This document shows, in pieces, positions 1-64,000 of a DNA stretch of 64,000 nt. The notes under the pieces are model-generated. The model saw nothing but the letters and a program-made list of their open reading frames with translations, did no database searches and was not told where the DNA came from. The position numbers and the translations under genes are program-made. The stretch is taken from contig OZ223209.1 in NCBI GenBank assembly GCA_965140415.1, positions 512,001 to 576,000 on the forward strand, read 5' to 3'. How positions within the stretch are numbered: the first letter of the stretch is position 1; every line of letters begins with the position of its first letter. This DNA comes from Myxococcota bacterium (GTDB lineage: Bacteria > Myxococcota_A > SURF-8).

Positions 1-517
1 CTTCCAGCATTTCGCGGGTGGCTTTCCAACCGCCGCCGCTGGTGGCCTGATAAGTGCTGACGATCAAACGGGTCAGACGGGCGGCATCGTGCAGCGGCTT
101 TAATGCAACAAGCATCTGAATGGTGGAACAGTTCGGATTGGCAATGATTCCGTTATGTTCCGCGATTTTCTCCGGGTTGACTTCCGGTACGACCAGCGGA
201 ATTTCCGGATCGTAGCGAAACGCGCTGGTGTTATCGACCACCACGCAGCCTTCGCTTGCCGCCTGCGGAGCCGCCGTTTGCGATATGGATGCGCCGGCGG
301 AAAACAAACCAATATCCACTCCCTTGAAACAACCGGGTTTTATCGTTTGCAATGTAATGGATTCTCCCCTAAACTCGACTTGTTTCCCGGCGGAACGCTC
401 GGAGGCGAACAGCAGTAAATTCGAGATAGGGAAGTTTCTTTCCTGTAAAATTTGCAGCATGGTGCGTCCGACTGCGCCGGTTGCTCCAACGATTGCGACG
501 GTTTTGGGGGTAGACAT
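1..517 (-). CDS. asd: aspartate-semialdehyde dehydrogenase (5' part, runs off window)
   Basis: Manual translation from ATG at 517: MSTPKTVAIVGATGAVG...VVVDNTSAFRYDPEIPLVVPEVN...IIANPNCSTIQ...STYQATSGGG; GGAAAGGAG RBS upstream. Not in the ORF track. Confidence 0.95.
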   Translation of the reverse strand, partial: MSTPKTVAIVGATGAVGRTMLQILQERNFPISNLLLFASERSAGKQVEFRGESITLQTIKPGCFKGVDIGLFSAGASISQTAAPQAASEGCVVVDNTSAFRYDPEIPLVVPEVNPEKIAEHNGIIANPNCSTIQMLVALKPLHDAARLTRLIVSTYQATSGGGWKATREMLE

Positions 518-846
518 GGTACTCCTTTCCTCGGGTGTTGACGCCGTTTGTTGCTCACTGTGAACGGCTTATGCTCGAATTTCAACGAATTCCGATTGTC
601 ATAGTGATTCCGGTGGAATTCGCGGTTGTCGCCATACAAGCATGGAATAGTACATTGCCGCTTTCATATCATACTTGAGGTGCGGATTTCAAGAGGAATT
701 GATGCAATGCGTAAAGAGTTCACGGGGTAAATGAAAAGACAACTATCGCAATTCCATAAAGTTCTGGACAAGGTTTTCTCTCTTGGGTAGAATTTCCCAA
801 CCATTCTATGGTCTTTCTTATGAGTCCTTCTGAAAGTGTAGTAATC

Positions 847-2877
847 ATGGATGTTAAATGCCCGCGCTGCCAGGTTTCGTTCGATGGTGGAGATTTTCCT
901 CCGAGCGGAAAGAAACGTCTGACCTGCCCGATCTGCCGTACCTATTTCGAGGTGGCATACCAGGCCGAGATCCTTACGCCGGATTCCGGTGAATCCAAGC
1001 AGGAAGAAGAAGCCGTGCATGCGGCTCCGATCATCTCGGCCAAATCCAGCGACCAGGAGCAGGAAAAAGAGCAAAAGGAAGAGGCTGAGCGCAAGCGCAA
1101 GGAAGAGGAAGAAAAGAAGCAGAAGGAAGAGGCCGAGCGTAAGCGTAAGGAAGAGGAAGACAAAAAGCAGCAGGAAGAGGCCGAGCGTAAGCGTAAGGAA
1201 GAGGAAGACAAAAAGCAGCAGGAAGAGGCCGAACGCAAGCGCAAGGAAGAAGAAGAGAAGAAGCAGAAGGAAGAGGCCGAGCGCAAGCGCAAGGAAGAGG
1301 AAGAGAAGAAGCAAAAGGAAGAGGCCGAGCGCAAGCGCAAGGAAGAGGAAGACAAAAAGCAGAAGGAAGAAGCCGAGCGCAAGCGCAAGGAAGAAGAAGA
1401 GAAGAAGCAGAAGGAAGAGGCTGAGCGCAAGCGCAAGGAAGAGGAAGAAAAGAAGCAGAAGGACGAGGCCGAGCGCAAGCGCAAGGAAGAAGAAAAAAAG
1501 AAAAAGAATAAAAAGTCGAAGGGTAAAAAAGGGAAAGGCAAAGAACAGGCCATCGTTGAACCGGCCAAACCCAAACCCTCCGACGAGCCCAAAGTCGCTG
1601 CCAAGGAAGAGCCGAAATCGCAACCCAAGGGAAAACCCGGAGGGAAAGAGCACCATCATCTGGTAGGTGAGGAAGATCACGAAGCGGTTGCCGGTTTCTT
1701 CGATTCGAAGCCCAGCCTGGCCGATTACAAAAAAGACGTCGAACCGATTGATTTCTCCGATCTGGACAGCAAAGAGGAAAAGGGAAGTCGACAGCTTTTC
1801 TATATCGGAATCGTGGTCGCTTTGTTCATCGGTGTCGGAGCGACCTTATCGTGGTTTATTCACGACAACATCTCGCGTCGCAAACAGGTGAACGAAGGCG
1901 ACATGCTGTATGTGGAAGATCAGGCTGTCGATCAGCAGGAACAAGAACGTGATGCCATCGGCCTGAAAATCGATGAAACCAATAAGCCGCGTTCGCTGGG
2001 CGATCTGGGCACCGAGCAGCAGGCTGCCGAAGAAAATCAGGTGGCGGTTGTCGAGGCGACTGACGAAGTCGAGGAAACCGAGGCTGAGCGCTTGGCGCGT
2101 GAGAAGGTTGAAGCGATTGTTGCGGCCCAACAGGGAAGTCCTGGTGAAGATCCTGCTGCTGCCAACGCTGAACAGGAGAAGGCTGAACAGGAGCGCTTAG
2201 CTGCGGAAAAGGCCGAACAGGAACGGTTGGCGGCGGAAAAAGCGGAGCAAGATCAAAAAGCCGAGCAGGAACGCCTGGCCGCTGAGCAAGCGGAAAAGGA
2301 ACGCTTGGCAAAGGAAAAAGAAGAAGCCGAGCGCCTGGAGGCGCAACGTCAGCAGGAAGAACAACGTCGAGTAGATGAGGAGCGCAAGCGGCGTCAGCAG
2401 GAAGAGGCGCGTATCGCGAAACTGGAGCAGGAAAAACGCGCGCAACAGCAGCGCGAGCGTGAGCGGCTGGATGCGGAAAAGAAGAAGCGACTAGCCGAGG
2501 AAAAGAGACGGCAAGAAGCGGAGGCCAAGCGCCTTGCCGCTGCAAAACAGAAAAAAGCGAAGCAGAACAAAGCTCCCAAGAAAGTGGCCAAGAATGATTC
2601 CAAGGCATTGTCTCCGGCTGATCGTCGCAAGAAAGCGCTGGAACACTATAACAATGGAAACACGATGGTGCGGCAGAAGAAGTTCGGTCCCGCCATCGAT
2701 GAGTATCGGAAGTCGTTGCAATACAATCCGGGATTTGCCCAGGCGCATCGCGGATTGGGAATTTCGTATGCGTCGTTGGGCAACAGCAAGCAGGCCATTC
2801 AGGAGTATCGCCTGTACCTGAAAATGGCCCCCAATGCGCCGGACGCCGATCAAGTGCGCAAGATCCTTGGCGAGTAA
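847..2877 (+). CDS. membrane protein with N-terminal Zn-ribbon (MJ0042-like), charged single-helix repeats, one TM helix and C-terminal TPR
   Basis: CPRC...CPIC at the N-terminus; E/K/R repeats; TM LFYIGIVVALFIGVGATLSWFI; TPR ALEHYNNG...AQAHRGLGISYASLG...YLKMAPNAPDA. Start at 847 is inferred. Confidence 0.8.
   Translation: MDVKCPRCQVSFDGGDFPPSGKKRLTCPICRTYFEVAYQAEILTPDSGESKQEEEAVHAAPIISAKSSDQEQEKEQKEEAERKRKEEEEKKQKEEAERKRKEEEDKKQQEEAERKRKEEEDKKQQEEAERKRKEEEEKKQKEEAERKRKEEEEKKQKEEAERKRKEEEDKKQKEEAERKRKEEEEKKQKEEAERKRKEEEEKKQKDEAERKRKEEEKKKKNKKSKGKKGKGKEQAIVEPAKPKPSDEPKVAAKEEPKSQPKGKPGGKEHHHLVGEEDHEAVAGFFDSKPSLADYKKDVEPIDFSDLDSKEEKGSRQLFYIGIVVALFIGVGATLSWFIHDNISRRKQVNEGDMLYVEDQAVDQQEQERDAIGLKIDETNKPRSLGDLGTEQQAAEENQVAVVEATDEVEETEAERLAREKVEAIVAAQQGSPGEDPAAANAEQEKAEQERLAAEKAEQERLAAEKAEQDQKAEQERLAAEQAEKERLAKEKEEAERLEAQRQQEEQRRVDEERKRRQQEEARIAKLEQEKRAQQQRERERLDAEKKKRLAEEKRRQEAEAKRLAAAKQKKAKQNKAPKKVAKNDSKALSPADRRKKALEHYNNGNTMVRQKKFGPAIDEYRKSLQYNPGFAQAHRGLGISYASLGNSKQAIQEYRLYLKMAPNAPDADQVRKILGE
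1072..1503 (+). repeat. 9 x 48-bp coding tandem repeat (QKEEAERKRKEEEEKK)
   Basis: Directly visible in the DNA and the translation. Confidence 0.9.
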
Positions 2878-2902
2878 GCAAGCCAATCCAATTCGAAAAG
2901 TC

Positions 2903-3655
2903 ATGATGGGAGCCCGAAGTGTGGCTCCCATTTTTCGTTCCGGCATAAGCTGGTTTGGAGACAAAGCCGGAATGTTGTTGTTTCCGACTACCTGTCCAAG
3001 TTGCGGGCGTTTCCTCGTAACCCGACAAGGCTGGCCGGTTTGCGCGGAATGTGAGCGTTTGATCGAGGAACTGACGGAACCGCTTTGTCCGCGTTGCGGT
3101 CGCTCGGTCGTGGAAGAGGGGCTTTGTGAAATCTGCCTGGAAGATCGCACACCTGAACCGTTTTTTCCCATTCGTTCAATGGCTCACTATGCCGGACCAT
3201 TACGGGAAATGATTCTGGCAATCAAAAACGGCGAGCGCGAAGATATCGCTCCAATACTAGGAACGCGTTTGGAACTGCTATGCCGTCCGCTTTTGCAACC
3301 GGGCGAACGGGCAACCGTAGTGCCGGTACCACTATACAGAACCAGGATGTTGCAACGCGGTTTCAATTTGCCGGATATCCTGGCGCATCGGCTGGCCAAG
3401 GCGATTCACGGGCAGTATCGTCCCGGCTGGCTTAGGCGCATTCGGGATACGCCCTCGCAAAAAGGGCGCGGAGTGCAGCAACGCCTGGAGAATGTAAAGG
3501 GTGCCTTTGCTGCGGCTGAGAGCTTGTCCATTGAAGGGAAGTTGATTTTCCTGGTAGATGATGTCGCCACCAGCGGTGCAACCTTGGCCATGGCAGCCAA
3601 GCCGTTGTTGAAAGAAGGGGCGCGCGTGGTGGGTGTGACTTTGGCTCGCGCCTGA
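2903..3655 (+). CDS. comF: ComF family phosphoribosyltransferase-like protein with double Zn-ribbon
   Basis: FPTTCPSCG...CAEC...CPRCG...CEIC, VVPVPL...RGFN, RLENVKGAF, LVDDVATSGATL. Start uncertain. Confidence 0.88.
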   Translation: MMGARSVAPIFRSGISWFGDKAGMLLFPTTCPSCGRFLVTRQGWPVCAECERLIEELTEPLCPRCGRSVVEEGLCEICLEDRTPEPFFPIRSMAHYAGPLREMILAIKNGEREDIAPILGTRLELLCRPLLQPGERATVVPVPLYRTRMLQRGFNLPDILAHRLAKAIHGQYRPGWLRRIRDTPSQKGRGVQQRLENVKGAFAAAESLSIEGKLIFLVDDVATSGATLAMAAKPLLKEGARVVGVTLARA

Positions 3656-3828
3656 TATTGGTGTAACTAAATGATATTACAGAAGAATGAGGGTCAATTG
3701 CATAGGAAGCTACAGGAAAGCTGTCTTTTTCCCTTGACGTGCTTCGGTTCCAGTGATACCAAATTCGCTGTTAGATAGTGTGGATTTCATGTTGGCATGA
3801 ACATTTTTTTCCCTTAAAGGAGGATAAA

Positions 3829-4011
3829 ATGGCAACGGTGGTAGACGCGAGCTTGTGTGAAGGATGTGGATCTTGTGAAGCCGTGTGTCCGGCAGACCCC
3901 AACTGCTACGAAATGCAGGACGACGTTGCCGTCGTGGTGAGCCCGGATAGTTGCACCGAGTGCAGCGAGTGCGTGGACATTTGTCCGGTCGGCGCGATCA
4001 CCCTGGAGTAA
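3829..4011 (+). CDS. 2[4Fe-4S] ferredoxin
   Basis: CEGCGSCEAVCP and CTECSECVDICP motifs; AAGGAGG RBS. Confidence 0.93.
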   Translation: MATVVDASLCEGCGSCEAVCPADPNCYEMQDDVAVVVSPDSCTECSECVDICPVGAITLE

Positions 4012-4033
4012 ATTCCTCGACGATCCGAAAAAG

Positions 4034-4068
4034 AAAAGCCCGTTTCCGAGCATGGAAGCGGGCTTTTT
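4034..4068. terminator. bidirectional intrinsic terminator
   Basis: AAAAGCCCGTTTCC-gagcat-GGAAGCGGGCTTTTT between convergent genes. Confidence 0.8.
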
Positions 4069-4103
4069 GTGTGTAATGGGGAGATGAACTCCCCAATCGA
4101 TTC

Positions 4104-5597
4104 TTACTGATTTTCGCGCAATCCCTGTTCGATCAGGCTGACCAGATCTCCTGGCATGCACGCATTGTTGTCGCCGAAGTATTCGGTGACCGTCTCTTCG
4201 TCCATCAAACCCTTTTCAACGAAGCTCATCGGGTCCAGGCAAACCTGACCGTCCGCCGTGCGGCAGTCGCAGTCGGTGTCGCAGGGACGCAGGCAAAGCT
4301 TGAATAGTGAGAAGTCCGGACCGATGAAGCCTGCACCGACCGTAAAGCCGCCGACGCTTTCATCGCAGGCACCCAATCGGGAGCAGTAGCCGTTGGGAAC
4401 GACGATACCCGGTCCCAATAGCGGAGTCAGGGTTTCTTCATTCAAACACATGCCCGTTTCACACTCTGCACTTTCCGAACAGGCCGCACCGGCAAAGCCA
4501 TCTTCCGGCTGTGTACCGACGCCCTCGCATTGCAGGCTTTCCAGTTCGTATCCATAGGTGTATTCGCCGCTGGCGTCGCTTTCTTTGCTGTCCAGAATAA
4601 TGAAGTAGTCGCCGCTTTCCGTCGGGCGGAATTCCAACATTTCTTCTTCGCCCACGCCGGTTGCATCCACGATGGTTTCGCAACTGGCTTCGTCGTCACA
4701 ACTGGAGCGTAGCACGTAAATCATGGCATCGAAATTCGTGCCGGTGAAGGAAACCTTTAAGATGTCGCCATCGCCCAAGGGAAGTTTGAGAGCGATATCC
4801 GGTCCCTCGCCGAGATCGAATGGAATCGGCGCTTCGCCATCGGTTTCCGCATCGCCATCCGCGATAACGTCCCCATCCGTGCCGGCATCGCCGTCCACTG
4901 GGGCCGTGTCGCCGTCTGCAATGGCATCCCCGTCAACCTGGGTGTCACCATCGGCGATTGCGTCGCCGTCTACCGAGGAATCACCATCTGCAATGATGTC
5001 ACCATCGGTAATGGCATCGCCATCTACCTGGGTTGTGTCACCATCGGTAATGGCATCACCATCTACCGGGGTGTCACCATCGGCAATGATATCACCATCG
5101 GTGATCGCATCGCCGTCTACCGGAGAGTCGCCATCAGCACTGGCATCGCCATCGGTGATCGCATCGCCGTCAGCCGGAGCATCGCCATCAGCACTGGCAT
5201 CACCATCGGTGATCGCATCGCCATCAGCCGGAGCGTCGCCATCGGCTACTCTGCTTTGCAGGGCCAGCGTTTTCAGCGCGGCAATATTTACGCGGCGAGC
5301 GGCTGCGTTGGCATCCGGGGCGCAACTGGAGCCGGTGACTTCATTTGTTGCATCCCCCAGATCGCCGGTGTAGCTGTAGCTGGCTCCGCGACCATCGCTG
5401 CCATGATAGAACGGATCGGCGCAACTGCCGACGCCCTTGACAACCATGCCTGGATCCACCGTGTCGCCGTCCGATGGGGTTTCTTCGGCGGGAGGATCGG
5501 GAAACTGTCCGTAACCCTGAGAATCGCACCCGAGCATGAGCGAGCCCAAGAGAAAAAGAGCTACGATAATCACTGCTACCATTCGGTACACCTGCAT
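4104..5597 (-). CDS. lipoprotein with DGD-repeat linker, PPC-like beta domain and Cys-rich C-terminus
   Basis: Lipobox LMLGC; about 20 DGDxxx repeats; GPDIAL...FDAMIYVL...GDYFIILDS. Confidence 0.75.
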   Translation of the reverse strand: MQVYRMVAVIIVALFLLGSLMLGCDSQGYGQFPDPPAEETPSDGDTVDPGMVVKGVGSCADPFYHGSDGRGASYSYTGDLGDATNEVTGSSCAPDANAAARRVNIAALKTLALQSRVADGDAPADGDAITDGDASADGDAPADGDAITDGDASADGDSPVDGDAITDGDIIADGDTPVDGDAITDGDTTQVDGDAITDGDIIADGDSSVDGDAIADGDTQVDGDAIADGDTAPVDGDAGTDGDVIADGDAETDGEAPIPFDLGEGPDIALKLPLGDGDILKVSFTGTNFDAMIYVLRSSCDDEASCETIVDATGVGEEEMLEFRPTESGDYFIILDSKESDASGEYTYGYELESLQCEGVGTQPEDGFAGAACSESAECETGMCLNEETLTPLLGPGIVVPNGYCSRLGACDESVGGFTVGAGFIGPDFSLFKLCLRPCDTDCDCRTADGQVCLDPMSFVEKGLMDEETVTEYFGDNNACMPGDLVSLIEQGLRENQ

Positions 5598-5995
5598 GCT
5601 ATTCTCTCCCAAAACTATCAATACGTGAATGACGGTATGAGGCGGAACGCTCCGCCTAGCACTGCATACCATGCCCTAACGTCCTTGTCCATACCCGGAT
5701 GGAAATAGATGTATTTTTGAAATTCACGAGAATTCGTTGTAACGAGCGTTCGTGGACATTTCATGAATCCTCGATAGCGCAGTATAATAGTTCTTTCTTA
5801 TAGTGAGCAAGAAATTGTTTGCGCAAGCGATGCTATTCGAAAAGGGCGGCAAAGCGGCTATCCTTGACTTCAACGCCATTCAGCCGTAAAAAAGGGTTGA
5901 TCCCAATCTCTTGCTTGGGTAAAACAGAACGTTACTGCTTCGGGCGTTCGAAGCACCATGGGTTTTATCAGATCTTCAACGATTGGAGCATGTTT

Positions 5996-7189
5996 ATGCG
6001 AAATCTTACGATTCTTTTAATGATGTCGTTTTTATTTGTGGTTTACGGTTGCAGCAAAAGCGAAACACCTGCCGCCTCCGATACGGCGAAACCCGTTGTT
6101 GCCGAGCAGGCGCAAGCCAAAGTGGAAGCGCCCAAAGCCATCGAGCCGCCTCCCGCCGGTATGCTCTACCCGGCCAAACTCGACGATAGAAACTGGGGGT
6201 TCATCGATGCCACAGGCAATACGGTTATTGCTGCCAAATACCAGGGTTGTTTCCAGTTTCACGAAGGCTTGGCCATCGTCGTGCTCGCTGGAAAGTGGGG
6301 CTTCGTCAACTTGAAAGGTGAGGAAGTCGTGCCTTTGACCTATCGGCAGGCATTCTCTTTCTCAAACGGTTTGGCTCGCGTACGCACGGAAAGCGACAAA
6401 TGGGGATTCGTGGATAAAAGCGGTAAACTGGTGATTCCGGCCACTTACGACGAGGTGGAGGATTTCCACGATGGTCTGGCGCGGGTGCGCGTTGGCACGC
6501 AGTATGGTTTTATCAACACCAAAGGTGAACTGGCAATCCCAGCCAAGTTTGCGAGCGTGCATTCTTTCTCCGATGGTCTGGCCGTTTTCAAGGGCGGTTC
6601 GAAATGGGGATATATCAATAAAACCGGGAACGTTGCCATTGCGCCGCAGTTCGACTCTGCCGGAGATTTCGGCGAAGGGCTGGCTCCGGTCAATCAGGGT
6701 GCATTGCAGCATATCGGAAAACAAGGGCTTTCCGGCGGTAAGTGGGGATATGTTGATAAAAGCGGCAAACTGGTCGTTGCTGCCCAGTTCGACGAAGCCC
6801 GTTCCTTCAACAGCGGTCGCGCCTTGGTGCGCCAGGATATCGCATGGGGCGCCATCGATAAAACCGGGAAGCTGGTCATTCCGCCGCAATTCGACAAGGC
6901 CAATGATTTCAGCGAGGGAATGGCGGCGGTGCTAATCGGCGCGGAACGCGATGAATACGGAAACATCCGCGACCGTCAGGTCATGAAGAAAGTCGGCGAC
7001 CAGATGGTGCCGATCGTGCGCAGTACCGGTAGCTGGGGTTATACCGATGTCGCTGGAAACGTGGTGGTGCCGCCGCAGTTCGACGCGATCTTCCCCTTCG
7101 AAAACGGTCTTGCGCGCGTACATCTGGAAACCAGTTGGGGATACATCGACAAAGCCGGAACCTTTATCTGGCAGGCGCAAAATCTGTAA
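5996..7189 (+). CDS. WG-repeat (KWG-type) lipoprotein
   Basis: Lipobox VVYGC; repeated KWGF(I/V)DKSG...F.EGLA.V units. Confidence 0.88.
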   Translation: MRNLTILLMMSFLFVVYGCSKSETPAASDTAKPVVAEQAQAKVEAPKAIEPPPAGMLYPAKLDDRNWGFIDATGNTVIAAKYQGCFQFHEGLAIVVLAGKWGFVNLKGEEVVPLTYRQAFSFSNGLARVRTESDKWGFVDKSGKLVIPATYDEVEDFHDGLARVRVGTQYGFINTKGELAIPAKFASVHSFSDGLAVFKGGSKWGYINKTGNVAIAPQFDSAGDFGEGLAPVNQGALQHIGKQGLSGGKWGYVDKSGKLVVAAQFDEARSFNSGRALVRQDIAWGAIDKTGKLVIPPQFDKANDFSEGMAAVLIGAERDEYGNIRDRQVMKKVGDQMVPIVRSTGSWGYTDVAGNVVVPPQFDAIFPFENGLARVHLETSWGYIDKAGTFIWQAQNL

Positions 7190-7222
7190 TCCGAATCACA
7201 TCTTGTTATCGAGGAGGTCGCA

Positions 7223-8791
7223 ATGACGGATCTACAACGTGAGGTGTTCGATCGTTTGGCCCCGATTTCCTTGCAGGCGGAAATGAATCGACTTTCCGAA
7301 GGCGTGCGCGAGTCCCTGCCTTTTCTGGCTCAGGCGCTCTCCGGTATTGACGTTCTGTTCCGTCGCCAACTCGGTGATCATGTGGTTCAATTGGCCGAGC
7401 AATTTACACAAAACGACGAGTGGAACAGCTTAAACGGGCGCGCTTTCCGCTATTTCAACGGGCCTTACAATCATCTGGCGGGCGGCAAGCCGTTCATCGA
7501 AAACGTTCCACCATTGAAAGCGGGAAAAGCCTTGTATCCAAGCGACCTTACGGAAGCTGAACTGGATACGTACCTGGAAGTGCATCCGGATAAACGCGCC
7601 GAGTTGCTTTCCCCTTACACGGTTGTCAAACGCCAGGGCGAGGATCTGATCGCCGTTGCCTATCACGAGCATTTCGCCTCCGATCTCAAACCGGTGGTTG
7701 CGGCGCTATTGGAAGCGGCGGAAAAGATCGATCACGCGGGATTGCAGCAATTCGTTCGAAATCGTGCGAAAGCGCTAGCGGGTGACTACGACCTGTTGGA
7801 ATCGGATGCCGACTGGGTGCGTTTGACCGATACGCCGCTGGAACTGGTAATCGGTCCCTTTGAAGTCTATGAAGATGGCTTAAAGGGTGTCAAAGCCTTT
7901 TACGAAGCGATGCTGTTGATGGTCGATGTAAAAGCCTGCGAAGCCTTGGCGCAGATCGAAAAATCCTTACCCGAACTGCATAACAGTTTCCCCTGTCCCG
8001 GTGGAGCGCGTCCGGCGGTGGGTGGTATGGCACCGATGATCGTGGCCGATGAGTTGCTTACCGCGGGAGAGGGACGTTCCAGCATCATGGCGGCAGCTTT
8101 CAATTTGCCTAACGACGCCGGTGTGCGGGGACGAGTCGGCTGGAAGCAGATCATGATTCGCAACGTCATGCAGGCCAAGTTCAACGCTTGTACACGCCCG
8201 ATCGCCCAGCGGGTGCTCTCGGCGCAGGACGTGCAGTATGCTTCTTTCGAGTCGTTCTTTTTCCACGTTCTATTACACGAAATCAGTCATGGCCTGGGAC
8301 CGGCCTATCGCGCAGACGGTCGGGGGGTCAACGAAGCCTGCGGCAAGCACTACACTCCCTTGGAAGAAGCCAAAGCCGATACCGGGGCACTGTATCTGCT
8401 GCTGAAACACTCCGGCAAGTTCGGCCTGCCCGACTTCGATACGCGCACTATCGGTGTCTCCTACTTTGCGGGATTGCATCGTTCCGTCCGTTTCGGGCTG
8501 CATGAAGCGCACGGAAAAGCCAACGTGATCCAGTATGCCTACCTGCGGGAAAAGGGAGCGTTTGTGGAAAAAGGCGATGGCCTGGGCGTGTCGCCGGAGA
8601 GGCTGCTGGGAGCCACGGAGCAACTGTTACAGGAACTGACACTGTTACAAGCCACGGGCAGCGATCAGCAACTTGCGGACTTCCTGGAGCGCTATGGTCG
8701 CCCGCCGGTGGAATTGGAAAACAGCATTGCCCGACTGGCGGATCTTCCGATTGATATTCTGCCGACATTTCCGTTGAAGCCGGTGTCGTAA
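7223..8791 (+). CDS. Zn-dependent peptidase family M49 (DPP III-like)
   Basis: IGPFEVYED, AFNLPND, HEISHGLGP and LEEAKAD motifs; GAGGAGG RBS. Confidence 0.85.
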   Translation: MTDLQREVFDRLAPISLQAEMNRLSEGVRESLPFLAQALSGIDVLFRRQLGDHVVQLAEQFTQNDEWNSLNGRAFRYFNGPYNHLAGGKPFIENVPPLKAGKALYPSDLTEAELDTYLEVHPDKRAELLSPYTVVKRQGEDLIAVAYHEHFASDLKPVVAALLEAAEKIDHAGLQQFVRNRAKALAGDYDLLESDADWVRLTDTPLELVIGPFEVYEDGLKGVKAFYEAMLLMVDVKACEALAQIEKSLPELHNSFPCPGGARPAVGGMAPMIVADELLTAGEGRSSIMAAAFNLPNDAGVRGRVGWKQIMIRNVMQAKFNACTRPIAQRVLSAQDVQYASFESFFFHVLLHEISHGLGPAYRADGRGVNEACGKHYTPLEEAKADTGALYLLLKHSGKFGLPDFDTRTIGVSYFAGLHRSVRFGLHEAHGKANVIQYAYLREKGAFVEKGDGLGVSPERLLGATEQLLQELTLLQATGSDQQLADFLERYGRPPVELENSIARLADLPIDILPTFPLKPVS

Positions 8792-8967
8792 CATATCGGA
8801 ACTATAAGGGAATCCTGTTTCTGTGGCACTCGACCATTCCGTGGTGTCACAGGTTGCCAATCCGAATTCACATTCCAGACAATCGAGGTGGGATTTTGCA
8901 GCAATCTGCACGTTTGCCACCTTGCTTTTCGATGGCTTTGACCTGTCGTCTTTCACTACCAATTAAT

Positions 8968-8995
8968 TTGACAAACCCCCGATTAATGGTAGCTT
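8968..8995 (+). promoter_or_regulatory. putative sigma70 promoter for the giant TPR gene
   Basis: TTGACA-16 bp-TAGCTT with TG extension. Confidence 0.35.
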
Positions 8996-9228
8996 ATTGG
9001 CTGTTCAACAAGGCTTTCAAAACGACCCAACTCGATTCCGGTAAATGCTCAATGCGCTCTATTTTGGTGCGATTGTCAGTAACAATACAGTGTTCACTTG
9101 CTAAAGTGATCTTTCCGTAAGTGGTTGTCGACGTGGTCAACGATCGAGCAACAGTTTACCGACTTTTCTTTGGGGGCAACCGCAGCCAGTCTGCGGGTAT
9201 GAGTCCCAGGACATGAAAGGGTGGCGGT

Positions 9229-12200
9229 ATGGAGAAGCAAATCCGTAACTATCTGAAAATTCTGGAAACCTCACCGGACAATGTGCCCGCCTTCAAAGCG
9301 CTGGCCAAGATCTACAAAGATCAGGAGCGCTGGGGGGAACTGGCCAATCTGTATGTCGAAAAGGCACAGCGAACCGCAGATGAGACCAAGATTCCGGAAT
9401 TGCTGTTCCAGGCGGCGGAACTATTCGCCGAGCGACTGGCGAAGTTCGACCGCGTGGAGGAATGCTACCAGAAAGTCCTGGATCACGATCCTCAAAACGA
9501 ACGGGCGCTGACCGAACTGAAGGCGCGCTACCGCGACAGCCACCAATGGGATCAGTTGATTCACCTGTTGGAGCAGGAAGCCGAACACAGTGAAGACATC
9601 GACCACAAAGCCGACAGCCTCACCGAGATTGCCGATCTGTGGGAAAAGATGCTCGGCAACGAACAGAAGCAGATCGCTTATCTGGTGCAGGCTCAGCAGG
9701 TCAATCCGAATCACCTGTCTTCGTTGCGGCAATTGAAGACCTATTACCTGAAAAGTTTCCAGGTGGACCGCGCCATCGAATTAGTGGAACGTGAAGAGCA
9801 ACTGCTTGAAGGCAACAAGGAAAAAGCCGACCTGTACAACGAAGTCGGCTTGCTTTTAGCGGAAGATCCCTTCGAAACGCAACGAGCCATCGAGTTTTTG
9901 CGCAAGGCTATTGAAATCGATGGTCGCTTTAAAAACGCCAAGAAAAAGCTGGAAGAACTGGAAAGCCTGGATCAGAAGTGGGAAAAATTCACGCGCAAAT
10001 ACCTGGAAGACGCTATCAACGTTTCCGACAAGCGCGAGGCCAGCACCATTTATCTGAAAATTGCCGGGATTTATTACCTGTACAATCCCGAGGCCGAAGA
10101 AGACATCCTTTCGACCATCGAAAAGAGTCTGATTCTGGATAGTTCCAACCGGCGTGCCTTGCTGTTGGGAGAACGCTATCTCACTGAAAAAGAGCAGTGG
10201 GAGAAATTGACGGAATTCTATCAGAGTATTTACGAGCGCACCCGCGATGAAGCTTTAAAAATCGAAGCGATGGCCAAGTCGGCGGAAGTGCTTAGCGAAC
10301 GTTTGGAGAAACGGGATGAAGCTCTGGCGCTGTTCCGGGAAGTCAATTCCTTGAACCCGGATCATCCAACCGCTTTCGTTCATATCGCCGAAGATCTGGA
10401 AAATCGCGAGGAATTCGACGAGTTGCGCGAATTGCTGTCGGATCGGTTGGAGCGTTGCCATGAAGTATCGGCGCGCATCGAAACGCTGCTTACGCTGGCT
10501 CGTATGGCCAAGCGTGAAGACGATCCGAAACTGGCGATCGAACACCTGGAAAAAATTCTGGAAATCGAACCGGAAAACGAACGGGCTGCCGGTCAACTGG
10601 CCGATTTGTATGAAGAAGTACAAGCCTGGGACAAACTGCTGGAAGTCATGCCGACCGTAATCGCTGCCGCCAAAGACGATCAGCTTTGTTTCGATCTACA
10701 TGCCAAATTCGCCAAGATTCTAAGTGAACAGCTTGGAAAGAGCGAGCAGGCCTTTGAACATTACTCCGCCGCGTTTGCGATAAATCCCCAGGATGAAACC
10801 GTGCTGACCCAGTTGGAAGATCTGACGATCGAACTGGAATGCTGGGAAGAACTGGTAAAGCTGTTCAAGCAGGTTCTGCAACAAGAGGGTGACGCGCAGA
10901 TGCTGCGCAGCATCCGGTTCAAGCTGGCGCAGATCTACGACCGGGAACTGTCGCAGTATCAGGAAGCCGAAAATTGTTATGTTGAATTGCTTGAAGAGCA
11001 ACAGGAACTGGAAGTGCTGGATGCCTTGGGCCGGTTGTACTCCAAGGATTTGAAGTGGGAAAAACTGGTTACGATTTTGGGCCAGAAGGCGGAACTGACC
11101 GACGATCCGGAAGAGCGCCGCGACATCCTGCTGGAGAAAGCGCGCATTTACGAGATGGAATTGAGCGATGCTGCCCTGGCGATCACGGCCTATCAGGAAG
11201 TCGTCGCCATTATGCCGGACGAACTGGAGGCGCTGCATCACCTGTCCGAACTGTACGAAATGGGTGGCGATTACGACGCACTGACGAAGGTGATCGAGCA
11301 GGAATTGGAAGTCATCACTTCGATTCCGGAAAAAGTGAATCGCAACTTCAAGCTGGGAAACCTGTATCGTGACAAGCTACAGAACCCGGAAGCGGCGGGC
11401 GAGGCCTTCTTGCGCGTTTTGGAACTGGACTCCAATCACCTTCCGGCTATCGAAATGCTGGAAGAGTTGTTGAATCAGGGAGTCAGCCCCAACGAGATTT
11501 TCAAGGGGCTGGAAGAATATTACCGCAAGCTGGAACGGTGGGACAAACTCGCCAAGGGTTACGAAGCACTGATTCGCAGCGAAGCGGATTCCGAGCAAAA
11601 GGGTGCGCTGTGCCACAAGCTGGCCGAAGTCTCCCTGGTGCATCGCTCGATGGATGAGGAAGCCTTTACCTGGATCACTGAAGGACTCAAAACCACGTAT
11701 CAGAACGCGGACTTCCTGAAGCTGTCGCTCGATGCGGCGCGTAAAGTCGGCAAACAGTCCGAACTTTTGGAACTACTGGAAAGCAAGTCCGAGTCCGTGG
11801 AGGACGAGGAGCAGAAAATCAGCTTGTCTCTTTCTCTTGGTAGTTTGTATTGGGAAGGAATGCAGGATACCGAGCAGGCCGAACGGCACTATCTGGAAGC
11901 ATCGGAACTGGCTTCGGACCGAGAAGAAGTCATGGAGCAAGTTACCGGATTCTTCAAGGAAACGGAACAGTGGGTTCAGTTCTCCGCTTTCGGTGAGCGG
12001 CTGGCGGAAATCGTCGGCGAGCCGTCACGGAAAAAAGAAGTGTTGTTTGAAGTGGCGGATGTTTACGAAAACCGTTTGAAGAAAAACGATGCTTCCCAGG
12101 TGGTTTTGCGTCGAGTGTTGCAGACGGACGCCGCCGATCTGAAGGCCATCGATGCCTTGCTGCGTTTACAGCAAGAAGCGGAGCAGTGGGAAGACCTGGT

Positions 12201-15200
12201 CTTGACGCTGCTTGAAAAACTGGATCTGGTGGAAGATGAAACCGGACGCATCGCCCTGAAAATGCAACTGGCCGAGATTCAGGAAGACAAGCTGGAAGAC
12301 TACGACGAAGCGGCTCGTTTATACAGTGAAGTGCTTGCAAAAGATCCCAAGCATCCGGATGCCTTTGCGGCGATGGAGCTTTTCCTGGAGCGCAACCTGT
12401 GTGAATCGCTGGTAGCGGAAACCTTGCGCCCGATCTACGAGGAAAAGCGCGACTTCGAGAAACTGATTCATGTCTTAACGCTGCAATACGCCGAAGTGGA
12501 AGGCGAAGCCGCCTACACCCTGGCCGTGAGAATCGCCTCGCTGTATGAAGACGAGCTACAGCGATTCGCCGACGCGCTGGAATGGTATGGACGGGCATTC
12601 GTCGCCGGGGATGGCGTGGTGCTGCTTAAAGAGCTGATGCTCTCGGCCAGTAGCGCCAACAACTACGCGCGCCTTGTAGAAATCTGTGAAGAAAAACTGG
12701 AGCAGGAACTTTCCGACGCTGATCGCACCGAAGTGCTCTTCCATATCGGCGATACGCTGGTTAAAGAACTTCAGAAACCGGATGACGCGCGGCTGCGCTA
12801 TGAAGCCGTGTTGGAAATCGATGCCAACAACGAGCGAGCCATCGATGCATTGATCGAACTGGCGCGCGAGCGCATGGATTACGAAGATCTGGCGCAACTG
12901 CTGGAAAAGAAACGGGATGTGGTGGAAGACAAGAAGGTGCGCCGCGAAGCGACCTTCGAAATCGCACAGTTACGTTTCAAGCGCCTGGAGCAACCGGATG
13001 AAGCCGTTGCGTTGTTGAACGAGTTGCTGGATGAGCGCGAAAACGATCCGCAAGTATTTGAGATGCTTGAAGACGTGTTCATTACGCACGACCGTTGGGA
13101 AGATCAAAAGGAACTACTGGAACGTCGCCTGAAGTATCTGCGCGAAGACGATGAGATTCTGCCTGTCAAGATTCAGATCGGCGCGATTCTGGAAAACAAC
13201 CTGGATCGCCTGGACGAAGGTATGGCCATCTATCGCGAACTGGTGCGCAACTACTGGAACTATCCGGTGGTCGGTGCGCTGGTGGACCGTCTGCTTTCCC
13301 AGGAAAGCACCCAGCTCGAAATCGCCAACGAGATGGAACAGAAGTACATCAAGGTGCAGGACTGGAAACGCCTGGTGCAGGTGTACGAAATCCAGGTACA
13401 TTACACCGAGGGCAGCGAGGAAAAATCGAAGCTGCTTAGTAAGCTGTCCAACGTCTATCAAAACAAACTGCAAGATCCCGAAAAAGCCTTCGACGGCTTC
13501 GCCCGCGTGTTTATCGGCGATCCGAATAACACCGAAGCGCTCGACGAACTGGAAAAACTGGCCGGGGATCTGGGAGCCTGGCGCGAACTGGCTGAAGTCT
13601 ACGAAAAAGCCGGAGAAGCAGCGCCGGATCACGATGAAGCCACCGCGCTGTTTATCAAGGCTGCGCGATTGTACGAAGACATCCTGGCCTACCAGGAAGA
13701 TTCCATCCGCGCCTATCGCAAAGTGTTGGATCGCGATCGCAACAACATGACCGCCATTCAGGCGCTGGAAGGTTTGTGCCGCAAGACCGAGCGTTGGGAG
13801 GAATTGCGCGACATTTACCTGCAACGCATCAACCTGACGGAAGATACGGCGGAGAAGAAAGAGCTCTATACCAACATCTGCATTCTGTACGAACACCAGT
13901 TGGAAGATCCGCTGGGAGCCACGCCGTTCTACGAGGCCACTGTGGAATTGACGCCGCAGGACATCGAAGCGGTGGACAAACTGATGGAACTGTACCAGCT
14001 ACAGGAAGATTGGGAAAAGAAAGCCGGTCTGATGGCGCACAAGCTGGAACTCGTCGATTCGCTTGCGGAGCGTAACGAGTTGATGCTTGCCAAAGCCGAA
14101 CTGCACGAGGTCAAACTCGATCAGGCGGAGATTTCCAAGGATCTGTACAAACACGTTTTAGAGTCGGACGAAAGCGACACCCGCTCACTGGAGAAATTGG
14201 AAGAGTACGTGGAGCGGGAGGAATTCCAGGATGAACTGGCCCGTTTCCTGGAGCCGATGTATCTGCGCTGGGAAAACTGGGAGCGCGTCATCGATATGCA
14301 GGAACATCAGTTCACGCATTCCGAGGATGGCGACGAGCGCATTCGCCTGCTCAAAGCGATTGCAAACAATTACGAGGAGCACCTGGATCAGAACCTGTTG
14401 GCCTACGGCGTACTGACGCGCGCCTTCCGCGAGCGCCCGCTGGATGAATTTATCCAGAACGAGTTGGAGCGACTGGCGGGAGTGCTGGGACAGTACGAAC
14501 AGCTCTGCTCGTTGTATGGCGAGTTGATCGATGGCTACGATCCGGAAACCGAATCCGACACCATGGTCAACCTGTTGATGAATCTGGCGCATCTGTCGGA
14601 ATCCTATCTACGGGAAATCGAACTGGCCGCCGGTCACTACCGCCGCGTGTTGGAGTTGAGCGAGAATCACCCTGAAGCGCTGGGACATCTGGAGCGTATC
14701 TACTCGTTGCAGAAGAAATGGCCGGAACTCATCGAAGTGTTGGAAAGCAAGAATGCGATCACCGAAGAGCTCGAGCAGAAAAAGGCGATCCTCTTCCAGG
14801 TCTGCAACATTTTCGAAGAGGAACTGGGCGAGAACCGCCAGGCCATCGATACCTACCGGCGTATGCTGGAACTGGACGGGCGCGACGACGACGTGCTGCG
14901 TTCTCTGGTGCGGCTGACGACCACCGAGGATATGTGGGAGGATCTGATCGAAGTCCGCTACCGGCAATTGGATATTGCCGAAACGGACGATCAGCGTTGG
15001 AATCTGCGTCACGCCATCGGTATGGTGCTGTGGCGCAAGCTGACCCGTAAAGACGAAGCCATCGAGATCTTCAACGGTGTCTTGGAAGAAAACCATGGTT
15101 ATCCGCCTTGTCGCGACGCCATGGAAGGATTGATGGAAGAAGGCGATTCCGAACTGGCAGCCGCCCGTATTCTGGAACCGCTTTACACCGAGGACGAGCG

Positions 15201-18200
15201 CTGGAACGATTTGATCCAGACCCTGTCTATTCAAGCGCGACACGCCGAAGAAGCCGAAGCCAAACGCGACTTCTTCCTGCGCATGGCCGAACTGGCCGAG
15301 TTGAAACTTTCCGCGCCAGAGCGCGCTTTCCCGTTTACGGTTTCGGCCTTTGAGAACGACGCCTTCAACCCGGCGATTCGCGATCAGTTGGAACGACTGG
15401 CCGCCGAAGTTTCCCGCTGGGAAGATCTGGCCGTGGCCTACCGCGACCGCGCCGAAGCGATGGAAGAAGTCGAGCAGCAGGTGGACCTGTACTTGAACGC
15501 TGGTCGCATCAAGCTGCGCGAAGTGGTGGACCCGGAAGGAGCGGAAACCTTCTATCTGGCCGCCAGAGAGCGCCAGGGTGACAACCTGGAAGCCTTGGAT
15601 GCCTTGGATGAAATCTTCAACATCCTGGGCAAGTGGGATGAACTGGTCGATGTGATCTACACCAAAGCCGATTTGGCCGAGCAGGACGAGGCCAAGATCG
15701 ACTTGTACGTTCGTGCCGCCGTGATCCGCGAAGAGAAGACCGAGGATAAAACCGGAGCGGTTTCCTCTTACCTCAAGGCGCTGGCCGTGGATGAAAACCA
15801 CAGCTCTTCACTGGCCGAGTTGGATCGCCTGTACGGGGAACTGTCGCGCTGGGCGGAATTGCGGGATATCATCTCCCGGCGTATCGAGTTGGCCGAGTCC
15901 GACGCAACGCGCAACGATCTGACGTATCGCAAAGGCCAGGTGGTCGAGCAGAAGCTGAATGATAAGGCGGCGGCCATCGAGCTGTACCATACGATTTTGC
16001 AGGCGGACGACGAATACTTCGATGCCATCGAATCGTTGGAAGCCATGGTGTTGGAACCCGAGTATCAACAGGTTTCTCTGGATATTCTGGTGCCGTTGTT
16101 TGAAACCAAGGGTTGGTGGGAACGCCTGACCGAAACCCTGGAAGCTCAATTCGATACCTTAACGGATGTTTCCTCGCGCGTCGAGGTACTGACCCGCATT
16201 AAGGATGTTTACGAAAACGAAATGTCCGATGCTCCTCGCGCCTTCCAGGTGAGTTGCCGCATCTTCCAGGAAGATTTCCACGATGTGGCCGCACGGCAGG
16301 AGATGGAGCGGCTGGCGGTCGTTACCGGCGGTTTCGAAGGTCTGGTGGAAACCTACCACAGCTTCGCCGAGCAGGTGCCGGAACAGGAATTGAAGCTGGA
16401 GATTCTGACCAAAATCGCCCGCATCAACGAAGAGCAGTTGCAAAACGACGAGCAGGCGATGGAGGTTTACCAGCGCGTATTGGAATTGGACGACAAGAAC
16501 TTCACCGCCATGCTGGCGTTGGATCGCTTGTATGAACGGCTGGAACGCTACAGCGATTTGGTCGATTTGATTCCGCTGGAATTCGATTTCTACGATGACC
16601 CGAAGGAACTGGTGGAACTGCGCCTGCGCCTGGGTTCGTTGTGGGAGGAGAAACTGCACGATGCACTGACGGCCATCGAAGTGTACAGCCAGGTGCTCGC
16701 CGAACAGCCGGATAACGTCACGGCGCTAACGGCGTTGGAACGCCTTTACGAGCAAGTGGAAATGTGGCCGGAATTGGTGGAGATCTACAAGGCGGAAGTT
16801 CGTATCGCTCGTGGCGACACCAAAAAAGCGCGGCTCTACGCCAAGATGGCACAGGTTTACAGCGACAAAATGGATAGCGCCGGCGAAGCCATTCCGCTTT
16901 GGAAGCGCGTGTTGCAGTTTGACGAGCAGAACGAAGAAGTCATGGTCAAACTGGAAGCCTTGTACGAACACGAAGAAATGTGGGACGAACTGGTCAACCA
17001 CTACAAGAATCGTCTGCGCGGCGCGCGCGGCGTACAGGAACGGGCCGGAATTACCAGCCAGATGGCCAGATTGTATCTGGAGCGGCTGAACCAGGAAGAC
17101 CAGGCTACGCAGTTATATCTGAAGGTGTTGGAATACACGCCGGACGATCTAGGCGTGATCGACATTCTGGAAGAAATCTACGTTCGCAACCAGGCCTGGC
17201 GCGATCTGGTGGATCTGCTGCACAGGTTGGTGCCGCAGGTGCAGGGCGCGGAGCTTCGCTCGTTGTATCTGCGTCTTGCGAGTTTGCAGGTGGAACGTCT
17301 GGACAACCTGGAAAAAGGGGCAGACTTCGGACGCCAGGTGCTGGATATGGATCCCACGGTGGACGAACTGGCGCGCATGGAACGCATCTTCCGCGATTCG
17401 AAGGCCTACGAGTTGTATCTCAATATCCTGACCCGCCAGTCCGAGCAAACCGAAGAAGCCGCTACCAAGGTGGCGCTTTACTTCCGCATGGCGGAAATCT
17501 GGCTGGAACGACTGGACAAGGAAGTCGAAGCCAAGCATTGCTACGAGAACGTGCTGGAACTGATTCCGGACAACCTGCAAGCAGCGGAAAGTCTGGAACC
17601 GATTTATCGCCGCGACGGTGCCTGGAGCGATTTGATCAAGGTGCTCGATATTCGCCTGACCGAAGCCGATGGCGAGGAGCGGATCGAGTTGATGCGTCAG
17701 AAAGCGGATATCTGCCAGAACAATCTGGGCGATCCTTCCGGTGCTTTCGATGCCCTTTCGCCGGTATTCCAGAACGATCCGGGCGATGCGGAACTGATGG
17801 CACGCATGGAACAATTGGCCGATGCCACCACGCGTCATCTGGATCTGGCTCATCTGCTGCGCGATCTGCTGCCGGAAACCGAACAGGAACAGCGCCTGTT
17901 CCGCAGCCTGACTTTCAAGGTCGCCGAAATTTATGAAAACAAGGCGATCAACGCGGATCTGGCCGCCGAATACTTCAAGATGTTCCTGGAGAGCGGCGAA
18001 TACAGCGAACACGCGGTGGATTTCCTGATCGGATATTACGAGGAAGTCGAAGACTGGGACGAACTGATCAGCGCCTACCAGCAAAAACTTCCGTACATGA
18101 ATACGGAGGAAAAAGTGGTGGTTGGCTGCCGGGTGGCGGATATCTTCGATAGCAAGCTGGGAGAAGCCGAGCGTGCAATCAAGACCTACCATCAGGTATT

Positions 18201-21200
18201 GAAGATGGACGATCGTTGCGAACCCGCCATCGATGCGTTGATCCTGATTTACGATCGTCAACGGGATTGGACGGAACTCGTTGAACAGTTGCGGCACAAG
18301 CTGCACTTGGTGACCGATGCGCAGGACATCAGCGAAATCCGCTTGCGCATCGCGCGTCTGTACCAGGATCAGATCGGCGATCTGGATCAGGCCAAGACCT
18401 TCTACCGGGCGATTATTGCCGTCGATCCCAAACACGGAATTGCGTTGGATGAGTTGGAATGCATTTACGTGGAAGAGGAAAACTACGACGAATTGCTCGA
18501 AGTGCTTTCGCGTCGCATCAACGTGACCGACAGCGACGAGGAGAAACTGGGTATCTACCGCAAGATGGCGGATATCTGGGAGACCAAGTTCGAACAACTC
18601 GATATGGCGGTCAATTATCTGGAAAGAATGCTGGCCATCGATGCCAGCAATCTGGAAGCCATCACGACCTTGGAACGCATCTACCGTGAAGCCTCCGATT
18701 GGCCGTCCTTGGCGCAGACCTATCAGCGTCACATCGATCAGACCATCGACAGCGAAGAGATCGTGCGCCTGTACACCGAAATGGGCAAGATTCACGGCGA
18801 GTATCTCTTCCTGCCCGCCAAGGCGATCGAATACTTCACCAAGGCGCTCAAAATCGATGAGAACAATCTCGATGTCATGGAAGCCTTGTCCGAACTGTAC
18901 ACGGCCAATGAGAAGTGGGAACCGGCCATCGAGACCTTGGAACGCATGGCCGAACTGACCCAGGACAAAGCCCGCAAGGTGGATGTGCTTTCCCGCTTGG
19001 GGAATATCTACCTGGTCAGCTTGGACGATCAGGAGAAGGCCAAGCAGGTCTTCGACCGCATGGTGGCCGAGGATCCAACCTTCGTTCCGGCTCTGCGCGC
19101 GCTGCGTCGTTACTATGCTTCCACCGAGAACTGGCCGGAATTCCTGCGCATGGTCGAGGAAGAAAAACGCTACGTGGAAGATGGTGGCGAGAAAGCCGAG
19201 CTGCTTTACGAGGAAGGCCGCTATTACCATGAGTTGGAACGCGATGTGGATCGCGCAGTGATTCTGTATCGCGAAGCGCTGGAATTGGCCGATGACTTCC
19301 AGCCGGTGCTTAAAGTGCTGGGCAACATCTACTTCGAGCGGCAGGAATGGGAGCAGGCTCGGGTGGTATTGAGCAAGTTGCTGGAAACTCCCGATGCGCT
19401 TGACGAAATGGAGCAGGCGCGGGTCCACTACCAATTGGCGTTCATTGCCGAAAAGGAAGAGGACGACGGCGAGGCGCTCAAGCACTACACGGCCAGCTAT
19501 CGTTTGGACTCCAATACTCTGCCCACCTTGGAAGGTTTGGCCCGCACGCTATTCAAGCGCGGTGATTGGGATCGGGCTTTCCGCGTTTACCAGACCATTC
19601 TGGTTCGTTTCCGCGAGCAGAAGTCGATTCCGGAACTGGTTGAACTGTTCTGTCGCCTGGGCGAAGTGAACGGGAAACTGGAAAAGAACGATGTCGCTGT
19701 TCGCATGTACGAAAAAGCGTTGGAACTGGATTCGGAATCCATCCGCGCATTGAAAGCGATTGTGTTCTTCTACGAGTCGCTGGAAAACTGGAAGAAGGTT
19801 TTGCAGTATCGCAGCCGCTTGATCAAACGACTCACCGGCGATGAACTCTTCGAGCAGTGGAAAGCGGTGGGTGATGTCTACTCGGATCATATGGATGACC
19901 CGGACAAGGGGTTGGAAGCATATCGCTTTGCCTTGGAAGTCAACGCCACGGACATCGTGTTGTTGAAAAAAGTGGCGGATCTGTTGTTGGCGCAGGGAAA
20001 TATCGACGATGCCATCGGCGTGATGCGCAGTTCGCTGATGATGGAAAAAGAGCCTGAGCGCCTGATCGAATTAAACCAGAAGCTGGCGGAACTGCTGCTG
20101 GAGCATCGTAAAGATGTGGTTGGCGCGATCGATTGCTACAATGCCATTCTGGATCTGCAACCCGAACGCTCCGATATGTTCGAGCGGATCGAAGGTATCC
20201 TGACCGAGCGCGAGGATTGGGAATCGCTGGATACGAACTACCGCTTGATGATCCAGCGTTATCCGGCGGAAGATACGGTGAATGCGCTAGCCCTGTGGAG
20301 AAGCTCGGAAATCTGCTGGTGGAGAAAGCCGGGAACCTGGAAGATGGTATCCAGGCCTGGGAAGTCGTCGCTCAGCTCGATGCGGAGAATCCGGATACGC
20401 AGGAAAAAATCGCCGATCTATATGCCATGTCGCCCAAGTACCGGGATAAAGCGGTAGAGATGCATCGCACGATCCTGCAACGTGATCCCATGCGTGTCAA
20501 TTCGTACCGGGCGTTGTGGAAGATTGCATTCGAAGCCGAAGAATTCGACAAAGCCTTCTGCTACGCTGGCGTAGTCCACTTGCTGGGGCGTTCGGATACT
20601 CCGGCTGCGGCGTTCTATCAGGAAAACCTGAAAGACGTGAAGAATGAGGCGATCAATACCTTGGATCGTCAGCTTTGGGGATCGCTGTTGTTGCATGAAA
20701 GTGCACGGCACAACGTCGGGCAGGTATTGACCATCCTGTTCCACCACGTCCACGGTTTGATGGATTCCGACCTGAAGAAGGAAGGATTGAAGAAGAAAGA
20801 CCGGTTGGATCTGGGCGAGCACGTCAGTTTCGCGACCACCATGACCTATATTCTGAAGACCATGGGATTACCGGAACCGGAAATCTTCATGAAGCAGGGT
20901 TTCGGTCCGGGAATCGAAGTGCTCTCGATGCAACCGGCTTCGATCAAGATCGGCGCGGATGCGTTCGAGAATTATCCAAAGCGGGAACTAATGTTCCTGG
21001 CTACGCGCGCGGCGGTGCTGGCCCGACCGGATTTCCTGATGACGCAAATGTTACCGGAAAACACCGTTCGCGACCTGCTGGATGCATCGGCTCTGATCTT
21101 CGACAACCGATTCAAAACGACGCGCAACCCCAAAGAGTTGAAAGACTTGCAGAAGCGCTTGGAAAAGGGAACGCCCAAGAAAGTTCGCGAACCGCTGGCG

Positions 21201-21455
21201 CAGTTCGTTTCCGAGTATGCCCGGTTGGCGGGAGAGTTGGACATCGCGCAGTGGAAAGAAGCACTTATGCTTTCAGCCAACCGCGCGGCTCTGTTGATGT
21301 GCAACGATATATCGATGGCGGTGGAAACCTTGCGTAAGCATCCGGGCGGATTGTCTGAAGAGCAGGTCGAGCAATGCGTGACCGATCTGATTCAGTTCTC
21401 GATTTCGGATCAGTATTTCCATCTGCGCAACTATCTGGGCTTTACCATAATCTAG
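9229..21455 (+). CDS. giant TPR protein, GltI/AgmK-like (~4075 aa), split by a 1-nt frameshift at ~20300
   Basis: ORFs 9229-20457 and 20133-21455 join as ...ALALW(E/R)KLGNLLVEKAGN if one base is restored in TGGAGAAG; continuous TPR pattern; C-terminal ANRAALLMCNDI; followed by a GltJ-like gene. Confidence 0.8.
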
Positions 21456-21477
21456 CTTTTCATCTCGATTGCATAAG

Positions 21478-21513
21478 CCCGGCGGTACTCCATGCGGAAT
21501 GGATGCCGCCGGG
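21478..21513 (+). terminator. GC-rich stem-loop after the giant TPR gene
   Basis: CCCGGCGGTA...TGCCGCCGGG; no clear U tract. Confidence 0.4.
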
Positions 21514-21722
21514 TCGCAATCGGAATGTAAAAAGAGCGCAGCAGGCTAAGATCATTAAAGAAATTGTACTTGGTGCATGAAAGGCAAGACAAGGTTTTCG
21601 GTTGACAGATTCATGGGTTTTCTTGACCTGTTTTGCGTTTTCATGCTATGAAAAACCGTTTTGTGGACCAATCGGATTCTTGCCGGAGAATCCTTTATTC
21701 CTTTGGTGGGAAGTGAAACACC

Positions 21723-23312
21723 ATGAGAGTTCAATGCGATCAATGTGGGGCCTCCTATAATATTCCCGATGAGAAAATTCAGGGAAGGCCGTTTAAGATT
21801 ACGTGCAAACGCTGCAAGAACGTGATTCGCGTCCGTCCGGGTGACGCTGGCGGGCGAAAAACCATGGAAGTTGCCGCTGCCGACGTTCAACCCCGAATGA
21901 CCGGGGAAATGCGAGCCGCTTCATCGGATAATGTCGATGAAATGGCCAGAACGGTATTTCAACCGGGTGGTGTGGCGCAAGTTCGTTCTGAACCTGCCAA
22001 ACCCGTTAAAGCCGAAGTGGCGAACACGCAGTCGGTTGCTGCTCAAGACGATACTCGCAAGCCGCGTCTGACCATCGAAGGCAAGGCGCTGGATGAGCAG
22101 GTCGTTACCGGTCAGGCATTCTGGTATCTGGCCTACAGTCGCAATAAGCGCGGACCCTGGACCTTACAGCAGATCGAGGAACATCTGAAAACTGTTTCTC
22201 TGCAAGGCGATATTTTCGTTTGGAAAGCTGGATTTGATAATTGGAAAAAGATCCAGGACGTTTCCGATTTCGCTGAAATCGTTGCAAGGCTCAATAAACC
22301 CGCGGCGACTCCAGCCGCTCCGGTGCCGCCTCGTGAAGAACCGAAACCGGTTGAAAAGAGCAAACCCAGAAAGACCTTTACCGAACTGATTCAGTCTGAA
22401 CTGAACGGGGAAGAAAAAAAGGCCGACGGCGAGCAGAAAACATCCAAGATCGATCTTGGAGATCTGGTCAAGACGCGGGTGAAAGAACAGGAAAGTGATA
22501 AAACCGCCAAGCAGCAGAAGCAGCCGATGAGCGGTGTGAAACTCGAAGAGTATCGTCCCCCCGAAAAGAAGAAGATTCCCTGGATTCCGATCACGATTCT
22601 TCTGGTTCTGTTCTTGTTGGTAACGGGAACTCCGTTGGTATTGGCCTACAAGCAGATCATCGAAATACCGGGTTTGGATCAGGCCCCGGTGATCGGTCAC
22701 TATTTCAAAAAGGAAGAAGTCGATCACTATGCAGAGTTGCGTGCGCAGTGGGAGATGCTGATCAAAATCGACGAAGCCAAGGTAGCGTTAAAGGCGACCA
22801 AGCAGGAAGAAGAAAAGCAGCGCTTGGAGCAGGAACGCCAGAAGGCGTTGGAAGAACAGCGTGCTCGTCAGCGTCGTGCAGAAGAACGTCGCCGCCAGTA
22901 TGCCTCGCGTGGAGGCAGTGGAGGCGGTTCCAACGGCTCGCAGGGGGTGACGGAATTCGATTTCAGTGAAGGCAGTGACGGAACCGAAATGGATACCATC
23001 GGTGAACTGCGAACCACGGATGTCGATCGCAATGAGCCGCTCACCCAAAGCCAGGTGAATAAAGTCATTCGCGCCAATATGGGACAGATCGCCGCCTGCG
23101 TGAAAGCGCAGAAGAAATACGGTCAGCTAAACGGCAGTATGGAAGTTCGTTTTACGGTCAGTCGGCGTGGTTCGGTCGTGCGTGCGAATATCGTAACACC
23201 GAAATTCAAGGATAGTTATGTCGGTGATTGCGTTTCGGCGACCATCGAGCGGATTCGTTTCCCGCGTTCGGGAGGATCGGTCACGGTCAGTTATCCGTTC
23301 CAAGTGAAATAA
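21723..23312 (+). CDS. GltJ/AgmX-like protein: Zn-ribbon, GYF_2, TM, C-terminal AgmX/PglI (TonB-C-like) domain
   Basis: CDQCGASYNIPDEKI...CKRCKN; WYLA...GPWT...FVWKAGFDNWKKI; TM; LTQSQVNKVI...ACV...VRFTVSRRGSV...GDCV...IRFP...VSYPF. Confidence 0.85.
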   Translation: MRVQCDQCGASYNIPDEKIQGRPFKITCKRCKNVIRVRPGDAGGRKTMEVAAADVQPRMTGEMRAASSDNVDEMARTVFQPGGVAQVRSEPAKPVKAEVANTQSVAAQDDTRKPRLTIEGKALDEQVVTGQAFWYLAYSRNKRGPWTLQQIEEHLKTVSLQGDIFVWKAGFDNWKKIQDVSDFAEIVARLNKPAATPAAPVPPREEPKPVEKSKPRKTFTELIQSELNGEEKKADGEQKTSKIDLGDLVKTRVKEQESDKTAKQQKQPMSGVKLEEYRPPEKKKIPWIPITILLVLFLLVTGTPLVLAYKQIIEIPGLDQAPVIGHYFKKEEVDHYAELRAQWEMLIKIDEAKVALKATKQEEEKQRLEQERQKALEEQRARQRRAEERRRQYASRGGSGGGSNGSQGVTEFDFSEGSDGTEMDTIGELRTTDVDRNEPLTQSQVNKVIRANMGQIAACVKAQKKYGQLNGSMEVRFTVSRRGSVVRANIVTPKFKDSYVGDCVSATIERIRFPRSGGSVTVSYPFQVK

Positions 23313-23335
23313 TCGTAGCAACAATGGATTTTATG

Positions 23336-23361
23336 TCGGCCAGCCTTTTCGGGCTGGCCGA
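23336..23361. terminator. stem-loop between the convergent host gene and phage-like cluster
   Basis: TCGGCCAGCC-ttttcg-GGCTGGCCGA, perfect 10-bp stem. Confidence 0.7.
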
Positions 23362-23367
23362 TTGTGT

Positions 23368-23598
23368 TTAGGGCTTATAGGAACGCAGCAGCAGCTTGAT
23401 GTCTTCATGAATAGTGCGCACGTCCTGGCGCAGCAATTGTAAATCCGTGCATACCTGCGCGCGCAATTCCGCCACGCGCTTATCGGTGTATTGTTCGGTA
23501 TTGGCATAAAGGGTAAAGGCGGCTCCAACCTGCGTCACGAACAGAAAAATGGCGATCCAGATCCAACCGCGCCACTCCGCAATGATTTTCACGTTCAT
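23368..23598 (-). CDS. small TM + coiled-coil protein, putative holin-like
   Basis: 76 aa, one TM (WIWIAIFLFVTQVGAAFTL) then an amphipathic coil; last gene of the cluster. Confidence 0.45.
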   Translation of the reverse strand: MNVKIIAEWRGWIWIAIFLFVTQVGAAFTLYANTEQYTDKRVAELRAQVCTDLQLLRQDVRTIHEDIKLLLRSYKP

Positions 23599-23612
23599 CG
23601 GTTTTTCTTCTT

Positions 23613-24340
23613 TCAACATCGGCTGGACAAGGCCAGGCAGGGACCGGTATTGTCGTCGTCTTGGATTTCAATGCTTGTACCGCTTGGAATCCAGGCGAGG
23701 ACTCCCCAGTACCAAGGACTAACAGGCGTGGTGGTTCTTGAATAGGGAACGTCTTCGTCCAAATTGACGGCCAACTCGACGGTGATGAAACTGCTACTGG
23801 TTACGGAATGGATGCACCGCGCCCGATGGTATTCAGTGCGGCGGATGTGTCGTACACAACTGGAGTGATTGTGGCAGTCTCCGTTCCCGCTGAACGCCTG
23901 ATCTGAACTCGTGTTCGTAATGAAAGAGCGTAGCGGTGTGGGATAAAAGGAACAATCGAACTGCAACGCCAGTTCCAGCCGCAATTTTCCAGCAGTCCGG
24001 TACCGTAATGAAAATCCGGCAGTATGCTGCAAACCGCCTGTTCGTGATCGTCTCCGGTAAGCACGATCGGCAGACTGAAATCGGATACGCTGCGGTAGAG
24101 TCCGCGCATCAGGTTTGTTGTTACCGGTATGGTAGCGCCGCTTCCATTTCCGGTGTGATCGAACAGGATCGGATTGGCGCGCACGCTGTTGCCCGGCGTT
24201 GGGGTATCGAGATAGCCTTCAACCAGCCAACCGGTGTTACTGGCCAACGCCATGATCTTGTCTGCACTGACGGCGCGCGTGTTTTGCAGCGCCTGTGTGG
24301 TCAAACTGCGGAAACTGGTGGATACTCGCATGGTGGACAT
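23613..24340 (-). CDS. tail fibre/appendage paralog 3, frameshifted at ~23807
   Basis: ORF 23801-24340 ends GASIP*; restoring one T gives GASISVTSSSFITVEL..., continuing to the stop at 23613 (242 aa). N-terminus resembles the two upstream genes. Confidence 0.6.
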
Positions 24341-24355
24341 GATATTTCCTTTTCG

Positions 24356-25336
24356 TCAGGGCGTTAGCAGGGCGTAGATATGCGGGCGGGGTTCGTGTTG
24401 AAATCCCTTGAACCAGAGACAGGCATCCGAGCGGTCGAACACTGGTTCATAGATCGAGAAGAAGGTGGTGTTTTCCTCGATTTCGATCTTGAAGTCATGG
24501 TCGCTGTTTTTAGCCAGGGAATTACAATCGTAACTCAGATAACGCCAGCGAGGTATCAAATCCTTTTTCGGGTAGAACTTCAACCAATCGCCGGTGTCGC
24601 CGTCGTGCGACAGGCACAAGCGCAGCATCCATTCGAAATCGGGGCTTTCACCCAGTTCGTGGTACTCTTCGCCATCCCCTGTCGACGTGGACAAGGTACA
24701 GGCTGCCGCAAAAAGCAGGTGCAGGCGATTCGCCCAGGCTGGCAAGTAAAGCGTGAACGTAGTGGAACCGATTTGCTGGTATGGATGCACGGCTGCACCG
24801 GATAAGGGCGTTTGGCTCAACGGTGAAAACAGTCGGACAAGCGTCGCCCCACGGCTTTCGTCGTATTCGACATGCTTGATAAAGTACCGCCCCGTATTGC
24901 CGGAATCTTCCAGCGTCAAATGCCTGCAACCGTCGAATAAGGCGGCTACATTGTTGCCGACCCAAAAACGCCACAGGTTGTTGGGCTGGCTGCCATCCAC
25001 AACGGGAAATGGGTATTGCGGTGTATACAGGTAATCCGAATCGGCACAGGAGAAAGCACGAGTTAGTGGAAGGTATTCGTCATTGGCATTGATCGCAGGA
25101 ACGGATGGCATTCCGATTTCGTAGAGAAGATACAAGGGGATTTGTGCTCCGCCCTGTTCGGCGTGATCGTGACCGGAGAGCGAGTTCGTCGATCCGGGAA
25201 GATTTTGATCGGTGGCGATCTTGTACAGGTAATTGATATTCTGACCGATATCCTCCAGGTCCGAGGCAACGATCGGGCGATCCACCTGAATTCGATCCGC
25301 ACTGATCGGTTGAAATTCCGTGTCTTGGAAACTCAC
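24356..25336 (-). CDS. tail fibre/appendage paralog 2
   Basis: N-terminal ...NINYLY...LSGHDHAEQGGAQI module; position after the hub gene. Confidence 0.55.
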   Translation of the reverse strand: MSFQDTEFQPISADRIQVDRPIVASDLEDIGQNINYLYKIATDQNLPGSTNSLSGHDHAEQGGAQIPLYLLYEIGMPSVPAINANDEYLPLTRAFSCADSDYLYTPQYPFPVVDGSQPNNLWRFWVGNNVAALFDGCRHLTLEDSGNTGRYFIKHVEYDESRGATLVRLFSPLSQTPLSGAAVHPYQQIGSTTFTLYLPAWANRLHLLFAAACTLSTSTGDGEEYHELGESPDFEWMLRLCLSHDGDTGDWLKFYPKKDLIPRWRYLSYDCNSLAKNSDHDFKIEIEENTTFFSIYEPVFDRSDACLWFKGFQHEPRPHIYALLTP

Positions 25337-25337
25337 G

Positions 25338-26042
25338 CTATTCTCCTTTCAACAAGCCGATTCCGTTGTACAGCGAACCGGAAAACGGTTTGAAGCGGGC
25401 GTCGTCTGAACAGATGTGCGCTGTGGCTTCGGAACTGCTCGATTTCAATTCCAACTTCAACTGCCGCCAGCCGGTAAATGACAGATCGTTAGGCAAGGAG
25501 AGTTTTAATTCCACCATGTTCCAGCCAATCATCCAGCAACTGGCTTCACAGGAAGCAAGGCTTTGCCCGCTATCCAATAAAGACAGCCGTGCCCAGGCCA
25601 GGCCATCGCCACTGACTTTCATCAACACGCGCAGAATCAGTTCTTTGTAGTCTCGGTCGAGCAGGATGCTTGGCGTTAAAAGACTGATCCGCGATCCCGC
25701 CGCTTCTACGCCTGCTGCACTTGGGCCGCCGGTGTTGAATATCTCCCAGTACACCGGTTGGTAAGACGTCTCGGTGGTCTGCTGTGGATAGATGTGACCG
25801 ATATCGAAACTTCCGTGACGTGCAACGTAGGCTCCGTCGCCATCGCGTCCGTGACAATGTCCGGAAACCGTCTGCGTGGAATTTCCGGCAATCGCTTCGT
25901 CGGTAAGGTATTCGCCTAGTGCCGCCTGGTTTCTCATCATCTCGAACAGAAGATCCGCCCCAAGCGGCTGATCCTGTGCGACCTCCTCATCGTACAAGGG
26001 GCGAATCTCGTTCATCGTGTGGTTTGGAATGCGGTTGCTCAT
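25338..26042 (-). CDS. tail fibre/appendage paralog 1
   Basis: N-terminal ...NQAALGEYLTD...VSGHCHGRDGDGAYV module. Confidence 0.55.
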   Translation of the reverse strand: MSNRIPNHTMNEIRPLYDEEVAQDQPLGADLLFEMMRNQAALGEYLTDEAIAGNSTQTVSGHCHGRDGDGAYVARHGSFDIGHIYPQQTTETSYQPVYWEIFNTGGPSAAGVEAAGSRISLLTPSILLDRDYKELILRVLMKVSGDGLAWARLSLLDSGQSLASCEASCWMIGWNMVELKLSLPNDLSFTGWRQLKLELKSSSSEATAHICSDDARFKPFSGSLYNGIGLLKGE

Positions 26043-26051
26043 GTGCGTTTC

Positions 26052-29000
26052 CTAAAATGAATATTGATAAGCTGCAGCATCGTTCTGACCCAGGTGGGTA
26101 TCGCTATCAGCCAGATACACGAACAACTGCAACATACCTGTGGAAGATTCATGCTCGTCGTACTCGCAGGGGAGCAGCAGATCCCCGCTTTGTGGCGAGA
26201 AACCGGGAAGTTCATTGAGCGTAAGCGTGGCGATTTGTGCCGATTCCCACAGGCTGTCATCAATGCCGTCGATGGCGACTGTCAGTGGATCGGATACCGT
26301 GTAGCTGCCTGTTTGCAGGCTGATAATCTGCTTGATGCAAAGCTTGTCTCCGGAACTGTAGACCTCGCTTGGCTTTACATCGTCGGGCCAGAAATCGTCG
26401 TAGATGATAGTAAGGTGTTTTTCCGCTTCATCCCAACTGTCGATAGTCGCTGCCGGTGCAATGCCGCCATAGTTCGCCAGGCCACGTTCCAGCAGTCCAA
26501 GGCGAGTTACGTTGTCGGCAAGATCCACCTCCAACTCTACGATGTCGTAAATCACGTTGGAGATGCCGCGTGCGCCGGAGCCGTCGGGTAACAAGGATGA
26601 GCTAAGCTGTACCCGGCCAAAGAGTCCTAGCTGCCATGCGCAGGATGAGAAAACCGCTGCTTGTGCGCTGGTTAAGAAGCGATTGTATTGTCGTATCCAG
26701 CGCCAGGCCAGATCGTAGGCGATTCCTTCTCCGTCGCCGTCGAACAATCCGTTACGGGTAGAGTGCAAACAGTGTGAATCGATGGAAAGGGTATGATCGT
26801 CATCGTTGAAGTAAATCGAATCGGAAGTGGAATCGTCATCGATAATCACCTTGGAGCCGAATTCCTCGCTGGTCGGATCGTAATCGAGTTGCAACTCTAC
26901 ACGGTTGATGCGCAGATCTTCCCGCCATTGAATTTGCGGTGCGTCTACGATTTCCGCATGCGTGATGTCCAGATCGGCGCTTTCGTGGGCCAGTTTCGGA
27001 TAAAAGCGCGAGGCAGCGATTTGTCCGGCGCGATTGGCAAACAGGTGAAAACCGAACGAACGGCAGATATCATCGATCACATCGCGATAGCTTTGTTCGG
27101 GTAACACCAAGGCCCGAAACGATTTTCCCCCGCTAACGGCATAGTCGATTGCCAGTCGTTGCAGACTTTCGGTGTCGATCAGCCCGTCGGGCAGCGTCAA
27201 CCCATACAGGGAGTTCGGGCGGCTGCTATCCAGCAAGTCATGCAAGAACTCGATCGGTTGCGCGTTGAAGATTCGCAACAAGCCGCTGGAGATGTAATAA
27301 AACCGGTCGGAGCTCCACAGCTCTTCTACCAAGCTGCCGCCACTGTGAGCGCAAGCGGTTGTCTGGTAAAGCCCTCGCACGCAATCGTCCAGATAGGGTA
27401 TCGGTGTCAGTGTCACCGTGGCCAGGCTGCTGTGGGAGGCGGCTTCGCTTCCCCATGCGCCTCGATAACAATTTAAAAGGCGGCTGCCATCGCCACTGCT
27501 TTCGTACAGAATCGTTTCCGAATCGATTTGAATGATTCCCCCGCGAGCGGGAAAGCCGCTGCTGTCCGAAAGATAAATCACATCCTCTTCGGCATCGATG
27601 GCCTGTGCCAGTATACTTGTAACGGGAGAATCCGAATCGGCCAGTTGCAGGCAATCGTAGTAGATGTATTCATCATCAACGCGCACCACATGTCCGATTG
27701 AAAGTAGGTGCTGGGTGGAACCCGGCAGTGTTTCCGGCTGGAGGTAGATGCGCCGATTATAAGGGCCGATTCCGGTGGCGATGGCCTGGTTGGCCGTAAT
27801 TTCCGCATAGACCGTATCCGGTTGTTCCGAATAATAATCCTGATTCTGATAGAGTTTGCCCTGTTCGGTCTCGAAACCGAGGCTCGGCCAAATCGAGTCC
27901 CGGCGCTGTTGATCGCTGCCATCCACCACGAGTTGAAAAAGAAAACCAACCATGACTCTAAGCTGAATATTGCCATCGGCGGTGATCGTGAATTCCGCTT
28001 GCAGTTCGGGAGCCTGTTCATAGAAAATGCGTTGCAGCACGGTGGCGATATTTCGCGGATGGCCGATCGAATCGATATCGGAAAGATATGCTCCCGGAGG
28101 CAGAGAAACACTCACGTGGCTCCAGGGCAGGCCGGGAAAGGCGCAGTGCCGGAAATAGATGGTGTCGTTACCGGCGCGGCCAGAACCGTCACGCTGACCA
28201 TGTAGCATCAGCACGGGAAAGATGCTGGAGCGTCCCATGTGACGACCGATGCGGCTGTTCAAACGCGAGAGCGGATCGCTTAAACTGATGGAAAAGGTGG
28301 CCAGGTTATCCGCAGAAGGCGACACCGAATCGATGAATCCGGCAAACAGCACCGGATCTTCCGCGCTGTAATCGGTGCCGAGCGCCTTTTTGACCTGCAT
28401 CAAACGGTTTCGCCAATAGGGATTGCATGGCCAGACCCTTGAGCCGGAAGGATGTGCTTTGGCCTCTGTTCCCAATACGCCGCGCTCGCAGTCGGTCAGA
28501 GTGTTGTCATTCAACCCGGTATAACGAATCGCTTCGTGTCCGACATACGCCACCCCGCTTAGGGCAAAACCTTCGCTGCTATTTAAGACGAGACTGGTTG
28601 CCGACTCAGTGATCTCTTCCGATAATAACTGTGCCAGTGTTTCAGCTCGCCTGGGAGCGAAAGCCGAAGTCAGTGCGCCATCCAGATCCGCGAGATTGAC
28701 CTGAAGGCCGCCGCAGGTGGAAATTCCTGCTTTCGGATCGATATGCTGCGAAAGCGAACTCGGCAGGTTTTGCTGGTCGAGATAATAGGCGGCAATCAGG
28801 TTGGTGCCATTCAGATCCAGTCCTTCAATCGTTAAATATAAAGGCTGCGTTGCGGCATCATGTCGGAAGTAGACGGTATTGTATTCCGAATCAACTTCGG
28901 AATGATCGGTAGAAAGGCTGTAAACTCCGGCCAGCCCGGCAAAGGAGAATTCCAGATAAGAAGTTGTACTGGTGTTTGCTTCGGCTCGAACGGCTAGCAG

Positions 29001-29165
29001 GCGCTCTCCTCTTGTCGGTGTTCCCCATGATCCTTCAGTATAACAGTTCAGGTTCCAACTGGTTGGATCGAGCAGTTCCGCGTCGATGATGGAAGGAGAT
29101 TGCAGGCGCACTCGAATGCGATCCGGGGCGGTGAAAAAACCGCTTCGTTGAAAACGGATGGTCAT
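26052..29165 (-). CDS. large tail tip/baseplate hub protein (1037 aa)
   Basis: Position after TMP and Dit-like genes; VLFAGFIDSV, SYRDVIDDICRSFGFHLFANRAGQI, INRVELQLDYD; RGxxGT/S.AxxH repeats. Confidence 0.7.
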   Translation of the reverse strand: MTIRFQRSGFFTAPDRIRVRLQSPSIIDAELLDPTSWNLNCYTEGSWGTPTRGERLLAVRAEANTSTTSYLEFSFAGLAGVYSLSTDHSEVDSEYNTVYFRHDAATQPLYLTIEGLDLNGTNLIAAYYLDQQNLPSSLSQHIDPKAGISTCGGLQVNLADLDGALTSAFAPRRAETLAQLLSEEITESATSLVLNSSEGFALSGVAYVGHEAIRYTGLNDNTLTDCERGVLGTEAKAHPSGSRVWPCNPYWRNRLMQVKKALGTDYSAEDPVLFAGFIDSVSPSADNLATFSISLSDPLSRLNSRIGRHMGRSSIFPVLMLHGQRDGSGRAGNDTIYFRHCAFPGLPWSHVSVSLPPGAYLSDIDSIGHPRNIATVLQRIFYEQAPELQAEFTITADGNIQLRVMVGFLFQLVVDGSDQQRRDSIWPSLGFETEQGKLYQNQDYYSEQPDTVYAEITANQAIATGIGPYNRRIYLQPETLPGSTQHLLSIGHVVRVDDEYIYYDCLQLADSDSPVTSILAQAIDAEEDVIYLSDSSGFPARGGIIQIDSETILYESSGDGSRLLNCYRGAWGSEAASHSSLATVTLTPIPYLDDCVRGLYQTTACAHSGGSLVEELWSSDRFYYISSGLLRIFNAQPIEFLHDLLDSSRPNSLYGLTLPDGLIDTESLQRLAIDYAVSGGKSFRALVLPEQSYRDVIDDICRSFGFHLFANRAGQIAASRFYPKLAHESADLDITHAEIVDAPQIQWREDLRINRVELQLDYDPTSEEFGSKVIIDDDSTSDSIYFNDDDHTLSIDSHCLHSTRNGLFDGDGEGIAYDLAWRWIRQYNRFLTSAQAAVFSSCAWQLGLFGRVQLSSSLLPDGSGARGISNVIYDIVELEVDLADNVTRLGLLERGLANYGGIAPAATIDSWDEAEKHLTIIYDDFWPDDVKPSEVYSSGDKLCIKQIISLQTGSYTVSDPLTVAIDGIDDSLWESAQIATLTLNELPGFSPQSGDLLLPCEYDEHESSTGMLQLFVYLADSDTHLGQNDAAAYQYSF

Positions 29166-29881
29166 TGGCAGTACTCCAATGGTAGTGAAACGTTGTAAAA
29201 AGCCGGATTAGGTAACGACCAGCAACGGCGCGGGCGAAACTCCGTACCGGATTGAACGTTCACATGTACTCGATCTAAAAACAAATAGGCATCGCTGCTT
29301 AACTCGGCGCCCCAATCGGTTTTCAGATAAAGAGGTTGCCGGTCCATAACATTGCCGAGCCAAAGAGACTGTAACCGCGCCAGTTGATCGGGCGATAACG
29401 CAGAAAGTTGCAGGTTTCGGGTTTGTCCCGCAGAGATTCTCTGGCTGTTGCTCACACCTGTCAAAGACATCGCCATGCTTGAACGAGAAGTCGTGAACGG
29501 ACTGTCATCCTGGCTTGGATCGTCGCACAACATGGTATTCGCCGGGTTATTCGGCGAACTCCACAGGGGTTGCGCAGGAGAATGCAAGCCTTGGGAAAAT
29601 CCAAGAACTTCGTGGCAGCCTGTAGCCGGAAAATTGAGCTGCACTGGTTGGGTGTGCCATAGCAACACCTGTGCGCCACAATGATCCGTGCGTTGTTGCA
29701 ATCGAACCTGCATTCCGAAATCGAAAAGTTTTTCGGAAAGATTGGCAAGCAGTTCCTGTAACGTCGGATAGCTTCCCGTGTTCAGCGAGACATCCAGCCA
29801 GATTAAGGAATCCGATGTCTTTACCTGCAAGGATCTGTTTTCAGAATCAATGTTAATCGGTGAAAAAATGGCCAGGGTCAT
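29162..29881 (-). CDS. minor tail protein (distal-tail-like), paralog B
   Basis: Synteny; similar to 29878-30582; ATGA overlaps on both sides. Confidence 0.5.
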   Translation of the reverse strand: MTLAIFSPINIDSENRSLQVKTSDSLIWLDVSLNTGSYPTLQELLANLSEKLFDFGMQVRLQQRTDHCGAQVLLWHTQPVQLNFPATGCHEVLGFSQGLHSPAQPLWSSPNNPANTMLCDDPSQDDSPFTTSRSSMAMSLTGVSNSQRISAGQTRNLQLSALSPDQLARLQSLWLGNVMDRQPLYLKTDWGAELSSDAYLFLDRVHVNVQSGTEFRPRRCWSLPNPAFYNVSLPLEYCQ

Positions 29882-30582
29882 GCGGATTCCTTTCGTAAGG
29901 ACAACTGCGCCCGAAAGTAGCCCGACTGCGGCGGTTGCCGTTTAAGCCAGTTTGTGGAATTTTGTATGAAATCCTGATCCAGCGTGCAGGAAAGAAAGTC
30001 TGGCGTGTCATTCGCATACAGGCGCAGGGGACGTCCGTCTGCGGCCAACGCCATCCACTCCTGAAAACGGTGCGCCTCTAAAGTTGTCAGGTAATCAAGT
30101 TTCAGTGACATCCGAGATTGCTGTCGAATCGGAAGCGAAACTATTTGTCCGCTATAGCCCTGGGCCTGGTGTGACTCAACGTGAATTTCTTCAGCCGAAA
30201 TCTCGCCGAAGAACTCCCGAAAAAACAAACCGGTTGGCGTGCGTTCCGAGGTATGAGTGGTTCCTTCGGAAAATTCGATAGCGGTATTGAATCCCAATAA
30301 ATCCAGCAGGGCGCTGTGCGTGGCTGGCTGGATATCGGTCACAAGGCGAAAATATTCGGTTGCACCGATGGTAACGATACCGTTTGTGTCGAGGTTTGCA
30401 TAGCCACCTGAAAATCGTGCGGATATCTTTTCCGAAAGCGCCGCGATGAGTTCATGCAGATCCGTATAGCTACAGGCTGGGATGGCGATTTCGTACAACG
30501 ATGCGCCCTTGGCGGTATAGAAGCGACAATTGCTGTATCCGGCTTGATCAACCAGGATCTGTTGACAATGCAGGCTCGGCAT
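29878..30582 (-). CDS. minor tail protein (distal-tail-like), paralog A
   Basis: Directly after the TMP; translationally coupled. Confidence 0.5.
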   Translation of the reverse strand: MPSLHCQQILVDQAGYSNCRFYTAKGASLYEIAIPACSYTDLHELIAALSEKISARFSGGYANLDTNGIVTIGATEYFRLVTDIQPATHSALLDLLGFNTAIEFSEGTTHTSERTPTGLFFREFFGEISAEEIHVESHQAQGYSGQIVSLPIRQQSRMSLKLDYLTTLEAHRFQEWMALAADGRPLRLYANDTPDFLSCTLDQDFIQNSTNWLKRQPPQSGYFRAQLSLRKESA

Positions 30583-31310
30583 CAGACTGCCTCCACGGCG
30601 CGGCGGGCGATCAACGGCGCGGTGCGCCCCGAATGACGATTGATCGCTCCTGCGGCAATGCGAGCCAAGCCGCGTTCGTCGTAAACACCACCGGAAAAGT
30701 GGTAGTAGTACACGATCTGTGGCGAGCTTTGAGATTCGCCGCTGTCCAGTGAGTTGGTATTTACAGCCTGAGATGAGGCGGCGGATGAACCGGAGGCCGA
30801 GTAGCTTAGACTACTGCCGGAGCCGCCGTCTCCCTGGCTTTTCAAGGTATCGGAGAAGGCTTTGATCACGCCACCGATCGCGATCAGTGCCAACCCGCCT
30901 GCAAACAGCGCCGCAGGGTTACCGCTGAATAGTGCTGAAAGTACGTTGCTGGCGGCAATCGCCGCAGTACCAAGCATGATGCTGAACTGGGAAAGAATCG
31001 AAAGGAAGTTGGCGAAAAAGCTTTTACCGGAAACTTCGCCACCCGTCAGCAATACGCCGACCATATAGCCGACCAGTTCGGTGGTGCGATTGACAAGCGT
31101 TTCCAATGCACGTGTCATGCTGCCGACTGCGCGCGCCTGGCTCGTGAATTGCAGCGTATGCATTTTTTGAACGTGACGGGTGGTCTCCGTGTACAGCTTT
31201 CGCACCTGCTTATGATAATTCTGTTCAACGACCAAACGCTGTTTGGCGCTAGGAGTGGCGGCTGTTGCAGACTCGCCCGCCTTGGATTGTTGGTTCGTAC
31301 TGCTGAGCAT
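30582..31310 (-). CDS. short tape-measure-like protein (242 aa)
   Basis: Follows the chaperone pair; Ala/Gly-rich hydrophobic helices, Ser/Gly linker, C-terminal ..IAAGAINR; GGAGGT RBS. Confidence 0.6.
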   Translation of the reverse strand: MLSSTNQQSKAGESATAATPSAKQRLVVEQNYHKQVRKLYTETTRHVQKMHTLQFTSQARAVGSMTRALETLVNRTTELVGYMVGVLLTGGEVSGKSFFANFLSILSQFSIMLGTAAIAASNVLSALFSGNPAALFAGGLALIAIGGVIKAFSDTLKSQGDGGSGSSLSYSASGSSAASSQAVNTNSLDSGESQSSPQIVYYYHFSGGVYDERGLARIAAGAINRHSGRTAPLIARRAVEAV

Positions 31311-31321
31311 GAAGATACCTC

Positions 31322-31717
31322 CTAAAAATTTCGGTCTGTCTTTGCGCTGGAATTTTCCGTCGCGCGTTCGTGTAGTAAACGTTGGCGGCGGCGCATCTGG
31401 GTATGCAGATAGCCGAGCAGTTCCATCGTTTCCACAAACAAATGGGGTTGTTCCAACCAGCCACCCCGTTGCGGAAGGATGCCGTGGCTGATTCGTTGCA
31501 GCCAGTTGAACGGATCACCCAGCACAAGAGGATGCTGCATCACGTAATATCGGGGGCAACTTGCTAGCGGGATAGGCGTTTGCTCGTCCACATCCAGAAA
31601 TTCGAAACGGGCCGTAGGCGGATCGGTGCAGCGCCTACCGAAAGGACAATTTTCGCAAGTCAGGCGATCCTGTTCGCGATCCACATCATCCAGTCGGTAG
31701 GCGACGATCAGTTTTTT
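31322..31717 (-). CDS. tail assembly chaperone frameshift extension (gpT-like)
   Basis: Open -1 frame from the slippery site; CENC..C...CP and GILPQRGGWLEQP motifs. Confidence 0.7.
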   Translation of the reverse strand, partial: KKLIVAYRLDDVDREQDRLTCENCPFGRRCTDPPTARFEFLDVDEQTPIPLASCPRYYVMQHPLVLGDPFNWLQRISHGILPQRGGWLEQPHLFVETMELLGYLHTQMRRRQRLLHERATENSSAKTDRNF

Positions 31718-32172
31718 CGGTCGCCCTCGCTAAGGCGCGAGCGCGCAAGGATGACAGAGCCGATTTCTACGATGATGTCCACCGGCAACCCGGATTGATC
31801 CAGCCAGCTGCTGCGAATCATCGCCGGATTTCCTTTTTGAATGTGCAGGCGCGGATTGAAGCCTTCGAAGTTTTCGATATCGGTTACACCGTATCGAAAC
31901 GCCAAGAGAGCGGCTTCGTGAACGGATACCTCCACATCGCCATTCTGTCCGCCGCGCATCATGCGATCCAGCAGGCGCACCACCTCGCCGTGTGTCAGCG
32001 AACGGCAGTGAAACGTTGTCGGGCGCTCGCCCTCCTGAAAGCAAAGGTGCTTCGGATCGTAAAGATAGTCGCTCTGGTAGCGTTCCAAGTCGCTGTGTTC
32101 CGTATCGATAGCCGGATCGGCCATGGAAACGAGCGTGTATTCATGCATAGTTTTCACGCTTGAAATCGTCAT
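31708..32172 (-). CDS. tail assembly chaperone (gpG-like)
   Basis: Between tail tube and TMP; ends CGA AAA AAC TGA. Confidence 0.72.
   Translation of the reverse strand: MTISSVKTMHEYTLVSMADPAIDTEHSDLERYQSDYLYDPKHLCFQEGERPTTFHCRSLTHGEVVRLLDRMMRGGQNGDVEVSVHEAALLAFRYGVTDIENFEGFNPRLHIQKGNPAMIRSSWLDQSGLPVDIIVEIGSVILARSRLSEGDRKN
31711..31717 (-). promoter_or_regulatory. programmed -1 ribosomal frameshift heptamer A AAA AAC
   Basis: X XXY YYZ pattern in frame immediately before the stop; the -1 frame reads KKLIVAYRLDDVDREQDRLTC. Confidence 0.8.
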
Positions 32173-32197
32173 CGTAGAATCCTTATGTTATGGGAAG

Positions 32198-33433
32198 TTA
32201 ACTTTGAGTAGTGCCGCAAAAAGCCAGGGTCCAGTCGCCAACGCCGTCTATATCGCAACAAACCGGAGCGAATCCGATTTCCATCCCCAACAGACCGTTG
32301 ATCTTCTGCTCTTTAATCGAGCGCAGCTCGGCGGCTGGAGCATGAAATCCGATCCCGTTGGCGGCATTGCCTACAATCCAGGAGATGTCGACTTTATCCC
32401 CGGATTGCAATCGCAGCATATGCTCGGCATCCCAGTACACCACCGCTTTTCCCTGTGTGGCGATGCGGGTCAGAGCGAAGCCGTGTCGTCCTGTAGCGGA
32501 TGTAGCATCGACGATCTCTCCCCATTCGTTACCGATGGAAAGAGAAAAACTCTGATACGCCACCGGCAGTCCGTTGATTCTGAAATCGGCACTTAAGGCG
32601 CGCAGATCAGCCGGGGAAACGGGCCAACTTGTCGCACCATCGGCTTTGGAAATTGTTGGTGATCCGGTCAAGGCGCTGTACTGATCGCCTTTCAGTTCGT
32701 AGCCAAGCAGCACACGTTTTCCGGCGCTGCTGTCCTCGATCGAAAGATCGCCGACCAGGCCGGAATAGGTCCAGACCGGTTGCGAGCCGGAAACGGAAAG
32801 CCCGCTGATTTGCAGGCAGCAGGAACCCGGCGAATCGCTGCCGGGTTGGCATTGCGTCGCGGCGTAGAGCAGGCCCTCGTCGGTCGGTGTATCGTCGAGC
32901 TGCCAGTTGTCTCCGCCAAACCAATGCCCCGAGATACGGACATCGCGCTGGATGTTGTCGATAAAGGAAATCCAGCGTCCTTGAGCATTGTCGCTGCCAT
33001 CGGGATCGACAAACACCAGCCCACCCAAGGTAAGCGAATTACCGGGAAGGGCTTGTGCGACTCGCACGATATCGCTGCTTCCGGAAGCAATGTTTAGCCC
33101 GCTGTCCGACTGCACCTGACTGAAACAACAACGGGTGAGCTTGTCGAGTTCAGGGCAAAGCTCTGCCGTCATGCCGGATGCCGCAGCTATGCCGCCTCCG
33201 CGTGCAGGCAGCTTCATTTTAACGGAGCAGGAAGACGCACCCGGCAGACCGGCGGTATTTCCCAAATCGGCTCGGATCGTCTCCCGTTTCAGGAATTCTG
33301 TTTTTCCTTGATGGTCGAAGCCATCCTGCTCGGGTCGAATCTCCTGATAGGCGGATGCATCCGAGCGGAACTGGCCGTAAGTTGTTTCCGGCGCTACGAG
33401 CACTTCGTAGCGGTCGGCAATGTATGCACACAT
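32198..33433 (-). CDS. major tail tube protein (non-contractile type)
   Basis: N-terminal VLVAPETTYG, FSLSIGNE, FHAPAAEL; 411 aa; synteny. Confidence 0.7.
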   Translation of the reverse strand: MCAYIADRYEVLVAPETTYGQFRSDASAYQEIRPEQDGFDHQGKTEFLKRETIRADLGNTAGLPGASSCSVKMKLPARGGGIAAASGMTAELCPELDKLTRCCFSQVQSDSGLNIASGSSDIVRVAQALPGNSLTLGGLVFVDPDGSDNAQGRWISFIDNIQRDVRISGHWFGGDNWQLDDTPTDEGLLYAATQCQPGSDSPGSCCLQISGLSVSGSQPVWTYSGLVGDLSIEDSSAGKRVLLGYELKGDQYSALTGSPTISKADGATSWPVSPADLRALSADFRINGLPVAYQSFSLSIGNEWGEIVDATSATGRHGFALTRIATQGKAVVYWDAEHMLRLQSGDKVDISWIVGNAANGIGFHAPAAELRSIKEQKINGLLGMEIGFAPVCCDIDGVGDWTLAFCGTTQS

Positions 33434-33456
33434 CGAATAGTCTCCCTGATTCGTGG

Positions 33457-33909
33457 TTAAGCCGGTTCATCCACCAGCAGGTAAAAGCGATGCTGAAAGC
33501 GCAGGTAAGGTTCTTCCAAGGTGTCGATATCGGAATCCACATGCTGAACCAGTCGCACGAGTGGTGAGGCGTAATGTGCCGTGTCTTCCAATTCTTTGCG
33601 AAACAGATCACATTCCGCCGAGAAATATTGTTCCACCAGGTGTGTATGTGTGGACAACGGATACAACACACGGATCGTCAGTTTCACCTCAAAAGCGCGA
33701 AGTTCCGTCCCTGCTATGGCTGCGGGTTGCTGCTGCTGTATGGATATGGAAAAGCAGCGGAAATCCTGGGTGGAATGTGGCTGCTTCCCATTTTGAGCGG
33801 GTATCCGCTGATATCCACGGTTCCATGGTGAACGGGCGACATGTGAAAACGGAGTCAGGTTTTCAAGTTGCTGTGCCATACCCTGTACCTGATCGCTAAG
33901 CGTGCTCAT
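33457..33909 (-). CDS. tail terminator/completion-like protein
   Basis: 150 aa directly before the tail tube; synteny only. Confidence 0.45.
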   Translation of the reverse strand: MSTLSDQVQGMAQQLENLTPFSHVARSPWNRGYQRIPAQNGKQPHSTQDFRCFSISIQQQQPAAIAGTELRAFEVKLTIRVLYPLSTHTHLVEQYFSAECDLFRKELEDTAHYASPLVRLVQHVDSDIDTLEEPYLRFQHRFYLLVDEPA

Positions 33910-34622
33910 GGCTGCAACCTCACTACCAGCTTGTTTTCGACTCCGTCATCAATGACATCGTTTTGATTGTGATCCATTTCCGAACGTGCCATCAATTCCT
34001 GAAAACCCTGTTCATACTGCTCTCGCCATTGTTGCTGCTTGTGCCAGTGACCGGAATCCTGCCCGGATGCCGACCGCAGATAAATCAAACTCAAGGTCAA
34101 CAGGCGGTGACAACGATCCAGCCCCGCCTTGTTACGTACCAAGCCCGGTGATACACCACGAGCGCGTAAGTGAAGCCGAATGTGTTCTTCCGCTTCGGCG
34201 ATCAATTCCTGAAAATCCGGTGAAAGTTGGTCGTCTTCATAAGACAGCGCCGGGGAAAGAGCCAGTAAATCTGCGCTCGTCAGTTGTGAGCGCCAGGGAT
34301 CGGCAAGCACATCGAAATAAAACACACGCCGGTATTGGCTTTGATCGACCGTAAAGGAAATCTCTGCTCGATAATTGCTGCCAATGGGCCATTGGTCAGT
34401 GTCGCTGGTGTCCAGCTCGATCTCGAACCGCTGCAAATCAGCGTTCCAGTTGGCCGATTGAGCACTTGCAACAAGAGAATTCCCACGTGGATTCCAAATA
34501 TCAAACTGGCCCTGTAACGGTGCTTCGGGATCGCTTTGTAATTCACGATTGTTTACGACAGGCCGGAAAAACAATTGTTCGGACGGAGATCCGCTGCGGA
34601 TTTCATCGGTATAGTAAAGCAT
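33906..34622 (-). CDS. head-tail adaptor with N-terminal Ig-like extension
   Basis: C-terminal helical part LTSADLL...LIAEAEEHIRLHLRARG...; synteny. Confidence 0.5.
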   Translation of the reverse strand: MLYYTDEIRSGSPSEQLFFRPVVNNRELQSDPEAPLQGQFDIWNPRGNSLVASAQSANWNADLQRFEIELDTSDTDQWPIGSNYRAEISFTVDQSQYRRVFYFDVLADPWRSQLTSADLLALSPALSYEDDQLSPDFQELIAEAEEHIRLHLRARGVSPGLVRNKAGLDRCHRLLTLSLIYLRSASGQDSGHWHKQQQWREQYEQGFQELMARSEMDHNQNDVIDDGVENKLVVRLQP

Positions 34623-34645
34623 GGTGCGTCCTTTGTATAAGCAGG

Positions 34646-36100
34646 TTAGGGTAGCGATAGCACGTGGAGTACTGCTTTCCAGTTGATGCTAGTTGCCGCC
34701 GTACCGGTGACAAGTAGCTCGGCAGCCTGCTCGCTAGTATTGACACTAAGCGTTGCGTTCCAGTCTGCGTTGCTTTCCGATGCAAACATTGAGAGCGTAC
34801 TTCCCTGCTGGGTCACATCCGCACCGATTCCACGGTAAAACAAACCCTTTATGCAATAAACGGCGTGGTGGTCATCTCCCTGCTTGACAAGGATGCGGGC
34901 TTCTACGAGCTTGGTTTCTCCCTCGGCAAGGGCAACCGTGGCAAGAGCAGTAGCCGTTGCATCCGTCGTGGTGATCTCATGCGTAGAAATGCTGTCGAAG
35001 CCGTCTAGGCCATCGATTTCGGAATGTAGATGCATTGGAAATGGTACGCTGCAAATCGGAGATTGATCCGCGTCTAGATCGCCTGCGCCATCCCCTATGA
35101 TGTCACTGTAATCACGCTCGACAAGCGTTGTCGTCTGCCCGTGCTTGATTGGCCAGGTGGGAGTACCCAATAGGGCTACGGTTTCAAAACCGCTGCTTGA
35201 TTCGGGATATTCCGGTGCGCCGTAAACCATAGTCGTGGCTACAAGATAAAAATCGTTTGTGCGTGTGCTATCTTGTGTCCAGTTAACGCCGTCGCTGGAG
35301 TATTTGTAAATCGAGGAAAAGTCCGTTGGACTGGGAAGATCGCCACAACATACGCAACCGGGGCCGTCTACAACAATCCAAACCGATGCACCCGCAGCTA
35401 ACGGAATGTTCACGTAGAAGACATGTTCGCTACCCCGATCGTAGTAAAAACTGGCCCAGTCTTTATTAACGGTTGCAACCATGTTTTCAGACGTAGGCTC
35501 ATCGGGATTCGTCCCCGAGCCGCATGAATGCACACTGTAGGTTCCGTTGGCCCAGTTGTAATAATCTGGAGCCGCCCGAATACCGAGTGAAATAATATTT
35601 CGATCCGTATCCGTATTGTTTGTGAGCTTGAAGGCGCGGATCACATTGCACACGGGGGTTAGGTTGCTGAGCGGCGGAAGAGTGGAGTTGTTGATAAGTT
35701 CGGAGCTACCCCCAGAAACTTCCGATCCTTTCTTTACACGAGTAATGCCGCTGACTGGATCGTACTCCAGAATTCCGAGCGCTGCCATGCCCGAATTGAC
35801 GGGAAACGGTGCAGTGCTTTGCCAGGTGGCGGGAAGTTGCTCGTTTGCTATGCCGTTTACCGTGCCCGAGCAAAGATCGAAGCGCAAAGGGCCAAGATTT
35901 TGCAGGATAGGTTGAGCATGTTCCGGGTAAGCGCGTCCACGAATGTTACCATTCTGATCGCGCAAAAGAGGAACAGATGCATCGATCTGCATTGAAGCAA
36001 ACGGAACATGCTGAGCTACCAACGGAAAGCGATGACTGTCCAACGCTTTGCCGTGCGAGAAACCGTCGCATTTCTTTTCAAAACTGTTCAGTTGAGGCAT
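34646..36100 (-). CDS. virion fibre/spike protein (484 aa)
   Basis: Start MPQLNSF at 36100; beta-rich; C-terminal TTTDATAT...VTGTAATSINWKA module seen in phage fibres. Confidence 0.5.
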   Translation of the reverse strand: MPQLNSFEKKCDGFSHGKALDSHRFPLVAQHVPFASMQIDASVPLLRDQNGNIRGRAYPEHAQPILQNLGPLRFDLCSGTVNGIANEQLPATWQSTAPFPVNSGMAALGILEYDPVSGITRVKKGSEVSGGSSELINNSTLPPLSNLTPVCNVIRAFKLTNNTDTDRNIISLGIRAAPDYYNWANGTYSVHSCGSGTNPDEPTSENMVATVNKDWASFYYDRGSEHVFYVNIPLAAGASVWIVVDGPGCVCCGDLPSPTDFSSIYKYSSDGVNWTQDSTRTNDFYLVATTMVYGAPEYPESSSGFETVALLGTPTWPIKHGQTTTLVERDYSDIIGDGAGDLDADQSPICSVPFPMHLHSEIDGLDGFDSISTHEITTTDATATALATVALAEGETKLVEARILVKQGDDHHAVYCIKGLFYRGIGADVTQQGSTLSMFASESNADWNATLSVNTSEQAAELLVTGTAATSINWKAVLHVLSLP

Positions 36101-36107
36101 GGCGCAC

Positions 36108-36665
36108 CTATGCAATCGTATAAATGTTAAGCACAACGCCTTCACCGTTTTGTTCTGCATCGAGATACACACCTGCAAGATCGATTCGGCTACCGGCTGG
36201 ACAAGTAATGGTGTAGGATTCACCCGCTTCCAAAGGTGCAACTGGCAAACTGCTGTAGTGCACGGAGCTATTGCCGACAAATACCTTGCCGAGATTGTTC
36301 GACTTTGCGGTGATATCAACACGCCAGGTATAACTTGAACCGGCGGCTAGTGGTACCGGCGTTCCCGCGCTTGTGACCGTAACGGCTTGTGATGCAATGG
36401 AAAGTGTGGAGGCGTCCGGTGCAAGTTGTACGCTAGGTTGCGCAGCGATGGTTACGGCGGAAGTGTCGCAGAGAGTGACTTTGCCATCCAGCGAATCCAG
36501 CGCGCTACGGATATCCGGGGAATTGGTTTCATACACATGCAAATCGCCGTCTTCATCGACCTGCGCTCGGTGTTCGCCGCTTGCGTCTTTCAATTCGACT
36601 GCACCAAAGGAAACGTCGGCCATCTCCAATGTGATATCGGTATTCGGGTAGGTTTTTTCCGCCAT
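36108..36665 (-). CDS. virion accessory/head decoration protein
   Basis: GGAGGT RBS; C-terminal beta-sandwich-like ITAKSNNLGKVFVG...PLEAGES...VYLDA. Confidence 0.5.
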   Translation of the reverse strand: MAEKTYPNTDITLEMADVSFGAVELKDASGEHRAQVDEDGDLHVYETNSPDIRSALDSLDGKVTLCDTSAVTIAAQPSVQLAPDASTLSIASQAVTVTSAGTPVPLAAGSSYTWRVDITAKSNNLGKVFVGNSSVHYSSLPVAPLEAGESYTITCPAGSRIDLAGVYLDAEQNGEGVVLNIYTIA

Positions 36666-36667
36666 GC

Positions 36668-36946
36668 TTACCTCCAACTCATAGCGACGTTGACAGATGC
36701 GTCGGTCAAATCGCTGGCCACGGCGCGGACTTCATACCAACCGTAGTTTTCCAGGTTCACTTCACCGCTTTCACTCAAGGTTTCGATGTCGATCCAGTCC
36801 GCACCCGCCTGTCGTGCCTGAATGGCACAGCTTGCGCTTCCTGTTATGGCGACTGCAAACAGCATACGCTCATATAGCGCGGCAGGCTGTGCCGCACCTT
36901 CGGTGTCTTGCGTGCATTGCAAGATGGTTTTGGAGTGGTATCCCAT
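36668..36946 (-). CDS. small beta-rich virion accessory protein
   Basis: 92 aa, GGAAAGGA RBS, located in the head module. Confidence 0.5.
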   Translation of the reverse strand: MGYHSKTILQCTQDTEGAAQPAALYERMLFAVAITGSASCAIQARQAGADWIDIETLSESGEVNLENYGWYEVRAVASDLTDASVNVAMSWR

Positions 36947-36975
36947 ATTCGTTCCTTTCCGTTCGTAAAGGTGGG

Positions 36976-37018
36976 GCGGTTAAGACCGGATACCCAAAGG
37001 AGATCCGGTCTTAACCGC
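36976..37018 (-). terminator. 16-bp perfect stem-loop after capsid and cement genes
   Basis: GCGGTTAAGACCGGAT-11 nt-ATCCGGTCTTAACCGC. Confidence 0.65.
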
Positions 37019-37047
37019 TGGGAGTCGATCCCTAAAGGAGAAGACTT

Positions 37048-37404
37048 TTAGCAGGAGAAAGAGAGCAGATAGGTGAAAGAGGGCGTGTCACTCCCTCCGA
37101 TGGTGGCGTCGTAGCGATAGTAGCGGTACTTCTGAGCACCGATGGCCGCCTGAATCTTTCCGCTATCCGTGATCTGCGGCAAAGACAGAATCTCGGTCCA
37201 GCTATCGCCGTCTTCAGAACCTTCAATAGCGATATCCAAAGTCGGCGAGGTGCCGCTTACATCGCTGACGAAGGCTTGCACCATGCAGGTTTCCGGCAAA
37301 CTGCCGAAGTCGTTGCTGTCACCGGTCGTGCTCGAGGTCTGCTCGCCCGCCGCTTTAAGCAGCAGCTCATCGTCGTAGCGGGAGCGCGTTCGTTGCTGGC
37401 TCAT
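37048..37404 (-). CDS. capsid cement/decoration protein (BPP-1 Bbp16-like)
   Basis: 118 aa after the MCP; DELLL...DFG...TLDIAIEGSEDG...KYRYYR jelly-roll-like pattern. Confidence 0.55.
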   Translation of the reverse strand: MSQQRTRSRYDDELLLKAAGEQTSSTTGDSNDFGSLPETCMVQAFVSDVSGTSPTLDIAIEGSEDGDSWTEILSLPQITDSGKIQAAIGAQKYRYYRYDATIGGSDTPSFTYLLSFSC

Positions 37405-37419
37405 TATTGATTCTCCTTG

Positions 37420-38328
37420 TTAGCTGGTTTGGGTGACGCCCTGCAAGCGGGCCGCCGATTTGGGATGCAGAATGACGAACGAGGCCAGCCATTCGATTAC
37501 CGTCAGGTAGCGCAGGTCGCTTTGCAGACCCATGTCGATGACGTCCATCACGTGATCCTGCACGCCGCTGATATATTCCTCCGCTCCGAAGCGCACGGCG
37601 TAAATCGAACCGCAGGTGTCGCCGGAGCCGCAGCTTTCGTCGAAACCGAGGATGTCGTCGCCGCTCTGATCTTCTTCCACGATGCGGATGGGAACGCCGC
37701 CATACATTGTCACCTGGCGACCGAATGCGTCTTCGCCATAGGAAATGCGCCCGTCGGTTCGCAATAGCTTGGTGACTTCGCGCCGCATGGCTTTGCTCAT
37801 CAGCAGCATGTCCGGCATTCCGGCTACGGAATCGATCAGGTCGTCCAGCATGGCTACCGTCAACGCCGCACCGTTATCACCGGCGGTGATCACCTGGTTG
37901 CCGGTCAAGCGGGCGTTCAGTCCATCGAACTGGCGCGGATCGCTGTTGGAGTTTCCGTCAAAGAACATGCGGGTAAAAAACAGCGCCGCCGCTTTGGCTT
38001 TCAGGCGGTCGTGAATGGCGCGCAGTTCGCCCACCGTTTCGCCGCGTTCGCCGACCAGCGCGCGGTCAACCTGGGATTTGCCACCGAAGATCTTGGTGGT
38101 TTCCACGTTCTGCTGCAACACGCCGGTGGATTCGGTGTAATCCTCGTTGATGCCACGAAAGGCGATGCCAGGCAGAATTTCCTCGCGGTTGTATTTGAAT
38201 ACGCCGCCGGGCACGTTGATAAAGGGCATGGCCTCCAGAATGGGCGAGACCATGGGGAAGACTTCGACCACGTTTCGTTTGATGAAGTCGGTTTCCAGTT
38301 TGGCGGCTTCTAAAAGCGTTAACGCCAT
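37420..38328 (-). CDS. major capsid protein (BPP-1 Bbp17-like)
   Basis: MALTLLEAAK...SPILEAMPF...YNREEILPGIAFRGINEDYTESTG...FDGLNARL...SIYAVRFG...AARLQGV. Confidence 0.85.
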   Translation of the reverse strand: MALTLLEAAKLETDFIKRNVVEVFPMVSPILEAMPFINVPGGVFKYNREEILPGIAFRGINEDYTESTGVLQQNVETTKIFGGKSQVDRALVGERGETVGELRAIHDRLKAKAAALFFTRMFFDGNSNSDPRQFDGLNARLTGNQVITAGDNGAALTVAMLDDLIDSVAGMPDMLLMSKAMRREVTKLLRTDGRISYGEDAFGRQVTMYGGVPIRIVEEDQSGDDILGFDESCGSGDTCGSIYAVRFGAEEYISGVQDHVMDVIDMGLQSDLRYLTVIEWLASFVILHPKSAARLQGVTQTS

Positions 38329-38358
38329 GGGTAATTTCTCCTTGTGATGGGCGGTCCG

Positions 38359-38841
38359 TTACTGAGTTTTATAATTACGGGCCGCAAGTTGTTGCGTACT
38401 GGCTCCGGCGGTGTTCCGGCTGGCGGCCACCAGCGGAGCGCAAGGGATAGTCGCTGCCGCACCCTCCGGTGTGACAGTCGGGGAATTGAAGAAATAGGGA
38501 ACTTCGCTTTGAATCCGCTTGAACCATTCGTCAAGCTGTTCGGCATCGTCGGATTCTGGCAGACCTTTTCCGTTGATTGCAGTTATAAACGTGTCGATGT
38601 CTACGCAACCGGCTTGTTGCGCGCGCAATTCCAGTTTGTGTTTCACGTTCAGCGAATCCAGCGACTGCTGTAGCTGTGTGGCCTTCTGCTCGCTTTCTTC
38701 GCGTGCTGCGGCGGCTTTGCGCATGTCGGCTTTCAGACGTTTTACGTACTGCTTGTCTTCATCGGGCAGTCCGTTTTTCTGCATGTCGGCAAGTTGTTGT
38801 TCCAATTCTTCAATTCGTTGTAAGGCTTCAGATAGATCCAT
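38359..38841 (-). CDS. capsid scaffolding protein
   Basis: Coiled coil, YVKRLKAD, ..PYFF near the C-terminus; directly upstream of the MCP; GGAGGAG RBS. Confidence 0.7.
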   Translation of the reverse strand: MDLSEALQRIEELEQQLADMQKNGLPDEDKQYVKRLKADMRKAAAAREESEQKATQLQQSLDSLNVKHKLELRAQQAGCVDIDTFITAINGKGLPESDDAEQLDEWFKRIQSEVPYFFNSPTVTPEGAAATIPCAPLVAASRNTAGASTQQLAARNYKTQ

Positions 38842-38960
38842 GCTTCTCCTCCAAGAAACGGGGACAGAACGCACGCGGGCCTCCGCCCGGCGTACAGGGC
38901 AAAATGTGTTAGGAAATTATTGTTTCGATTGATTGATGGAAAACGGATATCGAACAGATA

Positions 38961-40400
38961 TCAGGGAGTGCTCGCAAGCATGCTGTCTTCACGATGGCGG
39001 CTATACAGTTCACGCGCCTGTTCCTGATCGATGCCAAGACGTTCGGATAGAATTTCCACCGGGGAGCGCAAACCAAGACTAATTTCGCGTTCCAGGTTTT
39101 TCAATTCTTCTTCTTTGGATAGTGGAATCACCTGTTCCGGGAAGGTTACGCTCAGATGCGTGTCTTTCAGATCGGAGGCGCCATCGAAGTCGCCCAGTAG
39201 CGCCAGTTCCCGCAGAATCGGCCACAGGTCTTCCTCTTCGATGGGCAGCAGCCGGTCGATCAGATCCTGGCGGTATTCGATTTCCGGCTGCTTGTCGTGA
39301 AATTTGGCCACGCCGGAAAGCAGTTCCACATCAAAGGTAAAAGCGGATGGTATGATCTCGTTGGACTGAGCAAACAGCTTCAGGAAAAAGAGCAGGTTCT
39401 GATTACGCTCCGCTTCGCGCGCTTGCACCGCCAGGGGTGTCAGCCGCTTGTCGTCATCTCCCAGGCAGATAATCGCTCCCGCACCGGTCGCTGGATTGGC
39501 TGTGCCCAGTTCTTCGGAGCTGCCATTAAAAACGTAAGCCGGAAAATCGGTCTGGCGCGAATTCATCGCGCCGCGTGTCAGTTCATGATCGAGCCAGTGA
39601 GCGGCGTGAAGCAGGCTGTGGGGCACGTCCGGAAAGAGTTCCGCACCGACCGGTTCATCTTTTCTCAATAGCACGAAAGGATAGCGATCCATACCGTTAT
39701 ACGCAGACCATTCCGCTGGCTGCGTCGTTAGCGGCACGAAGTTTTCATCCAGGCGTTCGACGTGCAGTCTGCGTCCGCCTTTCGGCTTGGGTTGCAGGCG
39801 ATAGCGCACGTAACCTACTGCTGTCCCGCCGCTTAAGGGCGAATCGGGTTTGTCGCCAAGCGGAATCATAATGCTATCCGCTTCCTGAAGGTTGGTCGGG
39901 TCCGTGCCGCTCTGCTCCACGATGAGTTGATGCGGAGGCAGTACGCTGATCACCGGGCAGTGTCGCCGGAAGTCGATTTGCACCCACAGCACCGAACAGT
40001 TGAGCAGTTCATATAATCGTAGCGCCCATTTCATGCGTGCATTCAGGCGGCATTGCCGCAGCAGGCGACGGGAAACGGCTTGTGCGGGATGGTCTTCCGG
40101 CAGTGGCGAACGTTCGGCGTCTAGCAGCATGCGTTTCGGTGGAATGCGATACAGCTTGGCCTTGGTATCCACCACCTTTCGCAGCAGGTTTACCGTCAAC
40201 AGATTCTGCGTCATCTGATCCGCGTTATTGGGATACAATCGGCGCAGGCGGCGGCGCAGGTCATCCATGCTGGAGTCGTTGTCTAAATAGCGATCCAGTA
40301 ATTCCTCGCAGTTGCTCGCCCATGCGCTATGGGCTGCGGCGCGGGCGCGTTGCTGATCCTGCGCAAACGTAGAGCGCCAGTCTTTTCCGAACAAGTGCAT
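38961..40400 (-). CDS. portal protein
   Basis: 479 aa after terL; VNLLRKVVDTKAKLY, YPFV, LSGVAK, VTFPEQVIP...LGLRSPVE. Confidence 0.8.
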   Translation of the reverse strand: MHLFGKDWRSTFAQDQQRARAAAHSAWASNCEELLDRYLDNDSSMDDLRRRLRRLYPNNADQMTQNLLTVNLLRKVVDTKAKLYRIPPKRMLLDAERSPLPEDHPAQAVSRRLLRQCRLNARMKWALRLYELLNCSVLWVQIDFRRHCPVISVLPPHQLIVEQSGTDPTNLQEADSIMIPLGDKPDSPLSGGTAVGYVRYRLQPKPKGGRRLHVERLDENFVPLTTQPAEWSAYNGMDRYPFVLLRKDEPVGAELFPDVPHSLLHAAHWLDHELTRGAMNSRQTDFPAYVFNGSSEELGTANPATGAGAIICLGDDDKRLTPLAVQAREAERNQNLLFFLKLFAQSNEIIPSAFTFDVELLSGVAKFHDKQPEIEYRQDLIDRLLPIEEEDLWPILRELALLGDFDGASDLKDTHLSVTFPEQVIPLSKEEELKNLEREISLGLRSPVEILSERLGIDQEQARELYSRHREDSMLASTP

Positions 40401-40409
40401 CGTGCCTCC

Positions 40410-41741
40410 TTAGAGATAGGGAACGAGTTTAAGCCGTTCGCGGCTGAAGGGGTGTTCGTCGGCCACGTAGTAATCCAGCGCGTCGCCGCAGTGATCCAGC
40501 ACGAAACGCGGATCGCCGGGGTCGCGCACTTTTTCCTTTTCGAAACTGCCGGGTATGAAAAGCGACTGTTCCAGGCTGCGTATCAGGTATTTGCAGTGCG
40601 GCGCAATGAATAGACGGCTTTCTCCCAGGGTGTTCTTGAACAGAAAGTTCACGGCGTTGGTTCTGTCGCGGACGGACGGATTCGCCGAGCGCGCCTTCAC
40701 GCGGATTTTAAAATCCGGCAGATGGCCGAGCCGTTCGCGAATGATGGCATAGTCGCTGCCTTTGCCGCGATGATCGCGGGCGTAGCCGGTGGCGTCGCCG
40801 TGAATGCGCAATCCGGCGCGATGATCCCCGTATTTTCGTAGGATTTCATTGCATAGTTCCGCCGTGTCCGATCCGTGGCGCAGCACGATTTCGTCAACTA
40901 CCTCACAGCGGGTGGGACTGGGATTCTGCATGGCCAGCGCCACCATGAAATCGACGTTGAAATCGAAACTGAAATGCAGCGGTAATCCGGCCCGGTAACA
41001 AATGTTGCTATCCAAATGCCGCTCGCGATCGAAATTTCGGTACACGCGACCGCGAGAAATCGTTCCAGTGTGGCCCTCCAAATAGACCTGGGCGTACTCG
41101 TCATCGACAAGCTGCCGGATCGACTCGATATAGTCGGGTTTCTGCTCCAGTAAAAAGTGGTTTTCGCTGGTGGCTGCACGGATATAGCGAAAATTCGGCA
41201 ACACATTATCCGGCTCGATAAAGGTTCGATACAGATGACCGTAATGTTCTTCCGGGTTGCTGGTGATGAACATGCGGTAGCGCCGGGGAAGACGTTTGGA
41301 AATGCGTCGATAGTTACTGTGACGCAGGCGTGCCATCAGCGCGCGAAAGGTCGTCGCCGGTACTTGAGCGCCCTCTTCTACGTGAATCCAGTTGAACTCC
41401 ATGGAGCTAAGCCGTTGTGGTTGTGACAGGTGCCGGAACCAGATCTGCGAACCGTTTTTCAGTACAAGGTTGTCCGGGGAGCGGTTCCAGCGCTTGACCT
41501 GATCTTTTGGAACGAGTTCCCGCCAGCGCTCGCGGGTCGTGTCGTGCAGCAAAGTGTAGGTGGCTGCGCCAACAAGACCGCGACTGCCTGGATACAGGCG
41601 CGAGAGCAGATAACCCAATAGCACTCCGACCGTCGTCTTGCCGCTGCCCACTCCGCCTTGATACAGGGCGACATCGGTGGGAAGTTCGTGCGGCACCTCG
41701 ATCAGTGCCTTTTGAGATGGAAGCAGGCTAAAAGTCGTCAA
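40410..41741 (-). CDS. terminase large subunit
   Basis: Walker A GGVGSGKT, Walker B WIHVEE, TSNP motif, nuclease SFDFN / HGDATG / DHCGDALDY. Confidence 0.93.
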   Translation of the reverse strand: MTTFSLLPSQKALIEVPHELPTDVALYQGGVGSGKTTVGVLLGYLLSRLYPGSRGLVGAATYTLLHDTTRERWRELVPKDQVKRWNRSPDNLVLKNGSQIWFRHLSQPQRLSSMEFNWIHVEEGAQVPATTFRALMARLRHSNYRRISKRLPRRYRMFITSNPEEHYGHLYRTFIEPDNVLPNFRYIRAATSENHFLLEQKPDYIESIRQLVDDEYAQVYLEGHTGTISRGRVYRNFDRERHLDSNICYRAGLPLHFSFDFNVDFMVALAMQNPSPTRCEVVDEIVLRHGSDTAELCNEILRKYGDHRAGLRIHGDATGYARDHRGKGSDYAIIRERLGHLPDFKIRVKARSANPSVRDRTNAVNFLFKNTLGESRLFIAPHCKYLIRSLEQSLFIPGSFEKEKVRDPGDPRFVLDHCGDALDYYVADEHPFSRERLKLVPYL

Positions 41742-42171
41742 GGCTCAATCCTTCGATAGACAGGGTTTCGATGGGCGTCGGTTCTTCCAGATCCATAAGC
41801 TGTGACAGGCCCGCGTGAACGACCTTCAACACCGCAGCCTGTGCGGAAAGCGATTTCATGGTTTCGGTATGCAGGGGGGTATCCGGTGTGGATTCTTGCA
41901 GACCCTCCACCACGCGCCACCAAAGGCTGAGCAAGGTATGGCGCGCTTCTTCCGACTCGGGCAGAGCGAGGTTCGATTCCCGTTTCAAGAAACCGATTCG
42001 CTTGGGCCAATGTTGGCTGTGCTGTAAAAGCATCTGTTCATCCAGGCCGTAATAGCGGGCGAAGTCGCGCTTTCTCTGGAAGTGAGAGTTGTTCCAAAGA
42101 ACTCGCAATTGTGTTTCGGTCAGTTGTTGGTTGCCTATGAGAAAGGTCTTTTGATCGGTTGCGTCGTTCAT
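41728..42171 (-). CDS. putative terminase small subunit (HTH-like N-terminus)
   Basis: 147 aa overlapping the terL start; KRDFARYYGL HTH-like; GAGGTG RBS. Confidence 0.55.
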   Translation of the reverse strand: MNDATDQKTFLIGNQQLTETQLRVLWNNSHFQRKRDFARYYGLDEQMLLQHSQHWPKRIGFLKRESNLALPESEEARHTLLSLWWRVVEGLQESTPDTPLHTETMKSLSAQAAVLKVVHAGLSQLMDLEEPTPIETLSIEGLSLDDF

Positions 42172-42180
42172 GAGCACCTC

Positions 42181-42211
42181 AAAAAGAAACGGCCAGGACG
42201 AATCCTGGCCG
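42181..42211 (-). terminator. intrinsic terminator immediately upstream of the first cluster gene
   Basis: Minus strand CGGCCAGGA-TTCG-TCCTGGCCG-TTTCTTTTT, then GAGGTGCTCATG. Confidence 0.8.
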
Positions 42212-42387
42212 GGATTGGATACAGCTTGGCTTGGCTCTAATAGAACCACATTCTTCCGCCGAAAGAAAGACTCGTTTGGCAGTCTAGCGTTCTACGCGGG
42301 AGCGTCAGGCAGCGCGAAGCAGCATGAGAGTGCATTATCACGTAGGTGCAATCCAGTGGACCTTATTGTTGGAGCATGGCTCCAGCC

Positions 42388-43693
42388 CACAGCTGTCCCG
42401 CTAACTTCCAGGTTCAGCGCTACAACTACTTATTATTACAGATTGAATTTGTGATTATCAGGTGTCCGCGATAGTTTTTCTGCATTTCGAATAGTCAAGA
42501 AATGCAGGAGATCAAAATGACACAGACTGTCTTTTCGCAAGTGCTCGACTATTTGCCGGATCGCCATTTCCGCCGTTGTGTCAATCGCTATCAGGGGAAC
42601 AAGCGCATTCGTACCTTTTCCTGTATGGATCAATTCATTTGCATGGCATTTGCCCAGCTGGCCTACCGCGAAAGCCTGCGCGATATTGAAGCGACCTTGC
42701 GGGCTATTCAGCTGAAACTTTATCACATGGGTCTGCGTGGAAAAGTCTCTCGCAACACACTGGCCAGAGCGAATGAAAAACGCGACTGGCGCATTTACGC
42801 AGATCTCGCTCAGCCCCTGATACGGCGCGCCCGCGCGCTGTATGCGGACGAGAAGCTCGCCGTCGACCTAGACGCCACCACCTACGCGCTCGACACGACA
42901 GCGATTGATTTGAGTTTGTCGCTTTTTCCATGGGCCAAATTCACGCGATACAATGGATCATTGCGTCTTCACACGCAAATGGACCTTCGCGGACGGATTC
43001 CCGCCTTTATTTCCATTACGGACGGCAAGAGCCATGACAAGCGTTTACTGGATATTCTGCCTTTGGAAGCGGGCGCATTTTATATCATGGATCGCGGTTA
43101 TGTCGATTACGGACGCATGCATCGCATCCATCGGGCGGGAGCCTTCTTCATTCTTAGAGCCAGCAAGAACACCAGCACAAAGCGAATCTATTCACACCCC
43201 ATCGACAAGAGCTTGGGATTGCGCGCCGATCAGACCGTGAGCTTCGTGGACCGTGCTTCCATTCGACGCTATCCGGATCATGTGCGGCGAATCAACTACA
43301 TCGATCCAGAATCGAACACCCGATTTGTCTGGCTGACCAACAACTTTGATCTTTCTTCGGAAACGATTCCGGACTTGTACCGGCTGCGGTGGAGTATCGA
43401 AGTGTTTTTCAAATGGATCAAACAGAATCTGCGAATCAAGGCGTTTTACGGTCGCAGCGCCAATGCGGTAAAGACACAAGTGTGGATTTCGATTACGGTT
43501 TATCTGTTGGTTGCGATTCTGAAAAAGGATCTGAATCTCGAGCACAGTTTGATGACGATTCTACAGATTTTAAGCGTCACGCTTTTCGAGGAAAGCCCCA
43601 TTTTACAGGTGCTAAAGGCAAACGCCTCCCTGCCTACCAATATCCCTTTTGGTAAGCAGTTGGAATTATTCAATAGTTAACGGGACAGCTGTG
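42388..43693 (+). mobile_element. complete IS4-family insertion sequence (1306 bp) with 19-bp TIRs and 10-bp target duplication
   Basis: TIR CACAGCTGTCCCG(C/T)TAACT, 18/19 match; direct repeat GGCTCCAGCC at 42378-42387 and 43694-43703. Confidence 0.95.
42517..43680 (+). CDS. IS4 family DDE transposase (DUF4372-type N-terminus)
   Basis: ALDTT, MDRGY, YRLRWSIEVFFKWIKQNLRIK (YREK signature). Confidence 0.95.
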   Translation: MTQTVFSQVLDYLPDRHFRRCVNRYQGNKRIRTFSCMDQFICMAFAQLAYRESLRDIEATLRAIQLKLYHMGLRGKVSRNTLARANEKRDWRIYADLAQPLIRRARALYADEKLAVDLDATTYALDTTAIDLSLSLFPWAKFTRYNGSLRLHTQMDLRGRIPAFISITDGKSHDKRLLDILPLEAGAFYIMDRGYVDYGRMHRIHRAGAFFILRASKNTSTKRIYSHPIDKSLGLRADQTVSFVDRASIRRYPDHVRRINYIDPESNTRFVWLTNNFDLSSETIPDLYRLRWSIEVFFKWIKQNLRIKAFYGRSANAVKTQVWISITVYLLVAILKKDLNLEHSLMTILQILSVTLFEESPILQVLKANASLPTNIPFGKQLELFNS

Positions 43694-43794
43694 GGCTCCA
43701 GCCATGCTCCTCATGTTCATGCCGGATTCGTTATCAAAACAAACCGTTTTTTAACCGACTATCACCTTTTTCTTTTCTTCCGTCCTGGATAGGT

Positions 43795-43853
43795 GTCGGG
43801 TCAGGAGACCCGACCAAAACCTATGGAGCAGGGCAGGAGCCCATGCTCCAACT
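43795..43853. repeat. REP-like palindrome doublet
   Basis: GTCGGGTC-AGGA-GACCCGAC plus TGGAGCAGGGC-AGGA-GCCCATGCTCCA; related copy at 57754-57819. Confidence 0.7.
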
Positions 43854-44099
43854 AGGGAATATGTAATCCAGTCACGTAGCTTGGCAACGGTGTGGCCGAC
43901 AATTCATGATTTGCTTTGGGCGCACGTCTGCTTGGGTGAAATAAAAACAGATTCTTCTGCAAAAAGAAAGTAGCGAATCGGACTGCCTCGCCGCATGAGA
44001 GAGCGCCACGCAGCATGAAGGTGCAAGTCGCTTCGGAAAATCGCTGCGAACAGAATGTTACAGGCAGGTGTTGCGCTCTTTCACTACCACCGAGGATGA

Positions 44100-44954
44100 T
44101 TATTCCCCGTTGTCTTCATCCGTTTCCGGTTCGGCAGGTTGCTGGCCGTCGGCGATGGCTTGCAGTTGTTTGGCGCGTTGATAAGCCGCCGTGAAAGCGC
44201 GATGGAACACTTCTGGCGTTTCACTTGCTTTAAAAGAATTCAATGCTGCGGCGGTGGTGCCGCCTTTACTGGTGACGGAACGGCGCAGCTTCTGCGGTTC
44301 TTCGCCGGTTTCATGCCACAGATTCATCGCACCGCGAAAGGTCTGCTGCACCATGCGATGCGCCGCGCCGGAGGAAAAGCCCAGCATCACGGCGGACTTC
44401 ATCAGGTTTTCGGCGAAGTAGAAAATATAGGCTGGACCGGAACCGCTGATGGCGGTGGCGGCATCGATCAGGTCTTCTTCGTGCACTTGAATTTCGGTGC
44501 CGAAAGCCTGGAAAATCATTTTCACGATCATCTGGCTTTGATCCGAAACCTTCTCGCTGGCCATCCAGGCAGTCATGCCCTCGCCGATACGCGCGGGAAT
44601 GTTGGGCATCGCCCGCACCAGCAGATCGTGACCGGTGGCTTTGCCGATGGTCGTCAGGCCGACACCCGCCATAATCGACACCAGCACCTGGTCTTTTCGG
44701 AAATGACCTTTTAAAGTCGCCATCGCCGCAGGGGAATTCTGGGGTTTGACGCATAACAGCACGACATCAGCAAACTCCAGCAGCTTCTGGTTATCCATGG
44801 TGGTCTGGACTTCGTAGTCGCTCTCCATGGCGGTCAGGCGCGAAATGTCCAGATCGCTGATCATGATCTGATTGCGGGCGACAATCCGCTTTTTCAATAA
44901 CGACGACGTAATCACCTCGCCCATCGTACCTGCACCGATAATGCCGATCTTCAT
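44100..44954 (-). CDS. proC: pyrroline-5-carboxylate reductase
   Basis: IGIIGAGTMG, LCVKPQ, RAMPN, TAISGSGPAY, VTSKGGTT. Confidence 0.96.
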   Translation of the reverse strand: MKIGIIGAGTMGEVITSSLLKKRIVARNQIMISDLDISRLTAMESDYEVQTTMDNQKLLEFADVVLLCVKPQNSPAAMATLKGHFRKDQVLVSIMAGVGLTTIGKATGHDLLVRAMPNIPARIGEGMTAWMASEKVSDQSQMIVKMIFQAFGTEIQVHEEDLIDAATAISGSGPAYIFYFAENLMKSAVMLGFSSGAAHRMVQQTFRGAMNLWHETGEEPQKLRRSVTSKGGTTAAALNSFKASETPEVFHRAFTAAYQRAKQLQAIADGQQPAEPETDEDNGE

Positions 44955-44989
44955 CTCTTCCCCTCTGTTCTTTCAAGAAAACACGTTGT

Positions 44990-45529
44990 TTATCGTAAAC
45001 GGGCTAGCAACTCTTCGGCCAGTTCCCGTAAATCGTCGTCATCTGCCATCATGGAAATGGAGTCCAGTTTTAAAATAAACTGCTGTTTGTGAGCCAGCGG
45101 TTGCTCGCGTTGGATGCGGTCGATCTGGCGCACGGCCAGTAACTGTACGTTTTCGTTCGGATGATCCAACACGCGCGCCAGCAGGTCGATATCATCCGGG
45201 AATTCGTCGTAACCAGCCAGGTATTCGTCTACGGACTTAGTCAGTTCGCTGGCACTGGTAGCGCGATGGATAGCTCCCAGCAGTTTCAGTTGGCCGGGGT
45301 CCGCATTGCTTTCGGCTTCCGGCATCATGTTTTTCAAATAGTCCGGAACGTCGCCGCCGGTAAACAACTTGTCCAGATCGCTTTTATAGTTCTGATACGC
45401 CGTGCTGTGCTGGCGTTTTTTTTCTCTTGGGGAATTGTCCTCGCGCGAGCGGTGCTGGCTGGAATCGCGACCGCGATCGATCTCGCGCCAGCTTTTCTTT
45501 TTGCGGTTGTCTTTGTCCCGATACGCCAT
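44990..45529 (-). CDS. hypothetical protein (basic N-terminus, helical C-terminus)
   Basis: In an operon between acyP and proC; GGAG RBS. Confidence 0.7.
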   Translation of the reverse strand: MAYRDKDNRKKKSWREIDRGRDSSQHRSREDNSPREKKRQHSTAYQNYKSDLDKLFTGGDVPDYLKNMMPEAESNADPGQLKLLGAIHRATSASELTKSVDEYLAGYDEFPDDIDLLARVLDHPNENVQLLAVRQIDRIQREQPLAHKQQFILKLDSISMMADDDDLRELAEELLARLR

Positions 45530-45553
45530 TGTCTGCTCCTGCCGAAATTCACT

Positions 45554-45829
45554 TCAATATCGAATGCGAAACCCGCCGTACTCGCCGGTCGCAATCTGTT
45601 CCTGCTGTTCGATGTGGGTGACGCGCCCAGCCGGAGGCCCTTTGTAACACCATGACACGAAACGCTGTAGCGCAGCGTCTTCGCCTTCGGCCACTGCTTC
45701 CACTCGACCGTCGGCCAGGTTGCGCACCCAACCGCCGATGCCGCCGATGTCGTGGGCGGCCTGCTGCGCGTAAGCGCGATAGCAAACCCCCTGTACGCGA
45801 CCGGAAATCAATAAATGTAGCCGTTTCAT
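45554..45829 (-). CDS. acyP: acylphosphatase
   Basis: ISGRVQGVCYR, GWVRNLADGRVE, GPPAGRV. Confidence 0.93.
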   Translation of the reverse strand: MKRLHLLISGRVQGVCYRAYAQQAAHDIGGIGGWVRNLADGRVEAVAEGEDAALQRFVSWCYKGPPAGRVTHIEQQEQIATGEYGGFRIRY

Positions 45830-45842
45830 GACCAGGCCCCGT

Positions 45843-46496
45843 TTACAGATCCAGATGCCCTGGAAGTTCATTCATCGCTTCCAGTATAACGTCCGGCTGC
45901 TGAAGAGCAAGCGCTTGTTTCTCGCCGATGCCAAACGTCACCGCCGCCGTGCGTACCCCGGCGTTATGACCGGCTTTGATATCCGAAATCGTATCGCCCA
46001 CCATCCAGGCCTGCTCGGCTGCAACCTTGAAATGTTGCAGTACGTGGTTAATGATAAAGGGGTCGGGCTTGGGTGGAAAATCGTCGGTGCCTTGAACAAG
46101 ACCGAACAGCGGAGCAATGTCCATCAGTTCCACCACGCGCTTGGCCATGTAGCTGCGCTTGGTCGTGGCGATCGCTAGCGGCACTTTCCCGGCCAGTTGT
46201 TGCAGGGTTTGTTTCACGCCATCGTATAAGCGGCTTTCGTCGGCACAGTGCTCGAAAAAGAAACTGCGATAGGCATCGCAGGCCGCCTCGGCGCGTTCGT
46301 CGTCGCCATCGCCGATCAGATCGAAAAAGATATCGAACAGAGGTCGCCCGATGTGACGCTCGGTTTCGCCGTTGCTCAGCGCGCAAACGCCCACCGAAAC
46401 GAGGCCGTGGTTGATGGCGCGCGCGATATCCCGCCGCGAATCAACCAGGGTGCCGTCCAGATCGAAGATAACCAGTTCAGTCTTTGCAGGTGCCAT
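45843..46496 (-). CDS. HAD-superfamily phosphatase (phosphoglycolate phosphatase-like)
   Basis: VIFDLDGTLVDS, ATTK, KPDP, MVGDTISDI; start at 46496. Confidence 0.9.
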   Translation of the reverse strand: MAPAKTELVIFDLDGTLVDSRRDIARAINHGLVSVGVCALSNGETERHIGRPLFDIFFDLIGDGDDERAEAACDAYRSFFFEHCADESRLYDGVKQTLQQLAGKVPLAIATTKRSYMAKRVVELMDIAPLFGLVQGTDDFPPKPDPFIINHVLQHFKVAAEQAWMVGDTISDIKAGHNAGVRTAAVTFGIGEKQALALQQPDVILEAMNELPGHLDL

Positions 46497-48456
46497 CGAT
46501 GTCGCATTCCGTGCAGCAGATGCCGCCGCTTCCCGGGAAGGCTTCGCAACAGATCGTGCCTTCGCAGCAGGGCGCGCCTTGCGGGTCCGCCGCAGCGCCG
46601 CAGGCGGCTTGTTCTTGCACGCAGGGAATGTCGCGACAGATGCCCTCTTCGCAGATGCGCCCCTCCGGGCAGGTGCCGGTGGGGTCCAGGGCGGAGCAGG
46701 TATAACAGATATTGGAGCATTGGTAGTCGGTGAGTTCCGAACAGCATTGCCAGCTCTCGCAGGGCGGGCATTCCGGTTCGTAGCAATAGCCGGTGTCCTG
46801 ATCGCAGATCCAGCGCTCATCGACGCAGCCTTCCGTGCGACAGTCCGGCGGTTCCACGCACACGCCGTTTTCGCAGGTGGCCGGCAGCGTGCAGGGAGGA
46901 TCGCAGGTGGTTGGTACACAGGAGCCGTCTACGCAGGTATTGCCGGATGTACAGGCCGGGATGCATAATTCCTCGCAGCGATGCGTGCTGGAATTGCAGT
47001 ATTCGTTTTCACCGCTGCAACTGGTGATTTCGCAGCCTTGATGACATTGGCCGTCCTGGCAGTAATGCCGCGAGGGGCAGTGGTCGTTGATCAGGCAGGT
47101 CACGCAGGTTCCGGCGTAGCAGATCTGACCGTCCGAACAGGGATTGCTGACGTCGTCGCAGCCTTGTGGCTGACAGATGCCCAGTCCCCAACTTTCGCTG
47201 TAAACACATGCCAGGCCTTCGCCGCAGGTGCTGCTTATCGCTTCCGGGTTGCAAACTTCCTGACAGGTGAAGCCGTAGCAGATCAGATCGGCACGACAGG
47301 GAGTCGCCTCGCCGCAGTAATCCTGGTTTTCCTGTCCATCCAATTCGGGCAGGCAGACCGAACCGCGTCCGCTGGCGGCATCGGTTAAAATAGCGCAGAC
47401 CGTGTCCGCAGTGCAATCCGCCTCGTAAGGATCGCAGAGCGTGCGACAATAGGAGGCGTGGCAGATATCGGTACTCAAGCATTGATCGTCGTATCCGCAG
47501 GGTTGACCGGTCGGAACGGCATAGCGGCATTCGTGAGTGCCGAAATCGCAGAGTTTGGTGCCGTCGCAGTCGGCATCTTTGAAGCAACCATCCGGAACGC
47601 AATAGTGTTCCACCAGCCCGCATCGACGCTCCGCGCTGCACTGCGCGTCCGTGCTACAGGTATCGCCGCGTTCGCAAAGCTGGTAGGCGTTGCAGAGTTT
47701 CTTGTCTTCACAATCCCAGTCGTTTTCGCACTCCGGTATGATTTCCACGCAAACGCCCTCTTCGCACAAATAACCGGCATCGCATTCTTCATGTTCGGTG
47801 CAGGGCGGCATGCAGCGGTTGCTGGAACGTTTGCACCACCAGTCTTCCCGGCAGTCTTCGTCGTTGCGGCAGTTGAATTCCTGGCAACTCGGCACTTCCT
47901 GACTGGATGTAATACATTCCTTATCGGGCGGGCAATCCTCATCTTTGCTGCAATAGTCACAGACATTGTCGATACAGACCTGGGGATCCGAGCAGTCATC
48001 GTCCGTATTGCAGCCGCCTTCGGGAGGCGGTTCCGTTTCGCAGAGATAGGTTTCGGTATCGCACAGTTCGCCTTCTTCGCAATCGCTGTCTTCACGGCAT
48101 TCCGGCGTTTCGCAGTTGCCATCGATAAGCACTTGATCTTCCCCGCATTCGGGAAGGGGATTGGTCGTTTGGGTGCAGGTAAGATTGCTGCTGCACACAT
48201 ATCCTTCTCCGCAATCGGCGTCGGTCGTGCAACGCAAAACGGCAGATACGCATTCTCCCAACAACAAATCGCAGAACGTTCCGCCCGGGCAATCCAGGTC
48301 TTTGCTACAGGTGGTCGTCTGGTCGTTGTCCAGATCGCCATCATTGCCCGGATTCGCCTCGTCCGAGCTGGAGGAACATCCGTGCATGGAGAGCAGCAGG
48401 ATCAACCACAAGGCAATAATGCCAAGTTTAACTGTAAGATATCGTTTCCGTTTCAT
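46477..48456 (-). CDS. Cys-rich repeat lipoprotein (CxxDxDC modules)
   Basis: Lipobox SMHGC; many C..D.DC..G..C repeats. Confidence 0.8.
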   Translation of the reverse strand: MKRKRYLTVKLGIIALWLILLLSMHGCSSSSDEANPGNDGDLDNDQTTTCSKDLDCPGGTFCDLLLGECVSAVLRCTTDADCGEGYVCSSNLTCTQTTNPLPECGEDQVLIDGNCETPECREDSDCEEGELCDTETYLCETEPPPEGGCNTDDDCSDPQVCIDNVCDYCSKDEDCPPDKECITSSQEVPSCQEFNCRNDEDCREDWWCKRSSNRCMPPCTEHEECDAGYLCEEGVCVEIIPECENDWDCEDKKLCNAYQLCERGDTCSTDAQCSAERRCGLVEHYCVPDGCFKDADCDGTKLCDFGTHECRYAVPTGQPCGYDDQCLSTDICHASYCRTLCDPYEADCTADTVCAILTDAASGRGSVCLPELDGQENQDYCGEATPCRADLICYGFTCQEVCNPEAISSTCGEGLACVYSESWGLGICQPQGCDDVSNPCSDGQICYAGTCVTCLINDHCPSRHYCQDGQCHQGCEITSCSGENEYCNSSTHRCEELCIPACTSGNTCVDGSCVPTTCDPPCTLPATCENGVCVEPPDCRTEGCVDERWICDQDTGYCYEPECPPCESWQCCSELTDYQCSNICYTCSALDPTGTCPEGRICEEGICRDIPCVQEQAACGAAADPQGAPCCEGTICCEAFPGSGGICCTECDIDGTCKD

Positions 48457-48823
48457 GTACCCACTATCGCCTTTTCCGCAATCATCAATAAAAGGTCTCC
48501 CTGCTGGACCTCAAATCATCTTCCAATCTTACATTTTATATGGAGAACTGTCAATCACAACTGCCTGTGTAGGTTTCCAAAATGCTGGAAATTCTATGTG
48601 ATTTTAGCTAGGTATCGCCGTGCTTACTGAATATTTATGCGTTTGAAACTTACCTGAAGTTCCTTTGCCGACGCAGGCATGGATACCCATGATAGCGGTT
48701 GGTATGTGGTCAAACCTAGCGCAATGAAGTTTTTCTGTGTATGCAAGTTGGGTAATCAATTGTTTCGGATGAAGATTTAATCCGAAACTGGAACTATATG
48801 CTCATTGGGAAAAGCGGTTATCA

Positions 48824-50305
48824 TTATGGTATCGGTGTGTCGGCGTAGGGCAACGTGTCTGGGAGGATACTTACCCCGGTTGAGAACTTATATGGCAATT
48901 GCAACTCGGGATTGGGGAACTCCATCTCGATAACAAAAGCTGTCCATCCTTCTGGCGGTGCTTGTATATTGCTTCGATAAACTCCGTTTCCTTCACTTTC
49001 CAATGGGCTACTCTCGAAGGCTGAGCCGATTTCCTCCAAGCGGAAATCTCTCGCGTTTGGGTTAGTCGCTTGCCAAAGCGTAACCTTGCTCGGTTCACTC
49101 TCGCATTCGAGAACCAGATTGCCGTCGGACTCGATATGCCAGCTATATTCAGGTAGAGGTGTGTCATAGAGAATGGCATGATGAAACGATGCTAAGCCGA
49201 AGTAGGCATCCATATTCAAATTATGATCCGTGTTCGGGATATATCGTAGAAAATTTTCTCCAGGCAGGTCATTGTAATAGAATTTCCATGAATCCGGAGG
49301 GAAAAATTGATCCCCGGTTGAGTTAACGATGTATTTGGGCATGGTGTAGCGTTCCAAATAGCTGTAAGGATCAACAATCTCACACAGTGATTCAAATTCG
49401 GGCGTATCCAATTGCGAAAGTACACCCATATCCTCGTAATCGTGGGTGGCTGGTGCCCAGAACCCGTAAGATGAATAGTGATTATGCAAGGTTAAGCCCA
49501 CATTCAGCACGTCGATAACAGCCGGAACAATTGCGATTACACGTGTATCGACGGCAGCGGTTGTCCACGTCGTCCAACCGCGCTTAGACGCTCCCACGAT
49601 AACGAATTCCTCGATGTTTGGATATTCCCGCTGAACGATATCCATTGCCTTAACGGCTGCTTTGGTCATGGGAAGTCTGGGAAGCCAGGTCGGATCGGAC
49701 GTTGTTAAATACTTATCCCAGGCATAGGCGATAAGCTCATCTTCCGTACGTCCCTCTTCAATATATCTTTCATCGGATTCATCGGCGAATTTTAAGCGTT
49801 CGTTGGGAACCTGTCCTACCGACGCGATAATCGAATCGGTCATCGTTGCAACTAGCTTGATGGTATCATCCGGATCGGGGGCATCCCCATCACGATTGCT
49901 TCCACCATCGATAAGTAGCATAGCTCGCGTGGAATGCGCGTTCTTCGGCTCGAAAATCGTAAGCCAATGTTCCCATACGGTTCGATCAACCTCGCTTGCA
50001 TCGAGCCAGCTCTGGGAAAACATTTTAAATACGCTTGCTGTACCATCTCCGGATTCAACTAGTTTTTCCGGTTCCAATGAACAGGAAAAGCAATCGGTTG
50101 GGCTGGCAATATAGTCATCTAACGCAGTATGATAAGCTTGCTCCTCTGAATCAGAGTCTTGCTCATTTTCTGCAATTTCATTTTCTTCATCTCCATCCGT
50201 ATTTCCATTTGATGAATCGTCGGTGGATGAACAGGCTGGAATGCAAAAAACAAAAAAGACAATGATAATCAGCAAATAGGCCAAATGGTAGCGTATGCGT
50301 TTCAT
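48824..50305 (-). CDS. PqaA-family alpha/beta hydrolase lipoprotein
   Basis: TALDDY, WEHWLTI, RTEDELIAY, RLPMTKA, GASKRGWTTW, GDQFFPPD. Confidence 0.85.
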   Translation of the reverse strand: MKRIRYHLAYLLIIIVFFVFCIPACSSTDDSSNGNTDGDEENEIAENEQDSDSEEQAYHTALDDYIASPTDCFSCSLEPEKLVESGDGTASVFKMFSQSWLDASEVDRTVWEHWLTIFEPKNAHSTRAMLLIDGGSNRDGDAPDPDDTIKLVATMTDSIIASVGQVPNERLKFADESDERYIEEGRTEDELIAYAWDKYLTTSDPTWLPRLPMTKAAVKAMDIVQREYPNIEEFVIVGASKRGWTTWTTAAVDTRVIAIVPAVIDVLNVGLTLHNHYSSYGFWAPATHDYEDMGVLSQLDTPEFESLCEIVDPYSYLERYTMPKYIVNSTGDQFFPPDSWKFYYNDLPGENFLRYIPNTDHNLNMDAYFGLASFHHAILYDTPLPEYSWHIESDGNLVLECESEPSKVTLWQATNPNARDFRLEEIGSAFESSPLESEGNGVYRSNIQAPPEGWTAFVIEMEFPNPELQLPYKFSTGVSILPDTLPYADTPIP

Positions 50306-50455
50306 TACTCTCCCCTAAGAGTTGGAAAAATAAAGATTTGTTGACATTCTGCATTTTTAGAAAAGCATTTTTACTTCTATCATTCTTTCCTTATCAAATC
50401 AATTTAATATTCATTCAAAAGAACATTCACACCAAACAAACTGCCATAAAAAGCA

Positions 50456-50479
50456 ACTCCCCGCCTGAAGGCGGGGAGT
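50456..50479 (-). terminator. intrinsic terminator
   Basis: ACTCCCCGCC-tgaa-GGCGGGGAGT with TGCTTTTT following on the minus strand. Confidence 0.75.
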
Positions 50480-50505
50480 GTAATGAATTCAATAAGTTGT
50501 CGATG

Positions 50506-52806
50506 TTACGGTTTGACGGGATCGTCGTCTTCTTTCAAGCCGCAGTCGCGCGGGCAATTGCATTTGCTTTCACCCGGACCACAGATCCGATCCCCGCAGT
50601 TCGTGCAGAAAAAGCCGTCGTTGCAGGGCAGGCAATTACCGAAAGCATCGGCTTCATCGCAGCCGATTTCGATCAGGCCGGTACAGCAGTTTACTTCGTT
50701 CGGGCCGTAGTACACACGTTGGCCTTCCCCGGCGCAGTCGGTTTGTCCATCGCAATCCTGTGGGCAGTTACACTTGTTCTCACCCGGACCACACAGGCCG
50801 TTGCCGCAATACGTACAATAGAAGAACTCATCGCAGCCGCCGTAACAGGAGCCGTTCAGGTTGGGTTCGTCACAACCGATGGCCACCAGCCCCTGGCAGC
50901 ATTCGCGCTGATCGGGACCGATTGCTTCCATTTCACCCTCGAAGACGCACTGGTTCGTGCCGTCGCAGTCGGTCGGGCAGTTGCACTGGTTTTCGTTTTC
51001 GCCGCATTGGCCGTTGCCGCAGCGCGTGCAGTAGTTCAGCACACCACATTCGATACAGACTTCATTGTCGGGATCGAAAAAATCACAGGGGATTTTGTAT
51101 AGACCCGAGCAGCAGTTAGGTGCACCGGTTGTATTGGGAACTTCTTCGCCTTCCTGTATGCAGGTGGAGCCGCTTTCGCAGTCCTCGGGGCAGTTACATT
51201 CGTTTTCGCGCGTATCGCAACTGCCGTTTCCGCAGTAGGTGCAGTAGAAAGATCCGGTGCATTCCTGGCAGCTTCCGGTACCGACGTCGTAGGTATCGCA
51301 ATCGATATGATCCAGTCCCTCGCAGCAGTCGGGATTACCTGCGCCTTCCGTTCCGGCTCGACCTTCCTGAATGCAGGGCGGCTCCAGCGGACAATCCTGC
51401 TCGCAATTGCAGTAGTTTTCACCGGGTCCACACTGGCCGTTTCCGCAGAGCGTACAGTAATTGTAGGCAAAACAGACTTCACATTGCTCGGTCTGTGGAT
51501 TCAACACGCTGCAATCGATTGCGGTCAATCCTTCGCAGCAATCACCCGTACCGGGCATGCCGGTCGTACCGCCTTCTTGGATGCAACTCGGACCATCTTC
51601 GCAATCCGCCGGACAATTGCATTCGTTTTCACCGGGACCGCATTCATCATTGCCGCAGCGCGAGCAGTAATAGGTGCCGGTGCATTCGCTGCATTCTGCC
51701 GGATCGCCCTCCGGTTCGGAACATCCTACCGATACCAGCCCATCGCAGCAATCCAGCGCGTTGGGACCGACGGTGCCGCTTTCTCCTTCTTCCACACACA
51801 ACAAAGGAGCTTCGCAGTCAGAGGAGCAATTGCAATAGGTTTCGCCGGGACCACATTCTCCATTTCCGCATTGAGTGCAGTAAAACGAGCCGGTGCAACC
51901 CTGGCAGATTCCCTGGGCGTTGGGGGCGTCGCAACCGATCTGGGTCAGTCCGTTGCAGCAGTCAGGAGCGTCGGCAGTGACTGCCCAGCTTCCACCATCT
52001 TCGATACAATCTTGAGCGAAATCGCAATCTTGCGGACAGTTACAGGGGTTTTCACCCGCTCCGCAGCTGTCATCGCCGCAGGCCGCGCAGAAAAAGGTGC
52101 CTTCGCACTCTTCGCATACGCTCTGGGCGTTGGGAGCATCACAGCTGATTTCTACCAGATCCCCGCAACAGGGAGGGGCATCGGGGGAAATCGCCGCCGA
52201 TTCCCCCGCTTCCAGGCAAAGACCGTCCACGTCCCAGTCACCATCCGGGGCATCGCCGTCGGGACCATCACCATCGGCAATATCGGGGTCGCCATCCACG
52301 ACGTCACCATCGGCAATATCGGGATCGCCGTCTACGACGTCACCATCGGCAATATCGGGATCGCCGTCTACGACATCGCCATCGGGAAGATCAGGGTCAC
52401 CATCGACTTTATCACCATCAGGGAGATCGGGGTCGCCGTCTACGACATCACCATCTGGAATATCGGGGTCGCCGTCTACGACGTCACCATCGGCAATATC
52501 GGGATCGCCGTCTACGACATCGCCATCGGGAAGATCAGGGTCACCATCGACTTTATCACCATCGGGCTGGTCGGTATCGCCATCGACTTTATCGCCATCG
52601 GGTAGATCGGGGTCGCCATCGACTTGATCGCCATCAGGCAGATCGGGATCGCCATCGACCTGATCGCCATCAGGTGTGTCTGGGTCGCCATCCACGACAT
52701 CGCCATCGGGAGTATCTCCGTCCGGTCCGTTGTCGGAGCCGGGACAGCCTGCAAGCGTCACGGCCAGCAGCCAAACGACCATCACCCACAACATTCCATA
52801 CTTCAT
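50506..52806 (-). CDS. lipoprotein with DGD-repeat linker and eight 12-Cys repeats
   Basis: Lipobox LAGC; 12-aa DGDVVDGDPDIA repeats; 8 x ~71-aa units ending CGNGxCGPGENxCNCPxDC. Confidence 0.85.
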   Translation of the reverse strand: MKYGMLWVMVVWLLAVTLAGCPGSDNGPDGDTPDGDVVDGDPDTPDGDQVDGDPDLPDGDQVDGDPDLPDGDKVDGDTDQPDGDKVDGDPDLPDGDVVDGDPDIADGDVVDGDPDIPDGDVVDGDPDLPDGDKVDGDPDLPDGDVVDGDPDIADGDVVDGDPDIADGDVVDGDPDIADGDGPDGDAPDGDWDVDGLCLEAGESAAISPDAPPCCGDLVEISCDAPNAQSVCEECEGTFFCAACGDDSCGAGENPCNCPQDCDFAQDCIEDGGSWAVTADAPDCCNGLTQIGCDAPNAQGICQGCTGSFYCTQCGNGECGPGETYCNCSSDCEAPLLCVEEGESGTVGPNALDCCDGLVSVGCSEPEGDPAECSECTGTYYCSRCGNDECGPGENECNCPADCEDGPSCIQEGGTTGMPGTGDCCEGLTAIDCSVLNPQTEQCEVCFAYNYCTLCGNGQCGPGENYCNCEQDCPLEPPCIQEGRAGTEGAGNPDCCEGLDHIDCDTYDVGTGSCQECTGSFYCTYCGNGSCDTRENECNCPEDCESGSTCIQEGEEVPNTTGAPNCCSGLYKIPCDFFDPDNEVCIECGVLNYCTRCGNGQCGENENQCNCPTDCDGTNQCVFEGEMEAIGPDQRECCQGLVAIGCDEPNLNGSCYGGCDEFFYCTYCGNGLCGPGENKCNCPQDCDGQTDCAGEGQRVYYGPNEVNCCTGLIEIGCDEADAFGNCLPCNDGFFCTNCGDRICGPGESKCNCPRDCGLKEDDDPVKP

Positions 52807-53164
52807 TGTGCCTTCTCCATTCCCATAACTAGCTTGACGGCCCAAGCGAGGGTTCCAGTTTCCTTATTATAGACGGTAAAAGCTGGAATTTCACATTTTT
52901 TTTCCCCAGTCTTTTGTATCTGGGAAATCAGGCGTTAAAGACGATATTCAAACGATTATTAAAAAAACGATTGCGACAAGCATATCTGGGCTGGTATCAC
53001 ATAGAAACAGGTTGAATCTCATTTCTATAAGGGGTCCGCCACCCCCTGAGCCGACAACGTTGTCGATGAGATCGCCACCGATCGGCAGGGATCGGAAAAC
53101 AGAGAGCGTGAACCGACGACCACTTCCTGACGGCTTTGCTTCGGTTCCATCATGGATAAACTTC

Positions 53165-54541
53165 ATGAAAGTGTTATTGATTTCGACGAATAAGCTGCAG
53201 ACACCCTACGCGGTGTATCCGATAGGTCTGGACTATGTAGTCGGAGCGATTTCTCCCTCTCATGATGTCCGGGTGCTGGATTTGTGTCATCGAGGCGGCA
53301 ACGACTGTGTTGGGGAGGAAATTCGCGACTTCCAGCCGGATGTGGTCGGGCTTTCGCTGCGCAATATCGACAATTCCGAAGTGAATAACCCTGAGCCATA
53401 TTATGAAGATTACCGGGATATCGTGGCGCGTATCCGGCAGAACAGCCAGGCTCCCATCGTGCTAGGTGGTGCGGGATTCAACATCATGCCGGATCGATTC
53501 ATGGAGGCATTGCAAACCGAATACGGTGTGGTCGGCGATGGCGGACGTCTGCGCTGGATTTTGCAGCAACTGGAAAACGGTGAACCCATTTCAGATGGTC
53601 CCGGCGTAATTACCCACAAATCGGTCGACAGCCCGCAAAACTGGTCGTTCGATACTTCCTGGACAGAGGAAACGCTCCGGGCTTTCGATCCAAAAGATCC
53701 GCGTGTCGCGTTTTATCTGAAAGATGGCGGCATGCTCAACCTGCAAACCACGCGCGGCTGTCCATTTCACTGTATTTACTGTACATATCCCAACCTAGGT
53801 GGCAAGCAGTTGCAGCGCTTCGAGCCCAAAACCGTGGCGGAAGTCGCTTTGCAGTTGCAGCAGGCGGGGGCGAAGTTTCTGTACGTAACCGACTCCTCTT
53901 TCAATGCCGATATCGCGCACAGTTTGGATGTCGCCGAGGCGCTGAAAGCGGCGGGAGTCACAATCCCCTGGGGAGCTTTCATCACGCCGATACGGATGCC
54001 GAAGGATTATTACAAGCGCCTGGCCGACTGCGGTTTCACGCACACCGAATTTGGCACCGATGTATTGAGCGTCGAGATGCTGAGAAACATGCAAAAGCCC
54101 TTTACCATCGAAACGGTCATGCAGAATCACGAACAAGCCGCCGAAGCGGGTTTGTATATCGCGCATTATTTCACCTTTGGCGGTCCGGGAGAAACGGAAG
54201 AAACACTCAAAGAAAGCCTGGATCACGCTGAAGAACTGACCGACAGTGTGCTCTCCTTCTTCTGCGGTATCCGCATTTATCCGCATACCCGCATCTATGA
54301 CATCGCCCTGCAACAGGGACAAGTAAGCGCCGATGATGATCTGCTGAAGCCGATCTTCTATCATAGCGCAGGGATTTCACCAGAAACCGTGGTGGAGCGC
54401 GTGAAAGAACGCGCCAAGGGTCGCTTTAACTGGACCATCGGTTCCGGTGACGAGCGCATGCTCAAGGCGAAACAGCGTATGTATAAGTATGGTTATACAG
54501 GACCGCTGTGGGAAAAGCTGATCCGCCCATCCTTCGGCTAG
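53165..54541 (+). CDS. B12-binding radical SAM protein (lipid-biosynthesis-associated type)
   Basis: PYAVYPIGLDYV, VGLSLRNIDN, QTTRGCPFHCIYCTYP (CxxxCxxC), FGGPGET. Confidence 0.88.
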   Translation: MKVLLISTNKLQTPYAVYPIGLDYVVGAISPSHDVRVLDLCHRGGNDCVGEEIRDFQPDVVGLSLRNIDNSEVNNPEPYYEDYRDIVARIRQNSQAPIVLGGAGFNIMPDRFMEALQTEYGVVGDGGRLRWILQQLENGEPISDGPGVITHKSVDSPQNWSFDTSWTEETLRAFDPKDPRVAFYLKDGGMLNLQTTRGCPFHCIYCTYPNLGGKQLQRFEPKTVAEVALQLQQAGAKFLYVTDSSFNADIAHSLDVAEALKAAGVTIPWGAFITPIRMPKDYYKRLADCGFTHTEFGTDVLSVEMLRNMQKPFTIETVMQNHEQAAEAGLYIAHYFTFGGPGETEETLKESLDHAEELTDSVLSFFCGIRIYPHTRIYDIALQQGQVSADDDLLKPIFYHSAGISPETVVERVKERAKGRFNWTIGSGDERMLKAKQRMYKYGYTGPLWEKLIRPSFG

Positions 54542-54643
54542 TTGTTGAAGTGCAACAACTTCCCTTCTGTTCGTGCAAGAGTTGCCTTTCTCTTTGATTC
54601 AATTTACTATTTCATGCAACAGATTCTTTAGAGAGGGGTTGCC

Positions 54644-57600
54644 ATGAAAAGATTTCTGTTTCTGCCGATCATTCTGGCGTTGGGTTTACTTTGCGCCTGT
54701 AACGAAGAGGACAATTCCAATCAGCCGGACGGTGATTGGAGCGTTCCCGCAGACGGCGACTCGGAATGGAGCTGGACGGAGTTGGATCTTCCGATCGAAG
54801 CTCCCAGCGGCCCCCGCTTACCCGACTGCCTCTCCGGCGATTCGCCCGAAGGTTGCGCGCAAGCGCCGCAACTGTCCTCTTGCCCCGCTGGCGTAACGGC
54901 CTTCGGCTGTCCGACGCCACCGGCACTTGAAAACTGGAACTGCCCGACCTCCTGGCGCAGCGTCGCTCTGTTCAGCAACGAAAACGGCGAGGCTGATCCA
55001 CCGCAAGAATTGTCCGGAGTGACCGCCTGCCAGCCGCCATCGGCACCGACGGATTGTCCCGCCGATCAGCGTGCGCAACTGGGCGAAACGGTTTGTGTGC
55101 CAATCGGCAGCGCCTGCCCGAGCGGCGATTTCCCCGAACCGCCCGCCAACACAGACGGAACCGTGAGGTACGTGCGCCAGGGTTCTACAAATGGCAACGG
55201 AACGCAGGCCGCTCCATATGCAAGCATCGCGCAAGCCATTAGCGCCGCAGCAGCAGGAGATGTCATCCTGATCGGGCCGGGAACCTACGTCGATCTGCTC
55301 CAGATCGACAAGCCGCTCACGCTGATCGGTGCCTGTGTGGCTAAAACCCGCCTGAAAGTTCCCCAGGGAAATGGAGATCTCGATACCGCCGCGATTCACA
55401 TTCAGGAAGCATCCGTTACCCTGAAAAATCTGGCGTTGATGGGGCAGCAAAACGGTTTGACCATCAAAGGAGAAAGCGCCGTGGTGACGGCCTCCGGTCT
55501 GTTGATCGAGGATGCCAGTGGCAGCGGCATTCGCATTTCTTCCGGCGTGCTGCGGCTGTCCGGTTCACGCATTGCAAATTCGATTTCATCTTACGCAGGT
55601 GGTACGGGACAAGGTATCACGGCGCTCGATGGTGCAACGCTAACGATTTCGGACAGCGTGCTCGAAGGCAATCGCGATGCAGCGATTTCACTGCGCGGTC
55701 AACGCGGTGACATTCCCAGCTCCGCAACCTTGAATAATGTGCTGCTGCGCAACACCCACAAAGGCGCGGCTTCTTACAGCGGTTTCGGTCTAGCGTTATA
55801 CGATGGCGCACAAGCGCGTCTGTCTGCCGTGTGGCTCGATCGAAATCATGGCGCGGGAATTCTTGCCACCGCTGCCACTCCCGGTTTGTTGCCTTATCTC
55901 GAATTGACGGATGTTGCTGTTACCGATACGCAGCCCAATGAAAGCGACGAATACGGGCGTGGCTTGCATGCGGACGGCGGCGCGAATATTTCGGCGCAAC
56001 GCCTGCTTCTCTCCGGCAATCACGAAATCGGCCTGTATTTATCCGATGTGGGAAGTAGCCTGGATGCAACGGATCTGTGGATCGTCGATTCATTACCCAG
56101 TCCCAACGGGGATCTGTCCAGCGCCTTGTGGCTGCAAAGCGGCGCGCAGGCTACCATAAAACGCGGTGTAATCGACCGAGCGGGCGGCGTTGGCGTTTTC
56201 GCCACCAGCGTGGCTTCTTCCACGGCGACCCAATTGACATTTTCCGATCTTGTGGTTCGCAACACCTTAGAAAACAGCAACGGTCGCCCGGACAGCGGCA
56301 TCCAGCTTCAGGCGGGAGCGACACTGTCACTTACACGCGCATTGCTGATCGGCAATCGCGATAGCGGCCTGTTGTGCTTGGGCAGCGAGCAAAGCGGACC
56401 GACGTTGGCTCAGCTCACCGATGTCACGGTACGTGATACCTGGTCCGCCGATTACAGTTCCAACGGACGCGGCATCTGGGTGCAGCAGGGAGCGCGTGTC
56501 GAACTTTCAAGGGGGCTGATCGCCAATAACCGCATGGCGGGACTCTATGTGTTCGATGAATACGACGACATGCCCATACACGAACCGAGTACGCTTATTG
56601 CCTCCGACGTGGTGGTCTGTGACACCGCTCCCAATCCAGGCGGCAAGGGTGGTCATGGGCTGAATATCGAAAATGGCGGTACCGTCGAATTGTCGCGGGT
56701 GCGCTTTGAAAGCAACACCGAGTTAGGAATTTTATTGAGCAATACCGGTGTAGCGCTGGCTTCCATGTTGACGGCAGAAGATCTTAGTGTGTTGGATACG
56801 CAGGCCAACGCAGAAGGTGATTATGGGCGCGGATTGGAAGTGCAGGATGGTTCCGTGGCGTCGGTGACCCGTTCCGTATTCGACAATAACCGCGATATTG
56901 CCGTATTTGCTAGCAGTTACCAGAGTCTCTCGCAAACCGAGTTGACGCTCGATCAAACCTTGATCCGCAATACGCAACTCAACAAGCTGGGCGGCTTCGG
57001 GCGCGGTCTGGCGGTGCAGCATGGAGCGTTGGCGGAAGTGCATCAACTTCGGTTGAGTGACAATCGAGATCACGCCATTTTCGCCTATGGCAATCGGAAG
57101 GAGCAGCAGCAGGAATACCAGACGTATCTTGAACTGTACGATGTCCTGGTAGAGGACACCACCTCCAATGCGGCAGGGCGTTTCGGGCGCGGGTTGACGT
57201 TGCGTGGTGAGGGGCGCGTGATTGTGGAACGCGGGCGTTTCAGTAGGAATCAGGAAGTGGGTGTGATGGTGCGCGGCCTGGAAAAGCCGGAAGAGGGCGA
57301 AGATACCCGGCAGCCGTCGACCATCGACTTAACGGACGTGATCATCGAAGACACCCGCTTCGCCACCTGTGGCGAAGAAGAGGATGGCACCTGCATCGTC
57401 AACGGTGTTAATTATGCTTCGGGTAACGGCCTCGTGGTGATTTCAGATGGACGTGCCACTTTGCAGAGTTTCATCATTTTCGGTTCGGACATGGCCGGGA
57501 TGCAGATCGAGCAGGATGGAATCGTGCAGGCCAATACCGGTATCATCACCGGAAATCGTATCGGGATGAACATCAACGATCCCAGTTACGATATGACACA

Positions 57601-57700
57601 ACTACAGGATGAAGTTTATAGTTACGGAAATTCCGAAGAAGATCTTTCCCAGGCAGCCATTCCCCTACCGGATACCGCCGATGCCGGAGGACACGAGTAG
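54644..57700 (+). CDS. lipoprotein with parallel beta-helix repeats
   Basis: Lipobox LCAC; GNGTQAAPYASIAQAI...GDVILIGPGTY; repeated VxDT...GRGL...GA units. Confidence 0.8.
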   Translation: MKRFLFLPIILALGLLCACNEEDNSNQPDGDWSVPADGDSEWSWTELDLPIEAPSGPRLPDCLSGDSPEGCAQAPQLSSCPAGVTAFGCPTPPALENWNCPTSWRSVALFSNENGEADPPQELSGVTACQPPSAPTDCPADQRAQLGETVCVPIGSACPSGDFPEPPANTDGTVRYVRQGSTNGNGTQAAPYASIAQAISAAAAGDVILIGPGTYVDLLQIDKPLTLIGACVAKTRLKVPQGNGDLDTAAIHIQEASVTLKNLALMGQQNGLTIKGESAVVTASGLLIEDASGSGIRISSGVLRLSGSRIANSISSYAGGTGQGITALDGATLTISDSVLEGNRDAAISLRGQRGDIPSSATLNNVLLRNTHKGAASYSGFGLALYDGAQARLSAVWLDRNHGAGILATAATPGLLPYLELTDVAVTDTQPNESDEYGRGLHADGGANISAQRLLLSGNHEIGLYLSDVGSSLDATDLWIVDSLPSPNGDLSSALWLQSGAQATIKRGVIDRAGGVGVFATSVASSTATQLTFSDLVVRNTLENSNGRPDSGIQLQAGATLSLTRALLIGNRDSGLLCLGSEQSGPTLAQLTDVTVRDTWSADYSSNGRGIWVQQGARVELSRGLIANNRMAGLYVFDEYDDMPIHEPSTLIASDVVVCDTAPNPGGKGGHGLNIENGGTVELSRVRFESNTELGILLSNTGVALASMLTAEDLSVLDTQANAEGDYGRGLEVQDGSVASVTRSVFDNNRDIAVFASSYQSLSQTELTLDQTLIRNTQLNKLGGFGRGLAVQHGALAEVHQLRLSDNRDHAIFAYGNRKEQQQEYQTYLELYDVLVEDTTSNAAGRFGRGLTLRGEGRVIVERGRFSRNQEVGVMVRGLEKPEEGEDTRQPSTIDLTDVIIEDTRFATCGEEEDGTCIVNGVNYASGNGLVVISDGRATLQSFIIFGSDMAGMQIEQDGIVQANTGIITGNRIGMNINDPSYDMTQLQDEVYSYGNSEEDLSQAAIPLPDTADAGGHE

Positions 57701-57753
57701 AATAGGTATTATGCCAGTTCTTCACTACTGTCCAAAATAATCCTGATTCCTTC

Positions 57754-57819
57754 AGTTGGAGCATGGGCTTCTGCCCTGCTCCAAACGTTTGTCTTCTTGG
57801 TCGGGACAGGAGCCCTGAC
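57754..57819. repeat. REP-like palindrome doublet
   Basis: 57754-57783 is the reverse complement of 43824-43853 (29/30); GTCGGGACAGGAGCCCTGAC adjacent. Confidence 0.7.
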
Positions 57820-58034
57820 TGAAAATGAATGGTTCAAGACAGAGCCTTGAACCATCAAATCGAAGATCGCGGAAGGCTGTGGCTCTTCAACAAGTTACAC
57901 ACGGCCTCCCGGAATTTCCATTCCGTGAGACCATGGCACATCGTGATTACTCGATGGACAGAAATGAATGATATCTGCTCTAGTGCTACCATGAAGAAGG
58001 TCGCTCTTTCGAACATTCTCTCCCCCATAAACGA

Positions 58035-58063
58035 CTGGAAGCGGGCATTTCACCCGCTTCCAG
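58035..58063 (-). terminator. stem-loop terminator
   Basis: CTGGAAGCGGG-catttca-CCCGCTTCCAG. Confidence 0.6.
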
Positions 58064-58094
58064 CTATTAAGCTAAGCGCTTATGCAACCATGCA

Positions 58095-60647
58095 CTACGG
58101 CGTGTCGGTGTAGCAATCCATCATCAACTGGTTACAGGGATGATTCGAATCGCTGGAAATATTGGATACGCAACTGTTCACATCAGCCGCGCCGCTGCAT
58201 TCATTAGCAACGCATTCGTTGAAATCAAGGTATAGCTGGCGTGCATCCGTGGTCGCTTCTCCAATGCAATCCCCATATAAGACGGGATACAGGTTCAGCG
58301 TCATGATCCCCGAGGTAACCGAACTCATGAAACAAGTGGAGACATCCCAGCAGGTTTCGTAGGTACAGGGCGCTCCGGTCACTTCGCATGATTCGGGCGG
58401 ATCGCCATAAGCTGCCCGGCCCGCTTCGTAACACGCACCGCCGGGGTAGTTATAGAAAATCAGTGCCATAAAGTCCTGTGTCTGACTCATGCAGGCAAGA
58501 TAGTTATCCAAGGCCAATATGGAACTTTCATCCGCTTGTTCCAGGCACGTGAAATAGGCTGCCAGATCGTAGGACAGGATCGAGTTGCTCAGACAATTAT
58601 ACAGGGTCAAGGCGTCGGTGCAGCCTGTTTGCGACTGCGCCGGATCGCAATATTCGGGATCGAAACACGTGGTGTATTCGCTCCCGCATACACCCTGCGG
58701 CAACATCATCGAAGCCGGATCGACCATTTGAGTTCCACCAATAACGTTGGTCACGCAGTCCATCAGATCTGTAGCCTGTGTCATGGCGTCTTCTGATACC
58801 AAGGACATGTCAATAGTCTGACCGGACATTTGAGCGCTCATGAGATCCCCGCAGGTAAGACAATTGGAGTACAACGTCGGATCGCAGGTCCAGTTCTGTG
58901 CGCAGTCCATCAACGCGTTATATTCCGTCTGGCACTCCGTCAGGTTCGCCGCACAGCCCAATCGCTCCATGCTGAATTGTTCGCCGGTGCAACCGTTTGC
59001 CACTGCGCAATCGTCCACATCCTGAACATATTGCAGCGCACGCGGTTCCGCCTGCGCCGTGCAATCATCCCGGCAGGCAGGGAAGGAGGCCGCATCGGTC
59101 GGACAGTTGCCTAAACATGTTACGAGACCGTAACAGGTAAGCCCTTGTTCCGGCAAATCCTCCGTGCAGATTCCATTGACGCAGGTTTCGTCGGGATCGG
59201 CACAGGTGCCGCAGCTTCCACCGCAACCATCGTCGCCGCATTCCAGCCCACTGCAATCGGGGACGCATACGACGTCGCCATCCACCACACTGTCGCCATC
59301 GACAATGCTGTCGCCGTCCACCACCGCATCACCATCGATTACTGCATCTCCATCCACTACCGAATCGCCATCGGCCTGACAATCCGTAATCGACGCGTCG
59401 TGGTCGTCGCAGTCGAGATTGTTGGTGCTGGTTCCGGTGGGCGCCTGTGCTCCGCTGCACCAGTCGGTCGAATGATCGCCCATATAGCCGTAGCCATCGT
59501 CGTCACGGTCGGGATACACAACCAGGATCTGCCAGACAGAGGCGTTCCAGTCGTTGCAGTCGCTTTCGCCGTTAAGTTGCTCGTACCAGTTGGGAGGTAG
59601 TGTGTCGCCCGTGCATACTTCGGAAGGACCATCGTCGTAATCCGCCGGATGGCCGTCCTGATCGTAATCGGGATAACCGTACAGGATCTGGTATACGCTG
59701 GAATCGTGGTCGTTGCAGTCCAGACCGGCGGCGCAATTGACGCCGTAGCCATCCTGATCGATATCTTCGCATGCACCGTCGCCGCTATCGCCATCGGGAC
59801 CGCTCTGGCCGCAATCGCAGTCGAAGACGCTGCTGTCGTGATCGTCGCAATCCTGATTGTTTTCGGATGTGCCGACGGGAGCCTGATCGCCACTGCACCA
59901 CTCGGTTAGATGGTCGCCGCAGTAGCCGTAGCCATCGCCATCACGATCGGGATAGACATCCAGAATGCGCCAGACGCTGCTGTCCCAGTCGTTGCAGTCG
60001 CTTTCGCCGTTCAACTGTTCTGCCCAGTTTGCAGGCAGCGAATCGCCGGTGCACAGCCGCGAGGGCCCGTCGTCGTAATCCGCCGGGTGACCATCCTGGT
60101 CGTAGTCGGGATAACCGAATAAGATGTTGAAGCGGCTGGAGTCGCTTTCGTCGCAGTCGGGACCGGCCTGGCAATCCACACCGTAGCTGTCCTGGTCGTA
60201 ATCCTGGCAGTTTCCGGATTGTCCTACCAGTTGGATCGGCGTCATGTAGCCGCCGTCGGAAATCACGTCGCCTTCGACGATCCAAATCGGTCCGGCGGCT
60301 TCGGGTTGGGTGGCTTGATCGGCATAACCGAAGATCCGCACACTCACCTCTGCGCCATCCGGAATTCTGGAAACCGCCGCCTTGGCTGTGCGGTCGGAGT
60401 TGATCTGCAATTGCTGCTTAACCGGCGCTTGCTGTCCAGGCCACGTGAGTTCCGCTACAAGTTCTGCGACCTGCTGCGGCGCGCGTTCGATCTGAAGGAA
60501 CACAGAGCCTTCATCAGTTGGCGTCGCCTGAAGTTCGCCGTCCAAACCCTCATAGGGCCAGACTGCCTCTTCTCCACTGTCCGTCGAGCAACCGATCACT
60601 CCCAAAGCGAACAGACCGACAGCCACACATGTCAGGAATTTTTTCAT
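58095..60647 (-). CDS. Cys/Asp-rich lipoprotein with DxDxDG / DCDD putative metal-binding motifs and an internal duplication
   Basis: Lipobox VIGC; two ~130-aa near-identical blocks; DGD linker; CVPDCSGLECGDDGCGGSCG. Confidence 0.8.
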   Translation of the reverse strand: MKKFLTCVAVGLFALGVIGCSTDSGEEAVWPYEGLDGELQATPTDEGSVFLQIERAPQQVAELVAELTWPGQQAPVKQQLQINSDRTAKAAVSRIPDGAEVSVRIFGYADQATQPEAAGPIWIVEGDVISDGGYMTPIQLVGQSGNCQDYDQDSYGVDCQAGPDCDESDSSRFNILFGYPDYDQDGHPADYDDGPSRLCTGDSLPANWAEQLNGESDCNDWDSSVWRILDVYPDRDGDGYGYCGDHLTEWCSGDQAPVGTSENNQDCDDHDSSVFDCDCGQSGPDGDSGDGACEDIDQDGYGVNCAAGLDCNDHDSSVYQILYGYPDYDQDGHPADYDDGPSEVCTGDTLPPNWYEQLNGESDCNDWNASVWQILVVYPDRDDDGYGYMGDHSTDWCSGAQAPTGTSTNNLDCDDHDASITDCQADGDSVVDGDAVIDGDAVVDGDSIVDGDSVVDGDVVCVPDCSGLECGDDGCGGSCGTCADPDETCVNGICTEDLPEQGLTCYGLVTCLGNCPTDAASFPACRDDCTAQAEPRALQYVQDVDDCAVANGCTGEQFSMERLGCAANLTECQTEYNALMDCAQNWTCDPTLYSNCLTCGDLMSAQMSGQTIDMSLVSEDAMTQATDLMDCVTNVIGGTQMVDPASMMLPQGVCGSEYTTCFDPEYCDPAQSQTGCTDALTLYNCLSNSILSYDLAAYFTCLEQADESSILALDNYLACMSQTQDFMALIFYNYPGGACYEAGRAAYGDPPESCEVTGAPCTYETCWDVSTCFMSSVTSGIMTLNLYPVLYGDCIGEATTDARQLYLDFNECVANECSGAADVNSCVSNISSDSNHPCNQLMMDCYTDTP

Positions 60648-60911
60648 GACCGACTCCCTTTTTGTATTCGGCACCGATCCGACAACAGGTAGATACCCCT
60701 TTGCCCTCGGCAAAATCGACCGAATTTATCCCTCGAAACCACACTAAGTAGTAATCTTATAAGTTGCCTTAGAAAGATAAATGACCTGGCTGGGGATGTC
60801 AACTCCAAAATGGAAGTTTTAGAAGTATTAGGTAATTTAACAAAATATTCAATTATATTGAGTTAACTTGAGGTTGGCAGCATCCTGTTATTTTCTCCCC
60901 TCATAAACGAG

Positions 60912-60939
60912 TTGAAGCGGGTGTTTTCACCCGCTTCAA
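60912..60939 (-). terminator. stem-loop terminator
   Basis: TTGAAGCGGGTG-tttt-CACCCGCTTCAA. Confidence 0.65.
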
Positions 60940-61024
60940 ACAGAGACCCTCAATCCCGTTCCCCGCTGCAAATCCAATAATCCAAGTCGCGCCCACGATG
61001 CGCCGATTTAGCGGCGCGGCGCAA

Positions 61025-62233
61025 CTATATTTGTTTCAACAAGTCACCCAGAGTCTCAATCGCCGGAGCCAGATCCTCCAGCGACACCTGCGAGAAGGAC
61101 AACCTGAAGGTATTCTTTCCGGAGCCGTCCAAATAAAAAGGCGCACCGGCTACGAAGGCCACGTTATGATCGACCGCCAAATGCAACAATTCGGTGACGT
61201 CCTGATCTTCGGGCAGATGTACGAACAGGAAAAAACCGCCTAGAGGTCGATTCCAGCGCACGGTTTTCGGAAAATGGCGTTCCATCAATTCAAGGATGAC
61301 ATCGCGCTTGTTGCGATAGAAATCGCTGTTCTGCTTAATCTGCCGCTGCAAATAACCGCGCCGGATGAACTCCAGCGCTACATACTGCGCCAGCGAGTTC
61401 GTGCAGCAGTCCACGAATTGCTTGGCAATGGCCATCTTGCGAACGACTTCGGTTTCTCCCGCCAGCCAGGCCAGGCGCAGACCCGGCACGAAAATTTTAC
61501 TGAAGGAGTGCATGTGGATCACGCGCCCGACCGTATCCAGCGCTTTCAACGATGGTAGCGCCTCGCCTTCGAAACGCAGATCGCCATAGGGATCGTCTTC
61601 GAAGATCATCAGGTCGTGTTCCTCGGCCAGTTTCAGCATTCGCTTACGGCGCGTCAGACTTAAGGTCACACCGGTCGGATTCTGAAAATTCGGGATGACA
61701 TACACACCCTTGACGCGCTTACCCTGATCGTGCAGATTGTTAAGCGTTTGCGCCAGCAGATCGGTGTTCATGCCTTCATCATCCACCGGAACGCCCACCA
61801 TTTCGCCGCCTTGCGAACGCACCGCGCCGGAACCGCCGAAGTAGGTGGGCAGCCCGGCGATCACCACGTCGCCCGGTTCGATGAAAACCCGTGCAGCCAG
61901 ATCCATTCCCTGCTGCGAGCCGTGCAGGATCAGCATGTCATCGGGTTGACAATCAAAGCCCAAGTCGCGCTTGGCGATTTTGGACAATTCCTCCCGCAGA
62001 GCGGGAAGACCTTCGGTAGGGCCATATTGAAAGATTCGCTCAGGCTTGCTCTGCATGAGATCGGCTGTGATTTCCCGGATTTCCTCGGTGGGAAAAGTCG
62101 CCGGATCGGGCCAGCCGCCAGCCAGCGATTTCAAGCCGGGACGGTCGATCAGTTTGCAGATTTCCCGAATAGCGGAGGGCTGTGCGCCTTGTGCGATCGA
62201 GGTGAACAGGTGAGAGAATCGACCGGTAGACAT
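61025..62233 (-). CDS. PLP-dependent class I aminotransferase (LysN/MocR-catalytic-like)
   Basis: SAIRE, SLAGGWPDP, QYGPTEG, PNFQNPTG, EDDPYGDL, SFSKIFVPGLR. Confidence 0.92.
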   Translation of the reverse strand: MSTGRFSHLFTSIAQGAQPSAIREICKLIDRPGLKSLAGGWPDPATFPTEEIREITADLMQSKPERIFQYGPTEGLPALREELSKIAKRDLGFDCQPDDMLILHGSQQGMDLAARVFIEPGDVVIAGLPTYFGGSGAVRSQGGEMVGVPVDDEGMNTDLLAQTLNNLHDQGKRVKGVYVIPNFQNPTGVTLSLTRRKRMLKLAEEHDLMIFEDDPYGDLRFEGEALPSLKALDTVGRVIHMHSFSKIFVPGLRLAWLAGETEVVRKMAIAKQFVDCCTNSLAQYVALEFIRRGYLQRQIKQNSDFYRNKRDVILELMERHFPKTVRWNRPLGGFFLFVHLPEDQDVTELLHLAVDHNVAFVAGAPFYLDGSGKNTFRLSFSQVSLEDLAPAIETLGDLLKQI

Positions 62234-62289
62234 CAGGTACCTCCAATGTAAATCTCCCCGGCGGAAGATCCGCCGGAGAGTGAAAAAAC

Positions 62290-63549
62290 TCAGCGATGCA
62301 GATTCTTGGCGCAGACCACACCGATCCCGGCACGGGTCAGGGCATCGGCGGTCAGATTCAGCGAATGGTGCTTGTCGAGGTAGTTGAGTTGCAGTTTGTC
62401 CATCAAACCGGCTTCCACGATCTGCTCTTTGGGCAGGAAGTATTCCAGAATGTCGCTGGGATGTTCGCGGGTGACTTCGATGTCCGGTTCGCCGCCTTCA
62501 TGTTTGGCAGAAATATTGGGAACTTCCTTGGCGACTTCCACCAGTTCATCGCGGCGGTTGTAAGGCTGAACGACGATGGATTTATAGGTTTCGGTGATGT
62601 GATGCTCGAAGCGAACCACCTTTTCCAAACCCAGCGCTTTGCGCAATTTACTGGCCTGCCGGATGGTGTCGTTGTCTACCGAGTTACTGAAGTTGAAGCC
62701 GATCAGCGAGGTGGTGCCGTCTTCCCGCGCGAACAGGCGCGCCGCCATCAAGGTCCACAGCACCGCCATGGGATTGTCGTTGCCCATGTACACCGAAATC
62801 TTGAATTCGTTGTCGATGCCCATTTTGTGGATCAGGTAAGCGGCAAGAATAGTTCCCGCGTTGATATTGAGCACCTGCCGAATTCCGTAAGTAGTGTAAT
62901 AACGCAGGTATTCATCCACCCAGTCGAAGGGATGGCGATTGGGTTGGCCGATGCCGCCGAAATAACCGGTGATGGTGTCCGGTCCACCCAGATGCACGTT
63001 GGATCCGTCGGTGCCTTTGGTATCCAGCGTTTCGACGTAACTGGCGCCGATGATCTGCATGGCCGCCGCTACCGCCAGCGTGTCGCCGTTATCGGCCACT
63101 TGCTCTTGCATGTTACGCACGCGGATGATGCGCCCCGGCATCAGTTCGCGCTTTTCGATGGACTGCTTCGCCTGCGCAACCAGCCACGGGAAAAACTGTA
63201 ATGCGCTGATTTCCAACGTGACCGCGTTGTTTTCGTCGATGGACACATCCTTACCACCCAGCACCCGGTCGCGATAGTCGGCCACGGAAATAAAAGCGTT
63301 TTTATCCCGCTGTTCGGCCAGCCATTCGACATCCGCCAAGTAAGGCGAATTCATCTCCTTCAGCCGCCCCATCAAGCTATCCAACTGACGCGCGTCATTG
63401 GCTTTTTGGTTGATCGCGTCCGGGCCGCCATGACGCTCGACGACTTCCAGCAGGTCGTTGATGGTTTCATTATTTGGATCGGCCAACAGCGCATTGACTT
63501 CGTTCAATCGCTCGGCGGAAATGCTCAGTCGGTCGCGTAATTCACTCAT
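62290..63549 (-). CDS. conserved-looking hypothetical enzyme (419 aa)
   Basis: Long ORF with host codon usage; motif-rich (ETLDTKGTDGSNVHLGG, FEHHITE, SAKHEGG). Confidence 0.75.
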   Translation of the reverse strand: MSELRDRLSISAERLNEVNALLADPNNETINDLLEVVERHGGPDAINQKANDARQLDSLMGRLKEMNSPYLADVEWLAEQRDKNAFISVADYRDRVLGGKDVSIDENNAVTLEISALQFFPWLVAQAKQSIEKRELMPGRIIRVRNMQEQVADNGDTLAVAAAMQIIGASYVETLDTKGTDGSNVHLGGPDTITGYFGGIGQPNRHPFDWVDEYLRYYTTYGIRQVLNINAGTILAAYLIHKMGIDNEFKISVYMGNDNPMAVLWTLMAARLFAREDGTTSLIGFNFSNSVDNDTIRQASKLRKALGLEKVVRFEHHITETYKSIVVQPYNRRDELVEVAKEVPNISAKHEGGEPDIEVTREHPSDILEYFLPKEQIVEAGLMDKLQLNYLDKHHSLNLTADALTRAGIGVVCAKNLHR

Positions 63550-63614
63550 GTTTTTTTCTCCCACAAGGGTTGATGCTCGTTGGTTGTTGCGTTGGTTGTC
63601 GTTCTTAAACGGAA

Positions 63615-64000
63615 CTACTCGTATTTCTTGATCAATTCGGCGAACTTCTCGCCTTCGCCTTCGAGCATGTGGTAGCAGTGCTCATCCAGCGGGAAGGTTC
63701 CAGCGCGCACTTCATCGCCGTACGCTTTCAGTGCATCGGTTACGCTTTGCGCAACGTTGGCATATTTCTTGACGAATTTCGGTGTAAACGCCTGGAACTG
63801 ACCGATCACGTCGCTGACGATCAGCAGTTGACCATCGCAGTTCATGCCCGCGCCGATGCTCAGCACCGGAATGCGCAGCTTGCTCGCGATAAAGCCGCTG
63901 ACTTCCGGCGGAACCGCTTCCAGCAGCAACATATGAATGCCTGCTTCTTCCAGCGCCAAAGCGTCTTCGATCAGCGCCTGGGCCGACTCGACGGTGCGTC
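63615..64000 (-). CDS. panB: 3-methyl-2-oxobutanoate hydroxymethyltransferase (3' part)
   Basis: DALALEEAG..LLLEAVP, IPVLSIGAG..CDGQLLIVSD, PKFVKKY, VRAGTFP..EH. Confidence 0.95.
   Translation of the reverse strand, partial: RTVESAQALIEDALALEEAGIHMLLLEAVPPEVSGFIASKLRIPVLSIGAGMNCDGQLLIVSDVIGQFQAFTPKFVKKYANVAQSVTDALKAYGDEVRAGTFPLDEHCYHMLEGEGEKFAELIKKYE

Follow-up and report, generated by a model that had tools for sequence, protein, structure and literature searches.

Is a block of phage head and tail genes in a bacterial chromosome the debris of a virus, or a device that its host has kept? The question is raised by a window of 64,000 nt, the whole stretch of DNA analysed here, from Myxococcota bacterium GCA_965140415.1 (contig OZ223209.1, 512,001 to 576,000; hereafter genome G000). 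We lean towards reading the locus as a phage-derived, host-maintained operon for a complete, long-tailed DNA-packaging particle of siphovirus type, with an organisation like that of a gene transfer agent (GTA) and unrelated to RcGTA. Inherited intact and with no genes of its own for replication or mobility, the locus looks like a domesticated virus. If so, the cluster may move host DNA between cells, and GTA organisation would have arisen independently of RcGTA. An earlier note on this DNA had likewise proposed a domesticated DNA-packaging particle; the evolutionary tests favour that proposal, whereas patchy presence and a possibly large T=7 head count against it.

Gene content and boundaries

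The minus strand of the window carries 22 co-oriented genes between 23368 and 42249 (~19 kb, with intergenic gaps of -14 to +101 nt), as many as the earlier note had claimed. Their functions span small and large terminase, portal, scaffold, capsid, tail tube, chaperones, a tape-measure-like protein, tail-tip and fibres. Sequence or fold matches bear out the packaging, head and tail roles previously assigned, whereas the 'neck' and 'fibre' labels depend on gene order, as 13 of the 20 cluster proteins scanned lack a PHROG family. To call the genes 'largely intact' was too modest. The sole frameshift splits a 242-aa gene (23613 to 24340), where a G is missing behind 23804; contigs of two runs (X1 and X2) contain the extra G, and with it restored the 242-aa ORF matches the G001 orthologue over residues 1-240, from one end to the other, at 46% identity, which identifies the frameshift as an assembly error. 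Allowing for this indel, all 22 genes are open.

Searches for a viral life cycle came back empty, in agreement with the earlier note. In the cluster we found no gene for replication, no integrase or repressor and nothing recognisable as a lysis gene, Pfam lifecycle domains were absent from its 23 ORFs and from 17 scanned flanking ORFs of the window, and domain and family scans of cluster and window ORFs recognised no lysis enzyme or regulator. The 64-kb window holds no tRNA, and no att-type direct repeat of at least 11 nt joins the two cluster ends. Among relatives, none of the 10 flank proteins of G001, G004 and G006 has a lifecycle domain.

The tail end lies 55 bp from the stop of its neighbour, as described previously, but that neighbour (21723-23312) is not gltJ-like: its domains are Zn_ribbon_4 and GYF_2. 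Outside the other end, 121 nt upstream of the listed small terminase (TerS) ORF, is an IS (42371 to 43710, plus strand) with a DUF4372 and DDE_Tnp_1 transposase and 36-nt inverted repeats, of which the genome has 10 copies at 99% or above and five at 80%. The gap between IS and proC, put at ~400 bp before, measures 389 bp; the intact target duplication once ascribed to this IS was not seen by eye at its ends (42371/43710), nor was one at three other copies. A terminator-like hairpin (42190 to 42211, minus strand; a 9-bp stem then TTTCTTTTT) precedes the TerS ATG at 42171 by 19 nt. Upstream of TerS, G004 has two such hairpins, and none was found in G001 or G006.

A tyrosine recombinase gene (G000:510732-511250) lies 24 kb past the tail end. 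As it is the genome's best PF00589 match and every relative has similar top matches, we read it as a putative Xer-type housekeeping gene. In G001, G004 and G006 the cluster and the PF00589 matches are separated by hundreds of kb, and the G009 cluster contig gave none. These observations bear on the idea that the cluster is the structural half of a still-mobile element, resembling a split prophage or satellite, with its early genes elsewhere or supplied by a helper. Divided genomes occur in GTAs and some defective phages, according to a review (PMC11841831). We consider this highly improbable here, given that no integrase lies near any copy, that the genome has one TerL (large terminase) of this kind, that the cluster has host-like codon usage and diverges in step with its host, and that the search for free viral-contig relatives gave no capsid protein above 38% identity.

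Packaging and head genes

All cluster genes lie on the minus strand. The TerS candidate (41728 to 42249) is named for its position ahead of TerL; its true start is likely the ATG at 42171, giving 147 aa. It has no match in Pfam, PHROG or NCBIfam, and it shares 30-35% identity with its orthologues in G001 and G004, in alignments starting from residue 28/47. By eye, its N-terminus resembles a helix-turn-helix, and packaging may consequently begin at a specific site and not at random. TerL (443 aa, 40410 to 41741) matches phrog_2 (1e-32) and PF04466 (1.6e-14), has the Walker A motif GSGKT, is single-copy in the genome, and matches the PBSX terminase family TIGR01547 below cut-off (3.9e-14). The portal (479 aa, 38961 to 40400) found no match in PHROG, Pfam or a PDB sequence search and was recognised by fold: the top 50 Foldseek PDB matches of its AlphaFold2 model (pLDDT 76) are all phage portals (best E 1.1e-9). 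Its family counts 18 members among 5.8 billion proteins.

The scaffolding protein (38359 to 38874) matches PF06810 above cut-off (1.1e-9) and phrog_194 (2.4e-7). The major capsid protein (37420 to 38328) is of the epsilon15 gp7 family, matching NCBIfam NF045672 'MCP_gp7_epsi_15' (2.3e-71, 240.8 bits against a cut-off of 75), phrog_212 (5.7e-69) and PF20911 (4.6e-12); its sole match in a PDB sequence search is 8cjz, with 7 chains per entry. Solved epsilon15/BPP-1-type capsids form T=7 heads; were that valid here, the head may hold more than the 19-kb cluster and would fail the classical GTA size criterion. The next gene (118 aa, 37048 to 37404), weakly matching phrog_9522 (1.2e-8) and kept in G001, G004, G003, G007, L120, L121 and L081, possibly encodes a capsid cement or decoration protein, judging by position. 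Three further genes follow: a conserved 92-aa protein (36668 to 36946) with orthologues in five relatives and no family match; a partly conserved 189-aa protein (36108 to 36677), matched in G004 only over residues 83-189; and a variable gene (34646 to 36100, ~484 aa from an ATG near 36100, with the listed ORF extending to 36322). The last is missing from G001 and G003, encodes 390 aa in G004, 769 aa in G006 and 641 aa in G009, has no match in family scans, and is possibly a head or neck fibre.

Neck, tail and fibres

Two conserved proteins are placed by position, a 238-aa head-tail connector candidate (33906 to 34622; orthologues in 5/5 relatives) and a 150-aa neck or tail-terminator candidate (33457 to 33909; orthologues in four relatives by tblastn, with which a G009 ORF aligns). 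The major tail tube (411 aa, 32198 to 33433) is assigned by fold to the double-domain T5 pb6 / P74-26 type: its AlphaFold2 model (pLDDT 95.5) retrieves with Foldseek the tail proteins of SH-Ab15497 (1.2e-13), T5 (1.9e-13), DT57C (6.4e-13) and P74-26 (4.3e-10), at probability 1.0, query-normalised TM of 0.55-0.61 and 8-11% sequence identity. Of 50 relatives, five match PF18906, and the nearest ESM Atlas clusters, scoring 0.98, also carry PF18906.

A tail assembly chaperone (154 aa, 31708 to 32172) ends in the slippery heptamer A_AAA_AAC (31712-31718), with a -1 frame extension at 31322 to 31729 (the listed 120-aa ORF being 31322-31684). In six of six genomes the heptamer stands in register immediately ahead of the stop codon and a downstream -1 ORF is open through it, so the slippery site is preserved as the earlier note had stated. 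After the chaperones comes a short tape-measure-like protein (242 aa, 30582 to 31310) with a Gly/Ala-rich hydrophobic core, a match to phrog_30292 (8.7e-9) and orthologues of 240-297 aa.

The distal-tail candidates, of 234 aa (29878 to 30582; orthologues in G001, G004 and G003) and 239 aa (29162 to 29881; named from the orthologue search and this paralogy), are paralogues (BLASTP E 4e-4). The tail-tip or central-fibre protein (1037 aa, 26052 to 29165) matches phrog_1101 'tail protein' (4.9e-10) and phrog_11439 'tail fiber' (1.4e-9), has full-length orthologues in five relatives, and yields leads only in the ESM Atlas (0.86-0.88). Two fibre candidates, of 234 aa (25338 to 26042; orthologues in five relatives) and 326 aa (24356 to 25336; found by orthologue search), share an N-terminal segment containing SGHxH (E 9e-7). 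The final cluster gene (83 aa, 23368 to 23619) encodes a protein with a single predicted membrane helix and a tail resembling a coiled coil; it has orthologues in G001 and G004 and is absent from L120.

Distribution among relatives

Related genomes do hold orthologous clusters. Collinear copies occur in six of 10 genomes sampled from a single order of uncultured Myxococcota and in no other genome of the phylum sample; strong portal matches are likewise confined to that order (7 of 401 phylum genomes). Of 23 query ORFs, 21 are matched in G001, 22 in G004, 14 each in G006 and G009, and 15 in G003, where the contig ends. Both flanks are common to G001 and G004, which belong to different genera, and to the metagenome copy L120; G006 and G009 are collinear across flanks and cluster (70-76% nucleotide identity). 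Both flanks are thereby held in common by two species pairs, and cluster boundaries are identical in G000, G001 and G004.

The cluster is nevertheless not a fixed, indispensable element. No copy turned up in G002 (94% complete, branching just outside G000/G001/G004), in which both G001-type flank genes adjoin other host genes, or in G005 (79% complete); L120 has an internal deletion of ~7 kb from the tape-measure-like gene to a fibre gene; and eight loci occupy five chromosomal contexts. Patchy presence, which the earlier note had named as evidence against a GTA, is thus seen in G002 and L120. The G009 genes for TerS, TerL, portal and capsid protein together contain at least 11 frameshifts or stops; since two neighbouring host genes are affected as well, assembly error is the likely source.

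The five contexts could suggest a locus that sometimes moves itself. TerS might recognise a pac-like site within the cluster or close to it, with headful packaging running outward as in lateral transduction, so that the cluster and its neighbours are moved preferentially over random DNA. The helix-turn-helix-like segment of TerS and a capsid family whose T=7 members could contain more than 19 kb are in keeping with this. We think it unlikely: synteny blocks in the regions examined span only ~2-10 kb, so that flanks would be expected to differ even if the element never moved; the trees of cluster and host show no conflict; and no pac site was identified.

Inheritance and selection

The cluster tree, ((G006,G009),(G003,(G000,G001,G004))), shows no conflict with a two-marker host tree grouping ((G000,(G001,G004)),G002), (G003,G005) and (G006,G009), an outcome in favour of the earlier note's proposal. 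In eight gene pairs compared between G006 and G009, of which one had no computable dS, NG86 dN/dS is 0.055-0.172 in seven (dS 1.1-3.8), well below 1; a host flank gene gives 0.073 (dS 1.5). Codon usage is host-like, pointing to amelioration: RSCU of the cluster correlates at 0.956 with that of host long ORFs, where random host gene sets reach 0.969 +/- 0.019, and GC3 is 0.603 versus 0.608 in the host.

These data weigh on another account, an ordinary defective prophage remnant: a temperate phage would have been lost except for its late half, now decaying. The missing lifecycle genes, the absence from G002, the L120 deletion, the G009 head-gene lesions and an active IS 121 nt from TerS in the G000 copy would all suit it. 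We hold it to be very unlikely, since 22 ORFs remain open over divergence with dS above 1, at dN/dS of 0.05-0.17, values that also count against the neutral decay considered previously; the frameshift signal is retained throughout, codon usage is fully host-like, and the boundaries are the same in three genomes.

Cluster proteins evolve faster than two host markers, with identities of 39-63% versus 65-67% among G000, G001 and G004, and 64-77% versus 89% between G006 and G009. Evolution is fastest in the tail-tip and fibre genes (23-43% identity), as expected under diversifying pressure on surfaces. That would fit a host-kept particle with a non-transfer role, such as a PBSX-like killer directed at competitors or prey of presumably predatory Myxococcota, for which DNA packaging is a structural requirement only. 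The evolutionary evidence for a GTA-like particle applies equally to this one, and the gene between head and neck that varies in presence and size adds to the case. Such a role is nonetheless improbable in our view: domain and family scans found no toxin-like or lytic-enzyme-like protein in the cluster, and rapidly evolving fibres are equally expected for a GTA.

A possible mode of action

In the GTA-like reading that we prefer, an unknown host signal would cause the 22 genes to be transcribed as a single late-operon-like unit, and procapsids would form on the portal from scaffold and capsid protein. TerS and TerL would then load these with DNA of the chromosome, there being no excised or replicated element to package. 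A short tail would be joined, its trimeric double-domain tube set by the 242-aa tape-measure-like protein to ~35 nm under the rule of 0.15 nm per tape-measure residue. Release might rely on functions encoded elsewhere or on the last cluster genes. What the sequences show is the gene content, the portal and tube folds, the conserved frameshift signal, descent with the host, purifying selection and host-like codon usage; the particles themselves, the DNA they would carry and its delivery are inferred.

Relation to known phages and gene transfer agents

RcGTA is ordered TerS, TerL, portal, capsid, neck, tube, frameshifted chaperones, short tape measure and large tail-tip protein. Like RcGTA and CcGTA of Alphaproteobacteria, the Myxococcota locus is a structure-only head-tail cluster in this order, without integrase or replication genes and inherited with its host under purifying selection. 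GTAs are described in that review (PMC11841831) as a core head-tail cluster with accessory genes located elsewhere, and accessory functions here are presumably placed likewise. The host phylum differs, however, and there is no detectable sequence relationship: PDB sequence searches matched no RcGTA chains, RcGTA has an HK97-type capsid and a prohead protease instead of an epsilon15 gp7 capsid and scaffold, and the 411-aa double-domain tube is a further difference. These differences support the separate origin suggested by the earlier note.

Its fused double tube domain is shared with T5 pb6, DT57C, P74-26 and SH-Ab15497, yet those siphophages have very long tape measures and tails, unlike the 242-aa protein here, and no other T5-like gene was recognised in the cluster. 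PBSX of Bacillus subtilis is also host-kept and non-replicating, packages host DNA and shares the sub-threshold terminase match; it differs in its contractile tail and in the repressor and lysis genes within its locus, neither of which is seen here. Phages of the epsilon15 gp7 / BPP-1 / SU10 group (NF045672, PF20911, PF17236) have a small cement or staple protein gene after the capsid gene, and a small protein occupies that place here too; they are short-tailed, whereas this head module is coupled to a long-tail module. No close full-length phage relative came to light, the closest viral-contig capsid protein being 38% identical and the closest cultured-phage TerL at most 28%. Outside the order, capsid relatives of 47-57% identity occur in Desulfobacterota and Alphaproteobacteria genomes; of the other cluster genes, only the portal, weakly, and in one case the 118-aa gene find matches there.

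Gene content and protein identities

Running from 42249 to 23368 on the minus strand, the cluster comprises 22 genes in one orientation with an intergenic spacing of -14 to +101 nt, and is best read as a particle operon of phage origin, kept in the host lineage by selection. Sequence libraries name only a few of its products: PHROG families were found for seven of 20 proteins scanned (none for the remaining 13), and Pfam families above cut-off for 3 of 23 ORFs. Recognisable in this way are the large terminase (TerL; phrog_2 at 1e-32, PF04466 at 1.6e-14), the scaffolding protein (PF06810, 1.1e-9) and the major capsid protein (phrog_212, 5.7e-69; NCBIfam NF045672 'MCP_gp7_epsi_15', 2.3e-71, well over cut-off), with weak PHROG tail matches for proteins of 411, 242 and 1037 aa. 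Searches of the PDB by sequence or profile yielded nothing useful for portal, tube, tail tip or TerL, and the capsid protein gave a single weak match by sequence (8cjz, E 0.0014).

Structural models supply two further identities. The 479-aa protein encoded between TerL and the scaffold, for which there were no sequence family matches, is a portal by fold (model pLDDT 76), as the best 50 Foldseek PDB matches are all portals, with a top E of 1.1e-9. Its fold likewise marks the 411-aa protein as a tail tube with two domains, of the T5 pb6 / DT57C / P74-26 / SH-Ab15497 type (pLDDT 95.5; Foldseek E 1e-13 to 4e-10), and the tail is therefore non-contractile; among remote relatives of this tube, 5 of 50 match PF18906, and the closest ESM Atlas clusters score 0.98. 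Downstream of the tube, a slippery heptamer (A_AAA_AAC) lies directly before the stop of a 154-aa gene, with the next ORF in the -1 frame. A slippery heptamer with a -1 ORF is the signature of the tail assembly chaperones of long-tailed phages, and both are preserved in all six genomes that carry the cluster, so that chaperone pair and tube fold alike are those of a long, non-contractile tail of the siphovirus type.

The chaperones are followed by a 242-aa protein whose hydrophobic core is rich in Gly and Ala. It is a candidate short tape measure, judged only by its composition, its place in the gene order and a PHROG match of unknown function. Beyond it are encoded two paralogous proteins of ~235 aa each, the 1037-aa tail-tip protein, two fibre-like proteins with a common N-terminal segment, a second 242-aa protein (the penultimate gene) and, at the end of the cluster, an 83-aa protein with a single predicted membrane helix. 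For the 1037-aa protein, ESM Atlas leads to TipJ or to Phage-tail_3 + Rcc01698_C (score 0.86, below the level that counts) were set aside because Pfam gave no confirmation. For annotators, the outcome is a family of 22 defined genes, most of which standard phage libraries overlook.

An earlier note on this DNA had called the genes largely intact; all 22 are so, because the sole apparent frameshift is an assembly error. The assembly lacks one G behind 23804 that is carried by contigs of two public DNA runs (both of one study, and one of them possibly the assembly's source). Its loss splits the penultimate gene into pieces of 179 and ~62 aa, and the restored 242-aa ORF aligns end to end with the orthologue in G001, another genome of the same order. 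No public RNA runs containing the locus were listed.

Absence of phage life-cycle functions

The earlier note had also remarked on what is missing, and here the searches agree with it: the window holds no tRNA, no att repeat was found (0 direct repeats of >=11 nt link both cluster ends), and domain searches of 23 cluster ORFs and the other window ORFs scanned recognised no integrase, repressor or other regulatory gene, nor any replication, recombination or lysis gene. By gene content the cluster encodes nothing for its own replication, integration or excision, as expected of a gene transfer agent (GTA), and the hallmarks of a temperate prophage, namely an integrase or recombinase, a repressor, att sites and modules for replication and lysis, are all missing. 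Ordinary host genes border the cluster in every copy; phage domains were absent from all 10 flank proteins scanned in relatives, and no PF00589 match lies near any copy. The nearest tyrosine-recombinase gene lies 24 kb past the tail end, just beyond the window edge, and would fit an Xer-type housekeeping gene, since it is the genome's best PF00589 match and every relative has similar top matches.

A terminator-like hairpin stands 19 nt upstream of the ATG of the small terminase gene (TerS) in the genome of this window (G000), and two near-identical ones with 10-bp stems stand 187 nt apart upstream of TerS in its relative G004 (352-376 and 539-563 of the fetched locus L091). No such hairpin was found upstream of TerS in G001 or G006, and a conserved anti-termination leader was therefore rejected.

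Distribution, inheritance and selection

The host is an uncultured member of the Myxococcota, and the sample of its order comprises 10 genomes. A collinear cluster is present in six of these (G000, G001, G003, G004, G006, G009), bearing out the orthologous clusters that the earlier note had proposed to look for; no copy turned up in G002 (94% complete) or in G005 (79% complete). The remaining two hold only distant capsid-protein or portal/TerL relatives in a different arrangement, and were rejected as cluster copies: the capsid protein of G007 has 27-29% identity, and G008 has a portal at 37-39% and TerL at 29% in the opposite order, each being a distant phage-derived relative. In the closed genome G008 this locus (G008:C1:3329678-3332650; L060/L061) reads as a portal with one in-frame TGA, then TerL.

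Outside the order, the capsid-protein query gave 0 matches in 31 genomes of the phylum, and the portal profile no strong match in 391 genomes, with three weak ones (E 5e-7 to 3e-6); the portal family numbers only 18 among 5.8 billion proteins. Genomes of Desulfobacterota and Alphaproteobacteria contain many relatives of the capsid protein alone (47-57% identity), and beyond it their loci match the cluster only weakly at the portal and, in one case, at the 118-aa gene. In the genome-contig search, a single capsid sequence gave nothing and an alignment-based query returned relatives. Close phage relatives, which the earlier note had named as evidence against a GTA, were not found in the collections searched, the best capsid protein on a viral contig reaching 38% and the best cultured-phage TerL <=28%.

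In G001 and G004, which belong to different genera, the same two host genes border the cluster, one for an acyltransferase at the TerS end and one for a CarboxypepD_reg protein at the tail end, and both flanks recur on L120, a metagenome contig with a cluster copy. G006 and G009 are collinear across the cluster and both flanks at 70-76% nucleotide identity, and G000, G003 and a second metagenome contig, L121, present three further chromosomal contexts. Synteny blocks between the compared genomes span only ~2-10 kb in the regions examined, and the 19-kb cluster is therefore the longest conserved block seen, so that differing contexts need not mean mobility. A split or helper-dependent mobile element stands fourth and last in our order of rival explanations. 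Capsid-forming phage satellites of the PICI type have their own integrase and regulators and use helper tails, whereas the cluster is without an integrase and has a full tail module. On L121, a six-gene host block (255-7847) abuts the cluster; its counterpart in the window's genome (G000:492547-500282) is only 35 kb away from the end of the tail genes and oriented the other way relative to the cluster, which hints at an old shared neighbourhood, later rearranged.

Retention by the host lineage accords with the phylogeny. Two host markers give ((G000,(G001,G004)),G002), (G003,G005) and (G006,G009), and six cluster proteins give ((G006,G009),(G003,(G000,G001,G004))), without conflict between the trees as far as two markers and an inner trio that is not resolved allow. 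Between G006 and G009, NG86 dN/dS is 0.055-0.172 in seven of eight cluster genes (dS being incomputable for one), values that are rough because dS is near saturation (1.1-3.8), and still far below 1; a host flank gene has a dS of 1.5 and a dN/dS of 0.073. NG86 was used as YN00 failed on five of nine gene pairs through saturation, and the estimates are limited to this pair, divergence among G000, G001 and G004 being greater still. Codon usage of the cluster is host-like (RSCU correlation 0.956 against 0.969 +/- 0.019 for host gene sets; GC3 0.603 against 0.608). Vertical inheritance and purifying selection, the pattern anticipated for a GTA, are thus both found, subject to losses in G002 and L120 and to the near-saturation of dS.

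Losses and lesions

Several observations weigh against reading the cluster as a host-kept element. Firstly, divergence is faster in the cluster proteins than in the two host markers. Secondly, the earlier note would have counted patchy presence with empty sites in relatives against its proposal. The patchiness is real in that G002, branching beside the group of G000, G001 and G004, is without the cluster; as to an empty site, both G001-type flank genes in G002 adjoin other host genes. Thirdly, the L120 copy, at the G001/G004 locus, has an internal deletion of ~7 kb (L120, 10246-10882); it takes in everything between residue 152 of the tape-measure-like protein and the final 84 residues encoded by the 326-aa fibre gene, so that the distal tail genes are gone. 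This copy also lacks the 83-aa gene. The lack of any recognised lysis or regulatory gene, and the occurrence of hairpins upstream of TerS in G000 and G004 but not in G001 or G006, weigh on the same side.

A decaying remnant, third in order among the rivals, would draw on this deletion and on G009, where at least 11 frameshifts or stops are spread across TerS, TerL, portal and capsid protein; on the other side stand the 22 intact genes of the window and the low dN/dS. For G009 we lean towards assembly indels, as proven for G000, because two neighbouring host genes are frameshifted too and the pieces of the capsid protein are 90-98% identical to G006. A conserved host gene of 1198 aa has one in-frame stop in each orthologue in G004, G005, G007 and G003 (loci L109, L111, L115 and L116), which suggests frequent base-level errors in these assemblies.

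Comparison with known particles

A review characterises GTAs by head and tail genes in a core cluster, accessory genes at other loci, a cargo of 4-14 kb and small terminases that lack a DNA-binding domain (PMC11841831). Family searches detected no such domain in the TerS of the cluster, and by eye its N-terminus is helix-turn-helix-like, an ambivalence that bears on the first of the rivals, namely packaging that starts at the locus. Solved capsids of the epsilon15 gp7 family are T=7, and by analogy with them the head may be roomy. In a functional GTA, cells release phage-like particles loaded with host DNA, with no bias towards the agent's own genes and in fragments too short to hold the whole agent.

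The experimentally established GTAs stem from a handful of lineages, among them that of the alphaproteobacterial RcGTA. The cluster resembles RcGTA in being a structure-only operon with a short tape measure (here a candidate) and differs in the homology of its head-tail genes, its only family matches being the epsilon15-type capsid, the PF06810 scaffold and Terminase_3; PDB sequence and profile searches with portal, tube, tail tip, capsid protein and TerL returned no RcGTA chain. The separate origin suggested by the earlier note is thereby upheld, and the cluster is best regarded as GTA-like in organisation. A function other than transfer, such as a killer particle, ranks second among the rivals; it would share with a GTA the retention under selection. 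Tailocins, which are tails only, differ from the cluster in that it has terminase, portal, scaffold and capsid protein.

Domestication of the element is well supported. More tentatively, and with somewhat less than even confidence, the cluster could be the first GTA of the Myxococcota, a siphovirus-type particle, domesticated independently, whose head is of the epsilon15 type and whose trimeric tube is of the T5 type, used for chromosomal DNA exchange in an uncultured order. A literature search found no report of a GTA in this phylum, which would then gain one, and to our knowledge an epsilon15-type capsid and scaffold with a T5-type double-domain tube has not been seen in a GTA before. Convergence on the layout of RcGTA, down to a very short tape measure, is a conceivable part of that reading, to be held just as loosely; a repeat of these two traits, the short tape measure and an operon of structural genes only, would suggest that such agents are under shared constraints. 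Every GTA of independent origin is a test of whether bacteria, as a general evolutionary route, domesticate phage particles to exchange DNA.

Neighbouring genes and insertion sequence

Past the tail end, the neighbour that the earlier note took to be gltJ-like is instead a convergent gene (21723-23312) for a protein with Zn_ribbon_4 and GYF_2 domains. The plus strand of the window also holds a single ORF of 3742 aa (9229-20457), for which tblastn found no match in the stretches fetched around the clusters of relatives. On the TerS side, an insertion sequence (IS) at 42371-43710 encodes a DUF4372 + DDE_Tnp_1 transposase between 36-nt inverted repeats, and has 10 copies in the genome at >=99% and five at 80%; the intact target duplication ascribed to it was not seen at the four copies read. 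Two stretches of ~100 nt (42229-42334 and 43930-44025) flank the IS and resemble each other at 76-78%; between the IS and proC, at 43818-43852, there is a solitary IS-end-like sequence. Repeats and solitary end are possibly traces of an older insertion or duplication.
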